A DNA stretch of 38,278 nucleotides. It comes from an uncultured Planctomycetales bacterium. Lineage in GTDB: Bacteria; Omnitrophota; Gorgyraeia; Zapsychrales; Fredricksoniimonadaceae. Location of the stretch: contig CAZABZ010000001.1 of the NCBI GenBank assembly GCA_964483535.1, forward strand, positions 80,284-118,561. The letters run 5' to 3'. Positions 1 through 38,278 of the stretch are shown here, in pieces. The notes below the pieces were generated by a model, which saw only the letters and a program-made list of their open reading frames with translations, was not told the origin of the DNA and did no database searches. The translations under genes were made by a program, and so were the position numbers. Position 1 is the stretch's first letter; the number at the start of each line of letters is the position of its first letter.

Positions 1-225
1 TCTCGTCGATATTCGGAGTATAACATATTATATGCAGAAAGCAAATTTTAGCAAAATTTATTTATAATCTTAAGTCCTTATAAATAAACGAGTTGTGCTC
101 TTAATGAAAAAATAATATGGAATTTTAAAAAAATTTCATTTCATTATATAAATTTAAAAGAAGGAAACGCTTTCTTGGGGGAATTTACCTTCCTGTGGGA
201 TAATATTTAGCGAGTAGAGAAAACG

Positions 226-300
226 TCGTCATTCTGAGGAGCGATGGGGACGAAGGATCTTAAGACATCTTAAGATCCTTCGGCTACGCCTCAGGATGAC
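226..300. repeat. Imperfect palindromic repeat element: outer arms GTCATTCTGAGG / CCTCAGGATGAC, perfect 15-bp inner stem CGAAGGATCTTAAGA / TCTTAAGATCCTTCG
   Basis: Inverted repeat read directly from the sequence. It shares the GTCATT(G/C)(C/T)GAGG core with the elements at 9340..9386 and 11767..11804. Confidence 0.7.
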
Positions 301-313
301 GGCTTTCTTTATC

Positions 314-334
314 GGGCGGACACAAGGTCCGCCC
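314..334. repeat. GC-rich hairpin GGGCGGAC-acaag-GTCCGCCC
   Basis: Perfect 8-bp inverted repeat with a 5-nt loop, next to the palindromic element at 226..300. No U-tract follows on either strand. Confidence 0.6.
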
Positions 335-377
335 CTACGGAAAGAAGGGTTAGAAAGAGCACAATGGTAGGTTAATT

Positions 378-494
378 CAGAATGGACATTAATAAGATGT
401 GGCGACACTAAAAGTAGGTATCACAACGACATACGAATTCAGATTGGAAATTAATTCAGAATTAAAGCCGTCTATCCAGAATGGACATTAATAA
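378..494. repeat. Pair of perfect 18-bp direct repeats CAGAATGGACATTAATAA (378..395 and 477..494) with a degenerate related stretch between them
   Basis: Exact match read from the sequence. Non-coding region downstream of tadC. Function unknown. Confidence 0.7.
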
Positions 495-507
495 TTTCAG
501 TTCTGGC

Positions 508-1422
508 TTAGCGACCGAGACTCTTAAGCGGATTGTTCTGGAAGAAGTCCAGGAAGACTGGTCCAGCAACTAAAATAGCAACCACTGGAAAGATAAAAAA
601 CAGCAGAGGTATCAACATCTTCAAGGGTGCCTTTAATGCCATTGCCTCACCTCTCCTGAAACGGGCATCCCTCATGTCTTCAGAAAGTATGTTCAAGGCA
701 TCAATAACAGAGGTCCCCATGCGGTCAGCCTGAATGAGGGTTCTGGAAAAGGTGGACAGATCCGGCAATTCATACTTTTTAGCCAAATCCCTCAACGCAT
801 CACGCCTGGATTTACCCACATTAATTTCCTGCATCATGTTCCTTAGCTCATCGATAACCACTGTGGGCATTGATTTTTCAACCACATATTTCAGCGCCAT
901 CATAAAATCCAAACCGGCATTAACGCAAAGCCCCAAAAGGTCCACGGTATCCGGTAAAAACCTTAAAATGTCTTCTTTGATCTTCTTAATCCTGGCCTTC
1001 AGCCAAAACTCAGGCAGCATGTACCCGAGAGCAGCCCCCATTAAGATCCCGAACATTAAAAAATCGCCATTACCATTAAATTTTAAAACCAACAACAAAA
1101 GGACCGCTATCAGGATCTCTTTGATTAAAAAGAATTCTTCGACGGTGATCCTTGATTTGCCCATCCTCAAATCCCTGTACATGCGCTGACCGGTTGGCGA
1201 AATAGCGAAAGGCCTGTTAAATAAGGCCAGTTTACGCGTTGTCGAGAATATAAACTCCAACGGCCCCTTTTTTTTACTCTCAACGCCGAGTTTAGGCAGC
1301 AAGCTATCCAGGGGATCGTCCATCTTCAATTGCAATTTAGGACGATTATCCAAACCCACAGGCAAAAATCCCAAAATCAGGGCAAATCCGGCAAAAAAGG
1401 CGAATAATAAAGGTAGTAACAT
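508..1422 (-). CDS. tadC: TadC-like Flp pilus assembly inner-membrane platform protein (T2SS-F family)
   Basis: 304-aa ORF with terminal TM segments flanking a soluble GspF-like domain. Starts 1 nt after the tadB stop, as the last gene of the pilus operon. Confidence 0.8.
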   Translation of the reverse strand: MLLPLLFAFFAGFALILGFLPVGLDNRPKLQLKMDDPLDSLLPKLGVESKKKGPLEFIFSTTRKLALFNRPFAISPTGQRMYRDLRMGKSRITVEEFFLIKEILIAVLLLLVLKFNGNGDFLMFGILMGAALGYMLPEFWLKARIKKIKEDILRFLPDTVDLLGLCVNAGLDFMMALKYVVEKSMPTVVIDELRNMMQEINVGKSRRDALRDLAKKYELPDLSTFSRTLIQADRMGTSVIDALNILSEDMRDARFRRGEAMALKAPLKMLIPLLFFIFPVVAILVAGPVFLDFFQNNPLKSLGR

Positions 1423-1423
1423 T

Positions 1424-2290
1424 TTATACGTCCTTAAACGTGGATATTTTCCAAATGCTTAGGGCTCCTAACACCCACAATACGATGCACAAGACCATTA
1501 GATTCTGCCCCCTGGGCGAATTAAACATGGTGTCAAAAAAATGAGGGTTTGTCCCCGATACGGTAAAAAAGAAAAACACCGGCAAGCTGGTCATGACAAC
1601 CGCCTGAATTTTTCCCTGCATCGTCAGGGTTTGAAGGTTTTTTTCTATCTTTTTTTGCTCGCGGGTGCTTTTGACGATACGCGCAAAAATAATCGGCAAA
1701 TTGCCTCCGGTATCGCGCGCCAGCAAAATGGCCGTTACCAACTGCTGCATGGCCGGGGAAGGCATGCGCCGATAAAGACGATTGAGCGATTCGTCTAAAG
1801 GCACTCCCATTTTGTTCTCTCCTAAGACCACCCCAAACTCACCCTTGGTCGGGTCCGGCATTTCATCTGCCACTGATTCAAAAGCCTGTACTAAGCTTAA
1901 TCCCCCGCGAAAAGAGCTGGACATGATCATCATCGCATCAATAAGCTGGTCATTAAATTTTTGCTTGCGAATCGTGACAAGACGACCGACATACACGCGC
2001 GGCAAAATATAACCAAAAACCACCCCGGCAATCAGCCCGATCAATTTTTGCCCTTCAGGAAAAATAAAAAAACCTGCTATGCCTAAGACAACCGGACCTA
2101 AAAGGACCAGCTGGTACATTTTCTTAAGTTCTTCTTCCTTCATGTACCGGTCAATCTTTCCGACGACGGCCTGCGCCCGGTCTTTGTTCATCTGACTGGA
2201 CCTGGCCACCAACGTCGGCACAAAGGTGACCCCTAAAAGAGTAACAGCAACAAACAATAAAAATAAGGAAAGTATAAGCATATGCCTCAT
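1424..2290 (-). CDS. tadB: TadB-like Flp pilus assembly inner-membrane platform protein (T2SS-F family)
   Basis: 288-aa ORF with the same TM / soluble-domain / TM layout as the TadC paralog and adjacent to it. The start codon is uncertain: no clear SD at 2290, and an alternative ATG lies 9 nt downstream. Confidence 0.8.
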   Translation of the reverse strand: MRHMLILSLFLLFVAVTLLGVTFVPTLVARSSQMNKDRAQAVVGKIDRYMKEEELKKMYQLVLLGPVVLGIAGFFIFPEGQKLIGLIAGVVFGYILPRVYVGRLVTIRKQKFNDQLIDAMMIMSSSFRGGLSLVQAFESVADEMPDPTKGEFGVVLGENKMGVPLDESLNRLYRRMPSPAMQQLVTAILLARDTGGNLPIIFARIVKSTREQKKIEKNLQTLTMQGKIQAVVMTSLPVFFFFTVSGTNPHFFDTMFNSPRGQNLMVLCIVLWVLGALSIWKISTFKDV

Positions 2291-2294
2291 TACG

Positions 2295-2645
2295 TCATTG
2301 CGACGTCTGATTATTCATCTGACCACAACTGCTTGTCTGGCACTGACTATTCATTATGCCCTCTTGACAGTCAGCGTTGCATTGTGAATTGTTAAAAGAC
2401 AGGAAGCAATTACGATCATACCACAGATTTGATTGCTCATCAAAAGCGCATTCAATAGTTTTTTGCGGATCATACTGCCGCCCAAAGGCAAAGCTTTGTC
2501 CTGATTGCCCCCAGAGGCCAAAAATCCCGCGCTGGATATAATTTCTCATTACCAAAAACGCTCCGATGATAATGACAAATAACACCGTGTATTCAACCAC
2601 AGAAAATGCTTTTTTATTTAAAATTTTATAGTCCGGAAACATCAT
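2295..2645 (-). CDS. Flp/TadE-type prepilin-like protein with a Cys-rich C-terminal region
   Basis: N-terminus NKKA/FSVVEYTVLFVIIIGAFLV fits a class III signal plus hydrophobic helix. The YIQRGI motif is shared with pilins P4, P7 and P8. I count 7 Cys in the C-terminal half. GGAGGA lies 8 nt upstream of the ATG. Overlaps the 3' end of the 1130-aa gene by 20 nt. Confidence 0.7.
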   Translation of the reverse strand: MMFPDYKILNKKAFSVVEYTVLFVIIIGAFLVMRNYIQRGIFGLWGQSGQSFAFGRQYDPQKTIECAFDEQSNLWYDRNCFLSFNNSQCNADCQEGIMNSQCQTSSCGQMNNQTSQ

Positions 2646-5600
2646 ACGTCAGGTCCTCCGGCTGCTTCTGGCAGTTAACAAATTTCAAAGAATAATTACT
2701 CTGATTATAAGTCTCGCCCGAAGCCTGAGAAGCGTCACTGCCAGCTATATATTCCGCACAAATATGGCTTTCCGGGGCATTATTCAACAAATTATTGGCC
2801 TGGGAAAGACATTTGCCGTAGCCTGGGGAAGGAGAGTTAATGTCCACCGTACCGCTAGTGCTACCAGGATTGTAGTTGTCATTTAACATAAAAGCATTGC
2901 CAAGTGCCGTCTGATCCTGTGTCGATATTCCAGCATATCTTAACCCTTGTACCGTTTGGGGCACAAGGCCAAACCCGATAGAACCGCCGCTTAAGCCTTT
3001 ACATGCTTGCATAAGCTCTTTTCCGGTAGTATTGGCAACGCTGCCTGCGGCAGGATTATGAAATAAAAATTGCCATAACGGATGTCCATTAGGGAAGAGG
3101 ACAGAATTATTGCTATGGTCCTCATCCCAACGCTTGACACTGACATACACAAGTCCATCGCGAGCTTGGAGGGTATAAGTACGAGCCATATCACATGTCA
3201 AAGAATACGTGACAAAGTCTCCAGTAATGACTACATAGTAAGTCCACCAATTACTACTGTTGCATCCTAGCGCCGTCTCCGTGTCAATCCACGGCAATAG
3301 AGACCCTATGCCTAAGGTGTTACTTCCGCCACGGCCCGGCGAATATGCCGTGACTTTAACAAGATGCGCGTATCCCTGCTGGCCATTAGGGTAGGTATTA
3401 TCAACCCATCCATAGATTACGGAATTTGGTAATTTTGCCGTCGGAGAAGGTTGATTATACGCGTAGGTCAGCTGGGCTGCCGGCCCGCCGGCTGAGCAGT
3501 CGGAACCAGAACAGGGTTTGAAAAAAGCACTCAGCGCGTTGTATCCTGATTGAAAAATACTTTGCATGGACTGGGCCCTAGTGTAAATATCCTGTAAAAA
3601 CCCGGATCGCAACGCGAACTTTGGAGCCTCGTCGGTAGCTAAAATATAGCTGTTCTGCACCCAATTCGCAAAACTGCTTGGCGCGGTAGCGGTAGGATCA
3701 CATGAAGATTTATCGCCTGGAGTGAAGGCAGGTGCTTGCCCCGCGAGAGAACGGCCCAAAACCGAAGGCGCGCACGAGGCAGGCAATGCGGAGCATGTTG
3801 TTGCCTCCTTCTTCAAGTCGACCAAGCACTGATTATAGTTGTTCGCCGGGACCGTGCCCGCATTATAATTCAGACAGGCAATAACAGAGGGCATGCTCCC
3901 CCAGGTTGCTCCGCCGTCATTACTATTTATATAGGTATTTTCAGTTGAGCCATTCTCACTTAAAAGTATCGCTTCCTGCGGAACGCACCAGGCACTGTTG
4001 CTCTCATAGCTTTTTGTATTCAACCAATTTGTAATCACCGTGTTCCAAGTGCTGAGATTTGTCACCAGCGGCGGCAAACGGCCGGTCGACGGATCAATCC
4101 AATCAGCCATCTGAGGATACCAGGTAGTAAATGTTGCGCTTAATGTTCCTACATCATTACTAAGGAAGTTATTTGAAAAATTAACAAAATCTGTCAAGGT
4201 GTGCATAGCGTAGTCCAACCCATCCAGGGTACTGGGCGGTTCAGTTAAAGGGGGAGAGGGCGCCGAAGAAGACGCAGTGGCGCTGCCAGTCAACTCACAA
4301 GTACCATCCTGAAAGGTCGAGGTTGCTCCATTATATGGCCAGGTCGTGGAGCACATCTGGTTGTCTCCTTGCAACCAAGAGCCGGAGCTGGCTTCTCCAA
4401 AGCTTGGATCAATAGCAGGATTTGACGATCCCACTATATCAATCGCCCCATTGACAACGGTGCTGGACGGAGTTGGCACGCCGTTAGTGACGCTGCCGGC
4501 AAGATAATTAACACAACAATCTTGGCCCTGACAACTATACGGCAAACTTAACTGGGCCAAATCTGTAAATCCCGTTGGAACTGTAAAAACCGGAATATTA
4601 ACTCCGTTGGTAGCTGTCGTTGCCGGGGCGCACCAATGGAGATCCGGAGAGTTTGCGACAGGAGGATTGGTTAGTGGATTAATGTTATTCACCTCCGGGC
4701 TATAAGCCTTCATCAGCCAGAAAAATGGAAATACTCCGTTGGGAAACTCCACAACAGGCGTCACTCCAGCGGGGGTTATCACATCGGGCTGTAAAGTAAA
4801 AGGCGGTGTCCCCATGGGCTGGTCACGGCCATACTGGGCTAAAAATGATACCCCTGCCGCATAGTTCTGAAAAGTAGGATCATAAAGAAGCGTGTACGGA
4901 TTTGTCGAGGCCCCGTATGCTCCATATGGATTATTTTGCGTGCATTGCACGGGTGCGCCGTTGTAGCTTGTGCCTTGATCACAACTAGAAGGCCGTACAG
5001 ACACATACTGTGTAGGGTGCATGGGATTGAACGTACAATTAGAAGACTGTGTAGACAAACCCGACATGGAGTGCGTGGAATTGAAAGTACCTTTGGTAGC
5101 GCTGGAAGCACAATACGCCGGATCCAGCACTTGCAGCGGCTGACAGCATGGGTCGCAATAAGGACTATAGGGATTTGAACTGGAGCACGCGTCATTTAAT
5201 TGGAAAACATTCGGTATCTTCACTTGACAGGCTGGATCTATAGGATCATTAATGCAAGTTTGTGCGCCTAAAGCGGCACAGACAGGGTTGAGCGTAACAG
5301 CGTTCTGATAACTTGCATAATCACTTTCATTTTGACCGCACGTTTCGCCATTCATTAATTCCCCCAATTGATTATAAAAGAACACCACCTGAGGGATAAG
5401 AGGTTTGTTTAACATTTTTAAACGGTCGGTATAAAATAACGCAAACCGGCCAACAGTGTCATTGGGGAAACCGTTTGTGCTTCCCAAAACACCATTGGCG
5501 TTAGAATCAAGATAATCCGTGATGTTAACTTGGTCCGTGACGCTGCCTTGAAGGGCCGCGGCGATGCCCCCTTCATAAAACTGCTGGGTGATAGGCTGGT

Positions 5601-6018
5601 TCTTCTGTAATTGATTCCATATCGATGTTATCCCCGGCTGAACCACGACTATTTGAAGGACTAAATTTGCAACAGCCGCCACAACCAGAAGCCACATCAC
5701 AGGCCCCATCGTCCCATAACTACAAATGGTTACAACAATCGCTACTATAATTGTAATAATAGCCACTATGAGCCCCACCCTGCCGGTATATTGATTAGTG
5801 CCCTGTAAATTTTCCTCCTTCATCATTTCACCATAACTGGCCGCATCCGAAGCCAAAAGCGAGGCGCTTTGATCGGCGGCTATAGTCAACAAGGCCTTTG
5901 TCTGGGCAACGCGACCCCAGTTTAAGGTGATGGCAAGAAAAATCAGCGCCGCCGCCGTCAATAAAATCAAAATCAAGGCAGTTTGGCCACGCGTGTCATT
6001 GTTTATTTTTTTAATCAT
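2626..6018 (-). CDS. Giant TadG-like protein (1130 aa): TadE/G-like N-terminus, an extra TM hairpin, and a long Cys/Ser/Thr/Asn/Pro-rich extracytoplasmic region
   Basis: N-terminus TRGQTALILILLTAAALIFLAITLNWGRVAQTKALLTIAADQSASLLASDAA matches the Tad_N (TadE/G-like) pattern. A second hydrophobic block of about 50 aa (GLIVAIITIIVAIVV...LVLQIVVVQPG) follows. I count about 33 Cys. No other domain recognised. The start overlaps the upstream gene by 4 nt (ATGA). Confidence 0.7.
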   Translation of the reverse strand: MIKKINNDTRGQTALILILLTAAALIFLAITLNWGRVAQTKALLTIAADQSASLLASDAASYGEMMKEENLQGTNQYTGRVGLIVAIITIIVAIVVTICSYGTMGPVMWLLVVAAVANLVLQIVVVQPGITSIWNQLQKNQPITQQFYEGGIAAALQGSVTDQVNITDYLDSNANGVLGSTNGFPNDTVGRFALFYTDRLKMLNKPLIPQVVFFYNQLGELMNGETCGQNESDYASYQNAVTLNPVCAALGAQTCINDPIDPACQVKIPNVFQLNDACSSSNPYSPYCDPCCQPLQVLDPAYCASSATKGTFNSTHSMSGLSTQSSNCTFNPMHPTQYVSVRPSSCDQGTSYNGAPVQCTQNNPYGAYGASTNPYTLLYDPTFQNYAAGVSFLAQYGRDQPMGTPPFTLQPDVITPAGVTPVVEFPNGVFPFFWLMKAYSPEVNNINPLTNPPVANSPDLHWCAPATTATNGVNIPVFTVPTGFTDLAQLSLPYSCQGQDCCVNYLAGSVTNGVPTPSSTVVNGAIDIVGSSNPAIDPSFGEASSGSWLQGDNQMCSTTWPYNGATSTFQDGTCELTGSATASSSAPSPPLTEPPSTLDGLDYAMHTLTDFVNFSNNFLSNDVGTLSATFTTWYPQMADWIDPSTGRLPPLVTNLSTWNTVITNWLNTKSYESNSAWCVPQEAILLSENGSTENTYINSNDGGATWGSMPSVIACLNYNAGTVPANNYNQCLVDLKKEATTCSALPASCAPSVLGRSLAGQAPAFTPGDKSSCDPTATAPSSFANWVQNSYILATDEAPKFALRSGFLQDIYTRAQSMQSIFQSGYNALSAFFKPCSGSDCSAGGPAAQLTYAYNQPSPTAKLPNSVIYGWVDNTYPNGQQGYAHLVKVTAYSPGRGGSNTLGIGSLLPWIDTETALGCNSSNWWTYYVVITGDFVTYSLTCDMARTYTLQARDGLVYVSVKRWDEDHSNNSVLFPNGHPLWQFLFHNPAAGSVANTTGKELMQACKGLSGGSIGFGLVPQTVQGLRYAGISTQDQTALGNAFMLNDNYNPGSTSGTVDINSPSPGYGKCLSQANNLLNNAPESHICAEYIAGSDASQASGETYNQSNYSLKFVNCQKQPEDLTYDVSGL

Positions 6019-6266
6019 GGAATTGTATTGTTCCCATTAGTTATGCTGCCGTGATACACCGCGGCCATCGGCTGAGCAATGCCGACGTCAGAATTTAGTT
6101 GTGACGCCGGATCGGTGCCCACCAGTGTTGTCATTGAATTGTCCTGCGCCCAACGCCGCTCGGCCAAATCCATGCCTGTCCAACGGAAGACCCTCACCAT
6201 GCCGTAAACTAAAAACATAATGACAACCATCGCAAAGGTGAATTCTATGGTTGATTGGGCTTTCAT
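6015..6266 (-). CDS. TadE-like pseudopilin (83 aa)
   Basis: N-terminus MKA/QSTIEFTFAMVVIMFLVYGMV fits the TadE-type motif. Translationally coupled to both neighbours. Confidence 0.7.
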   Translation of the reverse strand: MKAQSTIEFTFAMVVIMFLVYGMVRVFRWTGMDLAERRWAQDNSMTTLVGTDPASQLNSDVGIAQPMAAVYHGSITNGNNTIP

Positions 6267-8138
6267 TTATTTAATCCTCAATTGTCCTGATGTATCAGTC
6301 ATCCAAAAATGGCCGCGCCGATCTTGAAGACGGCTGCGGACAAATAACATATTGCTATTCGCATAAAAACATGTCGATTTAATATTCTGCTGACTGCTAA
6401 AACAGTTATCATTGGAGCCGGGAGGTATACAGACTTCCACCGGATTAGGCGTTACCCCGTCATTGGCAACAGTAGTCAGACGGTTCCCATTTTGATCGCA
6501 AAAGCGTCCGGTGTTATTGCTCAATTGAATAGTGCGCTGTATTAAGTCTATTGTATCGCGCTTATTAGCGCTGCGCACAAACTGGTCGGTTTCAGGATTG
6601 TATAATTTCCCTTCCTTAATCTGTAAATAAGTGCCGTCCTGGGTGAAGGTGAAAATTTGCGAGTCTGGCTGTAACCCAGGCTTGGGGCCGCAAGAGGTGA
6701 ACTGGTCCCAAATTCCATCAATATCCCCGCCCTGAGGGTCCTCATAAGACACCGTTGGTGTCCCGTCTGAATTCAGGCTGATTGCGTAAATAGTTACTCC
6801 CTCTTCCGCTATCCTGCCGTCTATATCATACTGAGGATACTGGTTGTTGCTGGCATTCAATCCGATTACGCTATCGATTGTAGCCCCTCCTGCCGAGGGA
6901 CTAAACAACCCAAACACGCTGCTAGAAGCCGCGGTGGTTGAAGGGACCCTTACCGCGGTGGCCGCCCATTGCCAGGCTACGTAACAACGCATGTTCGCTG
7001 CCGTAGTAGCTGAACATGCTGTCACCCCCCCTGTCTCCGCCATCGCAGGAAATTGCTGCTCTACCGACGTGTAATCCCCCAAGCGCTGAAGGTCATATTG
7101 CATGTCCCCACTGCTGTTGGTATACGGATTGCCGTTTGCATCCAACACCGTCAAAGTCGAACATAACGCGTTATACGAAACGCTATCCGACGAGCTACTC
7201 GTGGTGGACGAACAGGCCGGTGGGGTCGGTAAAAAGAAGGGCGCCGTCTGTCCTCCGTTGACCGCTCGTGTATAAAATAATTTATAAGAGGTCATGTTGC
7301 TCTGCAAAATACTTTGTATCTGATTTAATGCCGTCTGCCCCGCACTTGGAAACTTGTTTTCAAACCACGTGACAAACGAAGTTGGCAACGTCGACGAATT
7401 AACAGTGCCCTGGGTATTAGACCCCAAAGCCAGACTAATCACCCCTTCATTGGCCAATTCATTAAAAATGGCATTGCCATTGGCTGCCATTGTTGTGTCT
7501 GTCTTCGTCTTGCTGATATTGGAATAATTATTTGTCGTGTCGAATGTGAATGGTACTACATAATCAAACAGGCTTGCATTAACTGTCGGGAGCGCCCATT
7601 CCCTTTTATTGCGATTGCTTTGGTTCTTTAGGCACTGCTGTTGCTGCGGGGTGGAGGCGTTACAATCCGACGAGCATTGCGTAGATTTTGTAATTGTTTT
7701 ATTCGTAACATAGGACGCGGTGGTAAAAGGAAAATACTGGCCGTTGATATAAACGTCCATGATCGGCAAATTCGAAGCCACCTCGCCAACATCCAAAGGA
7801 TAGAGCTCCTCATACGAAAAGGTCCCTGAACCCTGGGCAATAAAAGGATTACGGTCTAAAGCCCCATACTTATTAAAGTCCGGGGAAAGCCGGTCTTCCA
7901 CAAAAAGAATTGAAGCGCTGGTGCGGGACGTATTGCCGGCCTTGGAGCTATTCCATGAAGCCAGCATGGCCATGCGCATGGCTTTAAAATTTTGATTTTG
8001 CGTATAACTATTGCCCACGGCGGAACGCACAATCGTCCCCAGAATAAAAACAAGGATAGCTCCGAAGACGGCAAGCTCGATGGCAGCCTGCCCTGCCTTG
8101 GCGATGACCTGTGTTTTTTTATTTTCCATCTTGAGCAT
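6267..8138 (-). CDS. Large TadE-like protein (623 aa) with a Ser/Thr/Asn-rich extracytoplasmic region
   Basis: N-terminus KAG/QAAIELAVFGAILVFILGTIV fits the TadE_N pattern. I count about 12 Cys. The remainder is not recognisable. Its start overlaps the upstream pilin stop by 1 nt (TAATG). Confidence 0.65.
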   Translation of the reverse strand: MLKMENKKTQVIAKAGQAAIELAVFGAILVFILGTIVRSAVGNSYTQNQNFKAMRMAMLASWNSSKAGNTSRTSASILFVEDRLSPDFNKYGALDRNPFIAQGSGTFSYEELYPLDVGEVASNLPIMDVYINGQYFPFTTASYVTNKTITKSTQCSSDCNASTPQQQQCLKNQSNRNKREWALPTVNASLFDYVVPFTFDTTNNYSNISKTKTDTTMAANGNAIFNELANEGVISLALGSNTQGTVNSSTLPTSFVTWFENKFPSAGQTALNQIQSILQSNMTSYKLFYTRAVNGGQTAPFFLPTPPACSSTTSSSSDSVSYNALCSTLTVLDANGNPYTNSSGDMQYDLQRLGDYTSVEQQFPAMAETGGVTACSATTAANMRCYVAWQWAATAVRVPSTTAASSSVFGLFSPSAGGATIDSVIGLNASNNQYPQYDIDGRIAEEGVTIYAISLNSDGTPTVSYEDPQGGDIDGIWDQFTSCGPKPGLQPDSQIFTFTQDGTYLQIKEGKLYNPETDQFVRSANKRDTIDLIQRTIQLSNNTGRFCDQNGNRLTTVANDGVTPNPVEVCIPPGSNDNCFSSQQNIKSTCFYANSNMLFVRSRLQDRRGHFWMTDTSGQLRIK

Positions 8139-8467
8139 TAATTCCCTACCTGTGTACTCCCTGTCTTCGTTTCCAAAGAATTGGACGCGTCAACCCGATT
8201 TGTCCATTGGCCCTGTTCCAACTGACCTGTACTGTTATTAGATCCATTTAAGACAGTCACAATGGATTGTGCATTAACCTGCGTCGCGTAGACGATATTG
8301 GAGTTAACGGACTGGGGGTCATACTGGTCGCCAAAATCATCTGCCGCTGATTTCCACCGGCCCTGAATGCCTCTCTTGATATAATCCTTCATGGCAATCA
8401 TAACTCCCAGGATAATAATCACGATCACCGTGTATTCTAAAATTGTTTGTCCTTTATGGTTGCGCAT
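8138..8467 (-). CDS. Flp-type prepilin P8 (type B, 109 aa)
   Basis: HKG/QTILEYTVIVIIILGVMIA, then YIKRGIQGRWKSAADDFGDQYDP. This is a close paralog of P4. Confidence 0.8.
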   Translation of the reverse strand: MRNHKGQTILEYTVIVIIILGVMIAMKDYIKRGIQGRWKSAADDFGDQYDPQSVNSNIVYATQVNAQSIVTVLNGSNNSTGQLEQGQWTNRVDASNSLETKTGSTQVGN

Positions 8468-8507
8468 AAGTTTTATCCTTTAATCCGTGTCCTTGCACAA
8501 TTGTTTT

Positions 8508-8867
8508 TTACTGATTAGTCTGAGTAAACCCTCCATTGGTGATGGTATTTGTCATCGTATAAGAGGACTCATTGAAAACCGTATTCGTCACATAAACCGC
8601 GTTACCGGATGCCGGCATATACCCTGATTCTGTTACCTGCTTCTTTTTGGATTCTTGTGTCACGCTGTTGGACCCTTCCATATATCCTTGCTGGACGTCA
8701 TTGAAATCCTGGTCTGAATTCTGCTGGTTGCCCACCTGATCTGCCGTGACCTTTACCAAACTTTGCACGCCGCGCTTGATGCTTGTCCCCATATAATAAA
8801 GCACTACCGTAACAATGCCGACGATGATGGTGTATTCCAAAATAGACTGGCCGCGGCGCGCGAACAT
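8508..8867 (-). CDS. Flp-type prepilin P7 (type B-like, 119 aa); start moved to the internal ATG at 8867
   Basis: MFARRG/QSILEYTIIVGIVTVVL fits the prepilin motif. GGGAGGTG lies 5 nt upstream of this ATG. The 70-aa N-terminal extension in the ORF track is an out-of-frame read through the P6 tandem repeat. Confidence 0.75.
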   Translation of the reverse strand: MFARRGQSILEYTIIVGIVTVVLYYMGTSIKRGVQSLVKVTADQVGNQQNSDQDFNDVQQGYMEGSNSVTQESKKKQVTESGYMPASGNAVYVTNTVFNESSYTMTNTITNGGFTQTNQ

Positions 8868-8868
8868 C

Positions 8869-9327
8869 TTAACACCTCCCGTTGGCACATTCCGGCTGCA
8901 ATTGAGTACTTCTCGAATTAATTTGAGTCGCCTCATTATTGGCACATTCCGGCTGCAATTGAGTACTTCTCGAATTAATTTGAGTCGCCTCATTAGAAGA
9001 CCTGGTATAAATGGCCCCAAGGACCTGCGCGTTGCCCGTTGTTGCCCCTGTAGTGTCTTGTTGATTCTTCTGAACACCCGCAGCCATTATCGAATAATAC
9101 GGCTCGTACTCATAAGGGATTTGATTACCCGCGGCTCCAGTGGCTTTCAAGCAATTAGCGTCACATGCGCCGCTATTGACCACTGAATTAATCATAAAAT
9201 TCCTCGCGTCATGAATACGCGCCTCAAGGCCGCGCTGTACAAAAGTGGTCATGGCTACCAGCGCCGCGATCACTACAAAAAAAATCATCACATACTCTGA
9301 CAGGATTGCCTGGCCTTTATTATTCAT
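8869..9327 (-). CDS. Flp-type prepilin P6 (type C, 152 aa) with a duplicated 19-aa C-terminal unit
   Basis: NNKG/QAILSEYVMIFFVVIAALVA, then QRGLEARIHDA and a YEYEPYY motif shared with P3. The C-terminus carries NEATQINSRSTQLQPECAN twice. Confidence 0.8.
   Translation of the reverse strand: MNNKGQAILSEYVMIFFVVIAALVAMTTFVQRGLEARIHDARNFMINSVVNSGACDANCLKATGAAGNQIPYEYEPYYSIMAAGVQKNQQDTTGATTGNAQVLGAIYTRSSNEATQINSRSTQLQPECANNEATQINSRSTQLQPECANGRC
8882..8995. repeat. Perfect 57-bp tandem duplication (8882..8938 and 8939..8995), in frame within pilin P6
   Basis: The two copies are identical base for base when read from the sequence. The period is 57 bp, equal to 19 codons. Confidence 0.95.
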
Positions 9328-9339
9328 GCCTCGCCTCGA

Positions 9340-9386
9340 GTGTCATTGCGAGGAACCGTAGGCGACAGCGTTCCTCGCAATGACAC
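9340..9386. repeat. Perfect 17-bp-stem palindrome GTGTCATTGCGAGGAAC-(13 nt)-GTTCCTCGCAATGACAC in the P5-P6 spacer
   Basis: Read directly from the sequence. This is the only long intergenic gap (73 nt) in the pilin array. No U-tract follows on the transcribed strand. Confidence 0.9.
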
Positions 9387-9400
9387 AATAAGTGTTCCTT

Positions 9401-9607
9401 CTAACTCGCCGGAGTACCTGTGCTCGCCGCGTTATCTTGCAAGTATGAGGCCACGTTGAGCATGTCCTGTGTCGTCGAATTAAACACATTAGTCAGGCGC
9501 GTCTGAAAAAGGCTGCCTTTGCCCAGCGTAAACAAGATAATTACCGCAACGACCGCCGTGACGAGCAAAATATACTCCACTGTGCTTTGACCTTTATGTG
9601 TGCACAT
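9401..9607 (-). CDS. Flp-type prepilin P5 (type A, 68 aa)
   Basis: THKG/QSTVEYILLVTAVVAVIILF. The N-terminus is nearly identical to that of P2. Confidence 0.85.
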   Translation of the reverse strand: MCTHKGQSTVEYILLVTAVVAVIILFTLGKGSLFQTRLTNVFNSTTQDMLNVASYLQDNAASTGTPAS

Positions 9608-9625
9608 GCGTTTGTCCTTTACTCA

Positions 9626-9958
9626 TTACGTGGCGTTAGATCCCCAATACTCCTGCTGAGTATTGATGATAACTGAATTCTCCATGGTATTGGTAACTTC
9701 AGTGCCCAGTATATTGGATGTAGACACCCCCGCGTTAAACGTCTCCAAAGTATTACTGGACCTGTTAATTGTCTTAACTGCATTTGTATTACCATCGGAA
9801 TACTGATCGCCGATATCGTCCGCGGCGCTTTTCAAACGTCCCTGCACCCCGCGTTTGATATAGACCTGAAGGGTCAATAGGGCGCCGATAATGACAACTA
9901 TCAACACCGCGTATTCCAAGGTGCTTTGCCCTCGTCTTTGATTAAGATATTGCAACAT
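9626..9958 (-). CDS. Flp-type prepilin P4 (type B, 110 aa)
   Basis: QRRG/QSTLEYAVLIVVIIGALL, then YIKRGVQGRLKSAADDIGDQY. AAGGAGGG SD upstream. Confidence 0.85.
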   Translation of the reverse strand: MLQYLNQRRGQSTLEYAVLIVVIIGALLTLQVYIKRGVQGRLKSAADDIGDQYSDGNTNAVKTINRSSNTLETFNAGVSTSNILGTEVTNTMENSVIINTQQEYWGSNAT

Positions 9959-9988
9959 AGGATCCCTCCTTAGAATATTTCGTTATAA

Positions 9989-10351
9989 TCATTGTGTTTG
10001 GTTCATGTCACTAGCGTTATAGGTGGATACCTGAGAACCGGTTCTTGCGCGGTTGCTATCAGAATCTGCACCTACCAACCCTGCCCCTAAACGTTTATTT
10101 TCAGTGCTGTTGGTGGCCACATCATAATTACTCTGCATATAATAAGGCTCATACTGAGTTGAGTTTCCCAAGCCTATTGTAGAGTTGCTGCCAGTAGTGG
10201 CCATATACTGTGCTGCGTCGTGGATACGGGCTTGCAACGCGCGTTGGGCGTAGGTCTGCATGGCAATGACCCCGGCAATCACCAAGGCGATCAAAAGCGC
10301 GTATTCCGCGGTATTTTGAGCTTTTCTGTTTTTAAGGAAGTTTCTTAACAT
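9989..10351 (-). CDS. Flp-type prepilin P3 (type C, 120 aa), Ala at the predicted -1 position
   Basis: NRKA/QNTAEYALLIALVIAGVIA, then QRALQARIHDAA and a YEPYY motif. AGGAGG SD upstream. Confidence 0.8.
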   Translation of the reverse strand: MLRNFLKNRKAQNTAEYALLIALVIAGVIAMQTYAQRALQARIHDAAQYMATTGSNSTIGLGNSTQYEPYYMQSNYDVATNSTENKRLGAGLVGADSDSNRARTGSQVSTYNASDMNQTQ

Positions 10352-10397
10352 GTGTTCCTCCTATATGGATTCATAAAAGTTATCTTTTTAGCCAACC

Positions 10398-10646
10398 TTA
10401 TTTTGGCAAAACAGAGACCGAATACGGAGGCGTAGCATTCCCGCCGCCGGAGGATCCCTGCTCCGAGGCAGCTAATCTATCAGACATATTGCCCACCTGT
10501 TCAATGGCTGAGTTCAATGTCGAATTAAGCTGCGACTGTAACCCACTCTTGTTGGAAGTTACCATGGCGATGATAACTGCCACCACCGCGGTCACAAGCA
10601 AAACATACTCCACCGTGCTTTGACCTCTTTTATTTTTTATATGCAT
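10398..10646 (-). CDS. Flp-type prepilin P2 (type A, 82 aa)
   Basis: NKRG/QSTVEYVLLVTAVVAVIIAMV. GAGGAGG SD upstream. Confidence 0.85.
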   Translation of the reverse strand: MHIKNKRGQSTVEYVLLVTAVVAVIIAMVTSNKSGLQSQLNSTLNSAIEQVGNMSDRLAASEQGSSGGGNATPPYSVSVLPK

Positions 10647-10673
10647 AAATTCCTCCTCAAGTACGAGGTTTTT

Positions 10674-10829
10674 TTAATTTTCAGAATCCTCAGTAATCAT
10701 CTTCTGTTGTGCTTGAACGGAACGGAACACGTAGGTGCTCAAAGCAGCCACCGCTGCTGAGATTAAGGCAACGACGATCGCGTATTCGATGAGATTTTGC
10801 GCGTTTCTATTTTTTAATTTTTGGATCAT
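10674..10829 (-). CDS. flp: Short canonical Flp pilin P1 (51 aa), absent from the supplied ORF track
   Basis: Hand translation of the minus strand gives MIQKLKNRNAQNLIEYAIVVALISAAVAALSTYVFRSVQAQQKMITEDSEN, ending in TAA. It has a basic leader, a QxxxEY motif and a hydrophobic helix, and is the first gene of the array. A purine-rich stretch AAGGTGAAGGG lies just upstream of the ATG. Confidence 0.7.
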   Translation of the reverse strand: MIQKLKNRNAQNLIEYAIVVALISAAVAALSTYVFRSVQAQQKMITEDSEN

Positions 10830-10980
10830 CGCCCTTCACCTTACATGCCAGAAGATTAATTAGACCCTTCCCCCTTTAAAAAACAGGAGCGAGGAACTCT
10901 ACAAATAACGTAGAGGGGTCTTCCATTTATGTAAAAGCCCCATAAGGGACTGTTGATACAATTTATTAAACCCTAAAGAA

Positions 10981-11009
10981 AGTATGCCATATATAATAAT
11001 AGTTGTCAA
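10981..11009 (-). promoter_or_regulatory. Candidate sigma70-type promoter for the pilin array (TTGACA-17 nt-CATACT)
   Basis: Hexamers read on the minus strand. The -10 is weak (4 of 6). It would give a leader of about 150 nt. Not validated. Confidence 0.3.
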
Positions 11010-11048
11010 CCTCAACAAGCCAAGAATGATGCCCCCCAATTCCTCCCA

Positions 11049-12101
11049 TTAAAGGAGAGGAATTGCTTCAATTTTAACATTTACTAATCTATCCTGTCCG
11101 TCACGTAAATACATCCCATTTAATTTTTCAGCCGCCGCTTGAAGTATGATTTTATTCTCATAACTATTATTAATTAATAACGTTACAACATTTTCGTATT
11201 TATTTGTAGTATCAAATCCCTTTAGATTTAACATATTATCTATAACCCCATTATTATCAATTAGTTGTGGGAAGAATATCGCTTTTAGCCTTTCCTTGGG
11301 ATTTTTTTCACTGCTCTCCACAAATACCCTCCTTTGTAACATAAATCTCCTCTTCGACTCCACTATATTGCTTAATTCTAACAAAATATGGTCTTCTCCA
11401 TCCACTATTGCAATAGAGCCGATTTTAAAACCTTCTTGAGCTTCCATACATGCTTTAAAAAGCCCTTCATCTGAAACTTTATCTACAATGAGAGGTTTTA
11501 CATTATTAATCAACCCGTCTGCCGCTTCCCGAATACACCTCTCCAAAGGTAACGGCAAATCAATGAAAAAACTTTTGTTGTTTTCTAAAACTACTTTAAT
11601 GCCCTTGCTATAGGTCAAATAATAATTCCAATCCGTTGCTTTAATATTCTCCTCTGAGAATATACCTAAATCCCAAAGCGCTGCCTTATAAAAAATGCTC
11701 CCCGCTCTTTCATGCTCAGGCGAAATCTGCACGTCTTCCTTACCCTCATCATCGTAAAGTTTTTTAGTGTCATTGCGAGCGACCACAGGAAGCGTGGCAA
11801 TCTCTTTAGAAAATTGCTTGTCCTCCAATAAAGGGGGGATTAACTTAACCTGGGAAAGACTGGCCTGGATCTGGTTCTTTTTTTCTTGAGGGATTTCGAA
11901 CTTGTTTTTGGGTTTGCGCCCTCGAGGCGTTGTGATGCCTGATTCCTTAAGTACGTCATTGACCGATGATTTAGAAAGATTCAGGCCAAATTTTTGGGAT
12001 GCGGATTCAGCCAATTGTCGGCAGGAAGCAAGCGGGTTACTTTGCCTTTGGCTGATAATAAAATGGACAACTTCTTCCTTTAATTTATATATGACACCCA
12101 T
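11049..12101 (-). CDS. Hypothetical protein with an N-terminal helix-turn-helix; candidate regulator directly upstream of the pilin array
   Basis: Residues about 8-60 (EEVVHFIISQRQSNPLASCRQLAESASQKFGLNLSKSSVNDVLKESGI) resemble transposase- or regulator-type HTH modules. The remaining 290 aa or so are unrecognised. A repeat-element arm is embedded at 11767..11804. Confidence 0.5.
   Translation of the reverse strand: MGVIYKLKEEVVHFIISQRQSNPLASCRQLAESASQKFGLNLSKSSVNDVLKESGITTPRGRKPKNKFEIPQEKKNQIQASLSQVKLIPPLLEDKQFSKEIATLPVVARNDTKKLYDDEGKEDVQISPEHERAGSIFYKAALWDLGIFSEENIKATDWNYYLTYSKGIKVVLENNKSFFIDLPLPLERCIREAADGLINNVKPLIVDKVSDEGLFKACMEAQEGFKIGSIAIVDGEDHILLELSNIVESKRRFMLQRRVFVESSEKNPKERLKAIFFPQLIDNNGVIDNMLNLKGFDTTNKYENVVTLLINNSYENKIILQAAAEKLNGMYLRDGQDRLVNVKIEAIPLL
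11767..11804. repeat. Single arm of the GTGTCATTGCGAG-type repeat family, embedded in frame in the HTH gene
   Basis: GTGTCATTGCGAG (13 nt) is identical to 9340..9352. The element continues as CGACCACAGGAAGCGTGGCAATCTC and encodes EIATLPVVARNDT in the linker after the HTH. Confidence 0.6.
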
Positions 12102-12152
12102 AAAATGTCCAGTTTGGACATTTTATTATAGCATTGCGCTAATTTGCGTCAA
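12102..12152 (-). promoter_or_regulatory. Promoter TTGACG-16 nt-TATAAT, with a perfect palindrome AAAATGTCCA-nnn-TGGACATTTT (12102..12124) filling the space between the -10 and the ATG of the HTH gene
   Basis: -35 at 12152..12147 and -10 at 12130..12125. The 10-bp-arm inverted repeat ends flush against start codon 12101. This is a typical autoregulatory operator layout. Confidence 0.55.
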
Positions 12153-12183
12153 TAGAATGGATGTTAAAAGAGGTTATTTACTA

Positions 12184-12211
12184 TTGCATTAAAATTCTTT
12201 TAATCTAAAAT
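12184..12211 (+). promoter_or_regulatory. Candidate promoter TTGCAT-16 nt-TAAAAT for the divergent membrane-protein gene
   Basis: Hexamers read on the plus strand, 37 nt upstream of ATG 12248. Confidence 0.35.
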
Positions 12212-12247
12212 AATTTTATCAATACTTATTAATGACCATATTTTGTC

Positions 12248-12859
12248 ATGTCCATTAAATTTAACCAAAACGCCGTTAGCAGCATGTCTTCTATCATAAG
12301 CTCAATTGAGAATGACCGTTATGTCTATCACTGGTTTTTAATCCTCATCAGTCTTCCTGAAATTCAGCAAAAAATCTGCGTGCAAAATAAAAAAAAGGAA
12401 GAATATCAGTCCCTCAAGAAAATCCAGATAGCTAAAATCATCATCTATGTGGCCTTGGCCCTAACTATAACCGCTTTCTGCCTGACAAAACAATTTTGGA
12501 TTCTTCTCTTAGGAATTCTCCCTTTAGTCATTCTTGTAAATTTATTCCGAAAGAATCGCAGGCGTGTTGCGGCTATCAGCGAACAATTTCTTTTAGAAAA
12601 CATCCAACCGGATGAGCTTAACCGGCAAACTCTTTATCAAACCTGTGAGCATCTCTCCAAAAAATACAATATCCCTTCCCTGGTTGATATCATCACCTGT
12701 CAGGACTTTATCGGGCGAAAAGTGCTGCTGGGGGCCATTCTCATTCTTATTTTTCTTTTCCCAATTAATGATTGGAAGATATTGATTGTAGTCTTCGTGG
12801 TATTATCAGCAACCGTTGCTATTCTCAATACCTCAATCATACTGCGAAAATTAAAATAA
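12248..12859 (+). CDS. Hypothetical membrane protein (203 aa)
   Basis: Contains hydrophobic blocks (IIIYVALALTITAFCL, FWILLLGILPLVILV, LLGAILILIFLF, ILIVVFVVLSATVAIL). No recognisable family. Convergent with the radical SAM gene across a 3-nt gap. Confidence 0.5.
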   Translation: MSIKFNQNAVSSMSSIISSIENDRYVYHWFLILISLPEIQQKICVQNKKKEEYQSLKKIQIAKIIIYVALALTITAFCLTKQFWILLLGILPLVILVNLFRKNRRRVAAISEQFLLENIQPDELNRQTLYQTCEHLSKKYNIPSLVDIITCQDFIGRKVLLGAILILIFLFPINDWKILIVVFVVLSATVAILNTSIILRKLK

Positions 12860-12862
12860 TCA

Positions 12863-14779
12863 CTAATGATGGGCAAATATAAAAAACCCTCCCAAGTCAA
12901 TAAAACTAATTGCCAACAACACAAGCCCAAGGGAAGACGTTGTCATTAAAAAAAAGATGTTGATCAAAGGGAAAAAGAGGGATACCAGCGTGGAATTCAT
13001 TTTCGAATGACGTACAACAAAATTATGGCAGTTATAATTTCGCCAATTCAGGTTCATAATCCGATTTTGGGTCAGCATGTCCCGATACAACCCTGAACCC
13101 GGCAATGGTGTCAATATGGAAACAGCTGTCGTGTACGGCATAACAGAAAAACAAAATTTCCAAAGCTGGAACAAAGTCTTTAAATTGTCTGAATCAAAAC
13201 CGAAAATAAAATGCCCTTTGATTTTGATCCCTGTATTCTTGACGATTTTAGTATATTCAATATACTTTTGAGCCATCGCTAATTTACCACCCTGATTTTT
13301 TTCCAGTGATTCGCCAAAGATCTCATACCCAAACGCCAATCCGGCACAGCCGCTTTCCCGGGCCAGCTTAAGGGCTTCCTGGTTTTGGGCAATATCAATC
13401 GTACATTCGCTGTGCCATTTAATTTTTAATGGTTTAAGGGCAGCAAAAAGCTCTTTAGCATAACCTGGGTCGGAATAAATGTTATTGTCAATAAATGTAA
13501 CGTCACGATAATAAGGTTTGACCTTTTTAATGAGTTCAACAAAAGAATTAATGGGCTGAAGATGCGCATGCCCATCGTTTAAGGCCGGAATCGTACAAAA
13601 ATGGCATCGAAACTTACACCCACGCATTGTTTCCAAGAATTCTTTAACAATATACGGCGGAGAGTTTAAAAGTTCTTCGTGGACTTTGGAATAATCAGCC
13701 TCAGTCGCAGCCCCCTTATATTGTGATTTAAGTTCCCCATTTTCATAATCACGGATCACTTCCTCCCAAACACCTTCCGCTTGACCGATAACAACGCTAT
13801 CGCAAAACGCTAAAGCTTCATACGGCAAATACGTCACATGGGGACCTCCCATGACCACTTTCGAACCTCTCTTTTTAAACTCTTTAGCAAGTTTGTAAGC
13901 CTCATAGCAGTTAGAAGTAAAACAAGTGATGCAAACAAGGGCATTATTTTTATAATAACGTTCGTGCCAGATGACCTGATCGAATTCACGGAATTTATAA
14001 GTTTTTGGTGACAAAGCTTTCAAGACCACAAAAAAAGGAGGATAGCCGCGCACAAGCCAAAACGCTAAACTATTTAAAACTCCGGCTATCGCTGGCCTAA
14101 TAAGAAAGATCTCTTTTTGACAGCTAAACTTCTCATTAATCTCAGGATAAGCGTCAAGAATATACAAAGAACAAAAAATAAATTCGAAAACATGGATATA
14201 ATTAAGAATAAACGCTGATATGTTTCGCCAATAAAAATTCCCCATATAAATAAAATCTGAAACCCTTGCCAAAATTAATTCCAAAAGACAGGCTGAAATC
14301 ATCACCATTAAAAAACTTAATTTAAACCTAAACCTGCGGTGAGGGACCCCTAACGGACCAATGTATTTTTTATTTATTGTCCATTGAGCCAACACATAGG
14401 CCGTGATAATTCCCAACAGACTAAAATATAAATTCCTCCATATGTGAAACGAAGCAAACAGGACATTCAAAGAAAGATCAACGAGACGTATCATTATAAA
14501 AACAATCAAAAATCCTTGCCAGAGAGCCCTGGCATTCTGACGAACCCGTCGAAATTGAAGCACAAATTCTTCCCCGCTCAAAATCTCAAGGATGCAGCCG
14601 CTGATTCCGCTCATGCAATATATTTTTAGAACGCCAGTAATTAATAAAATAATAATAAAATTAAATCTTAATAAAAATGATAAATTTAATAGGTCAATCA
14701 AGGTAAGGATAAAAATAGGGATAAGTAAAGAATTGAGGATGGACAGCGCTTGATGAAAATTTTGACGTTGGTTTTTCAT
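12863..14779 (-). CDS. B12-binding-domain radical SAM protein fused to an N-terminal polytopic membrane domain, with a C-terminal TM segment
   Basis: CKFRCHFC is a CxxxCxxC radical SAM cluster motif. It is preceded by a cobalamin-binding-type Rossmann segment (ALVCITCFTSNCYEAYKLAKEFKKRGSKVVMGGPHVT...VVIGQAEG). About 230 N-terminal residues form multiple hydrophobic helices. Confidence 0.75.
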   Translation of the reverse strand: MKNQRQNFHQALSILNSLLIPIFILTLIDLLNLSFLLRFNFIIILLITGVLKIYCMSGISGCILEILSGEEFVLQFRRVRQNARALWQGFLIVFIMIRLVDLSLNVLFASFHIWRNLYFSLLGIITAYVLAQWTINKKYIGPLGVPHRRFRFKLSFLMVMISACLLELILARVSDFIYMGNFYWRNISAFILNYIHVFEFIFCSLYILDAYPEINEKFSCQKEIFLIRPAIAGVLNSLAFWLVRGYPPFFVVLKALSPKTYKFREFDQVIWHERYYKNNALVCITCFTSNCYEAYKLAKEFKKRGSKVVMGGPHVTYLPYEALAFCDSVVIGQAEGVWEEVIRDYENGELKSQYKGAATEADYSKVHEELLNSPPYIVKEFLETMRGCKFRCHFCTIPALNDGHAHLQPINSFVELIKKVKPYYRDVTFIDNNIYSDPGYAKELFAALKPLKIKWHSECTIDIAQNQEALKLARESGCAGLAFGYEIFGESLEKNQGGKLAMAQKYIEYTKIVKNTGIKIKGHFIFGFDSDNLKTLFQLWKFCFSVMPYTTAVSILTPLPGSGLYRDMLTQNRIMNLNWRNYNCHNFVVRHSKMNSTLVSLFFPLINIFFLMTTSSLGLVLLAISFIDLGGFFIFAHH

Positions 14780-14796
14780 GTCACTTTGATAAATCT

Positions 14797-14824
14797 ATTA
14801 TAACGCTCGTCTTAGAACAATCAA
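14797..14824 (-). promoter_or_regulatory. Candidate promoter TTGATT-16 nt-TATAAT upstream of the radical SAM gene
   Basis: A perfect -10 hexamer on the minus strand lies 17 nt upstream of ATG 14779. No SD is visible in the short leader. Confidence 0.4.
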
Positions 14825-14844
14825 TGATCTTGCTTGTCCGCCGA

Positions 14845-16848
14845 TTAAAATTTCAGCTTGATTCCGCCTAACATCGTCCTGCCTGGAGCTGAATAATAAA
14901 CCTTGTCTGTGCTTGTTGTGCTCATCACAGTGTAGTCGTTATAGAACTCGTTGAAGAGATTGTCCACACCCACGAATAGCTCCGCCATTTTTAGTTTATA
15001 GGACAACTTAAGATCTGTAATCCAATACTGCTTGTCCCTCGCGGTTTCATTAGTAACGTCATCTATCGCATACTTTTGGCCTGTAAACTTCTCATTAGCG
15101 GTAAATATAAAATGTTTCAAGAACCCTACAGCAACCCCCGCGGTTGCCTGAGTGTTAGGCACCCCTGGTATTGTGCTGTGATTATACGGGCCACCGATAA
15201 AGATAGGATCCTGATAAGTAAAGCTGGTGTTAAACGTCAATTTATCCAACCGGGCCGGCAGCATCTTAAGCAAGTCGGTCTCTTGACTAAACTCAATGCC
15301 TATCCTGCGGGTGTGGCCATAATTGTTGTTGCTTCCAAAGTACACATTATACGGGTCATAGAAAATTTCGTTCTTATTATCCATCCAATACGGGGTTATG
15401 GTCAGAGAGGTAATATCATTCAAATTGTGCTTGATGCCAACCTCATATTGAATACCCGTCTGCTGTTTTAGGTTTGTATTCAACCCGGTGTATGTGCTAT
15501 ACCACTCGTCCGTCGCTAAGAACCGGAATGTTTGTTGCACACTGGCGTGGACATTCGACCCCGGCGCATATTCATACTTCATGCTGGCGCCGCCAACAGG
15601 GGCATTGGCATCCTTAATCGTTTTAAGGTCATTACCTTTATCATTGAACGTATACTGAGCATGCTGGTAGCGATACCCTGCTTCTAAACTCAACTTGTCA
15701 GTGACCCACAAAGTGCTGGTATCATAGGCCCCTAACTCATTCATGGTAACTACCAGATTATCAAAATCCTCTGCCAGGCCTGAACCTCCGCCAAGTATCT
15801 TATTCTGACTATCATAATAATCCACGCCAGCCACCGTCTGAAAATCATGACCGAGAACGACACCCTTATAAACATCCTTGCCTAATATCCCTACTGTTGT
15901 TATATCATACTTCACCGCGGTTGCGCCATAAGGGGCCTCATCAAAATACGCATAAGTGTCCTTATCCCTATACGAAGTATCTAATGATAAATCTCCCAAA
16001 ATCGTCTTATCGTCAACGCCAAGGGAAAACATCTTATCTAAAGTTGATGCGTAATCTTCATTCTGGGGGTATGCTGAGGCTCTCCTGCCTATCGTCGCAA
16101 GATCCTCCGGGGTCAAATCTCCCGGCAGCCCATATTCATCCTGATGCCACACAAGATCAGAATTTACGGTAAGCGCATCGGTAACAGAATAACTAAACTT
16201 GCCGTCGTAATCCTTGGCTAGCATGTTGCTGTTCGCTCTGTACCCATCAGAATCAGCGTACTTCTGATTCATCTGATAAGACAAACCTTTCTGGGAGCCT
16301 CCTACAGACACATCCTCTGTTGATGCGCCATAGCTTCCGCCATCATACTCAACAGCGCCGGATGCGGCTCCACAACCTTTCTTAGTAATAATATTAACAA
16401 CCCCGCCCACCGCATTATCACCATACAAGACTGAGCCGGCACCTCTAATAACCTCAATCCTTTCTATCTCCTCGATGGGGATCTGAGTAAGATCCGGGCC
16501 GGAGATGTCTATGGAATTGACCTTGTGCCCGTCTACAAGAACTAATATATTACTGACTGCGGTATCAGCGAAACCTCGAATATCCGCCTTATCTGTCTTA
16601 ACCTCCCCGTTATTATAAATATGCACTCCCACGCTGCTATCGAGCAACTCACCCACATTTTGAGCGCCGGAATCCTGGATCTCCTGCTGAGAAATAATTG
16701 TTACATCCGACGGGGCCCTTGTCTCTTCAATCAAAGCTCTGTCTGGAGTGATGACTATAGGTTCAAGAGTTGAAACATATTGATTGTCCCCATACGCCCA
16801 TCCTGCAGCTACAACCATCAATAAACTTACCAGTAATACATCCTTCAT
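14845..16848 (-). CDS. TonB-dependent outer-membrane receptor, BtuB-like by context
   Basis: Signal peptide, TonB-box-like EPIVITP, plug-domain motifs (DIRGF, IERIEVIRGAGSVLYG), a long beta-barrel region and a C-terminal aromatic residue (KLKF). A cobalamin riboswitch lies immediately upstream. Confidence 0.85.
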   Translation of the reverse strand: MKDVLLVSLLMVVAAGWAYGDNQYVSTLEPIVITPDRALIEETRAPSDVTIISQQEIQDSGAQNVGELLDSSVGVHIYNNGEVKTDKADIRGFADTAVSNILVLVDGHKVNSIDISGPDLTQIPIEEIERIEVIRGAGSVLYGDNAVGGVVNIITKKGCGAASGAVEYDGGSYGASTEDVSVGGSQKGLSYQMNQKYADSDGYRANSNMLAKDYDGKFSYSVTDALTVNSDLVWHQDEYGLPGDLTPEDLATIGRRASAYPQNEDYASTLDKMFSLGVDDKTILGDLSLDTSYRDKDTYAYFDEAPYGATAVKYDITTVGILGKDVYKGVVLGHDFQTVAGVDYYDSQNKILGGGSGLAEDFDNLVVTMNELGAYDTSTLWVTDKLSLEAGYRYQHAQYTFNDKGNDLKTIKDANAPVGGASMKYEYAPGSNVHASVQQTFRFLATDEWYSTYTGLNTNLKQQTGIQYEVGIKHNLNDITSLTITPYWMDNKNEIFYDPYNVYFGSNNNYGHTRRIGIEFSQETDLLKMLPARLDKLTFNTSFTYQDPIFIGGPYNHSTIPGVPNTQATAGVAVGFLKHFIFTANEKFTGQKYAIDDVTNETARDKQYWITDLKLSYKLKMAELFVGVDNLFNEFYNDYTVMSTTSTDKVYYSAPGRTMLGGIKLKF

Positions 16849-16880
16849 TTCTTCTCTCCTGAAGGGGGCCGTTTTCTTCT

Positions 16881-16927
16881 TATAAACAAAACACCCTCAA
16901 TCATCTACTGACGATTGAGGGTGTTTT
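16881..16927 (-). terminator. Intrinsic terminator acting as the riboswitch expression platform
   Basis: The minus-strand RNA folds as AAAACACCCUCAAUC-(10 nt)-GAUUGAGGGUGUUUU followed by GUUUAU. It lies between the aptamer and the AGGAGAG SD of the receptor gene. Confidence 0.7.
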
Positions 16928-16990
16928 CCCGCAACATGTCTCAATATATACGCTTCCTGACTTGTTCTCACGCAGGCATTCAGCTTTTAA

Positions 16991-17075
16991 ATACCGTTAG
17001 GTGTTCGGACTTCCCCCAAGGGAGTTACCGCAGCGGGACTGTTCTCGATTCACACGAGATTTCCCTAACTGGTAT
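16991..17075 (-). promoter_or_regulatory. Cobalamin riboswitch aptamer (compact form with a minimal P6 region)
   Basis: The minus strand reads UUAGGGAAAUCUCGUGUGAAUCGAGAACAGUCCCGCUGCGGUAAC...GGGGGAAGUCCGAACACCUAACGG. This parallels the E. coli btuB leader core (UAGGGAAUCCAGUGCGAAUCUGGAGCUGACGCGCAGCGGUAAGG ... GAAGAC-CUGCCGG B12 box). P1 forms from AUACCAGUUAGG and CCUAACGGUAU. Confidence 0.8.
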
Positions 17076-17083
17076 GTGTTTTT

Positions 17084-17623
17084 TTAAAAAAATCGCGCCA
17101 AAACTGTACCTTGGCTGCGTTTTAATAGCCATTCATAACCAGCGTAAAAGACCAAACTATACACCATAGTGCTGACTAATGTGCTTCTAAAAAAAGGAAT
17201 TGCCAAAATATAACATTGCCGCAACCCATCCATCGTATGCGGATATAAAGTCAGCCACGCACCGCCATTGGTTACAATGAAAAAAATCACGGCCGAGGCA
17301 AAGCTGGAGCCTAACACAGTTAGAAAATTCTTTCTCTTTTTGAGCCAAAGCCCAAAAATACTGATCAACACAATACTTCCCCACGTAAAGAACATCATAC
17401 TATGAAAACCGATAATAAAATCACTGATAACCATCAATGCCAACGGCACAAGCACGGCTTGACGGCCTTTAAGGTACATGCCACCGAATAAAGCCAGACT
17501 TAATACCGGCGTAAAATTAAAGGTATGCACTATAACGCGGGAGAGAATGCCAAAACTAATAATGATTAAGGCCAACATAAATTTTATTATAAATGAATCG
17601 TACGTGAAGTCAACCGCGAACAA
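17084..17623 (-). CDS. Small polytopic membrane protein (179 aa), family uncertain; possibly vitamin-transporter-like
   Basis: About 5-6 hydrophobic helices. The NFTPVLSLALFGG motif recalls an uncharacterised bacterial membrane family, recalled from memory and unverified. It lacks the prepilin-peptidase motifs (no GxGDxK). It starts 7 nt after the DUF192 gene and ends 8 nt before the riboswitch P1. Confidence 0.4.
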   Translation of the reverse strand: MFAVDFTYDSFIIKFMLALIIISFGILSRVIVHTFNFTPVLSLALFGGMYLKGRQAVLVPLALMVISDFIIGFHSMMFFTWGSIVLISIFGLWLKKRKNFLTVLGSSFASAVIFFIVTNGGAWLTLYPHTMDGLRQCYILAIPFFRSTLVSTMVYSLVFYAGYEWLLKRSQGTVLARFF

Positions 17624-17630
17624 GACGTGT

Positions 17631-17981
17631 TTATATAGAAGGGTGCTGAATTTGTACCTGGTCCCCTATTTGTGTTTTGGAGGCGGCAATGGTGCTTGAA
17701 GGTACTTCAATGGCATAGGAGGCTTTAAAAAATACCGGAGACAGACAAAAAGGTTTAATTCTCTCACAAAGGCCAATCACTTTATTGTGGCGGTCACAAA
17801 AAATCACATCAATGGAAAATTTCATAAAAAACATATGGATGGATTGGCAGTGCGTTATGATTAAGGCCTCGCCAAGAGGCAAGTCCTTGACCCCAAGCAA
17901 CCCCTTCATTCTAGCCCAAGGATTTTGGGCAATTGCAACATTGGAAGCAATAGTGGTGTCGCGGGTAAGATTTAAAATCAT
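17631..17981 (-). CDS. DUF192 (COG1430) family protein
   Basis: 116 aa with ARMKGLLG, LIITHCQSIHMFFMKFSIDVIF and SYAIEVP segments, typical of DUF192. Confidence 0.65.
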   Translation of the reverse strand: MILNLTRDTTIASNVAIAQNPWARMKGLLGVKDLPLGEALIITHCQSIHMFFMKFSIDVIFCDRHNKVIGLCERIKPFCLSPVFFKASYAIEVPSSTIAASKTQIGDQVQIQHPSI

Positions 17982-17999
17982 GATGTTTTAGATTAGACT

Positions 18000-20162
18000 T
18001 TATGCGCTGACGTGCGTTTCAAAAATAGTTTTGCTAAGCGGTATGCCACGGGTGGCAAAATCCTCAAAACACTTAGGAATATACCCGGTGGCCGCGTATT
18101 CTCCCATGATCTGCCCTTCAGCATTCACGCCCTTATGAACAAACGTAAACACGTCCTTGACCTCAGGCAAGTTGTCGACCATCCGGCCCGTTAGCTCGGA
18201 GATCGCGGTGATCTTGCGTGACCCATCGGAAAAACGGTTGATTTGAACAATAATATTAATCGCTGAAGCGGCCATTTCATAAATGGCGCGCAGCGGCAAC
18301 TCAATCCCTGAAAGTAAAACCATCGACGACATACGTGAAAGCGTGTCCCGTGGCGTGTTGGCATGCAAGGTGGTCAAGGAGCCGTCATGGCCTGTATTCA
18401 TCGCCTGCAACATATCCAAAACTTCCGGTCCGCGGCACTCGCCGATGATTATCCGGTCCGGGCGCATACGCAAGGTATTGATAAAAAGGTCCCTGATCGT
18501 CACCTTGCCGCGGCCTTCAATGTTAGGCGGACGGCTTTCCAGCCTGGCCCAATGCGTTTTACTCAACCGCAATTCCGCGGCGTCTTCAATGGTAATAATG
18601 CGCTCATTATCCGGAATAAAATGGGAAATGATATTAAGCAGGGTGGTTTTCCCAGCGCCCGTGCCCCCGGAGACAATGATGTTCTTTCGGCCGATGACAC
18701 AGGCATTTAAAAAATCAGCCATGGGCTGTGAGATGCTTTTAAAACGGGTGAGTAAATCTTCCATGGTGTAACGGTCTTGAGAAAATTTGCGCACCGTAAT
18801 CATGGGGCCGTTAAGGGACAACGGCGGGATGATCGCGTTGATGCGCGACCCGTCGGAAAGACGCGCGTCTACCATGGGCGTAGATTCATCCACGCGACGG
18901 CCTAAAGGGGCAATGATCCGGTCAATCGTCGCGCGCAGCTGGTCGTTGGAAATAAATCTTTTATTGGTAAAAAGCAATTTCCCGTTTTTTTCAACAAAAA
19001 TTTCATCTTTATTGTTGACCAGGATGTCTGTGATGCTATCATCGGCCAACAAATCTTCCAGGGGGCCAAGCCCCAAGGCCTCATTGACGATTTCCTTGAC
19101 TAAACGGGCCCTCTCCTCATGGCTTGAAAGAAACGTTCCCGATGTTTCCGCCAAAAGCTCCGTGACCACTTTTTGGGCGGCTTTGCGCAGATTGGCCGCC
19201 TGAGAGGGGTCGTTTAAAACGTCCTGCGACATCTTTTGTAAATTCATGCGCTCAACCAAAAGGGCATGCACGGCCCGTTTTACTTTAATGACCTCATCTT
19301 CTTCTTTTTGAAAATCAATCGCTCCTTCAGTAACGTTTGGCGTAATGCCGAATTTCTCCCAGAACGCGTCACTTTTTTTAGAAGTGTTGTCGCTGGCGCG
19401 CACTTTAATGACGTCACTGCCCCGCACGTAAAGGCTTTCATCATTCAAACTATCGGCGATCGTAAAAAAGCTCTCTGATACCTTTGCTTTGGGACTGTCT
19501 ATGACACAGGGCACGCCGCGATTTAAAGCGCCCCCCACTGTCTTGCCGTCCGAAGGGATCAAAGCAAAAACTTCACAGGCCAGGGCATTCTTGACTTCCT
19601 GCCAGGCAACGCCGCCACGGCTTTCAGCCCGGTTTAAAATCAAACGGACCATCTTTAAAGGAAAATGCAGGCTCGAAAGAATTTCCATGCTGGTTTTTAC
19701 CTGATATACCGCCAGGATGTCAGGAGTGCTTACCAATAAAATCAGGTTGGAGGCGTCCAGGATGCTGATGAAAATCTCGCTAAAGGAGCTCCCTCCGTCG
19801 ACGATGATATATTCATATTGGCTGGATGCTTTTTTAAAAAACAAACGTAAATTATCCGAGGTGACGTGCCCGATTTGCCGCGGGGATGTAACGCCAGGTA
19901 AAAAATGCAGTCCGCTGCTGTGGGTGACGACGTATTTTTTAATCGCGTCGGGTGAATTTTCCATGTCCGCCAAAATATCGACTAAGCAATGCGTTGGCGG
20001 CAAATTAAGCATCCTCGCCATGTCCTGGCTGGCCTGCAAGTTTAAATCCACAATCAGTACCCGCTTGCCCCTCAAGGCTAATGCGCAGGCAATATTAACC
20101 CCAATAAAGGTCTTGCCCACCCCGCCTTTATTGCTGAATACTGTAATGACTTTAGCTAACAT
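18000..20162 (-). CDS. Fused CpaE/TadZ-like (ParA/MinD-type) ATPase and CpaF/TadA secretion ATPase
   Basis: The N-terminus carries a deviant Walker A (SNKGGVGKT). The C-terminal half carries T2SS-E/VirB11-type motifs (GGTGAGKTTLLN Walker A, IITIEDAAEL, RPDRIIIGECRG, TGHDGSLTTLHAN). Confidence 0.85.
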   Translation of the reverse strand: MLAKVITVFSNKGGVGKTFIGVNIACALALRGKRVLIVDLNLQASQDMARMLNLPPTHCLVDILADMENSPDAIKKYVVTHSSGLHFLPGVTSPRQIGHVTSDNLRLFFKKASSQYEYIIVDGGSSFSEIFISILDASNLILLVSTPDILAVYQVKTSMEILSSLHFPLKMVRLILNRAESRGGVAWQEVKNALACEVFALIPSDGKTVGGALNRGVPCVIDSPKAKVSESFFTIADSLNDESLYVRGSDVIKVRASDNTSKKSDAFWEKFGITPNVTEGAIDFQKEEDEVIKVKRAVHALLVERMNLQKMSQDVLNDPSQAANLRKAAQKVVTELLAETSGTFLSSHEERARLVKEIVNEALGLGPLEDLLADDSITDILVNNKDEIFVEKNGKLLFTNKRFISNDQLRATIDRIIAPLGRRVDESTPMVDARLSDGSRINAIIPPLSLNGPMITVRKFSQDRYTMEDLLTRFKSISQPMADFLNACVIGRKNIIVSGGTGAGKTTLLNIISHFIPDNERIITIEDAAELRLSKTHWARLESRPPNIEGRGKVTIRDLFINTLRMRPDRIIIGECRGPEVLDMLQAMNTGHDGSLTTLHANTPRDTLSRMSSMVLLSGIELPLRAIYEMAASAINIIVQINRFSDGSRKITAISELTGRMVDNLPEVKDVFTFVHKGVNAEGQIMGEYAATGYIPKCFEDFATRGIPLSKTIFETHVSA

Positions 20163-20228
20163 ATTTTTTCATCTTACCATGTTTTTTAATTTTGTCACTG
20201 ATGATTTGATGGGATAAAGACGGATTTT

Positions 20229-21980
20229 TTAATACGAAGCAATGACTTTCTCCGCAGGTGCTTGGGCGCTCCCCGCAATGAGATTGTTGTAAACGATGGG
20301 AATCGTAAAAACAATGCCTTCCTGGTCCATCCCCGTCGTAAAAGCATCAAAAGGAGCGGCTGTTTTGGCGGCTTGCATAGCGTCTTGGTCTAAAATATAA
20401 TTCCCTGAGGATTCCATCACCTCTGCCGAATCCAATGACCCGTTTTTAAGTATGCGCAGTTTCAATTTAACAGTGCCTGCCAAGGCAACGCCACCTGCCC
20501 CTACCGCGTTGGGATAGGAAATCGCTTTGGAGATTTTTTCCTGGACCATGCGCGCGTAAGCCGTCATCACCGGAAGATATTCCGGTTGAACTTTGTTGAC
20601 ATCAACGGAGGGTCCCTTTGCAACCGGCCAAGACGAAGACAGAGGCTCATGTTCATACTTCGCGCTAATTTCTTTCCAAGAATCACGCTCCAAGGGTGTC
20701 GGCATCACCAATTGATTGTCCGCGAATTTCTTATCTGTAAGCACCGTCGGTGTCAAAATAATCACCATTTCTGTATTGGTATCCGGGGCGGGTGTTTGGC
20801 GGTTTCTAAATAAAGCCCCCACGATAGGTATTTTAGATAAAATCGGGATCCCTGTTACTGTCTCGTTGTCGGTATACTTAATCAATCCTGCCAAGGCGAT
20901 GGTCTGTTTATTGTCCATAAACAAATCTGTCGAAGCCGTGCGCGTAATAAAAGCCGTCCCATTTGCTGTTGACGAATTCGACGCGTCAATGTCGCGAATG
21001 TCCACATTGAGCAATATATCGATTTTCCCTTCGCGGATGGTGGGTGTTACCGTTACATTAACACCATATTGTGTATACGTGGTGCTTTGGGTCGATGAAG
21101 TTCCCGTGGCATTGGTAGTCGTGTTGAGAACGGGTATTTCCCCTCCCACCAGAAAGCTTGCTTGCTTGCCGTTGAGGGCCACTAAGCGAGGCTTGGAAAT
21201 AAGCCGGGCCTTGCCTTCCTGAATAAAGGCATTAATCGTGGCCTGTAATGGGGTCCGGGCAAAACCGCCTACCTTAAAAAAGTCCTTGAACTTGCCGTTC
21301 CCGTTAGTGGAAGGAAGATTTTCAGTTTCAGTCGTCAGTCCGGGAGTGGTGCTGGTACTACCGCTGCCCGTAGAAGCAGTGACTGAGCTCCCCCACAAGA
21401 TCCCTAAATCTTTCTCAAAGGATGTGCTGATTTCAACAATCTGCATATCCACTTGAATCAAATCTTCGTTCTTTTCTTCTTTGACCAAGTTCAACAAATT
21501 ATCGTTATACGGTTGCAAAATATTCTCCAGACGACTCTTGTCCTCTTTGGACACTGCCCCCGAAACCACCACCTTGCCTTCATTCAGATTTTCCTCCAAA
21601 GAGACGTCCGTAATATTCGCTTCATTCAAAAGTTTTTGCACACGGGCCTTCACGACGCTTAAATCTTCACTGACCACGCGCACTTTAACGCTGCGCTTGC
21701 CGCCGGCGTCCCATAAAAATAAAACAGTCTCTCCGGATTTCTTGGCTAAAACAGAAACTTTATCGCTTTGGGCATCTGAAATATCCGCTATGTCCGGGTT
21801 GGTCACTGAAACGCGGGTCAAACTGTTGACCGGAACCGTTTCAATATCACCGGTGACCATGTTAATGACATCGCCCGCCTGCGATGTGTTTTCATCGGCA
21901 AAGGGGCGCGGCATTAAAAACATGGTCAATCCAAAACCTAATGCGATAATAAAAATTTTATTTAAAAAAGCACGTTTCAT
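20229..21980 (-). CDS. CpaC/RcpA-type secretin with an appended TonB C-terminal-like domain
   Basis: Signal peptide, a pilus N-terminal region (TRVSVTNPDIADIS...VLAKKSGETVLFLWD), and a secretin core (LISKPRLVALNGKQASFLVGGEIPV ... IPILSKIPIVGALFRN). The last 110 aa or so fit the TonB_C pattern (ISYPNAV...LAGTVKLKLRILKNGSLDSAEVMESSGNYILDQDAMQAAKTAAPFDAF...FTIPIVY). Confidence 0.8.
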   Translation of the reverse strand: MKRAFLNKIFIIALGFGLTMFLMPRPFADENTSQAGDVINMVTGDIETVPVNSLTRVSVTNPDIADISDAQSDKVSVLAKKSGETVLFLWDAGGKRSVKVRVVSEDLSVVKARVQKLLNEANITDVSLEENLNEGKVVVSGAVSKEDKSRLENILQPYNDNLLNLVKEEKNEDLIQVDMQIVEISTSFEKDLGILWGSSVTASTGSGSTSTTPGLTTETENLPSTNGNGKFKDFFKVGGFARTPLQATINAFIQEGKARLISKPRLVALNGKQASFLVGGEIPVLNTTTNATGTSSTQSTTYTQYGVNVTVTPTIREGKIDILLNVDIRDIDASNSSTANGTAFITRTASTDLFMDNKQTIALAGLIKYTDNETVTGIPILSKIPIVGALFRNRQTPAPDTNTEMVIILTPTVLTDKKFADNQLVMPTPLERDSWKEISAKYEHEPLSSSWPVAKGPSVDVNKVQPEYLPVMTAYARMVQEKISKAISYPNAVGAGGVALAGTVKLKLRILKNGSLDSAEVMESSGNYILDQDAMQAAKTAAPFDAFTTGMDQEGIVFTIPIVYNNLIAGSAQAPAEKVIASY

Positions 21981-21983
21981 TAA

Positions 21984-22823
21984 TTAGAGTTCCTTGCCGC
22001 CTCTGAAGATTTGAATGCTCGGTTTATTCCCCACGGGCTTGCTTGCGGCTGCCCCGTCTGGATTTTGAATATCAAGCCCCTGATTGGCCAAAACATAGTC
22101 TGCCAAAGTTTTCCACGTGTCTGCTTTGACCTTTTGGTGCCCGCTTTCATCCGGAGAACGCAACGCCAATTCCAAGATCCCATTCTTATTAGCAAAGGCC
22201 AAAAGCCCTGCTTCTTGCGGGTCAACCGCAACAGTGATTTTTAAAAAGCTCTCCGCCTGCTGCTCATCATAAGCGCCGGGGTCGTCTTCATTGGTATTAA
22301 TGGCCAAAACCTGCAGGCCCTGAAAAATCATGGCAGTCACGGTTTTCTTATCTGCGGACTGGAAAGGAACATTAAGTTCAGCTATCACATCCACAAAATC
22401 TCCGGGATTGAGCAATCCGCCTACGGCGGCTAATGAATCGATCTTAACCGTTATCGCGCGTTTACCCACCGGTGTTTTTAACGCCAATGAAGGTTTGCGG
22501 ACTTTTTGTACTTGAGCGGCTTGCTGCATCCGGGCCGCTTCCTGTTGGCTCTCCTTCAAGGCGGCCATTTGCTTTTGCATAGCCTCAGCCTGTTGGCTTT
22601 TAACGCGTTCTAATTCCTGCGCCAAAGCGGCCATTTGCTGGTCGCTCCTCTGCTGGATCTGGGCGGCCATCTCCTTTTGCTTGACATCGTACTGTTCCGC
22701 TAAAGACGAGGTCTGTCCTTCGATGCTGCTTTTGACATAATTACTGGTCAAAATCACCGCGATAATCCCGGCAGCTACCGCGCCGACAATAATCAAAAGT
22801 TGTTTTTTGTTTTCAAGGGGCAA
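21984..22823 (-). CDS. CpaB/RcpC-like pilus assembly protein with a Gln/Ala/Met-rich coiled-coil segment; TTG start
   Basis: N-terminal TM helix, a coiled-coil-like stretch of about 70 aa, then the RcpC-type segment GKRAITVKIDSLAAVGGLLNPGDFVDVIAEL. AGGAGGG lies 5 nt upstream of the TTG start. Confidence 0.7.
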   Translation of the reverse strand: MPLENKKQLLIIVGAVAAGIIAVILTSNYVKSSIEGQTSSLAEQYDVKQKEMAAQIQQRSDQQMAALAQELERVKSQQAEAMQKQMAALKESQQEAARMQQAAQVQKVRKPSLALKTPVGKRAITVKIDSLAAVGGLLNPGDFVDVIAELNVPFQSADKKTVTAMIFQGLQVLAINTNEDDPGAYDEQQAESFLKITVAVDPQEAGLLAFANKNGILELALRSPDESGHQKVKADTWKTLADYVLANQGLDIQNPDGAAASKPVGNKPSIQIFRGGKEL

Positions 22824-22890
22824 GATTCCCTCCTAATTTATACTGCGCGTTCTTGACACAACTTCGCGATGCCGCAGGCATTGGGCCTTT

Positions 22891-23835
22891 TTACGGGCTT
22901 ACTTTGCCGACGACCTGTTCTATAAGTTCTTTATTGTACTCAGGTTTATTTTTTTCAGCTAACTCCTTTAAGTGAGTTAGAATGACCGCTTGCTGTTTTT
23001 GCATCGTTAATCCGTAGATTAAATCTTTTTTAACATCATTAAAAAGCTTGCGTGCCCCGCCTGTTTTAGAATCGACTTTAACGATATAGTACCCTTCGGG
23101 GCCCTTAAATACGCCGCTGATGCCGCCTTCGTCCAAATTAGAAATGGCTATTTGCATGGCGTCAAAAGGCGCCTTGCCGGTCATGAATGGTTTTAGCTGC
23201 CCGCCTTGCGCGGCATTCGCGGCCTTGGATTGGGCCTGCGCGATCTGGGCAAAATCACCGCCTTGTAAAACTTGCACCAAGATGCTTTTAGCGGCGGCTT
23301 CGTCACCTACAACGATTTGACGGACATTCCATTTAACAGGCTCGGTAAATCTGTCCTTATTCGCATCATAATAAGCGCGGGCATCCTCTTCGCTTGCCGA
23401 GACTTCCTTGGTCATGCGACTGGCTAATTCCTGAACTAAAAGTGTTTTGCGAAAATCTTCGACAGCGTCTTTGATTTCCTTAGTATTGCCGATCTGGGAA
23501 TCTTCCGCGTCTTTAACCAAGAGCTGCTGACGGACAAGTTCATCTAAAACAGCAGCCCTGCTATTAATATCATTTACTTTAAAATCAGGAAGCTGCTGTT
23601 TTAAAAGATTGAGGCGATTATTAAATTCATCGGCTGTCAATGTCCAGCTGCCGATCCGTACCAAAACATTCCCTGGAATGGGGCCCGGCACGCCCTGCAC
23701 CTCTTGAGTATTCTGAGAAACCGGCGCAGCAACTTGCTTCTTGGGACCTATTCCCAATAAATCACAACCAACCAAAAAAACAAGCCCAAAAGTTAAAAAC
23801 AGGACCCCGTACGTCGTAAGTCTGGATTTACTCAT
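22891..23835 (-). CDS. PpiC/parvulin-type peptidyl-prolyl isomerase lipoprotein (SurA/PrsA-like); start moved to ATG 23835
   Basis: MSKSRLTTYGVLFLTFGLVFLVGC contains an LVGC lipobox. GGAGG lies 6 nt upstream. The parvulin domain reads WNVRQIVV...GGISGVFKGPEGYYIVKV. Confidence 0.75.
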   Translation of the reverse strand: MSKSRLTTYGVLFLTFGLVFLVGCDLLGIGPKKQVAAPVSQNTQEVQGVPGPIPGNVLVRIGSWTLTADEFNNRLNLLKQQLPDFKVNDINSRAAVLDELVRQQLLVKDAEDSQIGNTKEIKDAVEDFRKTLLVQELASRMTKEVSASEEDARAYYDANKDRFTEPVKWNVRQIVVGDEAAAKSILVQVLQGGDFAQIAQAQSKAANAAQGGQLKPFMTGKAPFDAMQIAISNLDEGGISGVFKGPEGYYIVKVDSKTGGARKLFNDVKKDLIYGLTMQKQQAVILTHLKELAEKNKPEYNKELIEQVVGKVSP

Positions 23836-23954
23836 AAACATCCTCCAAAAAAAACAAAATCTTTTCAAGTATACCTGATATTTTTTAAAAAAGCAAGTCA
23901 ACGGCCTAAAAAACTAATCTTTTTTTCGTAACCCATTACCTTGCACTAAATAAG

Positions 23955-23983
23955 ATAATAAATTAAAATTTTATTAAGGTCAA
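23955..23983 (-). promoter_or_regulatory. Candidate promoter TTGACC-17 nt-TATTAT upstream of the PpiC-type gene
   Basis: Hexamers read on the minus strand, just downstream of the mdh stop. Confidence 0.35.
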
Positions 23984-23990
23984 TAAGAAA

Positions 23991-24977
23991 TCAAATTAAA
24001 ATTAATCCTTTAACAGCTTCCTTTTCCGCTAATAATTCATCCAGGGTGGCTTTAATTTTAGCTTTGGCAAATTCATTGTGTTCCAATCCTGTCACAATGG
24101 CGCACTCACTGCCATTGGAACGCAAAGGAAAACCAAACATAAGCCCAGGCTCAACGCCATAACTGCCATCTGAAGAAACGGCGGCTGAGAAAAACTCGCC
24201 CTCAGGTGTCGGGGTCATGATCTTATGTACCGTATCAATCACCGCGTTAGCGGCCGATGCCGCGGAAGAAAGGCCTCGGGCCTTAATAATAACCGCTCCT
24301 CGTTTTTGCACCGTTTCAATAAATGCGCCTTTAAGCCACTGGTCATCTGTAATCTGCTGGGTCGCGGGGCGCCCATTGATGGTCGCATGATAAAAATCCG
24401 GATACTGGGTGGCTGAATGGTTCCCCCAGATCGCTACATTTTTAACCTGATCGACCGCCACCTCGGCCCTTCGCGCTAACTGTGCCCGCGCCCGATGCTC
24501 GTCGAGCATGGTCATGGCAAAAAAATTCTTTGCCGGAATATTTTTACAAACACTCTTGGCAATAAAAGCATTGGTATTGCAAGGATTCCCAATAACCAGC
24601 ACCTTGCAGCCTGGTTTGGCATGGGTTGATAACGCCTGGCCTTGCGTCTTAAAAACACCGCCGTTGATCTTCAAGAGGTCCCCGCGCTCCATCCCTTCTT
24701 TACGCGGCACGCTGCCGACCAACAGGGCCCAGTCGATATCTTTAAACGCCGCGCTTGGGGAAGCGGAGATGGACACGCCACGCAGTAACGGAAAGGCGCA
24801 ATCCTCCAGCTCCATGACCACTCCTGCCAAGGAAGGCAAGGCGTTTTCTAACTCTAATAAGCTTAAATCAACTTCTGTGTCGATCCCAAACATTTCTCCG
24901 GAGGCAATGCGGAACAACAAAGCATACCCGATTTGACCTGCCGCGCCCGTAACCGCAACTTTTACGCGCTTAGCCAT
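23991..24977 (-). CDS. mdh: NAD-dependent malate dehydrogenase
   Basis: [45 protein letters not shown] and [10 protein letters not shown] closely parallel Thermus-type MDH sequences. Confidence 0.9.
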
Positions 24978-25782
24978 GACGCTCTCCCGTTTTTATAATC
25001 CCCGGCAATGTCTGTCTTGCCCTGCGTATTTCTTTAAAATTGATCTCGCCAAAAATAATTTCTTGCCCCGCGCCGCTCCCGCGGGCGATGACCTCGCCCC
25101 ACGGAGAGATGATCATGCTGTGGCCATAGGCCCGCATGCCGCGAGCGTCAATCCCGACTTGATCAGGCGCCAAAACATAAGCCAAATTTTCAATCGCCCT
25201 TGCGCGAAGCAGAGTCTCCCAATGGGCCTGGCCTGTTTCCTTCGTAAAACACGACGGTACCGTCAAAATTTCAACTCCCCTGCGCGCGTAATTTTGATAA
25301 AGCCCGGGGAAACGCAAATCATAGCAAATAGAAAGCCCTATCCTGAATACCCCCACTTTGGCCATCGCGGGCCGTCGGCCCGCTCGAACACAATCCGCTT
25401 CTATGACTGTCTTATCATCGATACGGGCATCAAATAAATGAATTTTACGGTATTGGGCGTCAATGGCCCCTCGAGGGCCAATAAAGACTGAGGTGTTATA
25501 AACGTGGGAATGGGGGGCCTTCTCTAATATAGAGCCCAATAAAAACGAAACGTTGTATTTTTTAGCTAACGGGACAAAAGCGTCCGTCGAAGGGCCAGGG
25601 ATTTTCTCGGCTGCTTTACCAACCAATCCTTTGTCGCTGCCTGCTCCACGGAAATTAAAGACTTCCGGTAAAAGTATAAATTCAGCACCTCTTTCAAGCG
25701 CCTCTTGGGACATGGTCAACGCCTTTAAGAGGTTCGCTGCTTTATTGGTGCCGGCGCAAAACTGTAAAAGAGCTACCTTCAT
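24970..25782 (-). CDS. Carbon-nitrogen hydrolase (Nit/nitrilase superfamily)
   Basis: Glu-Lys-Cys triad contexts [14 protein letters not shown] and [11 protein letters not shown]. Overlaps the mdh start by 8 nt. Confidence 0.8.
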
Positions 25783-25821
25783 TCTGGTCCTGGAGGCCTC
25801 CCTCTTAAATAGAGGCCATTG

Positions 25822-26469
25822 TTATTGAGAAGACGGCGCTTTTAACATTTCACCGTATTCCTTATAACAGCTTGTATAAAAAGACTGCTTTTTTAACTCA
25901 ACGCGCCAAGCGCTTAATTGGGGATAGACTCTTAAATCCACTCGGGCCATCTCCGCCGGCTCAAGCAGTGCCAACAAAATAATATCAGCTAAGGATATCT
26001 CCCTGCCGACAATGTATGGGTGCTTGGTCAATTGTTTTTCAATGATCGGAAAATATTGTTTAAGAAATTCGATGCCATCCGCAATGGCCTTCTCATTGAC
26101 CGGTTTGCCGGTGCGCGCGGCAAAAACACGGTTATAAACAACAGGCATCAAGTTCGCCCCGATATGAAAAGAAACATAATCGATCCATTGCTCGATGGTC
26201 GCGCGTTTTTTAACATCTTTAGGATACAGCGAGGAGTTGTGCTTGTCGCAAAGGTATTTACAGATGGCATTGCTTTCGAATAAATAAAACCCTTCATCAT
26301 CGATAGCGGGTATTTTGCCCACCGGATTGATCTTTAAAAACCATTCCTGCTTTTGCTCGCCTTCACGCAGATTGACGATCTGCCATTTATAGTTTAAGCC
26401 CAGGAAGCTGGCCGTCAAACGTACCTTGATGGCTGGGCCTGATAAATCTGAACCGTAGATAGTTAACAT
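25822..26469 (-). CDS. Glutathione S-transferase family protein; start moved to ATG 26469
   Basis: GST N-terminal thioredoxin-like segment (NPVGKIPAIDDEGFYLFESNAICKYL) plus a helical C-terminal domain. GAGGAGG SD upstream. The longer ORF would overlap the tRNA. Confidence 0.75.
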   Translation of the reverse strand: MLTIYGSDLSGPAIKVRLTASFLGLNYKWQIVNLREGEQKQEWFLKINPVGKIPAIDDEGFYLFESNAICKYLCDKHNSSLYPKDVKKRATIEQWIDYVSFHIGANLMPVVYNRVFAARTGKPVNEKAIADGIEFLKQYFPIIEKQLTKHPYIVGREISLADIILLALLEPAEMARVDLRVYPQLSAWRVELKKQSFYTSCYKEYGEMLKAPSSQ

Positions 26470-26493
26470 GGATGGCCTCCTCGGAATTGAAAA

Positions 26494-26567
26494 CGACCCC
26501 AACGGGATTTGAACCCGTGCTGCAAGCTTGAAAAGCTTGTGTCCTGACCAGGCTAGACGATGGGGTC
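26494..26567 (-). tRNA. tRNA-Glu (anticodon UUC)
   Basis: 74-nt cloverleaf on the minus strand: GACCCCA acceptor pairing with TGGGGTC, anticodon arm CAAGC-TTTTCAA-GCTTG, T-arm CGGGTTCAAATCCCG. No CCA is encoded. Confidence 0.9.
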
Positions 26568-26666
26568 AAAAATAAATCGACTGGAATCCGTTATTATATT
26601 GCCTTAAACTTATCCGTCAACGAATTTATCTCTTACCGTACTGCCAAGCAAATAATAGATACTATA

Positions 26667-29126
26667 TTATTCCTCTTCATGGCTAGATACGACATGGGCA
26701 ATGGAAGAAAGCCTGTCTCCGGCTTCCATGGATATCAAGCGCACTCCTACGGCGCTGCGGCCGGTTTCACGGATTTCAGAGGGAGAAGAACGCACCACCA
26801 TGCCCTTTTTAGTCACGGCCATGATCTCATCAGCGTCAGACACTGTCATGACCCCAACGACCGCCCCGTTTTTATCGGTGATCTTCACGTTAATGATCCC
26901 CTTGCCCCCGCGTGATTGCGTACGGTAGTCCGCGAAGTCAGAACGCTTGGCGTACCCTAATTCACAGACGGACAATAATTTGGCCCCTGTCTTTTCAACA
27001 TCCGGCGCGAACACCAACATGCCGACGACAAAATCTCCTTTTCCTAATCTGATGCCGCGCACACCCTTGGCGGAACGACCCGTGTCGCGCAATTGCTTCT
27101 CCGGGAACCTCAACGAAATGCCCTGACGCGTGGCTAAAAGAACATCTTCCTTGCCATTGCTTAAGCCCACCCCGATCAACTCATCGCCGTTTTCCAAACC
27201 GATGCCGACGATGCCTCCTTTGCGCGGATTATTATACGCGGAAACCATCGTCTTTTTGACCAGCCCTAATTTGGTGGCAAAGACTAAAAATTGGTCTTCC
27301 CTAAATTCTTTGACCGCCACAATGGCGCTGATCTTTTCTTCCGGCTTAAAGGACAATAAGTTCACGATGGCTTTGCCGCGGGCCGTACGCGAGGCGGCCG
27401 GAATTTCATACACCTTAAGCCAACGCACCGTTCCTAAATTAGAGAAGATCAACAAAAAGTCCTTGGACGAGGCCACAAACATACGCTCCACAAAATCTTC
27501 ATCCGAGGTGGTCATGGCCGTGACCCCCTTGCCGCCGCGTTTTTGCGAACGGTACCCATCCACCGACAAACGTTTGACATAGCCTTTATTGCTGATGGTA
27601 ATGGCCATGTCCTCATCGGCGATCATGTCTTCGATCTCGATATCTTCGGCCCGTCCGGCAATTTCCGTGCGGCGCTCATCCGCGTACTTCTTTTTTAATT
27701 CGGCCAACTCCTCTTTAATGATGGCATCCACCCGCTTCTCCGACGCTAAAATCGAGCGGTAATTATCAATATCTTTTAAAAGCTGTTGGTATTCCGCTTC
27801 GATCTTATCGCGCTCAAGCGCGGCCAGGCGCTGTAATTGCATCTCCAAAATGGCCTGGGCCTGCGCCTCGGAGAGATCAAACTTCTTGACCAATGCTTCC
27901 TTGGCGTCAGCTGTCGTCGCGGACGCGCGGATCGTTTTGATGATCTCATCTAAATGCTTGAAGGCGATTTTCAATCCTTCTAAAATATGGGCCCGTCGCA
28001 CGGCTTTGTCTAAATCAAATTGTGTCCTGCGGCGGATAACGACACGGCGATGGGCGATGTAGTGAGTCATCAGCTGTTTTAAATTCAAGACCCTCGGTGA
28101 TTTATTGACCAAGGCCAGATTGATGATCCCGAAGGTGACCTCCATCTGGGTGTGCTTGTAAAGATAGTTGAGTATGATATTGGCATCAACGTCACGGCGA
28201 AGCTCAATGACCACCCGGATGCCGTCTTTGTCGCTTTCATCACGGATGTCCGTGACCCCGTCGAGTTGTTTGTTCTGGACCAAATCCGCCATGCTTAAAA
28301 TCAGGTTGGCTTTGTTGACCTGATAGGGAAGCTCGGTGATGATGATGGCTTCTTTATTGCTCTTTTGCTGTTCAATGCTGGCGCGGGCCCGTATCGTCAC
28401 CTTGCCGCGGCCGGTGTTATACGCATCCACAAAACCTTCCCTGCCGCAGATAATCCCGGCAGTTGGGAAATCCGGCCCTTTGACAAATTTCATTAACTCT
28501 TTGATGGTGGCCTCGGGATTATCAAGTAAGTGCACGATACCGTCGATGACCTCTCCCAAATTATGAGGGGCCATGTTGGTGGCCATCCCCACGGCAATGC
28601 CTGAAGAACCATTGACCAAAAGGTTCGGGACCATGCCCGGCAAGATGTCCGGTTCCTGGAGCGACCCGTCGAAATTGGGGCTAAAATCAACGGTTTGTTT
28701 GTCAATATCATCTAACATTTCCTCGGCAACCGAGGCCATGCGCGCCTCGGTATACCGCATCGCCGCGGCCGCATCCCCGTCGATGGAACCAAAGTTGCCC
28801 TGGCCATCGATGAGAGGATACCTTAGGGAAAAATCCTGGACCATGCGCACCATGGTGTCGTACACCGCGGAGTCCCCGTGCGGATGGTATTTACCTAACA
28901 CTTCCCCGACGATACGAGCGCTTTTCTTATAAGGTTTATTGTGCTCGAGATTGAGCTCCTTCATGGCGTAAAGGATGCGCCGGTGCACGGGCTTAAGCCC
29001 GTCACGCACGTCCGGCAAAGCACGGCCGACGATAACGGACATAGAATAGGAAAGGTAGGAATTCTTCATTTCCTCTTCGATATAAACCGGGATAATTCTT
29101 TCTTTTTTATTTAAATCACGTGACAT
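26667..29126 (-). CDS. gyrA: DNA gyrase subunit A
   Basis: [11 protein letters not shown] and [37 protein letters not shown], plus C-terminal beta-pinwheel repeats. Confidence 0.97.
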
Positions 29127-29156
29127 GAATCTGCCTTTCTATGTTTATACGCCGCA

Positions 29157-31607
<2,451 letters not shown>

Positions 31608-31880
31608 TTAAATAGCTCCTACTTTAAAACTAATTTTTACAATTGACGGAAATTCTTTTTGAAGTTCTTTTAAGAGGCTTTCCCTGTTTAAATTAAGCCT
31701 CACCAAGCACAACGAAGAATTCGCGCTAATCGTCACGCATCCGTCCTTAAAATTCACTGCCCTGCTGCCCTGATCTTTGGAAATCCTCGCCCAAGCTGCC
31801 TGGATGTCTTGAAAAGAAACGCCGTTGCCCGATGACATCCGGCCCATGACCCCTGAAACGATATCCTTGATCGAATCCAT
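31608..31880 (-). CDS. DUF721 (DciA-like) protein
   Basis: 90 aa in the conserved position between dnaN and gyrB. The W..I and V..F.DG.L pattern is typical of DUF721. Confidence 0.6.
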   Translation of the reverse strand: MDSIKDIVSGVMGRMSSGNGVSFQDIQAAWARISKDQGSRAVNFKDGCVTISANSSLCLVRLNLNRESLLKELQKEFPSIVKISFKVGAI

Positions 31881-31882
31881 TG

Positions 31883-32977
31883 TTAAAGTCTCATCGGAAG
31901 GGCTAAATACAAATACTCATTGAGCCGCAACACGCAGGGCTTGTCCGGCCCTAAAAATTCCATAGGAACGTATTCCTCATTAATATTTTTAAGCACATCA
32001 ATAAAAAATTGCGGATTAAAGCCCACGATCAATTCCTGCTGTCCATATTCAACCGCCACCTCTTCACGGGATTCCCCCACATCCGGAGTGGTTTTGGAAA
32101 TCACCAATTTGTCCTTAAAGAGCTCGAACTTGATGGCCTGAAAATCAGGGGTGGCAAGTAAATTCGCCCGACGGATAGCCGCCAAAAGGTCCTGGGTCTT
32201 GATCTTCGCCTTATTATTGCCTTCTTTAGGAATAACCTGCTTATAATTAGGGAACTCCCCTTCTATAATACGGGTGGCGATCAAAATCCCATTAATATTA
32301 AATAACACCTGGTTTACTCCATTAATAATACTAACCTGCCCCTCTTCTTTAAGATTACGGTTGATTTCATTAATCGCCTTAACAGGGATAATGATATGAA
32401 AATCTTTATGTGCAGGATGTATTAATTTCTTTTCCATTTTAGCCAGACGCCTGCCATCGGTTGCCACCATCCGCATCACATCTCCTGAAACTTCCAATAA
32501 AAGACCATTTAAAACATACCGTGACTCTTCATAAGAAACCGCGAAATTCGTCAAACGGATCATTTCCTTTAAATCTAACTGTTTAATTAAAACAGCATCT
32601 TTATCTTTAAATTCCGGGAACTTTGGGAATTCTTCTTTAGGTAAACCATTGAGTTTAAAACGGCAATTGAGACCTTCAATCTCAATCTGGTTGTTCTTGC
32701 GGGCCATAATGATCACTTCTCCGCTGGGTAATTCACGGACAATATCACTAAAACGTTTGGCAGGGATGGTTATAGCCCCCTGTTCATAAACATCCACAGG
32801 TAACTCACAAGATATACCGATATCCAAATCAGTGGTGTTCATTTTTAATAAACCATTGTTTGTTTCTAAAAGTATATTAGACAGTATGGGTAAGGTTGTT
32901 TTTGGGGAAACAATATTACTGACTATTGCAATCGCAGCTTGAATTTCCTCTTTATTAGTCTTGATTTTCATATTCAC
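31883..32977 (-). CDS. dnaN: DNA polymerase III beta sliding clamp
   Basis: 364 aa with PILSNILLE, ATDGRRLA and a C-terminal YLALPMRL, positioned downstream of dnaA. Confidence 0.95.
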   Translation of the reverse strand: MNMKIKTNKEEIQAAIAIVSNIVSPKTTLPILSNILLETNNGLLKMNTTDLDIGISCELPVDVYEQGAITIPAKRFSDIVRELPSGEVIIMARKNNQIEIEGLNCRFKLNGLPKEEFPKFPEFKDKDAVLIKQLDLKEMIRLTNFAVSYEESRYVLNGLLLEVSGDVMRMVATDGRRLAKMEKKLIHPAHKDFHIIIPVKAINEINRNLKEEGQVSIINGVNQVLFNINGILIATRIIEGEFPNYKQVIPKEGNNKAKIKTQDLLAAIRRANLLATPDFQAIKFELFKDKLVISKTTPDVGESREEVAVEYGQQELIVGFNPQFFIDVLKNINEEYVPMEFLGPDKPCVLRLNEYLYLALPMRL

Positions 32978-33039
32978 AACCCTCTGCTTGTAGTACTTAA
33001 TGGTTAAGGTTTAAAAATAGCAGTAATCGTATTAGTATT

Positions 33040-33141
33040 TGTGGATAAGTTGAATTAGAAACTAATCTTCAATGTTTTTAACGATTTACAGCTATTAACA
33101 CTTGTGGATAACCCTAGGACAACAACCATTGATTATCCACA
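33040..33141. promoter_or_regulatory. Cluster of three perfect DnaA boxes (TTATCCACA / TGTGGATAA) in the dnaA-dnaN spacer; oriC candidate
   Basis: Exact 9-mers at 33040..33048, 33103..33111 (both as TGTGGATAA) and 33133..33141 (TTATCCACA), with AT-rich sequence at 33004..33040. Confidence 0.7.
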
Positions 33142-33156
33142 CTTGTTTTTAAGTCA

Positions 33157-34527
33157 TCATTCTAAAAGAATTGAGTTTAAATAATCAACACTTTTTTTCA
33201 TTTCCGGATTGGTGATAAAATCTTTTTCCACTTTTTTATAAGCGTGTAAAACCGTGGTATGGTCTTTGCCGCCAAAAGCCGCCCCGATCTCCGGCAAGGA
33301 ATGTGTCGTTAATTTACGGGTCAGGTACATGGCCACTTGTCTTGGCAAAACTACGTTTTTATTACGCTTTTTAGTCTTCAAATCAGCCGGGGTCACGCGA
33401 TAGTAGGCGGCAACCTCTTTTTGGACCATATCCACGCTGATGGTTTTTATGGTTTCTTTGACCATGTCTTTAAGGACCTGCTTGGCCACGGCCAAAGAAA
33501 TTAATTTATCTTCCAGCAGCGAGTAAGCCACCACCCGGATGAGCGCCCCCTCCAGTTCACGGATATTGGTTTTAATTTCCTGGGCAATAAATAATACCAC
33601 ATCATCAGGGACTGTCACGGATTCTAATTCTAATTTTTTACGCAAGATAGCCACCCTTGTTTCATAATCTGGCGGCTGGATATCAGTAATTAATCCCCAG
33701 GCAAAACGCGAGACCAACCGCTCTTCTAAGTTGGCGATCTCTTTAGGCGGCCGGTCCGAGCAGATGATAATTTGTTTGTGGTGATCATGCAAAGTATTAA
33801 AGGTATGGAAAAACTCTTCCTGGGTGGACACCTTCCCGGCGATAAAATGGATATCATCGATCAAGAGAATGTCGACGTGGCGGTACTTTTGGCGAAAAGC
33901 TTCCGACGAATGGTGACGGATGGAGTTGATCAATTCATTGGTGAACTGTTCGGATGATAGGTAACATATTTTCAGGGCGGGATTTTTTCTTTGGGCTTCA
34001 TGGGTGATGGCTTGCAGCAAATGCGTTTTGCCCAAACCCACGGGGCCGTAAATAAAAAAAGGATTGTAAGACTTGGCCGGATTTTCCGCCACGGCCTGGG
34101 CCGCGGCAAAAGCAAAACGGTTGCCCGCCCCCACTACAAAGTTTTCAAAAAGAAAACGCGGATTTAAATGGATATTTTTATCCGTGGACGCGAAAGAGGT
34201 CTCGATTTCGTTAAGTTTTTGCCGGGTATTTTGATTCAGCAGATCAGCATTAACGGTGAATTCAATGTTAATCCCCTGCCCCGCTTCGGTGCGCAGGCAG
34301 CGCTCGATGATGGTGCGGTAGCGTTCATCGATCCAATTTTTGAAGTATTCGTCAGGGGCCTGGATGGTCAAAACCCCGGGGTTCGTTTCACAGATCTTCA
34401 GGTGAGAAAACCACGTGTCGTAAGAGGTCTCGCCGATAGAGGTTTTGATGGGATTTTGGGCTTTTTGCCAGACGTCATTTAGGGTCAAAAGGCCCAAGGG
34501 CTTTGAATTCGTAGGGTTCTGCGTCAT
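33157..34527 (-). CDS. dnaA: Chromosomal replication initiator DnaA; the start is probably ATG 34527
   Basis: [14 protein letters not shown] Walker A, LLIDDIHF, a domain IV HTH ([19 protein letters not shown]). The 23-aa upstream extension to 34596 would cover a DnaA-box-like site. Confidence 0.9.
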
Positions 34528-34555
34528 GTCGTCGAGATCACAAGTTATTAACAGC

Positions 34556-34564
34556 TGTGGAAAA
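34556..34564 (-). promoter_or_regulatory. DnaA-box-like site TTTTCCACA upstream of dnaA
   Basis: One mismatch to TTATCCACA. The position is compatible with autoregulation. Confidence 0.4.
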
Positions 34565-34742
34565 TTCCCGGTTGCTTTGTTTCCGGGTACGGTCACCCAG
34601 TTCGCGGGTCATTATAACAAAGCTTTGTTTGATTGCAACGGTTTTTCTTAATCCCTACTGGCGCAGGTTGTTTTACCCCTCAAAAAAAGGCCATATATTT
34701 ACAACCGTTCGTTAGAAGCGGATTCGTCGGTTGCCAAAAAAC

Positions 34743-34770
34743 TTGACTTCGCTAAAGCTTATGTTACAAT
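34743..34770 (+). promoter_or_regulatory. Candidate promoter TTGACT-16 nt-(TGT)TACAAT for the rpmH operon
   Basis: Near-consensus hexamers with an extended -10 TG, 85 nt upstream of rpmH. Confidence 0.5.
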
Positions 34771-34854
34771 TACCAAACTATGAAGGCCGTCTTTCTAAGA
34801 TGCATTCAAAGAAACGGCACCTCTCTAAAGGAATAACGTAAAGGGTAATCATTA

Positions 34855-34992
34855 ATGAAGAAGCATTTAAAGACGCCAACCAATATTGTTGGGAAAAAAA
34901 GACACGGATTCCGTAAGCGCATGGCGACTTCCGACGGCCAAAAGGTACTCAGTCGTCGACGCGCCAAAGGCCGCCGTAAACTTATCCCCTAA
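34855..34992 (+). CDS. rpmH: 50S ribosomal protein L34 (45 aa), absent from the ORF track
   Basis: Hand translation gives [45 protein letters not shown], the classic L34 sequence. Confidence 0.95.
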
Positions 34993-35009
34993 AGTACGTA
35001 GGCTTATCA

Positions 35010-35222
35010 ATGGGTAAAAAACTTCTGATTTCAGGCATAAAAGCCTATCAGTGTTTGAGCCGTGCGTTACTTTTTAGAAATTGCCGGTTTTATCCTTCAT
35101 GTTCGCAATACGCCATTGAGGCTATTGAGCGTTTTGGTATTGTTCGTGGAGCATGGAAAGCGGCGTGTCGTATTTTGCGCTGTTCTCCGGCGTCTGACGG
35201 CGGGTATGACCCGGTAAGGTAA
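35010..35222 (+). CDS. yidD: Membrane protein insertion efficiency factor YidD
   Basis: CRFYPSCSQYAIEAIERFG and the surrounding motifs, located directly upstream of yidC. Confidence 0.9.
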   Translation: MGKKLLISGIKAYQCLSRALLFRNCRFYPSCSQYAIEAIERFGIVRGAWKAACRILRCSPASDGGYDPVR

Positions 35223-35227
35223 ATTCT

Positions 35228-36856
35228 ATGGAACGCAACACCCTTTTAGCCATTGTCCTATCCGCATTAGTTTTATTCAGCTATCAAGCGATTTTCGTTG
35301 CCCCTAAACAGGCCACGCCTGTGACTGGGCAGACGGAACTGTTAAAAAATTCACAAAGCACTGCAGCGCAAAGTGTTAGCGTAACAAACAATCCCCAACC
35401 AGTAATAGCCCCAAATAATGCCATAGAAACCACAAACATAATAAATAAGACGATAGATTATGAATTGAAAACCACAGACTCTGATCTTTCATACACAAAT
35501 GTGGGTGGCTCGCTCCACAATATAGATTTCTTAGGAAACAAGGCCTTCCCCATAACAGATGTATTAAGTATTGGTGGTTTTGAGAACGTCCAGTATACGG
35601 GCCAAAAATTAGATAACAAAAAAGTTACTTTTGTATATAGGGATAAAAACTGGCAGATAACAAAGACGTATGAAGTTATAGATACGAATTTTATAAAAGT
35701 CAGAATGGAAATTAAAAATTTATCGGAAATTTCCATTCTGAATAATGTTAATTTTACAGCCTTTGAAATTGATGAATCCAGAATAGACATTAATCAAAAT
35801 AACAGAGAAAGCGCCTTGTATGAGTATTCAGTTTACGCAAACAATAAAATATTTCGCAAAGGCAGCGCCACTAAATTTAATGACAAAAACGCTCAAAGCG
35901 GATCAGCAAAGGTCAACTGGGTTGGTTTCAGGGACCATTATCAGGCTCTTATTGTTAAACCTGAATTTGAAACAAAAGCCTATGAAATTAAAGCAGATAG
36001 CGATAAACAGTTAAATGTTTCTATCAGGCCTAAGGATAAAAATTTGGCGCCAGGGGAAAGCGTGACCTATGATTTTAGTATTTATGCAGGTCCTCAAAGC
36101 CCATGGTTGATGAAGAAATACCAAAAAGATTTTGAAAAAATCGTCGCCTTTAGCAGTTTCGCTATAATTGAATGGATAGGGCAGGCTATTTATTATACGA
36201 TCCCATTTTTACATGGTATTTTTGGATCTTGGGGGATGGCCATTATTGTGATCAGTATGATGATTTATAGCTTAACCTATCCATTAACCATGCAAAGCAT
36301 GATGTCTATGCGTAAAATGCAGGAAGTTCAGCCTAAAATCGCGGCGTTGAGAGATCGATATAAAAATGAACCGGAGAAATTGAACAAGGAAATGATGGAG
36401 ATTTACCGTCGAGAAAAGATCAATCCCTTTGGTGGATGCCTGCCATTTTTAATACAGATGCCATTTTTTATGGCCTTGTATCAAATATTGTGGCGTGCTC
36501 AATATTTTCAGGGTCAGGGATTCTTGTGGATCAAAGATTTATCCCAACCGGACCGCCTAATAATTTTCCCTTTTTATTTGCCTTTATTAGGTAATGAGTT
36601 TAATATATTACCAATCTTAACAGGCGGTGTCATGTTCCTGCAACAGAAAATATCAAGCAAGAGCATGACGGTAATGGATGAACAACAAGCTATGCAACAG
36701 AAGATGATGATGTATATTTTGCCGGTAATGATGACCTGTATGTTTTATCGGTTTGCCAGTTCCTGGGCGATATATTTCTTGGTTTTTTATATTCTTTCAA
36801 CAGCAACACAATGGAAAATAGCGCATGGTTATCAAATCAGAAGCCAGCGAGTTTGA
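35228..36856 (+). CDS. yidC: Membrane protein insertase YidC
   Basis: N-terminal TM helix, a large periplasmic domain, and a conserved core (KMQEVQPKIAALRDRYKNEPEKLNKEMMEIYRREKINPFGGCLPFLIQMPFFMALY). Confidence 0.95.
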   Translation: MERNTLLAIVLSALVLFSYQAIFVAPKQATPVTGQTELLKNSQSTAAQSVSVTNNPQPVIAPNNAIETTNIINKTIDYELKTTDSDLSYTNVGGSLHNIDFLGNKAFPITDVLSIGGFENVQYTGQKLDNKKVTFVYRDKNWQITKTYEVIDTNFIKVRMEIKNLSEISILNNVNFTAFEIDESRIDINQNNRESALYEYSVYANNKIFRKGSATKFNDKNAQSGSAKVNWVGFRDHYQALIVKPEFETKAYEIKADSDKQLNVSIRPKDKNLAPGESVTYDFSIYAGPQSPWLMKKYQKDFEKIVAFSSFAIIEWIGQAIYYTIPFLHGIFGSWGMAIIVISMMIYSLTYPLTMQSMMSMRKMQEVQPKIAALRDRYKNEPEKLNKEMMEIYRREKINPFGGCLPFLIQMPFFMALYQILWRAQYFQGQGFLWIKDLSQPDRLIIFPFYLPLLGNEFNILPILTGGVMFLQQKISSKSMTVMDEQQAMQQKMMMYILPVMMTCMFYRFASSWAIYFLVFYILSTATQWKIAHGYQIRSQRV

Positions 36857-37010
36857 AGGCAATACCGTCGACGAGGCTATTAATAAGGCTGTTTTAAATC
36901 TCGGCGTTCCTAAAAATCAGCTAGATATTAAAATTGTCTGTGAAGAGAAGCGCGGGCTTTTTGGTATGCAAGGGGCCAAATCTGCTAAAATTAAGGTGAC
37001 TATCAAATAG
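36825..37010 (+). CDS. Jag N-terminal-domain-only protein (truncated Jag/KhpB, no KH or R3H domains)
   Basis: FEGNTVDEAINKAVLNLGVPKNQLDIKIVCEEKRGLFGMQGAKSAKIKV matches the Jag_N pattern. The ORF stops after 61 aa. Overlaps yidC by 32 nt. Confidence 0.6.
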   Translation: MVIKSEASEFEGNTVDEAINKAVLNLGVPKNQLDIKIVCEEKRGLFGMQGAKSAKIKVTIK

Positions 37011-37012
37011 GG

Positions 37013-37032
37013 CCGGTTTCACGTGAAACCGG
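37013..37032. promoter_or_regulatory. parS centromere-like site within a 20-bp perfect palindrome CCGGTTTCACGTGAAACCGG
   Basis: The core GTTTCACGTGAAAC matches the canonical parS tGTTTCACGTGAAACa. It lies 15 nt upstream of parA. Confidence 0.8.
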
Positions 37033-37046
37033 GATTAAGGGCAAAA

Positions 37047-37823
37047 ATGGCAAAAACGATCGCTGTTTGTAATCAAAAAGGCGGTACAGGCAAGACAACT
37101 ACAACCATCAATTTAGCATCAGCCCTGGCTGTTTTAGGCAAAAAAATCCTTATTGTAGACATGGACCCCCAAGGCAATGCAAGCAGCGGGGTAGGGGTTA
37201 ATAAGAATGAAATTAAAGAATCCTTATACGATGTGCTCATTCACCGCATTGCGATCACCCAAGGCCTGATTAAAACGGGCGTCAATAATTTAGACATCGT
37301 TCCCTGCAACATTAATCTGACCGGAGCAGAAATAGAGCTCGTCGGTGTTCTGTCCCGGGAAACCAGACTTAAAAAAGCGATAGAGACGATCAAAGAGGGG
37401 TATGATTTTATATTTATTGATTCTCCGCCGTCCTTAGGCCTGTTAACGCTCAATGCTTTAGTGGCCGCAGACTCCATTCTAGTTCCTATTCAGTGTGAAT
37501 TTTATGCCCTTGAAGGCGTGTCCCAATTATTAAATACCATAGCTTTGGTTAAAGATGGTCTTAATCCGGATCTGCATATTGAAGGCGTTTTAATGACGAT
37601 GGCAGATTTTAGGACTAATTTAACCAATGAAGTTATTAATGAAATCAAGAATTATTTTAAAGATAAAGTATATAAGTCAATCATTCCCAGGAACATACGT
37701 CTCAGTGAGGCGCCAAGTTTTGGCAAGCCGATCAATTTTTATGACAGCGCTTCGGTGGGGTCGATAAAGTATAAAGAATTGGCTGAAGAGTTCTTGTTGG
37801 CGAACGAATTTAGGAGAGGTTAG
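37047..37823 (+). CDS. parA: Chromosome partitioning ATPase ParA/Soj; start at ATG 37047
   Basis: MAKTIAVCNQKGGTGKTTT deviant Walker A and DSPPSLG. The upstream GTG at 37023 sits inside the parS palindrome. Confidence 0.9.
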   Translation: MAKTIAVCNQKGGTGKTTTTINLASALAVLGKKILIVDMDPQGNASSGVGVNKNEIKESLYDVLIHRIAITQGLIKTGVNNLDIVPCNINLTGAEIELVGVLSRETRLKKAIETIKEGYDFIFIDSPPSLGLLTLNALVAADSILVPIQCEFYALEGVSQLLNTIALVKDGLNPDLHIEGVLMTMADFRTNLTNEVINEIKNYFKDKVYKSIIPRNIRLSEAPSFGKPINFYDSASVGSIKYKELAEEFLLANEFRRG

Positions 37824-37824
37824 A

Positions 37825-38278
37825 ATGGGGAAAAAAGTTTTAGGCAAAGGCTTGTCAGCGCTCATATCAAGTAAACCTTCTGAAAACACGCTTGATCAAG
37901 AAATTCCAAGCTTGGAAATTAATTCATCTGGTGGCATTGCGTACGTTAACATAATGTCCATTCTGGAGAATAGATTTCAGCCTAGACAGAATTATGATGA
38001 ATCAAAATTAGCAGATTTAAAAGCATCAATTAAAGAAAAAGGCGTTTTACAGCCTATTTTAGTGCGGAAACATGAAGATGGATATGAAATCATAGCAGGA
38101 GAGAGGCGTTTAAGAGCGGCAAAAGCCGTTGGCTTAAAACAAGTTCCGGTCATCATCAAAAATGTTACTGATCGGGAAGCCCTGGTCTTGGCCTTAGTCG
38201 AGAACATACAGCGCGAAGAATTGAATGCCATTGAAGAAGCGCTTGGCTTTAAACGCCTGATGGAAGAATTTCAATTCA
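37825..38278 (+). CDS. parB: Chromosome partitioning protein ParB/Spo0J, 3'-truncated by the window edge
   Basis: Hand translation gives MGKKVLGKGLSALIS...QPRQNYDESKLADLKASIKEKGVLQPILVRK...YEIIAGERRLRAAK...ALVENIQREELN. AGGAGAGG SD upstream. No stop codon before the window ends. Confidence 0.9.
   Translation, partial: MGKKVLGKGLSALISSKPSENTLDQEIPSLEINSSGGIAYVNIMSILENRFQPRQNYDESKLADLKASIKEKGVLQPILVRKHEDGYEIIAGERRLRAAKAVGLKQVPVIIKNVTDREALVLALVENIQREELNAIEEALGFKRLMEEFQF

Follow-up and report, generated by a model that had tools for sequence, protein, structure and literature searches.

Gene content and genomic setting of the locus

The window, that is, the whole 38,278-nucleotide stretch of DNA analysed here, carries what its gene content suggests is a many-pilin Tad (tight-adherence) pilus gene cluster of the candidate phylum Omnitrophota, a predicted bacterial-type machine and not an archaeal hybrid. 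The listed pilus genes all lie on the minus strand, at 508-22823, and a conserved PPIase gene heads the locus. The envelope and motor parts, together with the genes that accompany them, are as follows.

22891-23901, minus strand: periplasmic PPIase (SurA_N + Rotamase_2), conserved first gene of the locus (Pfam Rotamase_2, E=1e-18)
21984-22823, minus strand: RcpC/CpaB (Pfam RcpC, 84 bits; NCBIfam TIGR03177, 97.3 bits, cut-off 71)
20229-21980, minus strand: RcpA/CpaC-type secretin with a C-terminal TonB_C domain at aa 500-565 (Pfam Secretin 127, T2SS-T3SS_pil_N 38, TonB_C 41 bits)
18000-20162, minus strand: single 720-aa ORF joining a TadZ/CpaE-like MinD/ParA ATPase at aa 1-250 to a TadA/CpaF motor ATPase at aa 320-705 (Pfam AAA_31/ParA and T2SSE)
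17631-17981, minus strand: DUF192 protein, right after the ATPase gene (Pfam DUF192, 64 bits)
11049-12101, minus strand: conserved HTH protein, 350 aa (weak Pfam HTH_Tnp_Tc3_2/HTH_32 matches)
1424-2290, minus strand: TadB-like platform protein (Pfam T2SSF, 63.4 bits)
508-1422, minus strand: TadC-like platform protein (Pfam T2SSF, 59.8 bits)
1-507, minus strand: intergenic region toward a giant gene (21,986-aa gene call just outside the window)

Of the hallmarks of a Tad system, a CpaF-type ATPase, a MinD-like TadZ/CpaE ATPase, separate TadB and TadC proteins, and a secretin with CpaB were found. The first-pass annotation had listed CpaB, a secretin, CpaE, CpaF, TadB and TadC as present, and Pfam and NCBIfam matches bear out these parts, except that CpaE and CpaF prove to be one fused 720-aa ORF. 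AAA_31, ParA and CbiA domains at aa 1-240 identify the first part of this ORF as TadZ/CpaE-like; it is without the N-terminal receiver-like domain of classical TadZ, and the motor part scores 197 bits against T2SSE in Pfam. Fused MinD::CpaF homologues of 715-727 aa fall into more than 100 clusters, the named ones being Omnitrophica/Omnitrophota, and the homologues at 64-94% identity carry the same labels. Identity of the TadB-like protein to TadB from many bacterial phyla is 29-36%, and that of the TadC-like protein to its counterparts in Chloroflexota, Bacillota and Gammaproteobacteria is 32-47%; tblastn found TadB matches in 78 loci and TadC matches in 72. Among the loci compared, the secretin-TonB_C fusion occurs in Omnitrophota only.

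The window was taken from an Omnitrophota contig of 115 kb, in which the gene following the window's TadC end encodes 21,986 aa. The start codon of this giant gene lies 26 nt beyond window position 1 and 534 nt after TadC, its frame is open from L001:11449 on across all 3,155 codons of sequence checked, and its product has a Peptidase_C39 domain at aa 199-265. A repeated order, gyrB-gyrA-...-PPIase-CpaB-secretin(TonB_C)-MinD::CpaF-DUF192-HTH-pilins-large pilins-TadB-TadC, is shared with the relatives' loci L003, L004, L093, L094, L095, L096 and P0112, some of which do not reach both ends. The pilus locus is followed by a 21,745-aa gene in L096 and probably by a giant gene in L095. The Omnitrophota locus has the replication-origin genes on one side and a giant gene on the other.

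The DUF192 and HTH genes belong to the pilus locus as conserved members. The position of the DUF192 gene is kept in all Omnitrophota relatives, and 32 Tad loci from many other phyla have DUF192 as well. Orthologues of the HTH gene follow DUF192 in L003, L004, L093 and L094, the loci in which the PPIase gene also has an equal position. The promoter and palindrome of the HTH gene lie at 12099-12154; L094 has the same TTGACGC...TATAAT promoter and ATGTCCAnnnTGGACAT palindrome, as does L004 apart from a single mismatch.

The prepilin array

Twelve ORFs have a prepilin-type N-terminus, composed of a short basic leader, a [G/A]/Q site and a hydrophobic stretch. The array comprises nine small prepilins and minor pilins of 623, 83 and 1130 aa.

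10674-10829, minus strand: Flp-like prepilin, 51 aa, NRNA/QNLIEY (Flp_Fap 20.9 bits, below cut-off; orthologues in L003, L004)
10398-10646, minus strand: Flp-like prepilin, 82 aa, KRG/QSTVEY (Flp_Fap 24.0, Class_IIIsignal 22.2 bits, both below cut-off)
9989-10351, minus strand: long prepilin type A, 120 aa, RKA/QNTAEY (N-terminal motif; orthologues in L003, L004)
9626-9958, minus strand: long prepilin type B, 110 aa, RRG/QSTLEY (N-terminal motif, paralogue comparison)
9401-9607, minus strand: Flp-like prepilin, 68 aa, HKG/QSTVEY, paralogue of the 82-aa one (Class_IIIsignal 22.1, Flp_Fap 18.7 bits, below cut-off)
8869-9327, minus strand: long prepilin type A, 152 aa, NKG/QAILSEY, Glu at +6 (N-terminal motif, paralogue comparison)
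8508-8867, minus strand: long prepilin type B, 119 aa, RRG/QSILEY (N-terminal motif; gene call in L001)
8138-8467, minus strand: long prepilin type B, 109 aa, HKG/QTILEY (N-terminal motif, paralogue comparison)
6267-8138, minus strand: large minor pilin, 623 aa, KAG/QAAIEL (N-terminal motif)
6015-6266, minus strand: TadE-like minor pilin, 83 aa, MKA/QSTIEF (Pfam TadE 16 bits, cut-off 22.9; orthologues in L003, L004)
2626-6018, minus strand: TadG-like giant minor pilin, 1130 aa, TRG/QTALILILL...NWGRVAQTK...AADQSA (N-terminal pattern by eye; no Pfam match)
2295-2645, minus strand: long prepilin type B, 116 aa, KKA/FSVVEY (paralogue of the 109-aa pilin, 54 bits)

A motif detector run over six frames of the 38 kb recovered 10 of the 12 prepilins and nothing else, and 0-0.02 are expected by chance from shuffled sequence; the earlier count of twelve prepilin-like genes stands. 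The description of their motif was likewise accurate, since Gln occupies +1 in 11 of the 12 and Glu occupies +5 in 10; the exceptions include the 1130-aa protein, with Ile at +5, and the 116-aa protein, with Phe at +1 (its orthologue in L003 reads KTA/ASIVEY). The G/XXXXEY motif is found in nine. The residue at -1, said earlier to alternate between Gly and Ala, does not do so: it is Gly in eight and Ala in four, and relatives have position-specific orthologues between which Gly and Ala are swapped at this site. The 116-aa protein, previously grouped with TadE/G-like proteins, is instead a paralogue of the 109-aa Flp-like pilin. At the 3' end of the 152-aa pilin gene there is a perfect 57-nt tandem duplication (8882-8995).

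The Pfam Flp_Fap gathering score (32.2) was reached by no pilin, those after the best one scoring 13.7-20.9 bits or giving no match, and the Class_IIIsignal gathering score (23.7) was missed narrowly by two, with no match for the other ten; the 83-aa protein gave the sub-threshold TadE match listed above.

The two largest proteins belong to families of their own. The 623-aa pilin has 107 homologues, the named ones being Omnitrophica/Omnitrophota except for one labelled 'Bathyarchaeia', which is probably a mis-binned contig; the protein gave no Pfam domain, and its AF2 model (pLDDT 63) gave no PDB fold match. The 1130-aa pilin has 55 homologues of 629-1896 aa, the named ones being Omnitrophica, in which the N-terminal half is conserved, the C-terminal part is variable, and Big_9 or PKD Ig domains occur in some. 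It too gave no PDB fold match, the models of both large minor pilins being of medium to low confidence. The pair has a putative adhesin role, suggested by where the genes lie, by the prepilin-type N-terminus and by Ig domains in some homologues. The earlier reading as a Tad/Flp-type system is supported, and the pilin set is unusually large and conserved.

A private insertion

The run of pilus genes is interrupted by a block found only in the window genome, with the following contents.

12155-17638, no strand assigned: 5.48 kb insertion private to the window genome (Rfam, Pfam; junctions mapped against L094)
17084-17623: DUF6580 membrane protein (likely true start about 17578)
16979-17088: cobalamin riboswitch (Rfam 36.6 bits, gathering score 31.5)
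14845-16848: TonB-dependent receptor
12863-14779: membrane-anchored B12-binding radical SAM protein
12248-12859, plus strand: 203-aa ORF, opposite to the pilus genes

The first-pass annotation had described a cobalamin-uptake module of about 5 kb splitting the locus. A riboswitch and a TonB-dependent receptor do lie between the two blocks, and the insertion also holds the DUF6580, radical SAM and 203-aa ORFs. Its GC content is 0.37-0.40, as against 0.46-0.49 in the flanks, and the 5.48 kb block was found in no related locus, including those of relatives with 90-93% identical ATPases, which are contiguous there. The insertion is recent and unrelated, has its own promoter and is not part of the pilus machine, and the split does not support the reading as a deep-branching or hybrid variant.

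The missing prepilin peptidase

As had been noted before, the window has no TadV/CpaA-type peptidase gene: Pfam on 30 ORFs and an A24 HMM run on all stop-to-stop ORFs of at least 90 aa gave no A24 peptidase. Nor was there an A24 match in the contig flanks (L001, L002) or in the Omnitrophota loci L003, L004, L013, L014, L016, L093 and L094. A peptidase gene apart from the locus is ordinary for Tad: only 39 of about 85 other Tad loci have an A24 peptidase within 10 kb, and the published Tad model permits an unlinked one (PMC6668835).

Comparison with known Tad systems

The locus type has already been published in outline (West-Roberts 2023; Seymour 2023), and the window is one more genome with this known Omnitrophota arrangement. 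[quoted passage not shown] Those of Seymour 2023 (PMC10066038) describe the Tad complex of Velamenicoccus archaeovorus LiM as complete and expressed, near genome position 12-30 kb. Phylum, components and the origin-side position upstream of a giant gene are all alike, as far as these passages go. The window brings together a secretin, a GspE-family ATPase, two GspF-family (TadB-TadC) proteins, RcpC and a Rotamase_2 PPIase with numerous small genes of the class III signal peptide-like kind, directly upstream of the giant gene and with the same layout in L096; the pilins of L094 carry precomputed weak Class_IIIsignal flags. It differs from the published locus in its private 5.5 kb cobalamin/radical SAM insertion. 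The same passages make no mention of the fused MinD::CpaF, the TonB_C tail, DUF192 or the HTH gene, nor of Gly/Ala at -1, pilin paralogue families in a set order or the pair of large minor-pilin families.

Canonical Tad loci (Aggregatibacter tad, Caulobacter cpa, Pseudomonas rcp/tad) share with the window the CpaF motor, the TadB and TadC pair, CpaB, a CpaC-type secretin that has the N-terminal pilus domain, a TadZ-like ATPase, pilins with a G/XXXXEY-type motif and candidate TadE/TadG-like minor pilins, and the window CpaF shows 46-54% identity to CpaF proteins annotated in Tad loci on plasmids. By contrast, TadZ is fused to TadA in the window, TadV is absent from the locus, and the pilin block lies between the ATPase and TadB/TadC. 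Omnitrophota loci have 9-12 pilin genes, where canonical loci have 1-3 and none of 85 other loci has more than 6, and their leaders are short and basic with Gly/Ala at -1, whereas canonical ones are long and often have Asp/Glu before a near-invariant Gly. Among the loci compared, the PPIase, the HTH gene and the secretin TonB_C were found only in Omnitrophota.

The Tad loci of Bdellovibrionota, Elusimicrobiota and WOR-3 are closer in some respects, having a single-ORF MinD::CpaF fusion of 670-740 aa and G/QST(V/I)EY-type pilins. Unlike the window, they have 0-6 detected prepilins and are without the TonB_C tail, PPIase, HTH and 623/1130-aa families, and they are neighbours, not the sister group, of the Omnitrophota clade in the NJ tree. 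In the passages of Seymour 2023 concerned (PMC10066038), Omnitrophota TadB and TadC cluster with those of Bdellovibrionales.

Four traits are lineage-specific in these comparisons: the fixed array of 9-12 pilins, Ala/Gly at -1 with a basic -2 (a pattern that archaeal Epd pilins have too), the two large Omnitrophota-only minor pilins and the TonB_C secretin. This kind of locus seems to have a central part in the contact that ultra-small, probably predatory or parasitic Omnitrophota make with other cells. Handles for work on the machine include the fused TadZ-TadA motor, which Bdellovibrio-like predators also have, the predicted cleavage site at which Gly and Ala are interchangeable and the ordered pilin families, as well as the two large variable minor pilins, the TonB_C-tailed secretin and the widespread DUF192 neighbour.

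Proposed mechanism and alternative functions

Quite probably, the region is the Omnitrophota version of the bacterial Tad (type IVc) filament machine, with a mechanism taken from homologous systems. Prepilins would be cut after the [K/R][G/A] site, and the A24-type peptidase that does so would have its gene at another place in the genome. A CpaF hexamer on the TadB/TadC platform would then polymerise them into a filament, which would pass through the CpaB conduit and then the secretin. The two large Omnitrophota-specific minor pilins may prime or cap the fibre and bear variable adhesive domains, and the filament could attach to host or prey cells jointly with the neighbouring giant surface protein.

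It is unlikely, but conceivable, that the locus is a type II-like secretion or display apparatus, in which a short multi-pilin pseudopilus pushes the giant protein or cooperating enzymes through the secretin and no adhesive pilus is made. Such a role would fit the strict position of the locus upstream of the giant gene (in the window, in L096, probably in L095 and across the phylum), a large heterogeneous pilin set with big minor pilins, as in T2SS pseudopili, and the periplasmic chaperone-like PPIase kept at the locus head. Co-location alone, however, does not demonstrate a substrate relationship. The ATPase is CpaF rather than GspE (only 35-42 bits with models of GspE, whose cut-offs are above 600), and no GspC, GspL or GspM domain was found by Pfam in the ORFs scanned. 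Moreover, the giant protein begins with a Peptidase_C39 region anchored in the membrane and is reported to have many transmembrane segments, which suits Sec or ABC-type handling better than a route through the secretin.

A further, rather doubtful possibility is that Omnitrophota pilins keep an ancestral Epd-type signal ([K/R][G/A]/Q...E), are matured by an unlinked EppA-like or non-TadV peptidase, and form a heteropolymeric filament out of the 9-12 arrayed pilins and both large minor pilins, which cooperates with the adjacent ~22,000-aa protein by presenting or delivering it to prey. If true, this would be a predation organelle distinct from adhesive Tad pili.

Archaeal or bacterial affinity

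The first-pass annotation had suggested a deep-branching or archaeal/bacterial hybrid Tad variant retaining the archaeal class III signal system. Part of the observation holds, as the signal motif does resemble the archaeal one. Epd (EppA-dependent) pilins EpdA-E of Methanococcus maripaludis are cut at RA/Q or KG/Q with Glu at +5, the [K/R][G/A]/Q site and Glu listed in Table 1 of PMC4371748 and present in window pilins, and 14 pilin substrates are predicted per genome there. Two window pilins come just short of the Class_IIIsignal cut-off, as given above. In other bacterial Tad loci the -1 residue is seldom Ala (3/106), but in Omnitrophota it often is (15/28), and no Omnitrophota locus examined has a TadV gene. 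An EppA-type peptidase requires Gln at +1. In addition, the ancestry of all Tad systems is traced to an Epd-like system of archaea (PMC6668835).

The motif is not discriminating, however, because most bacterial Flp-like ORFs, across phyla, have Gln+1/Glu+5: 56 of 106 such ORFs from 85 non-Omnitrophota Tad loci carry both, true Pfam Flp_Fap members being among them. The machine itself is of ordinary bacterial type in its ATPase, CpaB, secretin and TadB/TadC, the secretin and CpaB being bacterial outer-membrane additions that set it apart from M. maripaludis Epd. Against PDB, the ATPase domain matches Caulobacter CpaF at 383.7 bits (E=1e-113) and archaeal GspE2 and FlaI at only 118 and 117 bits, making it far nearer bacterial CpaF than the archaeal ATPases of solved structure. 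CpaF proteins of more than 10 bacterial phyla share 49-59% identity with it, and its best 80 genome matches (49-67% identity) are all bacterial and include no archaeon. In an NJ tree of CpaF that contains no archaeal Epd ATPases and is without bootstrap support, the ATPase is nested inside the bacterial radiation and the Omnitrophota clade is not basal. By the standards that the annotation had set for itself, namely where the ATPase falls and how common Gln+1/Glu+5 is among bacterial pilins, the hybrid origin is largely refuted; it is highly improbable, and the picture of Tad evolution is unchanged by the locus. Even the near-match to Class_IIIsignal is equalled elsewhere, with 21.6 bits for a pilin from the non-Omnitrophota bacterial locus L029.

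Organization and genomic setting

The region is a further example of the Omnitrophota Tad-like locus preceding giant genes, a locus type already described by West-Roberts et al. 2023 (10.1101/2023.11.21.568195). Every gene of the locus lies on the minus strand, with transcription running from 23901 to 508.

Genes of the Tad-like locus in order of transcription (window coordinates)
from 23901, minus: periplasmic PPIase (SurA_N and Rotamase_2)
after the PPIase, minus: RcpC/CpaB (TIGR03177, 97 bits; cut-off 71)
after CpaB, C-terminal end at 20229, minus: secretin with pilus-type N-terminal domain and C-terminal TonB_C domain
18000-20162, minus: MinD/ParA-type ATPase (TadZ/CpaE role) fused to the CpaF motor, one 720-aa ORF
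17631-17981, minus: DUF192 protein, after the fused ATPase
between the DUF192 and HTH genes: block of unrelated genes, 5.5 kb
after the block, minus: 350-aa protein, weakly matched to HTH at its N-terminus
after the HTH gene, minus: eight small prepilin genes
next, minus: prepilin-like proteins of 623, 83, 1130 (2626-6018) and 116 aa, in that order
last, ending at 508, minus: TadB and TadC, two T2SSF platform proteins

Pfam and NCBIfam searches recovered the CpaB, secretin, TadB and TadC components recognized in the first-pass annotation. The CpaE and CpaF that it listed are likewise present as functions, with the amendment that one fused ORF encodes both. The same order of gyrB/gyrA, pilins and TadB/TadC occurs in the loci of six relatives with DNA at hand (L003, L004, L093, L094, L095 and L096) and in the P0112 locus, known without its DNA, as far as each extends.

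The origin region at 26494-38278 carries a tRNA gene, gyrA, gyrB, a DciA-like gene, dnaN and dnaA on the minus strand and yidC, jag and parA on the plus strand. The sign of the GC skew flips at about 33-35 kb, and thus the locus adjoins the replication origin. According to Seymour et al. 2023 (PMC10066038), V. archaeovorus has a complete and expressed Tad complex at 12-30 kb of its genome, whose TadB and TadC cluster with their Bdellovibrionales counterparts. The full Omnitrophota gene order was also seen on a contig labelled 'uncultured Planctomycetales' (L016, CAYZPQ010000129.1), where CpaF is 83% identical to that of the window; this contig is probably mis-binned Omnitrophota.

Affinities of the fused ATPase

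The locus had at first been read as a possible hybrid or deep-branching Tad variant. Against Caulobacter CpaF structures its ATPase domain reaches 384 bits, versus 118 bits for archaeal GspE2 and 117 for FlaI. The domain is 46-54% identical to annotated plasmid CpaF of Proteobacteria and Actinobacteria. Scanning 185,579 species genomes gave 49-59% identity to CpaF from more than 10 bacterial phyla, and no archaeal entry stood among the best 80 of 564 confirmed matches. In a neighbor-joining tree rooted on VirB11, built without bootstrap support and without archaeal Epd sequences, the window protein belongs to an Omnitrophota clade that is nested among the bacterial sequences, neighbored by Myxococcota, gammaproteobacterial FHA-CpaF, Bdellovibrionota and Elusimicrobiota groups. 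Given these scores and this nested position, the hybrid or deep-branching interpretation is not supported by the sequences compared.

Homologs of the fused ATPase form more than 100 clusters (715-727 aa, 64-94% identity), and all named ones are Candidatus Omnitrophica/Omnitrophota. The MinD::CpaF fusion also occurs, in ORFs of 670-740 aa, in Elusimicrobiales, WOR-3, several Bdellovibrionota and some MAGs. Among the comparison loci, single-ORF MinD/ParA::CpaF fusions were seen in L015, L017, L018, L023, L025, L027, L028, L029 and L065. Longer CpaF ORFs of 535-579 aa in Myxococcota, Acidithiobacillus and Alcaligenaceae bear another N-terminal extension, which by eye looks FHA-like.

The prepilins and their signal motif

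All twelve prepilins open with a 3-16-residue leader in which Lys, Arg or Asn is frequent, followed by the predicted cleavage residue and a hydrophobic stretch. The residue at -1 is Gly in eight and Ala in four. As first noted, nearly all carry Gln at +1 (11 of 12) and Glu at +5 (10 of 12); of the two exceptions at +5, one places its Glu at +6 and the other, the TadG-like 1130-aa protein, carries Ile. A detector that combined the pattern [GAS]-x4-E-[aromatic or aliphatic] with 16 hydrophobic residues and, upstream, a start followed by a basic leader recovered 10 of the 12 from six frames of the 38 kb, with no other match, while shuffled windows (n=200) gave a mean of 0-0.02 matches. No window pilin reached the Pfam gathering score for Flp_Fap (32.2; best 24.0) or the cut-off for Class_IIIsignal (23.7; best 22.1-22.2).

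All-against-all comparison placed the small prepilins in three groups: short Flp-like (51 aa; 82 and 68 aa), long type A (120 and 152 aa) and long type B (110, 109, 119 and 116 aa). Since the 116-aa protein groups with type B, it is a pilin paralogue rather than a TadE/G protein; the count of twelve stands, and the proposed division into eight Flp-type and four TadE/G-like proteins shifts by this one. The gene for the 152-aa pilin contains a perfect 57-nt tandem duplication (8882-8995, 2.0 copies, 100% identical) that lengthens the C-terminus by 19 residues, and relative L094 holds three copies of an 89-aa pilin. The pilin array appears to change through local duplication.

The Gln+1/Glu+5 pattern had also been listed as a departure from textbook Tad loci. 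The unchanged detector found 106 prepilin-like ORFs in 85 Tad loci outside the Omnitrophota, of which the genome scan supplied 78 and plasmids 7, with Gln at +1 in 56 and Ala in 26, and with Gly (101), Ala (3) or Ser (2) at -1. With the predicted cleavage site written as a slash, at least one G/Qxxx-E pilin occurs in 30 of the 56 such loci with any detector match. Examples include GQGLAEYAL in Chloroflexota, GQGMVEYGL in Bacillota, GQDLVEYAL in Acidobacteriota and GQSTVEYII in Bdellovibrionota, and two non-Omnitrophota pilins of this type are true Pfam Flp_Fap members (46.2 and 38.5 bits). G/A, G/V or G/I is confined to textbook proteobacterial and actinobacterial loci. Judged from this majority elsewhere, Gln+1/Glu+5 is the commonest bacterial state and does not set this locus apart. 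A common bacterial motif fits the published derivation of Tad as a whole from an Epd-like archaeal system (PMC6668835).

Three traits do distinguish the lineage: Ala at -1 in 15 of 28 pilins from relatives, with Gly/Ala swaps between orthologues; a basic residue at -2 in 22 of 28; and 9-12 pilins per Omnitrophota locus versus at most six in the other Tad loci examined. In all three they resemble the Epd pilins of M. maripaludis, which are cut at RA/Q or KG/Q and number 14 predicted substrates (PMC4371748).

Prepilin peptidase

The reported absence of a TadV/CpaA-type peptidase gene from the window was borne out. Pfam scans of the window's main ORFs gave no A24 peptidase. An iterated HMM that started from four annotated TadV/CpaA proteins likewise found none in the window, the contig flanks or the related Omnitrophota loci examined. 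The HMM placed a peptidase within 10 kb of CpaF in just 39 of about 85 other loci, so an unlinked peptidase is common, and the published Tad model permits one (PMC6668835). That the Omnitrophota locus consistently lacks A24 looks like a trait of the lineage.

Besides TadB and TadC, no polytopic membrane protein is conserved in the locus. DUF192 and the other genes of the locus were dismissed as a hidden peptidase; DUF192 is a small soluble domain that stands alongside A24 genes in 7 other loci. C39 enzymes cleave after Gly-Gly-type leaders, and the Peptidase_C39 domain of the neighboring giant protein was rejected as the processing enzyme because the prepilin leaders end in Lys/Arg-Gly or Lys/Arg-Ala. 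Among the rows listed in the KEGG tables of Seymour 2023 (PMC10066038), one genome has CpaB, CpaC and CpaF without K02278/K02654 and another has CpaF with K02654 (PilD), too little to conclude on peptidase type.

The inserted block

The cobalamin module that splits the locus is real, as first described, and is not a feature of its design. In relatives with 90-93% identical ATPases the locus is contiguous, the HTH gene directly following DUF192. Alignment to L094 sets the insertion junctions at 17639 and 12154; the inserted genes are absent from every other locus compared. GC is lower within the block, which also carries a promoter-like site of its own. By these alignments the split is a recent private insertion. 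A search for direct or inverted repeats at its edges found none above chance, and hence no mobile-element signature.

Content of the inserted block
DUF6580 membrane protein
cobalamin riboswitch ahead of a TonB-dependent receptor
12863-14779: B12-binding radical SAM protein with a long membrane domain
small ORF in reverse orientation

The radical SAM protein (638 aa), downstream of the riboswitch and receptor, combines a polytopic N-terminal membrane region of about 270 aa with B12-binding and radical SAM domains. A literature search on DUF6580 returned nothing relevant.

The giant gene and the large minor pilins

A gene of 21,986 codons begins 534 nt after TadC, 26 nt past window position 1, and an exact TadC match places it with the window on one 115-kb metagenome contig. 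In the contig flank it occupies L001:11449-20915 (minus strand), as far as L001 reaches. The first 3,155 residues include a Peptidase_C39 domain (aa 199-265, 30.3 bits; cut-off 22), and the N-terminal region contains a membrane helix. Relatives have a 21,745-aa gene (L096) or one of at least 2,715 aa (L095) in the same place. In the close relative L095, TadC and the large gene are kept apart by two genes, a small ORF and one for a PemK-family toxin (16462-17027).

Members of the 1130-aa family number 55 and range from 629 to 1896 aa, with a conserved N-terminal half and a variable C-terminal part, which in some contains Ig-type domains; the 623-aa family has 107 members. All named members of both are Omnitrophica/Omnitrophota, save P0278 of the 623-aa family, labelled 'Candidatus Bathyarchaeia archaeon' and probably from a mis-binned Omnitrophota contig. 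AlphaFold2 models from alignments of 39 (1130-aa) and 42 (623-aa) sequences had pLDDT of 57.7 and 63.0, and Foldseek found no PDB match at E <= 0.001 for either. The best matches of the 1130-aa protein were the ClyA-family alpha-pore-forming toxins SmhB, MakE and AhlB (E 0.6-3, probability <0.1), mentioned because the organism is a presumed predator; being non-significant, they are too weak to support a fold assignment. From their position, prepilin N-termini and modularity, we infer that both proteins are tip or priming subunits with adhesive domains.

From homology and context, the most likely function of the machine is the assembly of a multi-pilin filament for host or prey contact, alongside the giant protein. 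Secretion of the giant protein is a less likely role. The first-pass observation of the locus was largely correct.

Conserved accessory features

A DUF192 gene adjoins Tad genes in 32 loci examined, 28 of them beyond the Omnitrophota group to which the window belongs (e.g., L022:13210-13542, L047:13354-13689 and L060:13180-13521). Together the 32 span Chloroflexota, Acidobacteriota, Bacillota, Gammaproteobacteria, Myxococcota and Omnitrophota. The usual place of the gene is right after TadC or CpaF, and no literature tying DUF192 to Tad pili was found. The TonB_C domain at the end of the secretin scores 41 bits (20229-20600, aa 460-583). Every Omnitrophota relative shares this fusion, and the other secretin-bearing Tad loci sampled lack it.

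In the spacer that separates TadC from the giant gene, a perfect 15-nt inverted repeat at 251-282 (CGAAGGATCTTAAGA / TCTTAAGATCCTTCG) sits inside a longer imperfect palindrome; it is a possible terminator or repeat element. Ahead of the HTH gene, a promoter-like site, TTGACGC-N16/17-TATAAT, is conserved in the window (12099-12154), L094 (12500-12555) and L004 (12815-12870). Next comes the palindrome ATGTCCAnnnTGGACAT, which abuts the HTH start codon and may be an operator for autoregulation. Window and L094 have it in perfect form, L004 with one mismatch.

Follow-up and report, generated by a model that had tools for sequence, protein, structure and literature searches.

A candidate minor-pilin tip module with two giant, cysteine-rich subunits in the Tad pilus locus of an Omnitrophota nanobacterium

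The window, the whole stretch of 38,278 nucleotides analysed here and derived from an uncultured, probably predatory nanobacterium of the Omnitrophota, carries on its minus strand four consecutive genes encoding a TadE-like giant minor pilin of 623 residues (p623, 6267..8138), a TadE/TadF-like minor pilin of 83 residues (p83, 6015..6266), a TadG-like protein of 1130 residues (p1130, 2626..6018) and a Flp-type pilin of 116 residues with a Cys-rich C-terminal tail (p116, 2295..2645). All four are in the ORF list where the original prediction had placed them, and an independent gene prediction by JGI for the source contig agrees on the lengths except that of p116 (115 residues, from a start one codon later). 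As had also been noted, p83 and p116 flank p1130 with overlapping stop and start codons, the p83 stop and p1130 start sharing an ATGA and p1130 overlapping p116 by 20 nt; p623 and p83 abut without overlap (TAA then ATG). Immediately upstream of p623, with a 1 nt overlap, lies an array of eight Flp-type pilin genes (8138..10829, minus strand; products of 51, 82, 120, 110, 68, 152, 119 and 109 residues), and immediately downstream of p116, after a gap of 4 nt, is the platform gene tadB (1424-2290), followed 1 nt later by the platform gene tadC (508-1422), both on the minus strand and both matching Pfam PF00482 (E = 2.5e-17 and 3.3e-16, respectively). Pfam matches place the remaining Tad machine genes at 17631..23901 on the same strand, comprising a DUF192 protein, a TadZ-TadA fusion (18000-20162), a secretin with a TonB_C domain (20229-21980), RcpC/CpaB (21984-22823) and a SurA-like PPIase (22891-23901), and no prepilin peptidase gene is encoded in the window. 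Directly downstream of the Tad locus, beginning ~26 nt past the window edge, is a co-directional giant ORF of 21,986 residues, and giant ORFs likewise accompany the Tad locus in the related loci L003, L006-L008 and L010.

This is the already described Tad/T2SS-like cluster upstream of giant genes, i.e. the locus of West-Roberts et al. 2023 (10.1101/2023.11.21.568195) and the Tad complex of Seymour et al. 2023 (PMC10066038). In the passages of those papers that concern it, it has in common with the window a secretin, a GspE/TadA-type ATPase, GspF/TadBC-type platform proteins, RcpC, a Rotamase_2 PPIase, small class III signal peptide genes and the giant ORF directly downstream. Their term-matched passages do not single out the 623- and 1130-residue proteins, or the hairpin, Cys pattern and fused or split architecture described below.

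The four genes are always found together, in unchanged order and translationally coupled, between the Flp array and tadB/tadC in loci L002, L003, L005-L008 and the distant L010, in which the p1130 counterpart is only 27-29% identical, and this constancy is consistent with their products forming a complex. Where a locus spans the Flp array (L002, L003, L005-L008), the array genes likewise have one-to-one orthologues arranged in unchanged order. We found 55 close homologues of p1130 and, by exhaustive HMM search (E<=1e-3), a family of 594 representatives (clusters at 50% identity), full-length members spanning 24-75% identity in many independent assemblies. The 107 homologues of p623 are unnamed or annotated 'hypothetical', those with an organism named coming from Omnitrophica MAGs. 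Conservation of Cys residues and motifs extends over the full length of both large proteins, and blockwise identity reveals a conserved scaffold interrupted by variable blocks and insertion hot spots.

The p623 protein (67.7 kDa) carries the prepilin-peptidase motif G16↓QAAIE21 (arrow, predicted cleavage), with Q17, A18, E21, F25, G26 and A27 invariant among aligned homologues. In its AF2 model (pLDDT 73.9, pTM 0.72) a long helix at the N-terminus leads into a beta sheet. This pilin-like module (residues 12-148, 7695..8105, minus strand) comprises a long alpha1 helix (12-66) and beta strands (73-148), has a blockwise identity of mostly 60-85% and is retained in the distant 491-residue L010 homologue. 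The variable central region (149-440, 6819..7694) falls to 10-57% identity and is missing from the L010 protein, and a conserved C-terminal beta-rich domain (441-605, 6324..6818), delimited by the AF2 model, alignment, identity and the L010 comparison, contains four invariant Cys (C547, C570, C579 and C590).

The larger p1130 (120.5 kDa, pI 4.45) begins with a TadG-type N-terminal hydrophobic helix (residues 11-52, 5863..5988, minus strand; GQTALILILLTAAALIFLAITLNWGR) that is near-invariant across homologues, which keep the G-Q but have Ile or Leu at +5 (Ile in p1130) and no Glu. The second hydrophobic block that had been predicted proved real on hydropathy analysis and alignment: residues 76-133 (5620..5793) form a hairpin of two hydrophobic helices joined by an uncharged G/P/S/T turn and ending in a conserved VVQPGITS(L/I)WN motif, present in all 28 full-length close homologues (alignment A1) and in relatives at 24-33% identity. 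It is followed by a Cys-rich N-module (134-541, 4396..5619; bounded by Cys alignment and split-form ends) with an invariant CDPCC motif at 288-292, by a linker (542-595, 4234..4395; pLDDT <50) that contains an S/P-rich stretch, and by a C-module (596-1130, 2629..4233) in which AF2 predicts a helical domain (600-860), modelled better than any other part, and then a beta-rich domain; residues 645, 651, 701, 739 and 777 are each followed by an insertion hot spot. The C-module ends in a conserved motif (1083-1122, 2653..2772), ESH(A/I)CAEYIA...(D/N)YSLKFV(D/N)C...PEDL, which includes a predicted terminal beta strand (1110-1114) that by analogy is a candidate donor strand. In some lineages p1130 is split in two, the N-module being encoded together with the N-terminus in forms that end at residues ~506-593, mostly 506-549, i.e. 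around the linker or just upstream of it; in L006-L008 the C-module is encoded by a gene of its own and equipped with a Sec signal peptide. The C-terminal motif is common to fused and split forms.

The two small proteins have comparable processing motifs. That of p83 is K-A↓QSTIEF, with A3, Q4, T6, E8 and F9 invariant in eight loci, and that of p116 is A↓FSVVEY (A↓FSV(V/I)EY across the family), with E18, C80, C89, C93 and C102 invariant across eight aligned loci. By tblastn p116 resembles the neighbouring Flp paralogues, and it is a candidate adapter pilin. The original assignment of TadG- and TadE-type N-termini is backed only by motifs and by sub-threshold Pfam signals, namely PF13400 (Tad) on p1130 residues 11-52 (profile positions 1-41, E = 0.016) and in four of its homologues, and PF07811 (TadE) on p83 (E = 0.013), but p623 has no Tad or TadE match even below threshold. 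Above threshold, Pfam and NCBIfam returned nothing for p1130, p623 or p116, PDB sequence profiles did not match the large proteins, and Foldseek searches with the AF2 models of p623 and p1130 gave no hit with E<0.08, in agreement with the view that neither an adhesin domain nor a vWA domain is recognisable.

The composition of the large proteins is as unusual as had been estimated, with Ser, Thr, Asn and Pro making up 33% of each and exactly 12 Cys in p623 and 33 in p1130 (p83 has none and p116 six). Cys content is accordingly 2.9% in p1130, 1.9% in p623 and 5.2% in p116, compared with 0-1.5% in the other measured proteins of the window. The number of extracytoplasmic Cys is even in 28/30 p1130 and 43/51 p623 homologues, and variable Cys are gained or lost pairwise: for p1130 836/841, both are present in 20 sequences, one in none and neither in 10, and for p623 375/385 the corresponding figures are 25, 0 and 26. 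Parity and paired gain and loss therefore support the predicted disulfide stabilisation, as judged from sequence.

We consider it probable that p623, p83, p1130 and p116 are the minor-pilin initiation/tip module of an Omnitrophota Tad (type IVc) pilus machine. This is suggested by the position of the coupled genes between the Flp array and tadB/tadC, in an order kept even in L010, by processing motifs invariant within each family, by the identity of the sole Pfam signals and the pilin-like p623 fold, by the Cys pattern, by the variable blocks set on a conserved scaffold, by the fused and split architectures and by the literature on TadE/F/G tips, apical CpaL/TadG and Omnitrophota predation. 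In such an assembly p623, p83 and p116, with class III signal peptides bearing Gly or Ala at -1 and Glu at +5, would be cut by prepilin peptidase, and their N-terminal hydrophobic helices would bundle in the inner membrane, at the TadB/TadC platform, with the helix of p1130, the putative TadG/CpaL/KilN analogue that, like apical subunits, has no +5 Glu. The tip would then present ~190 kDa of acidic, disulfide-cross-linked ectodomain. The p1130 C-module (~596-1130) would be separable, provided in cis in the window but in other lineages as a partner exported through Sec, and would probably dock through the conserved C-terminal strand.

Comparable tips are known. The Myxococcus TadE/F/G homologues form disulfide-rich heterotrimeric Tips with a Flp adapter (Herrou et al. 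2025, PMC12075869), the M. xanthus Kil Tip consisting of KilL/KilM/KilN with KilK/KilO as adapters, and Kil tip genes are reported only from Myxococcota (PMC12075869). Like Kil, the genes described here are adjacent TadE-, TadF- and TadG-type genes with a small Flp-type pilin in or beside the Tad locus of a probable predator, the largest subunit is of TadG type and includes a domain for which no structural homologue is known, many intramolecular disulfides are predicted, and variable exposed regions occur. However, no sequence homology to Kil is detectable, the TadE-like subunit is giant too (623 residues) and the TadG-like subunit, of 1130 residues or more, has a hydrophobic hairpin in addition; each locus has a single tip set and not four interchangeable ones, and a giant gene adjoins the locus, with no T3SS* in the window. 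CpaL/TadG is described as an apical PilK/GspK analogue donating its C-terminal strand (PMC13533445; 10.1101/2025.02.12.637803), in a beta-strand-addition model (PMC13533445). In Caulobacter crescentus CpaJ/CpaK/CpaL, as here, a large minor-pilin-like protein without the usual +5/+6 residues, proposed as first apical subunit, works with two small minor pilins and has a long insertion between its N-terminal module and conserved extreme C-terminal strand. CpaL (~600 residues) differs in that its pilin module can be recognised, in its vWA domain with a MIDAS motif and in lacking a TM hairpin; the Omnitrophota split form, with its Sec-exported C-module, resembles PilK plus PilY1, in which the strand is donated in trans. 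There is likewise a parallel with GspH-I-J-K and the T4aP PilY1/minor-pilin priming complex, in which the largest of four minor subunits is apical and without Glu5 and the split C-module corresponds to the non-pilin, Sec-exported tip protein PilY1/PilC, but the machine here is Tad/T4c and not T2SS/T4a, neither sequence nor fold matches and the proteins are several-fold bigger. In having a TadZA fusion and no TadV, the Omnitrophota locus is like that of Bdellovibrio.

Several features sit uneasily with a tip location. The Tad/TadE membership is sub-threshold, with p623 unmatched; for p1130 to move with the tip, its two extra helices would need to exit the membrane or to lie inside the core of the fibre; the low-confidence AF2 model (pLDDT 59) has no obvious pilin-like beta sheet behind the p1130 N-terminal helix; and ~190 kDa of periplasmically folded, disulfide-bonded protein would need to traverse a Tad secretin. 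The missing sheet, and an ectodomain that is large for a secretin channel (120.5 kDa), would suit p1130 as a three-TM inner-membrane periplasmic scaffold that never enters the fibre and with p623 makes a base, alignment or stopper structure, replacing PilMNOP or GspC/L/M-type parts absent from Tad, or anchoring the pilus to the cell. The family-wide conservation of its three hydrophobic segments agrees with this, and without +5 Glu p1130 may be neither a peptidase substrate nor a fibre subunit; in early A. actinomycetemcomitans work TadG was reportedly in the inner membrane and unprocessed. We nevertheless judge such a scaffold rather unlikely. The turn of the hairpin is devoid of Lys and Arg throughout the 28 full-length close homologues in alignment A1, which is unusual for a loop in the cytoplasm, hairpin identity is 31-35% compared with ~80% in the N-terminal helix, the variable loops and insertions of the ectodomains are more in keeping with a surface that is exposed and evolves fast than with an internal scaffold, and TadG/CpaL/KilN homologues are now assigned to the tip. 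The original prediction is thus upheld as to the hairpin itself, but the retention of p1130 in the inner membrane outside the fibre is not established, given the uncharged turn and the missing +5 Glu, a feature of GspK and CpaL also.

It is less plausible still that the proteins form a T2SS-like pseudopilus tip in a machine acting mainly as a piston to secrete hydrolases or the adjacent giant protein, with p116 (adapter), p83 (small), p623 (middle) and p1130 (large, apical) as GspH/I/J/K analogues engaging cargo and not a host surface. The number of minor pilins and the GspK-like lack of +5 Glu in the largest would fit, as would the recurrent proximity of co-directional giant ORFs, and West-Roberts et al. 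in the passages concerned term the locus conserved and T2SS-like (10.1101/2023.11.21.568195). However, RcpC, TadZ-TadA, the Flp pilins and the two TadB/C-type platform proteins mark the core of the machine as Tad-type, and the eight conserved Flp paralogues speak for an elaborate fibre outside the cell. The giant proteins, as described in the same passages, themselves contain numerous TM regions as well as SecA-like domains, and comparison of p1130 and p623 with the first 3155 residues of the giant protein gives no sequence similarity, which is silent on binding. An origin of the large ORFs in frameshift fusion or spurious gene calling has virtually nothing in its favour, broken frames being confined to the nanopore-derived L005, and is rejected on the conservation data, since an identical p623 occurs on four contigs from at least two samples (the calls for one of these contigs match ours) and full-length homologues at 44-75% identity recur in ENA, JGI, NCBI and Logan assemblies.

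The original interpretation as a tip or contact module is therefore partly supported, and by analogy accords with the TadE/F/G work (PMC12075869, 10.1101/2025.02.12.637803, PMC13533445). Since no adhesin fold was recognised, an adhesin role is proposed by analogy only. A tip module is also compatible with the lifestyle of Omnitrophota, inferred to be predatory or host-attached (PMC12583861 and, in the passages concerned, PMC10066038, the latter linking the Tad system to predation or parasitism), in which the large tip ectodomain, with its variable loops on a conserved scaffold, may bind or recognise the surface of host or prey cells.

The four genes lie side by side on the minus strand and encode proteins of 623 aa (p623, 6267-8138), 83 aa (p83, 6015-6266), 1130 aa (p1130, 2626-6018) and 116 aa (p116, 2295-2645). 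JGI called the genes of the source contig independently and obtained identical proteins, except for 115 aa in the last; these calls and the ORF analysis confirm the sizes and positions of the original prediction. The cysteine counts are 12, 0, 33 and 6, respectively. p623 overlaps the last Flp-type pilin gene by 1 nt and its stop directly abuts the p83 start, the end of p83 and the start of p1130 share an ATGA, p1130 and p116 overlap by 20 nt, and gaps of 4 nt and 1 nt separate p116 from the platform gene tadB and tadB from tadC. Both large proteins (predicted masses 67.7 kDa for p623 and 120.5 kDa for p1130) are acidic and consist to 33% of Ser, Thr, Asn and Pro, and the cysteine content of p623, p1130 and p116 is 1.9-5.2%, compared with 0-1.5% among the other measured proteins of the window. 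For p1130 there are 55 close homologues, the full-length ones 44-75% identical and drawn from ENA, JGI, NCBI and Logan assemblies, and for p623 there are 107; an exhaustive profile search of 50%-identity clusters returned 594 representatives of the p1130 family at E<=1e-3, of which 322 pass E<=1e-30. These independent full-length homologues across assemblies rule out a frameshift or fusion artefact as the origin of the large ORFs. Named homologues are 'hypothetical proteins' of Candidatus Omnitrophica/Omnitrophota MAGs, one being labelled Bathyarchaeia; five of eight related loci carry an Omnitrophota label and three 'uncultured Planctomycetales', and cluster look-ups of distant p1130-family members gave no name more informative than 'hypothetical protein'.

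The window is origin-proximal (dnaA, dnaN, gyrB, gyrA, yidC and parA are present) and Pfam identifies a Tad machine comprising RcpC/CpaB, a secretin, a 720-aa fusion of TadZ (ParA/MinD-like) with the TadA T2SSE ATPase (18000-20162, minus strand), a DUF192 protein, a SurA-like PPIase, TadB and TadC; a prepilin peptidase gene was seen nowhere in the window. p623 and p83 lie upstream of p1130, with p116, tadB and tadC downstream, in a conserved order of TadZA, DUF192, HTH protein, Flp array, p623, p83, p1130, p116, TadB and TadC, which is read fully in the related Omnitrophota loci L002, L003 and L005-L008 and partly in L001 and L004. The same gene order persists in locus L010, although its p1130 homologue is only 27-29% identical, and the four genes always co-occur in this order. 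The Flp array upstream of p623 (8138-10829, minus strand) contains eight Flp-type pilin genes (51, 82, 120, 110, 68, 152, 119 and 109 aa), each with one orthologue in the same order in the array-spanning loci L002, L003 and L005-L008. Its 51-aa member (10674-10829, minus strand), which falls under the 60-aa ORF cutoff, looks canonical and is the likely major pilin. Between this gene and that of a 350-aa protein with an N-terminal HTH (11049-12101, minus strand; weak transposase-type HTH matches), a candidate regulator of the pilin genes, lies a promoter-like site (TTGACA-17-CATACT preceded by a TG, 11009-10981; a consensus match only); the promoter/terminator scan found terminators at no more than chance level.

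Several further features of the locus were recorded. The 350-aa HTH protein keeps its place immediately upstream of the Flp array in those related loci whose sequence extends over this position. A 189-aa GTG ORF at 8508-9077 is an over-extended version of the 119-aa Flp gene (8508-8867), and within the 152-aa Flp-like gene, at its 3' end, lies a perfect 57-bp x 2 tandem duplication (8882-8995) that repeats the peptide NEATQINSRSTQLQPECAN; homologues of this protein match residues 1-130 only, and the JGI call on the source contig is also 152 aa, consistent with the duplication being present there. The Tad secretin (20229-21980, minus strand) ends in a TonB_C domain (PF03544, E=2.4e-10), a combination shared by the distant locus L010. 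The Tad locus is headed by the gene for the SurA-like PPIase (Rotamase_2; 22891-23901, minus strand), which may, speculatively, be a dedicated periplasmic chaperone for large Pro-rich exported proteins; passages of West-Roberts et al. (10.1101/2023.11.21.568195) list a Rotamase_2 PPIase as conserved at this type of locus. Between the DUF192 and HTH genes, a block at 12248-17623 encodes a membrane protein of 203 aa, a radical SAM protein that binds B12 and has a long membrane domain at its N-terminus, a TonB-dependent receptor and a DUF6580 protein. The block is missing from L003, L005-L008 and L010, and has therefore been inserted into the Tad locus of this genome. On the source contig an ORF of 21,986 aa (L011:11449 onward) begins 534 nt downstream of tadC and some 26 nt past the left edge of the window, and giant ORFs follow tadC in five more loci (L003:17374, L006:16145, L007:17957, L008:17990 and L010:16764, the last encoding 24,214 aa). 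The 21,986-aa ORF shares its strand with the Tad genes and its N-terminus (MSQNVENT...) includes a hydrophobic segment; BLASTP detected no similarity of p1130 or p623 to its first 3155 aa.

Both p623 and p83 have a class III signal peptide (Gly or Ala at -1, Glu or Phe at +5/+6, hydrophobic helix). All 51 p623-family sequences share Q17, A18 and E21 of the motif G16|QAAIE21, and the AlphaFold2 model of p623 (pLDDT 73.9, pTM 0.72) is pilin-like, with a helix (12-66) followed by strands (73-148). Beyond residue 148 a variable centre leads to a conserved C-terminal β-rich domain with four invariant cysteines, and a distant 491-aa homologue retains just the two conserved ends. p623 and its full-length homologues, at ~490-790 aa, exceed the size of the TadE/TadF minor pilins (<~200 aa), which p83 fits; the TadE family PF07811 matched neither p623 nor its 50 homologues and reached p83 below threshold (16 bits against a cutoff of 22.9 bits, E=0.013). 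The p83 motif A3|QSTIEF is invariant in eight loci and hhalign aligns its cleavage motif with that of p623, nothing beyond this motif aligning between the p83 family and the p623 and p1130 families. p116 carries the Flp-type motif A|FSVVEY, with E18 invariant, and a tail with four invariant cysteines in the 8-locus alignment; it is similar to the neighbouring Flp paralogues by tblastn but gave no Pfam match to PF04964 (Flp).

The N-terminal helix of p1130, GQTALILILLTAAALIFLAITLNWGR, is nearly invariant across homologues, and after the conserved G11-Q12 it has Ile at +5 and Leu at +6, positions that are hydrophobic in homologues too, without the Glu, Tyr or Phe of fibre subunits. Residues 11-52 match positions 1-41 of the 47 in the Tad profile PF13400, at 16 bits against a cutoff of 22.3 bits (E=0.016); sub-threshold matches occur in three of 30 close homologues (best E 0.0094) and one of 36 distant ones (best E 0.0016), and among the 66 scanned this is the sole Pfam family to recur, in the right place. 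The second hydrophobic block of the original prediction is real, forming two helices at residues 76-133. This hairpin is constant in its presence but variable in sequence, and its turn contains no Lys or Arg in 28 close full-length homologues. AlphaFold2 predicts a 63-residue N-terminal helix with no clear sheet after it, and pLDDT is below 50 over residues 81-141. After the hairpin comes a Cys-rich N-module (134-541) with an invariant CDPCC motif, then a low-confidence junction (542-595) containing an S/P-rich stretch and a C-module (596-1130) modelled as a helical domain (600-860, the best-predicted part) plus β-rich parts. Near residues 506-593, mostly 506-549, the gene is split in L006 (6927-11530), L007 (10001-15014) and L008 (9820-15532) and in about 20 database proteins. 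The N-proteins are extended by Big_7 (PF17957) in L006 and by Cys-rich tails in L007 and L008, while the C-protein, seen whole in these three loci, begins with a Sec signal peptide and bears the C-module. Fused forms also reach 1700-1900 aa (database homologues P0026, P0030 and P0031), and both fused and split forms end in the motif ESHACAEYIA...DYSLKFVDC...PEDL, which includes a conserved strand motif.

No domain was detected by Pfam or NCBIfam in the four proteins or in sets of 30, 51 and 37 homologues, the one-off matches (DUF4504, SseC, Caveolin and others) being treated as noise. PDB sequence profile searches with the p1130- and p623-family alignments (A1, A2 and A5) gave nothing, and Foldseek returned no match with E<0.08 for the p623 model against PDB and BFVD or the p1130 model against PDB, upholding the claim that the large proteins have no recognisable domain. 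A vWA-type TadG identity for p1130 is likewise rejected: no vWA family appears in p1130 or 66 homologues in Pfam or NCBIfam, nor a vWA structure among the Foldseek PDB matches, and ordinary vWA/TadG architecture was found in neither kind of search. ClyA-family pore-forming toxins head the p1130 Foldseek list at E ~1, probability <=0.08 and TM-score <=0.2, which we do not take as evidence; their run probably reflects long helices and a hydrophobic hairpin in a low-confidence model.

The cysteines are well conserved, about 26 of the 33 in p1130 at 83% or more, and the extracytoplasmic count is even in 28 of 30 p1130 and 43 of 51 p623 homologues. Variable cysteines are gained or lost strictly as pairs at 836/841 of p1130 (both in 20 sequences, neither in 10) and 375/385 of p623 (both in 25, neither in 26), a single one occurring in none. 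To judge from the alignments, the pattern is what structural disulfides in exported proteins would produce, and p1130 and p623 would carry numerous intramolecular disulfides, as do the subunits of the Kil Tips. These Myxococcus KilL/M/N 'Tips' are disulfide-rich heterotrimers, KilN contributing a large fold-less domain, that work with the Flp adapters KilK/KilO (PMC12075869), and their families are reported as confined to Myxococcota (PMC12075869); the likeness of our module to a Kil-type Tip is one of gene content, gene order and motifs. With TadG, CpaL and KilN, p1130 shares the missing +5 Glu and a position in the tad locus by tadE/tadF-type genes. It lacks the vWA with MIDAS motif of many TadG/CpaL proteins, and its extra hairpin sets it apart from their single N-terminal hydrophobic segment. 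Caulobacter CpaL/TadG has been modelled as an apical PilK/GspK analogue whose extreme C-terminal strand completes the initiation complex, while in T4aP PilY1 supplies the completing strand in trans (PMC13533445; 10.1101/2025.02.12.637803); the fused and split forms of p1130 may parallel such cis and trans strand donation. In Bdellovibrio TadG is needed for prey invasion, and its tad loci resemble this one in having a TadZA fusion (tad locus 1) and no TadV.

Recent work puts TadE/F/G homologues at the pilus tip, and the present gene set maps onto such a scheme as two TadE/F-like pilins bearing E5, one large TadG-like protein without it and one extra Flp-type pilin. Given this match with the Kil, CpaL/TadG and Bdellovibrio schemes, we therefore read the four-gene module as the initiation/tip complex of the Omnitrophota Tad pilus, an assignment we consider reasonably probable; its large ectodomains, stabilised by disulfides and variable in part, would probably form the surface that contacts the host. 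The main anomaly is the p1130 hairpin. The original prediction took it to keep the protein in the inner membrane, which we regard as unlikely though deserving of some weight: the hairpin is present throughout, yet an uncharged turn and weak sequence conservation look unlike a standard cytoplasmic loop. The original prediction is partly supported overall, its observations confirmed and its tip or contact module favoured, its membrane anchor one of several readings. It is possible instead that the hairpin is buried in the fibre core, or that it is a shielded insertion element. A far-reaching extension of these options, which we rate as improbable, is that the hairpin is no producer-cell anchor but an element of the pilus apex, forming either two extra α1N-like helices plugging the fibre's hydrophobic core at the tip or a shielded membrane-insertion hairpin (ClyA-family/T3SS-translocator-like) driven by the Tad pilus into the host or prey envelope, possibly opening the way for the 21,986-aa protein; in the same proposal the two architectures of p1130, fused and split, would provide the first instance in Tad systems of strand donation that changes between a cis (GspK/CpaL-like) and a trans (PilK+PilY1-like) mode. 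A T2SS-like role, in which the machine would export the neighbouring giant protein, has little likelihood.

The locus itself is already known, as the conserved T2SS-like locus preceding giant genes of West-Roberts et al. (10.1101/2023.11.21.568195) and as the Tad complex that Seymour et al. (PMC10066038) describe for Omnitrophota, and the passages of both found by term search offer no interpretation of the two large proteins. The initiation/tip reading, the family-wide hairpin, the Cys-pair pattern and the fused/split architecture likewise appear undescribed in the passages of the literature recovered in this way. A large domain-less family (594 clusters at 50% identity) with a hairpin and a cis/trans split bears on the priming and capping of type IV filaments, and the concept of TadE/F/G tip complexes bearing variable domains would now reach a distant phylum and proteins of much larger size. 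Omnitrophota, uncultured nanobacteria of wide distribution, include V. archaeovorus, a documented predator that attaches to other cells, and the leading candidate for a contact apparatus is the Tad locus beside the giant genes. As an initiation/tip module, the 623-, 83-, 1130- and 116-aa proteins would provide concrete candidates for the host-recognition surface.

What the first reader, a model, noticed from the sequence alone, without database searches (positions are those of the whole stretch)
12863..14779. Membrane-embedded B12-binding radical SAM enzyme of unknown substrate, paired with the B12 receptor
The 638-aa protein joins about 230 aa of polytopic membrane domain, a cobalamin-binding Rossmann segment, a radical SAM core (CKFRCHFC) and a final TM helix. 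Class B (cobalamin-dependent) radical SAM enzymes are generally soluble. Integral-membrane anchoring suggests a lipid or other membrane-embedded or exported substrate. The gene follows the riboswitch-controlled receptor on the same strand but also has a near-consensus promoter of its own (TTGATT-16-TATAAT). Cofactor import and cofactor use are therefore linked but may be separately controlled. A 203-aa membrane protein of unknown family converges on it with a 3-nt gap.
Basis: partly seen in the sequence, partly recalled or inferred. Interest (0 to 1): 0.6.

Follow-up and report, generated by a model that had tools for sequence, protein, structure and literature searches.

The report
Membrane-built radical SAM enzyme with partner
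This gene encodes a radical SAM enzyme built into the cell membrane by eight helices. It almost always sits tail-to-tail with a small four-helix membrane protein. The pair is an uncharacterised, Omnitrophota-restricted module that probably does radical chemistry on something in or crossing the membrane, and its position next to the vitamin-B12 receptor looks incidental.

Summary
ORF 12863..14779(-) is one 638-aa protein with four parts: a 6-helix membrane domain, a B12-binding-type Rossmann domain, a radical SAM core (C388/C392/C395) and a C-terminal transmembrane hairpin. It is not a sequencing artefact. There are about 90 clusters of full-length ~640-aa homologues at 50% identity, nearly all labelled Omnitrophota. 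AlphaFold gives pLDDT 94.6 and pTM 0.91.

The interpretation needs correcting in two places.
- The B12-receptor pairing is not conserved. No cobalamin riboswitch was found in 31 related loci. No receptor homologue lay beside the gene in the 13 species-genome loci, and none recurred across 93 further loci. Three same-family genomes keep the DUF6580 + TonB-receptor pair without this gene.
- The real partner is the convergent 203-aa protein. It lies tail-to-tail with the enzyme in 45 of 53 assessable arrays (median gap 2 nt). It occurs in exactly the same 8 of 301 sampled phylum genomes. In one lineage it is fused to the enzyme's N-terminus.

The N-domain weakly resembles the CysZ / choline-transporter-like fold. 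The catalytic part best matches AprD4, which does not use B12, so cobalamin use is unproven.

Best reading: an inner-membrane two-protein radical SAM machine acting on a membrane-resident substrate that is still unknown. This scan found the same family earlier on other DNA (e1-816936).

The parts
12863..14779 (-). T: 638-aa integral-membrane class-B-type radical SAM protein
   Evidence: ORF; Pfam B12-binding and Radical_SAM; AlphaFold pLDDT 94.6, pTM 0.91; about 90 clusters of full-length homologues at 50% identity.
14117..14779 (-). N-terminal 6-helix membrane domain (aa 1-221). No Pfam family. Weak CysZ / choline-transporter-like (CTL) fold resemblance.
   Evidence: Hydropathy. Domain modelled alone: pLDDT 91.1, pTM 0.89. 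VIA wide: CTL1 7wwb_B Z 9.0 with 213 aligned, CysZ 3tx3_B Z 8.5 with 179 aligned, PNS1 9f63_A Z 8.0 with 202 aligned. ESM Atlas structure hits: BrkB TM 0.65, EI24 TM 0.53. Pfam finds nothing at E <= 10. Positive-inside pattern.
13004..14116 (-). Cytoplasmic catalytic part (aa 222-592): Rossmann (B12-binding-type) domain plus radical SAM TIM barrel with CX3CX2C at C388/C392/C395
   Evidence: VIA second look over model residues from about 220 into the C-terminal helices (ranges end at 624-633): AprD4 6fd2_B Z 30.2 (386 aligned, rmsd 3.5), MgmA 9ccb Z 25.5, CysS 9n1d Z 24.6, TsrM 6wte_B Z 23.3, OxsB 5ul4 Z 22.9.
12863..13003 (-). C-terminal transmembrane hairpin (aa 593-638; helices 596-614 and 616-637). 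The turn motif is conserved (F610, T613, T614, S615, G618). The range includes the stop codon.
12248..12859 (+). c0: 203-aa four-helix membrane protein, the conserved convergent partner of T. It has two cytoplasmic segments with conserved motifs. No Pfam family above the gathering score (one sub-threshold BatA hit, 18.1 bits against 25.9).
   Evidence: Adjacent and convergent in 13 of 13 species-genome loci and in 45 of 53 assessable arrays. Found in the same 8 of 301 genomes as T. Fused to T in L091. Alignment A2. Topology. Pfam. Only Omnitrophota hypothetical proteins as homologues.
14797..14824 (-). Promoter-like TTGATT-16-TATAAT in the 65-nt spacer between the receptor gene and T
   Evidence: 10 of 12 positions, but promoter-like hits are not enriched in the region (20 against 14 +/- 4). 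Sequence read.
14845..16848 (-). TonB-dependent receptor. A neighbour in this genome only, not part of the conserved module.
   Evidence: Pfam Plug and TonB_dep_Rec_b-barrel. TIGR01779 TonB-B12 132.7 bits, below its 599.7 cut-off. Orthologues in same-family genomes lack T downstream.
16979..17088 (-). Cobalamin riboswitch upstream of the receptor; the only one found in the genome
   Evidence: RF00174, 36.6 bits.

Best explanation
T and the convergent 203-aa protein c0 form a two-protein inner-membrane machine.

Arrangement. T is anchored by a 6-helix N-domain and a C-terminal helical hairpin. c0 adds four more helices and two conserved cytoplasmic segments. The Rossmann + radical SAM catalytic domain sits on the cytoplasmic face, directly against the membrane domains.

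Chemistry (inferred from the superfamily). The [4Fe-4S] cluster bound by C388/C392/C395 cleaves SAM reductively to a 5'-deoxyadenosyl radical. That radical abstracts a hydrogen from an unactivated carbon of a substrate that lives in the membrane, most likely a lipid-like or other housekeeping hydrophobic molecule. The substrate would be presented at the cytoplasmic leaflet by the membrane domains. If cobalamin is bound, the outcome is most likely C-methylation through methylcobalamin, as in class B methylases. Otherwise it would be a B12-independent rearrangement, cyclisation or dehydration.

What is shown: the architecture, the topology pattern, the conserved partnership and the natural fusion, the class-B fold, and the restriction to Omnitrophota.

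What is inferred: physical complex formation, the membrane-resident substrate, the reaction type and the cofactor.

Adjacency to the riboswitch-controlled B12 receptor is a lineage-specific accident of gene order, not part of the system.
For: Architecture and topology:
- One ORF with a confident single-chain model (pLDDT 94.6, pTM 0.91), implying a fixed packing of membrane and catalytic parts.
- K+R counts average 2.1-4.6 in the N-terminus and in loops 63-85, 134-153 and 210-222, against 0.4-0.8 in the alternate loops.
- The conserved N-domain residues (G58, G61, N82, W87, K138, Y139) lie at the cytoplasmic face.

Partnership with c0:
- Convergent c0 in 13 of 13 loci from species genomes.
- Convergent c0 in 45 of 53 assessable arrays; median gap 2 nt, and 25 of 51 gaps within +/-10 nt.
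- 0 of 24 for paralogues that lack the N-domain.
- c0 and full-length T occur in the same 8 of 301 sampled phylum genomes.
- Natural c0-T fusions of 847 and 865 aa in L091, with the c0 profile at aa 21-212 (E 4e-34) and the T profile at 226-855. P0182 and P0193 (845 and 865 aa; T part at 220-843 and 231-857) have the lengths expected of the same fusion.
- c0 topology is N-in and C-in, so the fusion is topologically consistent.

Class-B fold: Z 30.2 to 22.9 to AprD4, MgmA, CysS, TsrM and OxsB, from model residue about 220 into the C-terminal helices.

A self-contained two-gene module: no other neighbour recurs in more than 9 of 93 loci. The lack of a dedicated pathway argues for a common cell constituent as substrate. 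Known lipid-modifying B12-type radical SAM enzymes (GrsA/B, Hgm) are described in bioRxiv 10.1101/2023.10.20.563219.

B12 receptor not part of it.
Against: - No substrate, lipid pathway or product is identified.
- Squalene-hopene cyclase was not found in 5 T-positive genomes. Tes (NF045702) is never above its cut-off in the 8 T-positive genomes. The known radical-SAM-modified lipid classes therefore have no support here.
- The N-domain resembles transporter folds (CysZ, CTL1) rather than known lipid-binding folds.
- The best structural match is a B12-independent enzyme.
- Membrane domains are poorly conserved (21-23% mean identity against 48-51% for the catalytic domains). They could be mainly anchors.
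- No expression data: no RNA run holds the stretch.
- I could not inspect model coordinates, so the path from membrane to active site is not seen.
Confidence: 0.45

Rival explanations
1. Transport-coupled radical chemistry. The N-domain is a CysZ/EI24/CTL-like permease rather than an anchor, and T modifies a small polar or amphipathic molecule as it enters or leaves the cell. c0 would act as a gating or accessory subunit.
For: - The N-domain modelled alone has three top hits that cover nearly the whole domain, and all three are transporters: CTL1 7wwb_B Z 9.0 (213 aligned), CysZ 3tx3_B Z 8.5 (179 aligned), PNS1 9f63_A Z 8.0 (202 aligned). The next rows align 127 residues or fewer.
- The ESM Atlas structure search independently gives BrkB/YihY (TM 0.65) and EI24, which I understand to be the Pfam family that includes CysZ (TM 0.53).
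- Conserved polar motifs (SGxxG, SGEE, N82, K138-Y139) lie at the cytoplasmic mouth.
Against: - Z of 8-9 is within the range the tool warns can be a common helical arrangement.
- Foldseek finds nothing (best TM 0.27).
- There is no sequence-level match to any transporter family.
- I know of no precedent for a radical SAM enzyme fused to a permease.
Confidence: 0.2
2. Protein-modifying enzyme. T modifies a membrane protein post-translationally: c0 itself (one of its conserved cytoplasmic segments), or small membrane-inserted proteins such as the Flp/Tad prepilins encoded next to it in this window.
For: - Class B radical SAM enzymes that modify proteins exist. MgmA is the second-best structural match (Z 25.5).
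- c0 has a strongly conserved cytoplasmic motif, TLYQI.E.YSKKY.IPSLVD.
- In the window the module lies between a pilin array and the Tad machinery (earlier notes).
- Short paralogues sit beside the TadZ-CpaF gene in 5 loci.
Against: - The T/c0 module is near a TadZ-CpaF gene in only 3 of the loci examined (W, L060, L064). I estimate that is about what chance adjacency would give.
- A substrate fused to its enzyme (L091) would be unusual.
- The invariant c0 residues (D23, W29, L129) do not point to an obvious target residue.
Confidence: 0.12
3. One reading: cobalamin import and cobalamin use are functionally linked. T would be the main client of the riboswitch-controlled receptor and be co-transcribed with it.
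For: - Same strand, with a 65-nt spacer and no terminator-like site between the receptor gene and T.
- It is the only cobalamin riboswitch found in the genome.
- T carries a B12-binding-type domain.
Against: - No cobalamin riboswitch was found in 31 related loci. No receptor homologue lay beside T in the 13 species-genome loci, and none recurred across 93 further loci.
- Same-family genomes keep DUF6580 + receptor without T.
- A B12-off riboswitch driving a B12-dependent enzyme would lower the enzyme exactly when its cofactor is plentiful (inference from how these riboswitches usually work).
- The genome has at least four other radical SAM matches to this query as possible B12 clients; only the one on C16 was checked for its domains.
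Confidence: 0.08
4. Cofactor rival, independent of the substrate question. The Rossmann domain does not bind cobalamin, and the enzyme is an AprD4-like B12-independent radical SAM enzyme (dehydratase, lyase or cyclase type).
For: - AprD4 is the best structural match by about 5 Z units (30.2 against 25.5).
- AprD4 is also the best PDB sequence-profile match (E 1.6e-11).
- The Pfam B12-binding hit is partial (profile positions 54-120) and only just above its cut-off.
Against: - Identity to AprD4 is only 14%.
- The NCBIfam AprD4 model (NF033070) does not hit T, although it hits the soluble relatives.
- The best NCBIfam hits are to HpnJ, TIGR04013, PhpK and BchE, families regarded as cobalamin-dependent; all are far below their cut-offs.
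Confidence: 0.35

Closest known systems
Class B (B12-binding-domain) radical SAM enzymes with solved structures: AprD4 (6fd2), MgmA (9ccb), CysS (9n1d), TsrM (6wte), OxsB (5ul4), TokK (7kdy)
   Same: The two-domain catalytic core is shared: an N-terminal Rossmann-type domain followed by a radical SAM TIM barrel with CX3CX2C. Z is 30.2 to 17.5 from model residue about 220 to the C-terminal helices.
   Different: The matched chains align only from model residue about 220 onward, so none covers the N-terminal membrane domain; to my knowledge all of these are soluble. T adds a 221-aa six-helix membrane domain, a C-terminal transmembrane hairpin and an obligate membrane partner. Sequence identity is only 11-16%. 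No NCBIfam equivalog comes near its cut-off (best is HpnJ, 82.5 bits against 577.6).
Lipid-modifying B12-type radical SAM enzymes: GDGT ring synthases GrsA/GrsB, H-GDGT methylase Hgm, hopanoid enzymes HpnP/HpnR/HpnJ
   Same: These are class-B-type radical SAM enzymes that act on membrane lipids. They are often stand-alone genes or small paralogue sets (bioRxiv 10.1101/2023.10.20.563219). HpnJ is the top NCBIfam hit for T.
   Different: Scores are far below the family cut-offs. No squalene-hopene cyclase was found in 5 T-positive genomes, and no Tes above cut-off in 8. To my knowledge those enzymes are not polytopic membrane proteins and have no c0-like partner.
HgcAB mercury methylation complex
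   Same: It is a precedent for a membrane-associated, SAM-using corrinoid methyl-transfer complex (PMC11588087, as listed). That HgcA is built from a cytoplasmic corrinoid domain joined to a transmembrane domain is from my own knowledge.
   Different: HgcA is not a radical SAM enzyme. Its membrane domain is C-terminal, and its partner HgcB is a soluble ferredoxin. No sequence relation was seen or tested here.
CysZ / EI24 and choline-transporter-like (CTL1/SLC44, yeast PNS1) membrane folds
   Same: The N-domain modelled alone aligns over almost its full length: Z 8.0-9.0 with 179-213 residues aligned. ESM Atlas structure hits to EI24 and BrkB agree.
   Different: Identity is 6-8%. There is no sequence-profile match, Foldseek finds nothing, and Z lies in the range the tool flags as possibly generic for helical bundles. 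Function cannot be transferred.
Earlier finding of this scan, e1-816936 (another genome)
   Same: It describes the same family and reaches the same reading: an eight-helix membrane radical SAM enzyme with a tail-to-tail four-helix partner, specific to Omnitrophota.
   Different: It lies on different DNA, beside a trp operon rather than a B12 receptor. That itself argues that the flanking context is variable.

Membership tests
Radical SAM superfamily (PF04055) | CX3CX2C motif binding the [4Fe-4S] cluster, within a partial TIM barrel | tested here: met
   Pfam 43.8 bits against a cut-off of 29.5. C388, C392 and C395 are invariant in 80 sequences. Fold matches at Z > 20.
Class B (cobalamin-dependent) radical SAM | N-terminal Rossmann-type cobalamin-binding domain preceding the radical SAM core | tested here: met
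   PF02310 33.8 bits against a cut-off of 32.1; the match is partial. Structural alignment begins at residue about 220 and includes the Rossmann domain, for AprD4, MgmA, TsrM, OxsB and CysS.
Class B (cobalamin-dependent) radical SAM | Actually binds and uses cobalamin | not testable with these tools
   The best match, AprD4, has the same fold but to my knowledge does not bind cobalamin. No co-factor modelling is available here.
HpnJ / BchE / PhpK / TIGR04013 / ladderane rSAM and other NCBIfam equivalogs | Score at or above the curated cut-off | tested here: not met
   Best is HpnJ at 82.5 bits against 577.6. All 15 hits are far below their cut-offs.
Hopanoid-modifying radical SAM enzymes (HpnP/R/J) | The host makes hopanoids (squalene-hopene cyclase present) | tested here: not met
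   TIGR01507 was not found in G000 or in 4 other T-positive genomes. G000 is only 84% complete; the other four are 94-96% complete.
GDGT / tetraether-lipid modifying radical SAM enzymes (Grs, Hgm) | The host encodes the tetraether synthase Tes (NF045702) | tested here: not met
   No hit above the 450-bit cut-off in any of the 8 T-positive genomes. The best is 273 bits, in G151. Mss was not tested because no model was at hand.
CysZ/EI24-type or CTL-type transporter | Shared fold and family sequence signature | tested here: inconclusive
   Fold: Z 8.0-9.0 with near-full coverage and ESM Atlas TM 0.53-0.65. No Pfam or PDB sequence match, and Foldseek is negative.
Known anti-phage defence systems (PADLOC) | A match to a defence-system protein model | tested here: not met
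   Only PDC-M51A at 33.6 bits on the Rossmann region of T. Nothing for c0.

The most novel reading that the evidence does not exclude
T-c0 is a new kind of membrane-integral radical SAM machine. A permease-like (CysZ/CTL-type) domain and a dedicated four-helix partner would deliver a membrane lipid, or a molecule in transit across the membrane, to a cytoplasmic radical SAM active site. That would be radical C-H chemistry physically coupled to the bilayer or to transport. It has expanded by repeated tandem duplication in Omnitrophota, perhaps producing an as yet unknown class of modified envelope lipids in these ultra-small, possibly predatory bacteria.
Probability: 0.3. Interest if true: 0.8.

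Novelty: new variant of a known kind. Interest (0 to 1): 0.58.

Why it matters
Radical SAM enzymes that modify membrane lipids or other hydrophobic molecules are, as far as I know, soluble or peripheral proteins. How they extract substrates from the bilayer is poorly understood.

This is a well-conserved family in which the catalytic domain is hard-wired to eight transmembrane helices and a dedicated membrane partner. It therefore offers a tractable system for that question. It may also point to unknown envelope chemistry in Omnitrophota, a widespread uncultured phylum.

The result also corrects the annotation logic. The neighbouring B12 receptor should not be used to infer this enzyme's function. 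The N-domain and c0 are candidates for new Pfam families.

The strictly convergent, often stop-codon-overlapping gene pair is itself unusual. To my knowledge, conserved gene pairs in bacteria are normally co-directional or divergent.

Tried and rejected
Neighbourhoods were taken from the genome search, the fetch from genomes and the search for related loci instead.
- Sequencing error or split gene: rejected.
- Conserved link to the B12 receptor or riboswitch: rejected.
- Defence system: only a weak generic PADLOC hit.
- Pfam for the N-domain and the C-terminal tail at E <= 10: nothing. For c0, only sub-threshold hits (BatA 18.1 bits against 25.9).
- ESM Atlas for c0: no usable hit.
- Foldseek against the PDB for the N-domain: nothing, best TM 0.27.
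- PDB sequence profile for the N-domain: only cytochrome b561 at E 0.81.
- Hopanoid and Tes links: not supported.
- Tad pilus link for the long form: only 3 loci near a TadZ-CpaF gene.
- Fixed subfamilies by position in tandem arrays: rejected. In a quick tree, with the careful search unfinished, tandem copies are mostly lineage-specific duplicates.
- Expression: no RNA holder was listed for this stretch.
- Literature: four searches found no description of a transmembrane class B radical SAM enzyme or of this family. The library does not hold most subscription journals.
- The module's GC dip in the window (0.378 against 0.447 in the flanks) is not seen at other loci, so it is not a general sign of mobility.
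Model coordinates could not be inspected.
Full report

Yes. The minus-strand ORF 12863..14779 encodes 638 aa.
- Pfam places a B12-binding domain at residues 281-341 (33.8 bits, cut-off 32.1) and a Radical_SAM domain at 383-536.
- The cluster motif sits in RGCKFRCHFC. C388, C392 and C395 are invariant in an alignment of 80 full-length homologues (A1).
- Kyte-Doolittle windows and an AlphaFold model (pLDDT 94.6, pTM 0.91) show long hydrophobic helices through residues 1-221.
- The C-terminus has two hydrophobic helices (596-614 and 616-637), so the 'final TM helix' is a hairpin.
- Family-averaged K+R counts alternate. They average 2.1, 3.4, 4.6 and 2.5 in the N-terminus and loops 63-85, 134-153 and 210-222, against 0.4-0.8 in the intervening loops. 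This fits an N-in, six-helix N-domain with the catalytic domain in the cytoplasm, as a radical SAM enzyme requires.

The neighbours are also as described.
- A TonB-dependent receptor lies at 14845..16848(-).
- A cobalamin riboswitch lies at 16979..17088(-) (RF00174, 36.6 bits). It is the only one found in the genome.
- A 203-aa ORF at 12248..12859(+) ends 3 nt from the enzyme's stop codon.
- The promoter-like TTGATT-16-TATAAT is present at 14824..14797(-), but such matches are not enriched in the region (20 found, 14 +/- 4 expected).

**2. Not an artefact.**
- A word-indexed search returned 543 homologues. The top 120 are almost all 620-650 aa and cover 97-100% of the query. The names given are Omnitrophota.
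- An exhaustive HMMER search gave roughly 90 representatives at the 50% identity level that align from about residue 5 to about residue 625.
- Contigs from three other wetland or peat samples match the pieces they cover with no indel, but none spans the whole gene.

**3. What the catalytic part is.**
- A second-look structural alignment over model residues from about 220 to about 625-633 gives: AprD4 6fd2_B Z 30.2 (386 aligned, rmsd 3.5), MgmA 9ccb Z 25.5, CysS Z 24.6, TsrM Z 23.3, OxsB Z 22.9 and TokK Z 17.5 (Foldseek ranking). This is the class B two-domain fold.
- No curated family claims the protein. The best NCBIfam hit is HpnJ at 82.5 bits against a 577.6-bit cut-off.
- The ~440-aa soluble relatives at 33-35% identity also fall below every cut-off.
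- The top match by structure, and by PDB sequence profile, is AprD4. To my knowledge AprD4 has the Rossmann domain but does not bind cobalamin. Cobalamin use is therefore plausible but unproven.

**4. The B12-receptor pairing is not conserved.**
- I fetched 13 loci from the 7 other genomes that carry the gene, found in a sample of 301 genomes of the phylum. None has a cobalamin riboswitch. None has a receptor homologue beside the gene.
- Eighteen further loci, including metagenome relatives at 62-72% identity, also lack the riboswitch.
- In three genomes of the same family, the receptor orthologues (42-45% identity) still follow a DUF6580 gene, as in the window, but no radical SAM gene lies downstream.
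- The conserved uptake unit is DUF6580 + receptor. The enzyme's position next to it is specific to this lineage.
- Read-through from the riboswitch-controlled gene is physically possible: the spacer is 65 nt and has no terminator-like site. It would, however, make a putative B12 enzyme go down when B12 is plentiful. This is an inference.

**5. The real partner.**

Clustering the neighbours showed that the ~200-aa convergent protein (c0) is adjacent and convergent in all 13 loci. Where the enzyme is duplicated, the pair is duplicated as a unit. Across 107 further loci:
- 45 of 53 assessable long-form arrays end facing a convergent c0. The median gap between stop codons is 2 nt, and 25 of 51 gaps are within +/-10 nt.
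- 0 of 24 paralogues that lack the N-domain have c0.
- The eight exceptions include L091, where c0 is fused in frame to the N-terminus of the enzyme. The two fusion genes encode 847 and 865 aa. The c0 profile matches aa 21-212 (E 4e-34) and the enzyme profile matches aa 226-855. The 845- and 865-aa representatives P0182 and P0193 (enzyme part at 220-843 and 231-857) have the lengths expected of the same fusion.
- They also include L087, where a c0-like gene follows on the same strand.

Further points:
- A profile of c0 finds it in exactly the same 8 of 301 genomes as the full-length enzyme.
- c0 has no Pfam family above the gathering score and no named relatives.
- Its hydropathy and charge pattern give four helices, N-in and C-in. 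It has two conserved cytoplasmic segments: the N-terminal SI..D..V.RWF motif and the central TLYQI.E.YSKKY.IPSLVD motif. This is compatible with the fusion.
- No other neighbour recurs in more than 9 of 93 loci.
- The enzyme often forms tandem arrays of two or three copies ahead of a single c0. In a quick tree these copies are mostly lineage-specific duplicates.

**6. The membrane domains.**
- The N-domain has no Pfam or PDB sequence match.
- Modelled alone it is confident (pLDDT 91.1, pTM 0.89).
- Foldseek finds nothing.
- An exhaustive structural search puts three transporters on top with near-full coverage: choline transporter-like protein 1 (Z 9.0, 213 aligned), CysZ (Z 8.5, 179 aligned) and yeast PNS1 (Z 8.0, 202 aligned). 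Lower rows align 127 residues or fewer.
- The ESM Atlas structure search independently lists BrkB/YihY (TM 0.65) and EI24 (TM 0.53).
- The tool warns that Z below about 13 can be generic for helical bundles. I treat this as a lead, not a membership.
- The membrane parts evolve faster than the catalytic parts (21-23% against 48-51% mean pairwise identity). The conserved positions cluster at the cytoplasmic face and at the C-terminal hairpin turn.

**7. Function.**

What is shown:
- the architecture and topology pattern;
- the class-B fold;
- an obligate, sometimes fused, membrane partner;
- autonomy of the two-gene module;
- restriction to Omnitrophota, with one MAG labelled Elusimicrobia;
- patchy distribution (8 of 301 sampled genomes; not found in the same-family genomes among them).

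What is inferred:
- The two proteins form an inner-membrane complex.
- The complex presents a membrane-resident substrate to the cytoplasmic radical SAM site.
- Because there is no dedicated pathway around it, the substrate is probably a common envelope constituent.
- The chemistry is probably cobalamin-mediated methylation, or else a B12-independent rearrangement.

Tests of known lipid contexts were negative.
- No squalene-hopene cyclase was found in five carriers.
- No Tes above cut-off was found in all eight carriers.
- Papers report Mss, ElbD and Hbs homologues in some Omnitrophota (PMC11868695; bioRxiv 10.1101/2023.10.20.563219). I could not test co-occurrence with these.

The rivals are set out separately: transport-coupled chemistry, a protein substrate (c0 or pilins), and B12-independence.

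**8. Novelty and prior record.**
- Four literature searches found no description of the family.
- This scan had already met the family on other DNA (e1-816936, beside a trp operon) and reached the same reading. My analysis was done before I saw that note and agrees with it. The differing flanks in the two genomes reinforce the point that context other than c0 is variable.
- I rate it a new variant of a known kind: a class-B-type radical SAM enzyme with an unprecedented integral-membrane build and a dedicated partner. Its substrate is unknown.

**9. Limits.**
- No RNA run holds the stretch.
- Model coordinates could not be inspected.
- c0 was not modelled.
- The tree is the quick version; the careful search did not finish.

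Noticed in passing
L099, L104, L107 (DUF192 - short rSAM - TadZ-CpaF); L108, L110 (short rSAM at the other end of the Tad block): The ~440-470-aa paralogues that lack the N-terminal membrane domain sit directly beside the Tad pilus assembly genes in five loci. In the window the long form lies a few genes from the same DUF192 - TadZ-CpaF block. This could be synteny within one clade or a real link between B12-type radical SAM enzymes and the Tad pilus.
   Followed up: partly
G000:C16:176-1582 (L002): The window's own genome has a 468-aa paralogue (36% identity). It lacks the N-domain but has a hydrophobic C-terminal tail. It is followed by a 314-aa unknown gene and a gene I take to be pheS from its first residues (not scanned). 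C-terminally anchored B12-type radical SAM proteins seem to be a wider Omnitrophota group from which the long form arose.
   Followed up: partly
window 17084-17623 and 14845-16848; L126, L127, L128: DUF6580 followed by the TonB receptor is a conserved pair in same-family genomes (3 of 3 examined). In the window the cobalamin riboswitch lies between the two genes and overlaps the end of DUF6580 by about 5 nt.
   Followed up: partly
window 11000-15000: GC falls to 0.36-0.40 across the HTH (IS630-like) gene, c0 and T, against 0.44-0.50 around them. Eight same-family genomes in the phylum sample lack full-length T and c0. This is compatible with a recent insertion of the block, but other loci show no GC dip.
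   Followed up: partly
L008 8229-8310(-) and L010 8185-8266(-): A c-di-GMP-I-GGC riboswitch (60-63 bits) lies about 0.8 kb upstream of T but on the opposite strand, so it controls a divergent gene rather than T.
   Followed up: no
G205:C8:71600-87600 and G258:C14:85500-101500: Arrays of five or more tandem ~460-480-aa radical SAM genes, one of them a 925-aa double form, match the Tes model NF045702 at 85-121 bits, well below its cut-off. This looks like an expanded family of Tes-like enzymes.
   Followed up: no
L103 5962-7930; L030 2118-4046: Some copies of T are broken into 2-4 ORFs. These are frameshifted copies or pseudogenes, still followed by c0 (L103) or lying inside a tandem array (L030).
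   Followed up: no
L069, L071, L081 (upstream of T): In one clade a CheY-type receiver protein (~125 aa) and a ~308-aa protein precede T on the same strand, and a ~675-aa protein follows c0. This may be lineage-specific regulation.
   Followed up: no

Follow-up and report, generated by a model that had tools for sequence, protein, structure and literature searches.

Secretin targeting and anchoring vary by system, and for the Tad pilus they are still being worked out (RcpA–TadD in 2023, RcpC in 2025). In the Omnitrophota, which are ultra-small and probably predatory or parasitic, the Tad pilus is thought to mediate host attachment. The closest described relatives of the secretin discussed here are P. 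aeruginosa RcpA, solved with TadD (PDB 8ODN), and Caulobacter CpaC, both of which pair a PF13629 beta-sandwich with a PF00263 core. The tail of RcpA has a known role: its last four residues are bound by TadD, a TPR pilotin, and its extreme C-terminus is essential for assembly (PMC10499894). At the other end of the P. aeruginosa protein, the N-domain is contacted by the C-terminal beta-hairpin of RcpC (PMC12307814). Accessory modules that tie secretins to peptidoglycan or to the inner membrane are common, GspB/OutB being one example (PMC9239104).

The Tad locus and its secretin

The window, i.e. the whole stretch of 38,278 nucleotides of an Omnitrophota genome that we analysed, contains a locus that, judging from its gene content, encodes a complete Tad (type IVc) pilus machine (Table 1). 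The order cpaB-cpaC-tadZ/tadA, accompanied by tadB/C and Flp pilins, is that of the RcpA/CpaC systems, and the cpaB, secretin and tadZ-tadA synteny is kept in 76–79 of 80 related GTDB species loci. The product of the tadZ::tadA gene carries AAA_31/CbiA/ParA matches over residues 3–240 and T2SSE over residues 363–639. The pilin array, which also encodes giant pilin-like proteins (623 and 1130 aa), is kept in about 45–53 of the 80 loci (the 1130-aa protein in 21). The Tad locus also adjoins genes for giant proteins, here a 21,986-aa ORF, and the 10 kb beyond both window ends hold the giant ORF together with parB, yicC-like and gmk-like genes.

Table 1. Features of the secretin gene and of the surrounding Tad locus (positions are those of the window, residues those of the secretin)
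Feature	Position	Strand	Evidence
Whole gene, CpaC/RcpA-type Tad (type IVc pilus) secretin, TonB_C at the C-terminus	20229..21980	-	PF13629 + PF00263 + PF03544
Putative signal peptide, residues 1-29 (hydrophobic helix, then ...PFA/DE)	21894..21980	-	Sequence reading; putative cleavage
N-domain beta-sandwich (T2SS-T3SS_pil_N), residues 38-102	21675..21869	-	PF13629 38.2 bits vs cutoff 23; pLDDT 94-96
N1-like alpha/beta ring-building domain, residues 107-168	21477..21662	-	Weak YscD BON-like matches; AF2 model
Secretin core (double beta-barrel and gate), residues 174-414	20739..21461	-	PF00263; PDB sequence and fold matches
Post-core segment, residues 415-441 (KKFA..Q.VMPTP + helix 429-441)	20658..20738	-	Conservation 0.53; helix pLDDT 87-94
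Disordered low-complexity tether, residues 442-467	20580..20657	-	pLDDT below 50 for 451-467; conservation 0.37
TonB_C-type domain, residues 468-565	20286..20579	-	PF03544, TIGR01352, AF2, Foldseek, hmmsearch
C-terminal tail, residues 566-583, ends ...AEKVIASY	20232..20285	-	Clade-specific; pLDDT below 50
cpaB/rcpC (periplasmic alignment ring), directly upstream of secretin	21984..22823	-	PF16976 84 bits, TIGR03177 97 bits; 79/80 loci
tadZ-like (ParA/MinD)::tadA/cpaF ATPase fusion, directly downstream of secretin	18000..20162	-	Pfam, TIGR03819-like; 76/80 loci
DUF192 gene, conserved operon member	17631..17981	-	PF02643 64 bits; 63/80 loci, right after tadZA
At least 12 Flp-type pilin / minor-pilin genes	2295..10835	-	G-x4-EY-type N-termini; weak Flp_Fap and class III signal matches
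tadB and tadC (inner-membrane platform)	508..2290	-	PF00482 T2SSF in both

The secretin gene is a single continuous frame of 583 codons' worth of protein (583 aa), and its product is a Tad-subtype (CpaC/RcpA) secretin by its PF00263 and PF13629 matches and its gene context. PF00263 covers residues 252–414 with 127.3 bits (gathering score 27.5). PDB sequence matches comprised 8JVB, GspD, RcpA (8ODN) and PilQ, with E values from 4.7e-28 to 1e-13, and Foldseek returned 9WFD/8JVB, GspD, InvG, PilQ (6VE2, PilQ–TsaP) and RcpA, the predicted monomer fold agreeing with the protomers of solved secretin rings. The N-domain is of the CpaC/RcpA type (PF13629), in place of the N0/STN domain of GspD or PilQ, and homologues carry the JGI label 'pilus assembly protein CpaC'. 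The N1-like domain that follows was modeled by AF2 with pLDDT above 90 as helix 107–120, strands 126–131 and 136–143, helix 145–158 and strand 162–168. At the very N-terminus, AF2 predicted a helix (residues 3–22) and then a low-pLDDT segment (26–35), which we read as a signal peptide rather than a TonB-type membrane anchor. No Pfam match to AMIN, LysM, PG_binding or OmpA-like domains was found anywhere in the 583 residues.

By analogy with RcpA, residues 38–102 are expected to be the docking site for the beta-hairpin of CpaB/RcpC. CpaB/RcpC was also considered as a ligand for the C-terminal domain described below and was rejected: in P. aeruginosa its hairpin has a known place on the secretin N-domain (PMC12307814), which makes a second site at the other end of the protein unnecessary.

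A TonB_C domain at the secretin C-terminus

A sequence-only reading of this DNA had proposed that the protein continues for about 170 residues past the secretin core and that the last 110 or so form a TonB C-terminal domain. Both proposals hold. We count 169 residues after the end of the PF00263 match at residue 414, and the peptides quoted in that reading (EMVIILTPTVL, ISYPNAV, GTVKLKLRILKNGSL, VMESSGNYILDQDAMQAAKTAAPF and FTIPIVY) are all present in the ORF. PF03544 matches residues 500–565 (E = 2.4e-10) with 41.2 bits, well clear of its gathering score of 24.6, and gives 43.3 bits on the isolated C-terminus; the NCBIfam model TIGR01352 (tonB_Cterm) reaches 43.9 bits (cutoff 27.1), and TonB_2 (PF13103) matches weakly over residues 474–545.

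For residues 411–583, AF2 predicted an alpha-beta-beta-alpha-beta core with pLDDT above 90 (in that model, helix 59–76, strands 92–101 and 106–113, helix 118–131 and strand 145–154), with the three-stranded sheet and exposed C-terminal edge strand that define the TonB_C family. Along the chain, a long helix is followed by the YP motif, beta1, beta2, a helix with the pattern SSG..LD..A and the edge strand FTIPIVY, in which PIVY is nearly invariant. The best Foldseek matches in the PDB were solved TonB C-terminal domains (CTDs) and TolA domain III. TMt was 0.6–0.74 for the TonB CTDs overall and 0.68–0.74 for those of H. pylori (6SLY/5LW8; rmsd 2.3–2.6 Å, 27% identity), and further matches included N. 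meningitidis 9DDZ/9DC4, P. aeruginosa 6FIP/6I97 and FusB 7ZC8. With hmmsearch, a profile of the domain matched the H. pylori TonB CTD over its whole length (E = 1e-10). The similarity is far beyond chance, and the secretin's C-terminal extension is a bona fide TonB_C-fold domain.

In the full-length AF2 monomer (pTM 0.42), this domain makes no confident contact with the rest of the secretin. It is joined to the core by the post-core segment, in which P427 is nearly invariant and which, from its position, is probably the equivalent of the secretin S-domain helix, and then by the tether. Family-wide, the gap between secretin and CTD spans 27–162 aa (median 65.5) and is rich in E, A, P, S and K; proline makes up 9.5% of the spacer vs 4.5% overall, with E, A, S and K also abundant. 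The tether may be a remnant of the proline-rich spacer of TonB. Beyond the domain, about 25 of the loci closest to this one keep the tail as VIASY, VVASY or VVAAY; elsewhere it is missing or different, and other clades finish at PIVYSLKKN or carry ...LDSFLKNVATHK. We considered the tail (...EKVIASY or ...QTVVASY) as a TonB-box-like strand that docks onto its own domain, and rejected this as a general mechanism: the tail is disordered in both AF2 models and is found in the closest clade only, in which it may dock in trans.

The same architecture recurs in 319 homologous protein clusters, nearly all with PF13629, PF00263 and PF03544, down to 33% identity. In a pattern-based scan of a genome collection, which relied on full-length alignment and is biased towards close relatives, 78 of the 80 GTDB species loci align through residue 564 or beyond, and TonB_C is present on 79 CpaC ORFs, occurring twice in six of these. 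Searching with the 112-aa domain alone gave only 12 matches, all of them gene fragments from short contigs. The loci with the fusion are essentially all from Omnitrophota; a few are labelled Elusimicrobia, Phycisphaerae, Elulimicrobium or 'Planctomycetales', but since these show exact Omnitrophota synteny, the labels probably reflect labelling differences. The fusion is ancestral and near-universal in the Tad secretin of the phylum.

Conservation of the TonB_C domain (0.65) is on par with that of the secretin core (0.69), vs 0.37 for the linker, and 13 positions are invariant over 39 diverse members. Shared by 319 clusters and as conserved as the core, this is a real fusion under selection. 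That a tonB-like gene was joined to the secretin by an assembly or frameshift error, or that the domain is a decaying, functionless remnant, is effectively refuted, and we regard its likelihood as negligible. The tether could indeed be the leftover proline-rich spacer of an ancient gene fusion, but the extension is part of the secretin gene, lying in one ORF and recurring in the same architecture in different studies, on independent contigs that number in the hundreds; neither its conservation nor its duplication in some lineages fits a relic. The fusion had also been called unusual. This is correct with respect to the characterised secretins (RcpA, GspD, PilQ and InvG), which are without TonB_C, but within the Omnitrophota the fusion is the norm. 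Our literature searches found no description of a secretin::TonB_C fusion, and it seems to be previously undescribed. Such secretins bear the NCBI label 'TonB family protein', an annotation that mislabels a secretin; the fusion itself provides a simple sequence marker of Omnitrophota Tad loci.

Possible functions of the tethered domain

The first question raised by a TonB_C domain is whether it transduces energy. Among the scanned ORFs of the window, and over the 10 kb that flank it on either side, there was no match to MotA_ExbB or ExbD and no further TonB_C; in the 80 related loci, the ±10 kb around the secretin likewise lacked another TonB_C ORF. Because the secretin fusion lacks the membrane anchor of TonB, and because exbBD is missing from these surroundings, it is not an energy transducer; its polypeptide opens with a signal peptide followed by secretin domains where TonB has its inner-membrane anchor, so the domain cannot transduce the proton-motive force. 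The domain could still be pulled by a motor made of other proteins. It would then pair with a TonB- or TolA-like CTD or with ExbD/TolR, and a proton-driven stator in the inner membrane would exert force on the secretin, gating it or aiding pilus dynamics. In crystals, TonB CTDs do form dimers by strand exchange or edge pairing (1IHR, 1QXX and 1U07 are among our fold and sequence matches), tethers of up to 162 aa could cross the periplasm, and TonB paralogues have been tied genetically to pilus functions that depend on a secretin, as with A. baumannii TonB2 and natural transformation (PMC8811193). Against such coupling stand the lack of tonB, exbB and exbD beside the locus and in the extra 20 kb, the lack of a second TonB_C ORF around the 80 loci, and the fact that Tad dynamics are normally driven by a cytoplasmic ATPase; we consider it decidedly improbable.

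Contact with a TonB-dependent receptor had been suggested as well, and the receptor itself is as described: it is encoded 3.4 kb further downstream, also on the minus strand (14845..16848, -), has a plug domain and carries EPIVITP near its N-terminus (STLEPIVITPDRA). If the secretin's TonB_C domain bound this TonB-box-like segment, TonB boxes being the known ligands of the TonB C-terminal fold, it might cluster or regulate the receptor or substitute for TonB. The genomic context speaks against this. The receptor is BtuB-like and under its own cobalamin riboswitch (16979–17088, ahead of the receptor gene), and it is followed by a B12-binding radical-SAM (rSAM) gene. The whole block of DUF6580, riboswitch, receptor and rSAM gene, an insertion of about 5.4 kb, is missing from 80 of 80 related loci that keep the fusion, and in those loci the counterpart of the gene at 11049–12101 comes directly after DUF192. 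Because the block is absent from all 80, the adjacency reflects a recent insertion in the genome studied here, whereas the fusion is ancient. Moreover, a domain tethered to the outer membrane without ExbBD coupling cannot energise transport, and a receptor-specific role would leave the same domain on other channels unexplained. We therefore regard contact with the receptor as very improbable.

Those other channels are among the closest relatives of the domain. They include TolC-like OEP proteins with one to three TonB_C domains (P0248, P0283), one of them labelled Candidatus Omnitrophica and one adjoining an RND pump; further close relatives are signal-peptide proteins made of two to six tandem TonB_C domains, free in the periplasm. 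The occurrence of the same subfamily on TolC-like channels favours a generic anchor for outer-membrane channels and disfavours a partner specific to the B12 receptor. On balance, and with some reserve, we favour the view that TonB_C on the secretin is a passive periplasmic docking or anchoring module for an outer-membrane channel; anchoring had been the other suggestion of the sequence-only reading, and it fits all of our findings. RcpA (C13/C14) and other secretins suggest, by analogy, a ring of roughly 12–15 subunits. The C-terminus should lie in the periplasm, as in the homologous solved secretins, and from the barrel's outer rim every subunit would trail a TonB_C domain (in some lineages a pair) into that compartment. 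The domain might bind a periplasmic ligand by edge-strand beta-augmentation, as TonB and TolA CTDs do, or the cell wall directly. Murein affinity has been reported for E. coli TonB, where it is little used as a defining property, and TonB_C is not, to our knowledge, an established peptidoglycan-binding fold. Binding would hold the channel in place within the envelope under the load generated by the pilus, or would position it, and the domain would do the job done in other secretins by AMIN domains, TsaP, GspA/B or the TadD pilotin.

The mention of TadD raises a related alternative, in which the domain and the conserved tail act during assembly only and form no permanent anchor, serving as a built-in pilotin substitute or as a handle for BAM, a Lol-like system or a SurA/PpiC-like chaperone. 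The precedent is the extreme C-terminus of RcpA, which recruits TadD and is needed for assembly (PMC10499894). A Pfam scan of the window's ORFs found no TPR or TadD-like gene, which hints, if weakly, that TonB_C replaces TadD; a SurA_N+PPIase gene lies directly upstream of cpaB in 75 of the 80 loci, and within one clade the VIASY-type tail has been kept. However, most of the phylum keeps the domain while the tail is missing or different, the TolC-like fusions have the domain at their N-terminus, and free multi-domain TonB_C proteins exist, so that we judge a role confined to biogenesis fairly unlikely.

A broader proposal can be made: secretins, TolC-like channels and free multi-TonB_C proteins might form an Omnitrophota-wide system of TonB_C 'handles' that links channels to the wall or to a stator of the ExbBD/TolQR type. 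We consider this quite unlikely. In its strongest version, proton-motive force would reach the Tad secretin and either gate it or resist or assist retraction during attachment to prey or host, and the system would stand in for the Lpp/OmpA/Pal/pilotin logic on which model diderms rely. Identifying the ligand of the tethered domain would reveal how a minimal envelope holds a load-bearing pilus machine, and would extend the uses of the TonB/TolA fold past energy transduction.

Comparison with TonB, TolA and secretin anchors

Relatives of known function include the TonB proteins of E. coli, H. pylori, P. aeruginosa and Neisseria (6SLY, 5LW8, 9DDZ, 6FIP, 2GSK), whose CTDs belong to the same family by both HMM and fold. 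The YP motif, the SSG..LD..A helix, the terminal edge strand and a flexible spacer ahead of the domain are common to both, but TonB has an N-terminal inner-membrane anchor, whereas the secretin fusion has neither an anchor nor an adjacent ExbB/ExbD and places the domain on an outer-membrane protein. TolA domain III (1LR0, 6S3W, 3QDP) shares the fold class, down to the long helix at its N-terminus, although in sequence it resembles the secretin domain less than TonB does (TIGR02794, E = 0.006) and TolA, unlike the secretin fusion, is anchored in the inner membrane. In its known role (6S3W), domain III is a passive platform that captures the unstructured N-terminal strand of TolB, phage or colicin proteins.

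Outer-membrane carriers of the domain are closer in topology. The TolC-like fusions carry the same TonB_C subfamily on an outer-membrane channel through a linker and without an inner-membrane anchor; there the domain is at the N-terminus, whereas in the secretin it is at the C-terminus. [quoted passage not shown] PilQ AMIN domains, the LysM protein TsaP, ExeA/GspA and GspB/OutB all tie a secretin ring to peptidoglycan or another envelope layer (PMC9239104, PMC4098917); their folds are unrelated to TonB_C and they are mostly separate proteins or N-terminal domains, the likeness being functional and hypothetical. RcpA stops about 35 residues past its core, whereas the Omnitrophota secretin runs on for 169 into the tether and TonB_C: throughout a whole phylum, the Tad secretin would seem to have traded a pilotin-binding tail for a tethered TonB-type domain, a module that it shares with TolC-like channels.

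A TonB_C domain at the C-terminus of a Tad secretin

The secretin gene is a single, uninterrupted ORF that includes all of the peptides quoted in the sequence-only reading, which had recognized a TonB_C-like domain at its C-terminus. Pfam and NCBIfam bear this out: in addition to PF03544 (see table) and a weaker match to TonB_2 (residues 474-545), the protein matches TIGR01352 (tonB_Cterm) with 43.9 bits vs a cutoff of 27.1. As PF03544 and TIGR01352 both score above their cutoffs, the claim is correct at the sequence level and statistically solid.

Structure prediction, which that reading had proposed, agrees. For residues 411-583, AlphaFold2 (39-sequence alignment) predicted a TonB-type fold with its elements in the order long helix, strand, strand, helix, strand, all with pLDDT >90. 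Its top Foldseek matches in the PDB are TonB C-terminal domains, namely those of H. pylori (6SLY/5LW8; TMt 0.68-0.74, rmsd 2.3-2.6 Å), N. meningitidis (9DDZ/9DC4) and P. aeruginosa (6FIP/6I97) and FusB (7ZC8), with TolA domain III next, and the domain profile matches the H. pylori TonB C-terminal domain over the whole domain (E=1e-10). In the full-length model (alignment of 82 sequences), a signal-peptide helix is followed by an N-terminal beta-sandwich, then an N1-like domain, then the secretin core (174-414); beyond the core come a helix (429-441), a disordered stretch (451-467), the TonB_C domain (468-564) and a tail that is also disordered. Segment 415-441 is conserved and probably forms a helix of the S-domain type.

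The secretin holds a TonB_C domain, yet it is no TonB. A TonB protein requires an N-terminal inner-membrane anchor that couples it to ExbB/ExbD, whereas this protein opens with a signal peptide, and secretin domains come next. Genes for ExbB, ExbD and a second TonB_C protein are absent from the window and from the 10 kb past either end, and the 80 related loci show no further TonB_C ORF in the 10 kb to each side of the secretin. That pairing by the domain couples the secretin to a Ton/Tol-type stator is quite improbable.

The tail, disordered in both AlphaFold2 models, carries a motif, ...(E/Q)(K/T)V(I/V)A(S/A)Y, found only in the closest clade (~25 loci), where relatives end ...QTVVASY or ...QTVVAAY; among other clades, one ends ...LDSFLKNVATHK and others have no such motif. 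The tail resembles, and may be, a TonB box or a pilotin-binding tail like that of RcpA.

Spread and conservation of the fusion

A search of 5.8 billion proteins returned 319 homologous clusters, and almost all of the best 120 combine PF13629, PF00263 and PF03544, at identities down to 42%. When one genome was taken per GTDB species, giving 80 distinct loci, the match reached residue 564 or further in 78 (identity down to 33%). The domain HMM found TonB_C in 79 CpaC ORFs from these loci, 6 of them with a tandem pair; Tad secretins with two tandem domains are about 680-800 aa long (e.g., in loci L047, L057, L058 and L059 and representative proteins P0094, P0137, P0141 and P0143). The fusion is not an artefact and not rare within the lineage. 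The case of a separate gene joined by an assembly error, which the sequence-only reading had set against its own claim, is effectively ruled out by the architecture shared among the 319 clusters and 78 loci.

Column conservation is 0.65 for the TonB_C domain, close to that of the secretin core (0.69) and above that of the linker (0.37), so purifying selection acts on the domain. Given this value and the breadth of the family, it is scarcely credible that the extension is an artefact or relic. The linker varies in length (27-162 aa, median 65.5), is enriched in E/A/P/S/K and is predicted to be disordered; it is thus a flexible tether.

Nearly all records carrying the fusion are titled Omnitrophota. 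A few are labelled Elusimicrobia, Phycisphaerae, Elulimicrobium or generic "Planctomycetales", but their gene order is the same, which makes it most likely that they come from this lineage too. Those clusters that have names are called "CpaC" by JGI or "TonB family protein [Candidatus Omnitrophica]" by NCBI. The fusion can be seen in databases, though mislabelled. No description of a secretin::TonB_C fusion turned up in the literature searched, and the main Omnitrophota survey, which analysed RcpA phylogeny, nowhere mentions TonB. In one locus (L011; contig CAVYLG010000003.1, 1.29 Mb), cpaC, tadZA, gyrB, gyrA and mdh are each in several ORF pieces; since housekeeping genes are broken too, these splits look like frameshift errors of long-read assembly, not pseudogenisation.

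The Tad locus and the neighbouring receptor

The secretin gene belongs to a complete Tad (type IVc pilus) system, which adjoins the chromosomal origin region. The order gyrB-gyrA-(GST)-CN_hydrolase-mdh-ppiC-cpaB-cpaC-tadZA-DUF192-gene11049-pilins is phylum-wide, and the placement of its gyrB-to-cpaC portion near the origin is conserved. TadZ/CpaE-like and TadA/CpaF are ordinarily two separate proteins; here they are fused, and the fusion is kept in 76 of the 80 loci. Matches of the pilin array to Flp_Fap and the class III signal are weak and sub-threshold.

Features of the secretin and its surroundings (window positions, or secretin residues where stated)
Feature	Position	Strand	Remarks
Flp-type pilin array	2295-10835	-	at least 12 genes; N-termini G-x4-EY; smallest 51 aa
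Giant pilin-like protein	2626-6018	-	1130 aa
Giant pilin-like protein	6267-8138	-	623 aa
Gene 11049-12101	11049-12101	-	350 aa
B12 block	12248-17623		DUF6580, riboswitch, receptor, rSAM
TonB-dependent receptor	14845-16848	-	
Cobalamin riboswitch	16979-17088	-	precedes receptor; 36.6 bits, above gathering score
DUF192 gene			downstream of secretin gene
tadZ-like::tadA fusion	18000-20162	-	720 aa; downstream of secretin gene; ParA/MinD-like (TadZ/CpaE-like) domain + TadA/CpaF T2SSE ATPase
Secretin gene	20229-21980	-	583 aa
Secretin tail	20232-20285	-	ends ...AEKVIASY
T2SS-T3SS_pil_N (PF13629)	residues 38-102		Pfam
Secretin (PF00263)	residues 252-414		Pfam, 127 bits
TonB_C (PF03544)	residues 500-565		Pfam, 41.2 bits vs gathering score 24.6, E=2.4e-10
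cpaB/rcpC			upstream of secretin gene
SurA_N + PpiC-type PPIase	22891-23901	-	
tadB + tadC			in same Tad system
Origin region	26667-37823		dnaA, dnaN, gyrB, gyrA, yidC, jag, parA

Several neighbours deserve mention. The periplasmic chaperone-like SurA_N + PpiC-type PPIase gene lies directly upstream of cpaB in 75 of 80 loci and may encode a factor dedicated to folding or assembling the secretin. Gene 11049-12101 has only weak, below-cutoff HTH_Tnp matches; in 56 loci its homologues likewise come after DUF192, with lengths of up to about 650 aa or more, and it is more likely a tad-locus component or regulator than a transposase. Several loci (e.g., L006:11742-12749 and L016:11638-12837) have between cpaC and tadZA an extra gene of 336-400 aa, absent from the window, with a signal peptide, no Pfam match and a C-terminus (...GSKFG(I/V)QF) like that of an outer-membrane beta-barrel; in L012 an unrelated P-loop-like ORF occupies this gap. 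Directly downstream of tadC, about 530 bp past window position 1 (left edge), lies a giant ORF of 21,986 aa (L082:11449-20915, on the source contig), which fits the published pairing of Omnitrophota giant proteins with flanking pilus genes (10.64898/2026.06.07.730766).

The receptor gene lies 3.4 kb downstream of the secretin gene, and the sequence-only reading had suggested that the TonB_C domain might contact its product. The evidence points the other way: the receptor is BtuB-like, has its own cobalamin riboswitch, and is accompanied by DUF6580 just upstream and a B12-binding radical-SAM gene after it. None of these three genes occurs in any of the 80 loci, where the homologue of gene 11049-12101 comes straight after DUF192. 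As these loci share the fusion, the B12 block is an insertion of ~5.4 kb in a conserved tad operon, particular to the source genome, and the adjacency is coincidental; the fusion is ancient, and contact between domain and receptor is very unlikely.

A portable domain and its proposed role

The domain profile matched 34,973 of 1.84 billion representatives at E<=1e-3, and we classed the best 147. Among these, 78 are secretin fusions (13 with two tandem domains) and about 55 consist of 2-6 tandem TonB_C domains alone (P0134, for example, has a signal peptide). Pfam scans also place 1-3 N-terminal domains of the same subfamily on TolC-like outer-membrane efflux proteins (P0248, P0252, P0158, P0283; L081:214-2340), one of which adjoins an RND pump and one homologue of which is named Candidatus Omnitrophica, and reveal FG-GAP, M56-peptidase and chalcone-isomerase-like fusions. 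Given the secretin and TolC-like fusions, the subfamily is a portable periplasmic module, which Omnitrophota put on outer-membrane channels of at least two unrelated types.

Edge-strand pairing is how the TonB/TolA fold binds unstructured strands; the Foldseek matches include examples in the TonB-BtuB/FhuA/FoxA and TolA-TolB complexes. For this reason we consider it somewhat probable that the domain serves as a passive, multivalent module for docking or anchoring. Judging from homologous secretins of known structure, the C-terminus should emerge on the periplasmic, outer side of the barrel, which is also the site of S-domains and pilotins (PMC10499894). With roughly 12-15 subunits, the ring would show an equal number of TonB_C domains on tethers that could span several to tens of nanometres. 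As docking or anchoring modules, these domains would secure the secretin in the envelope or set its position there, and do likewise for TolC-like channels; their putative ligand is either a protein strand or the cell wall. We regard a pilotin-like role restricted to assembly as unlikely.

The secretin part matches the solved secretins RcpA (8ODN), GspD, PilQ and InvG in both sequence and fold, the best match being an Acidithiobacillus secretin (8JVB/9WFD). For the proposed anchor, the functional analogues would be the AMIN domains of PilQ, TsaP, ExeA and GspB/OutB (PMC9239104).
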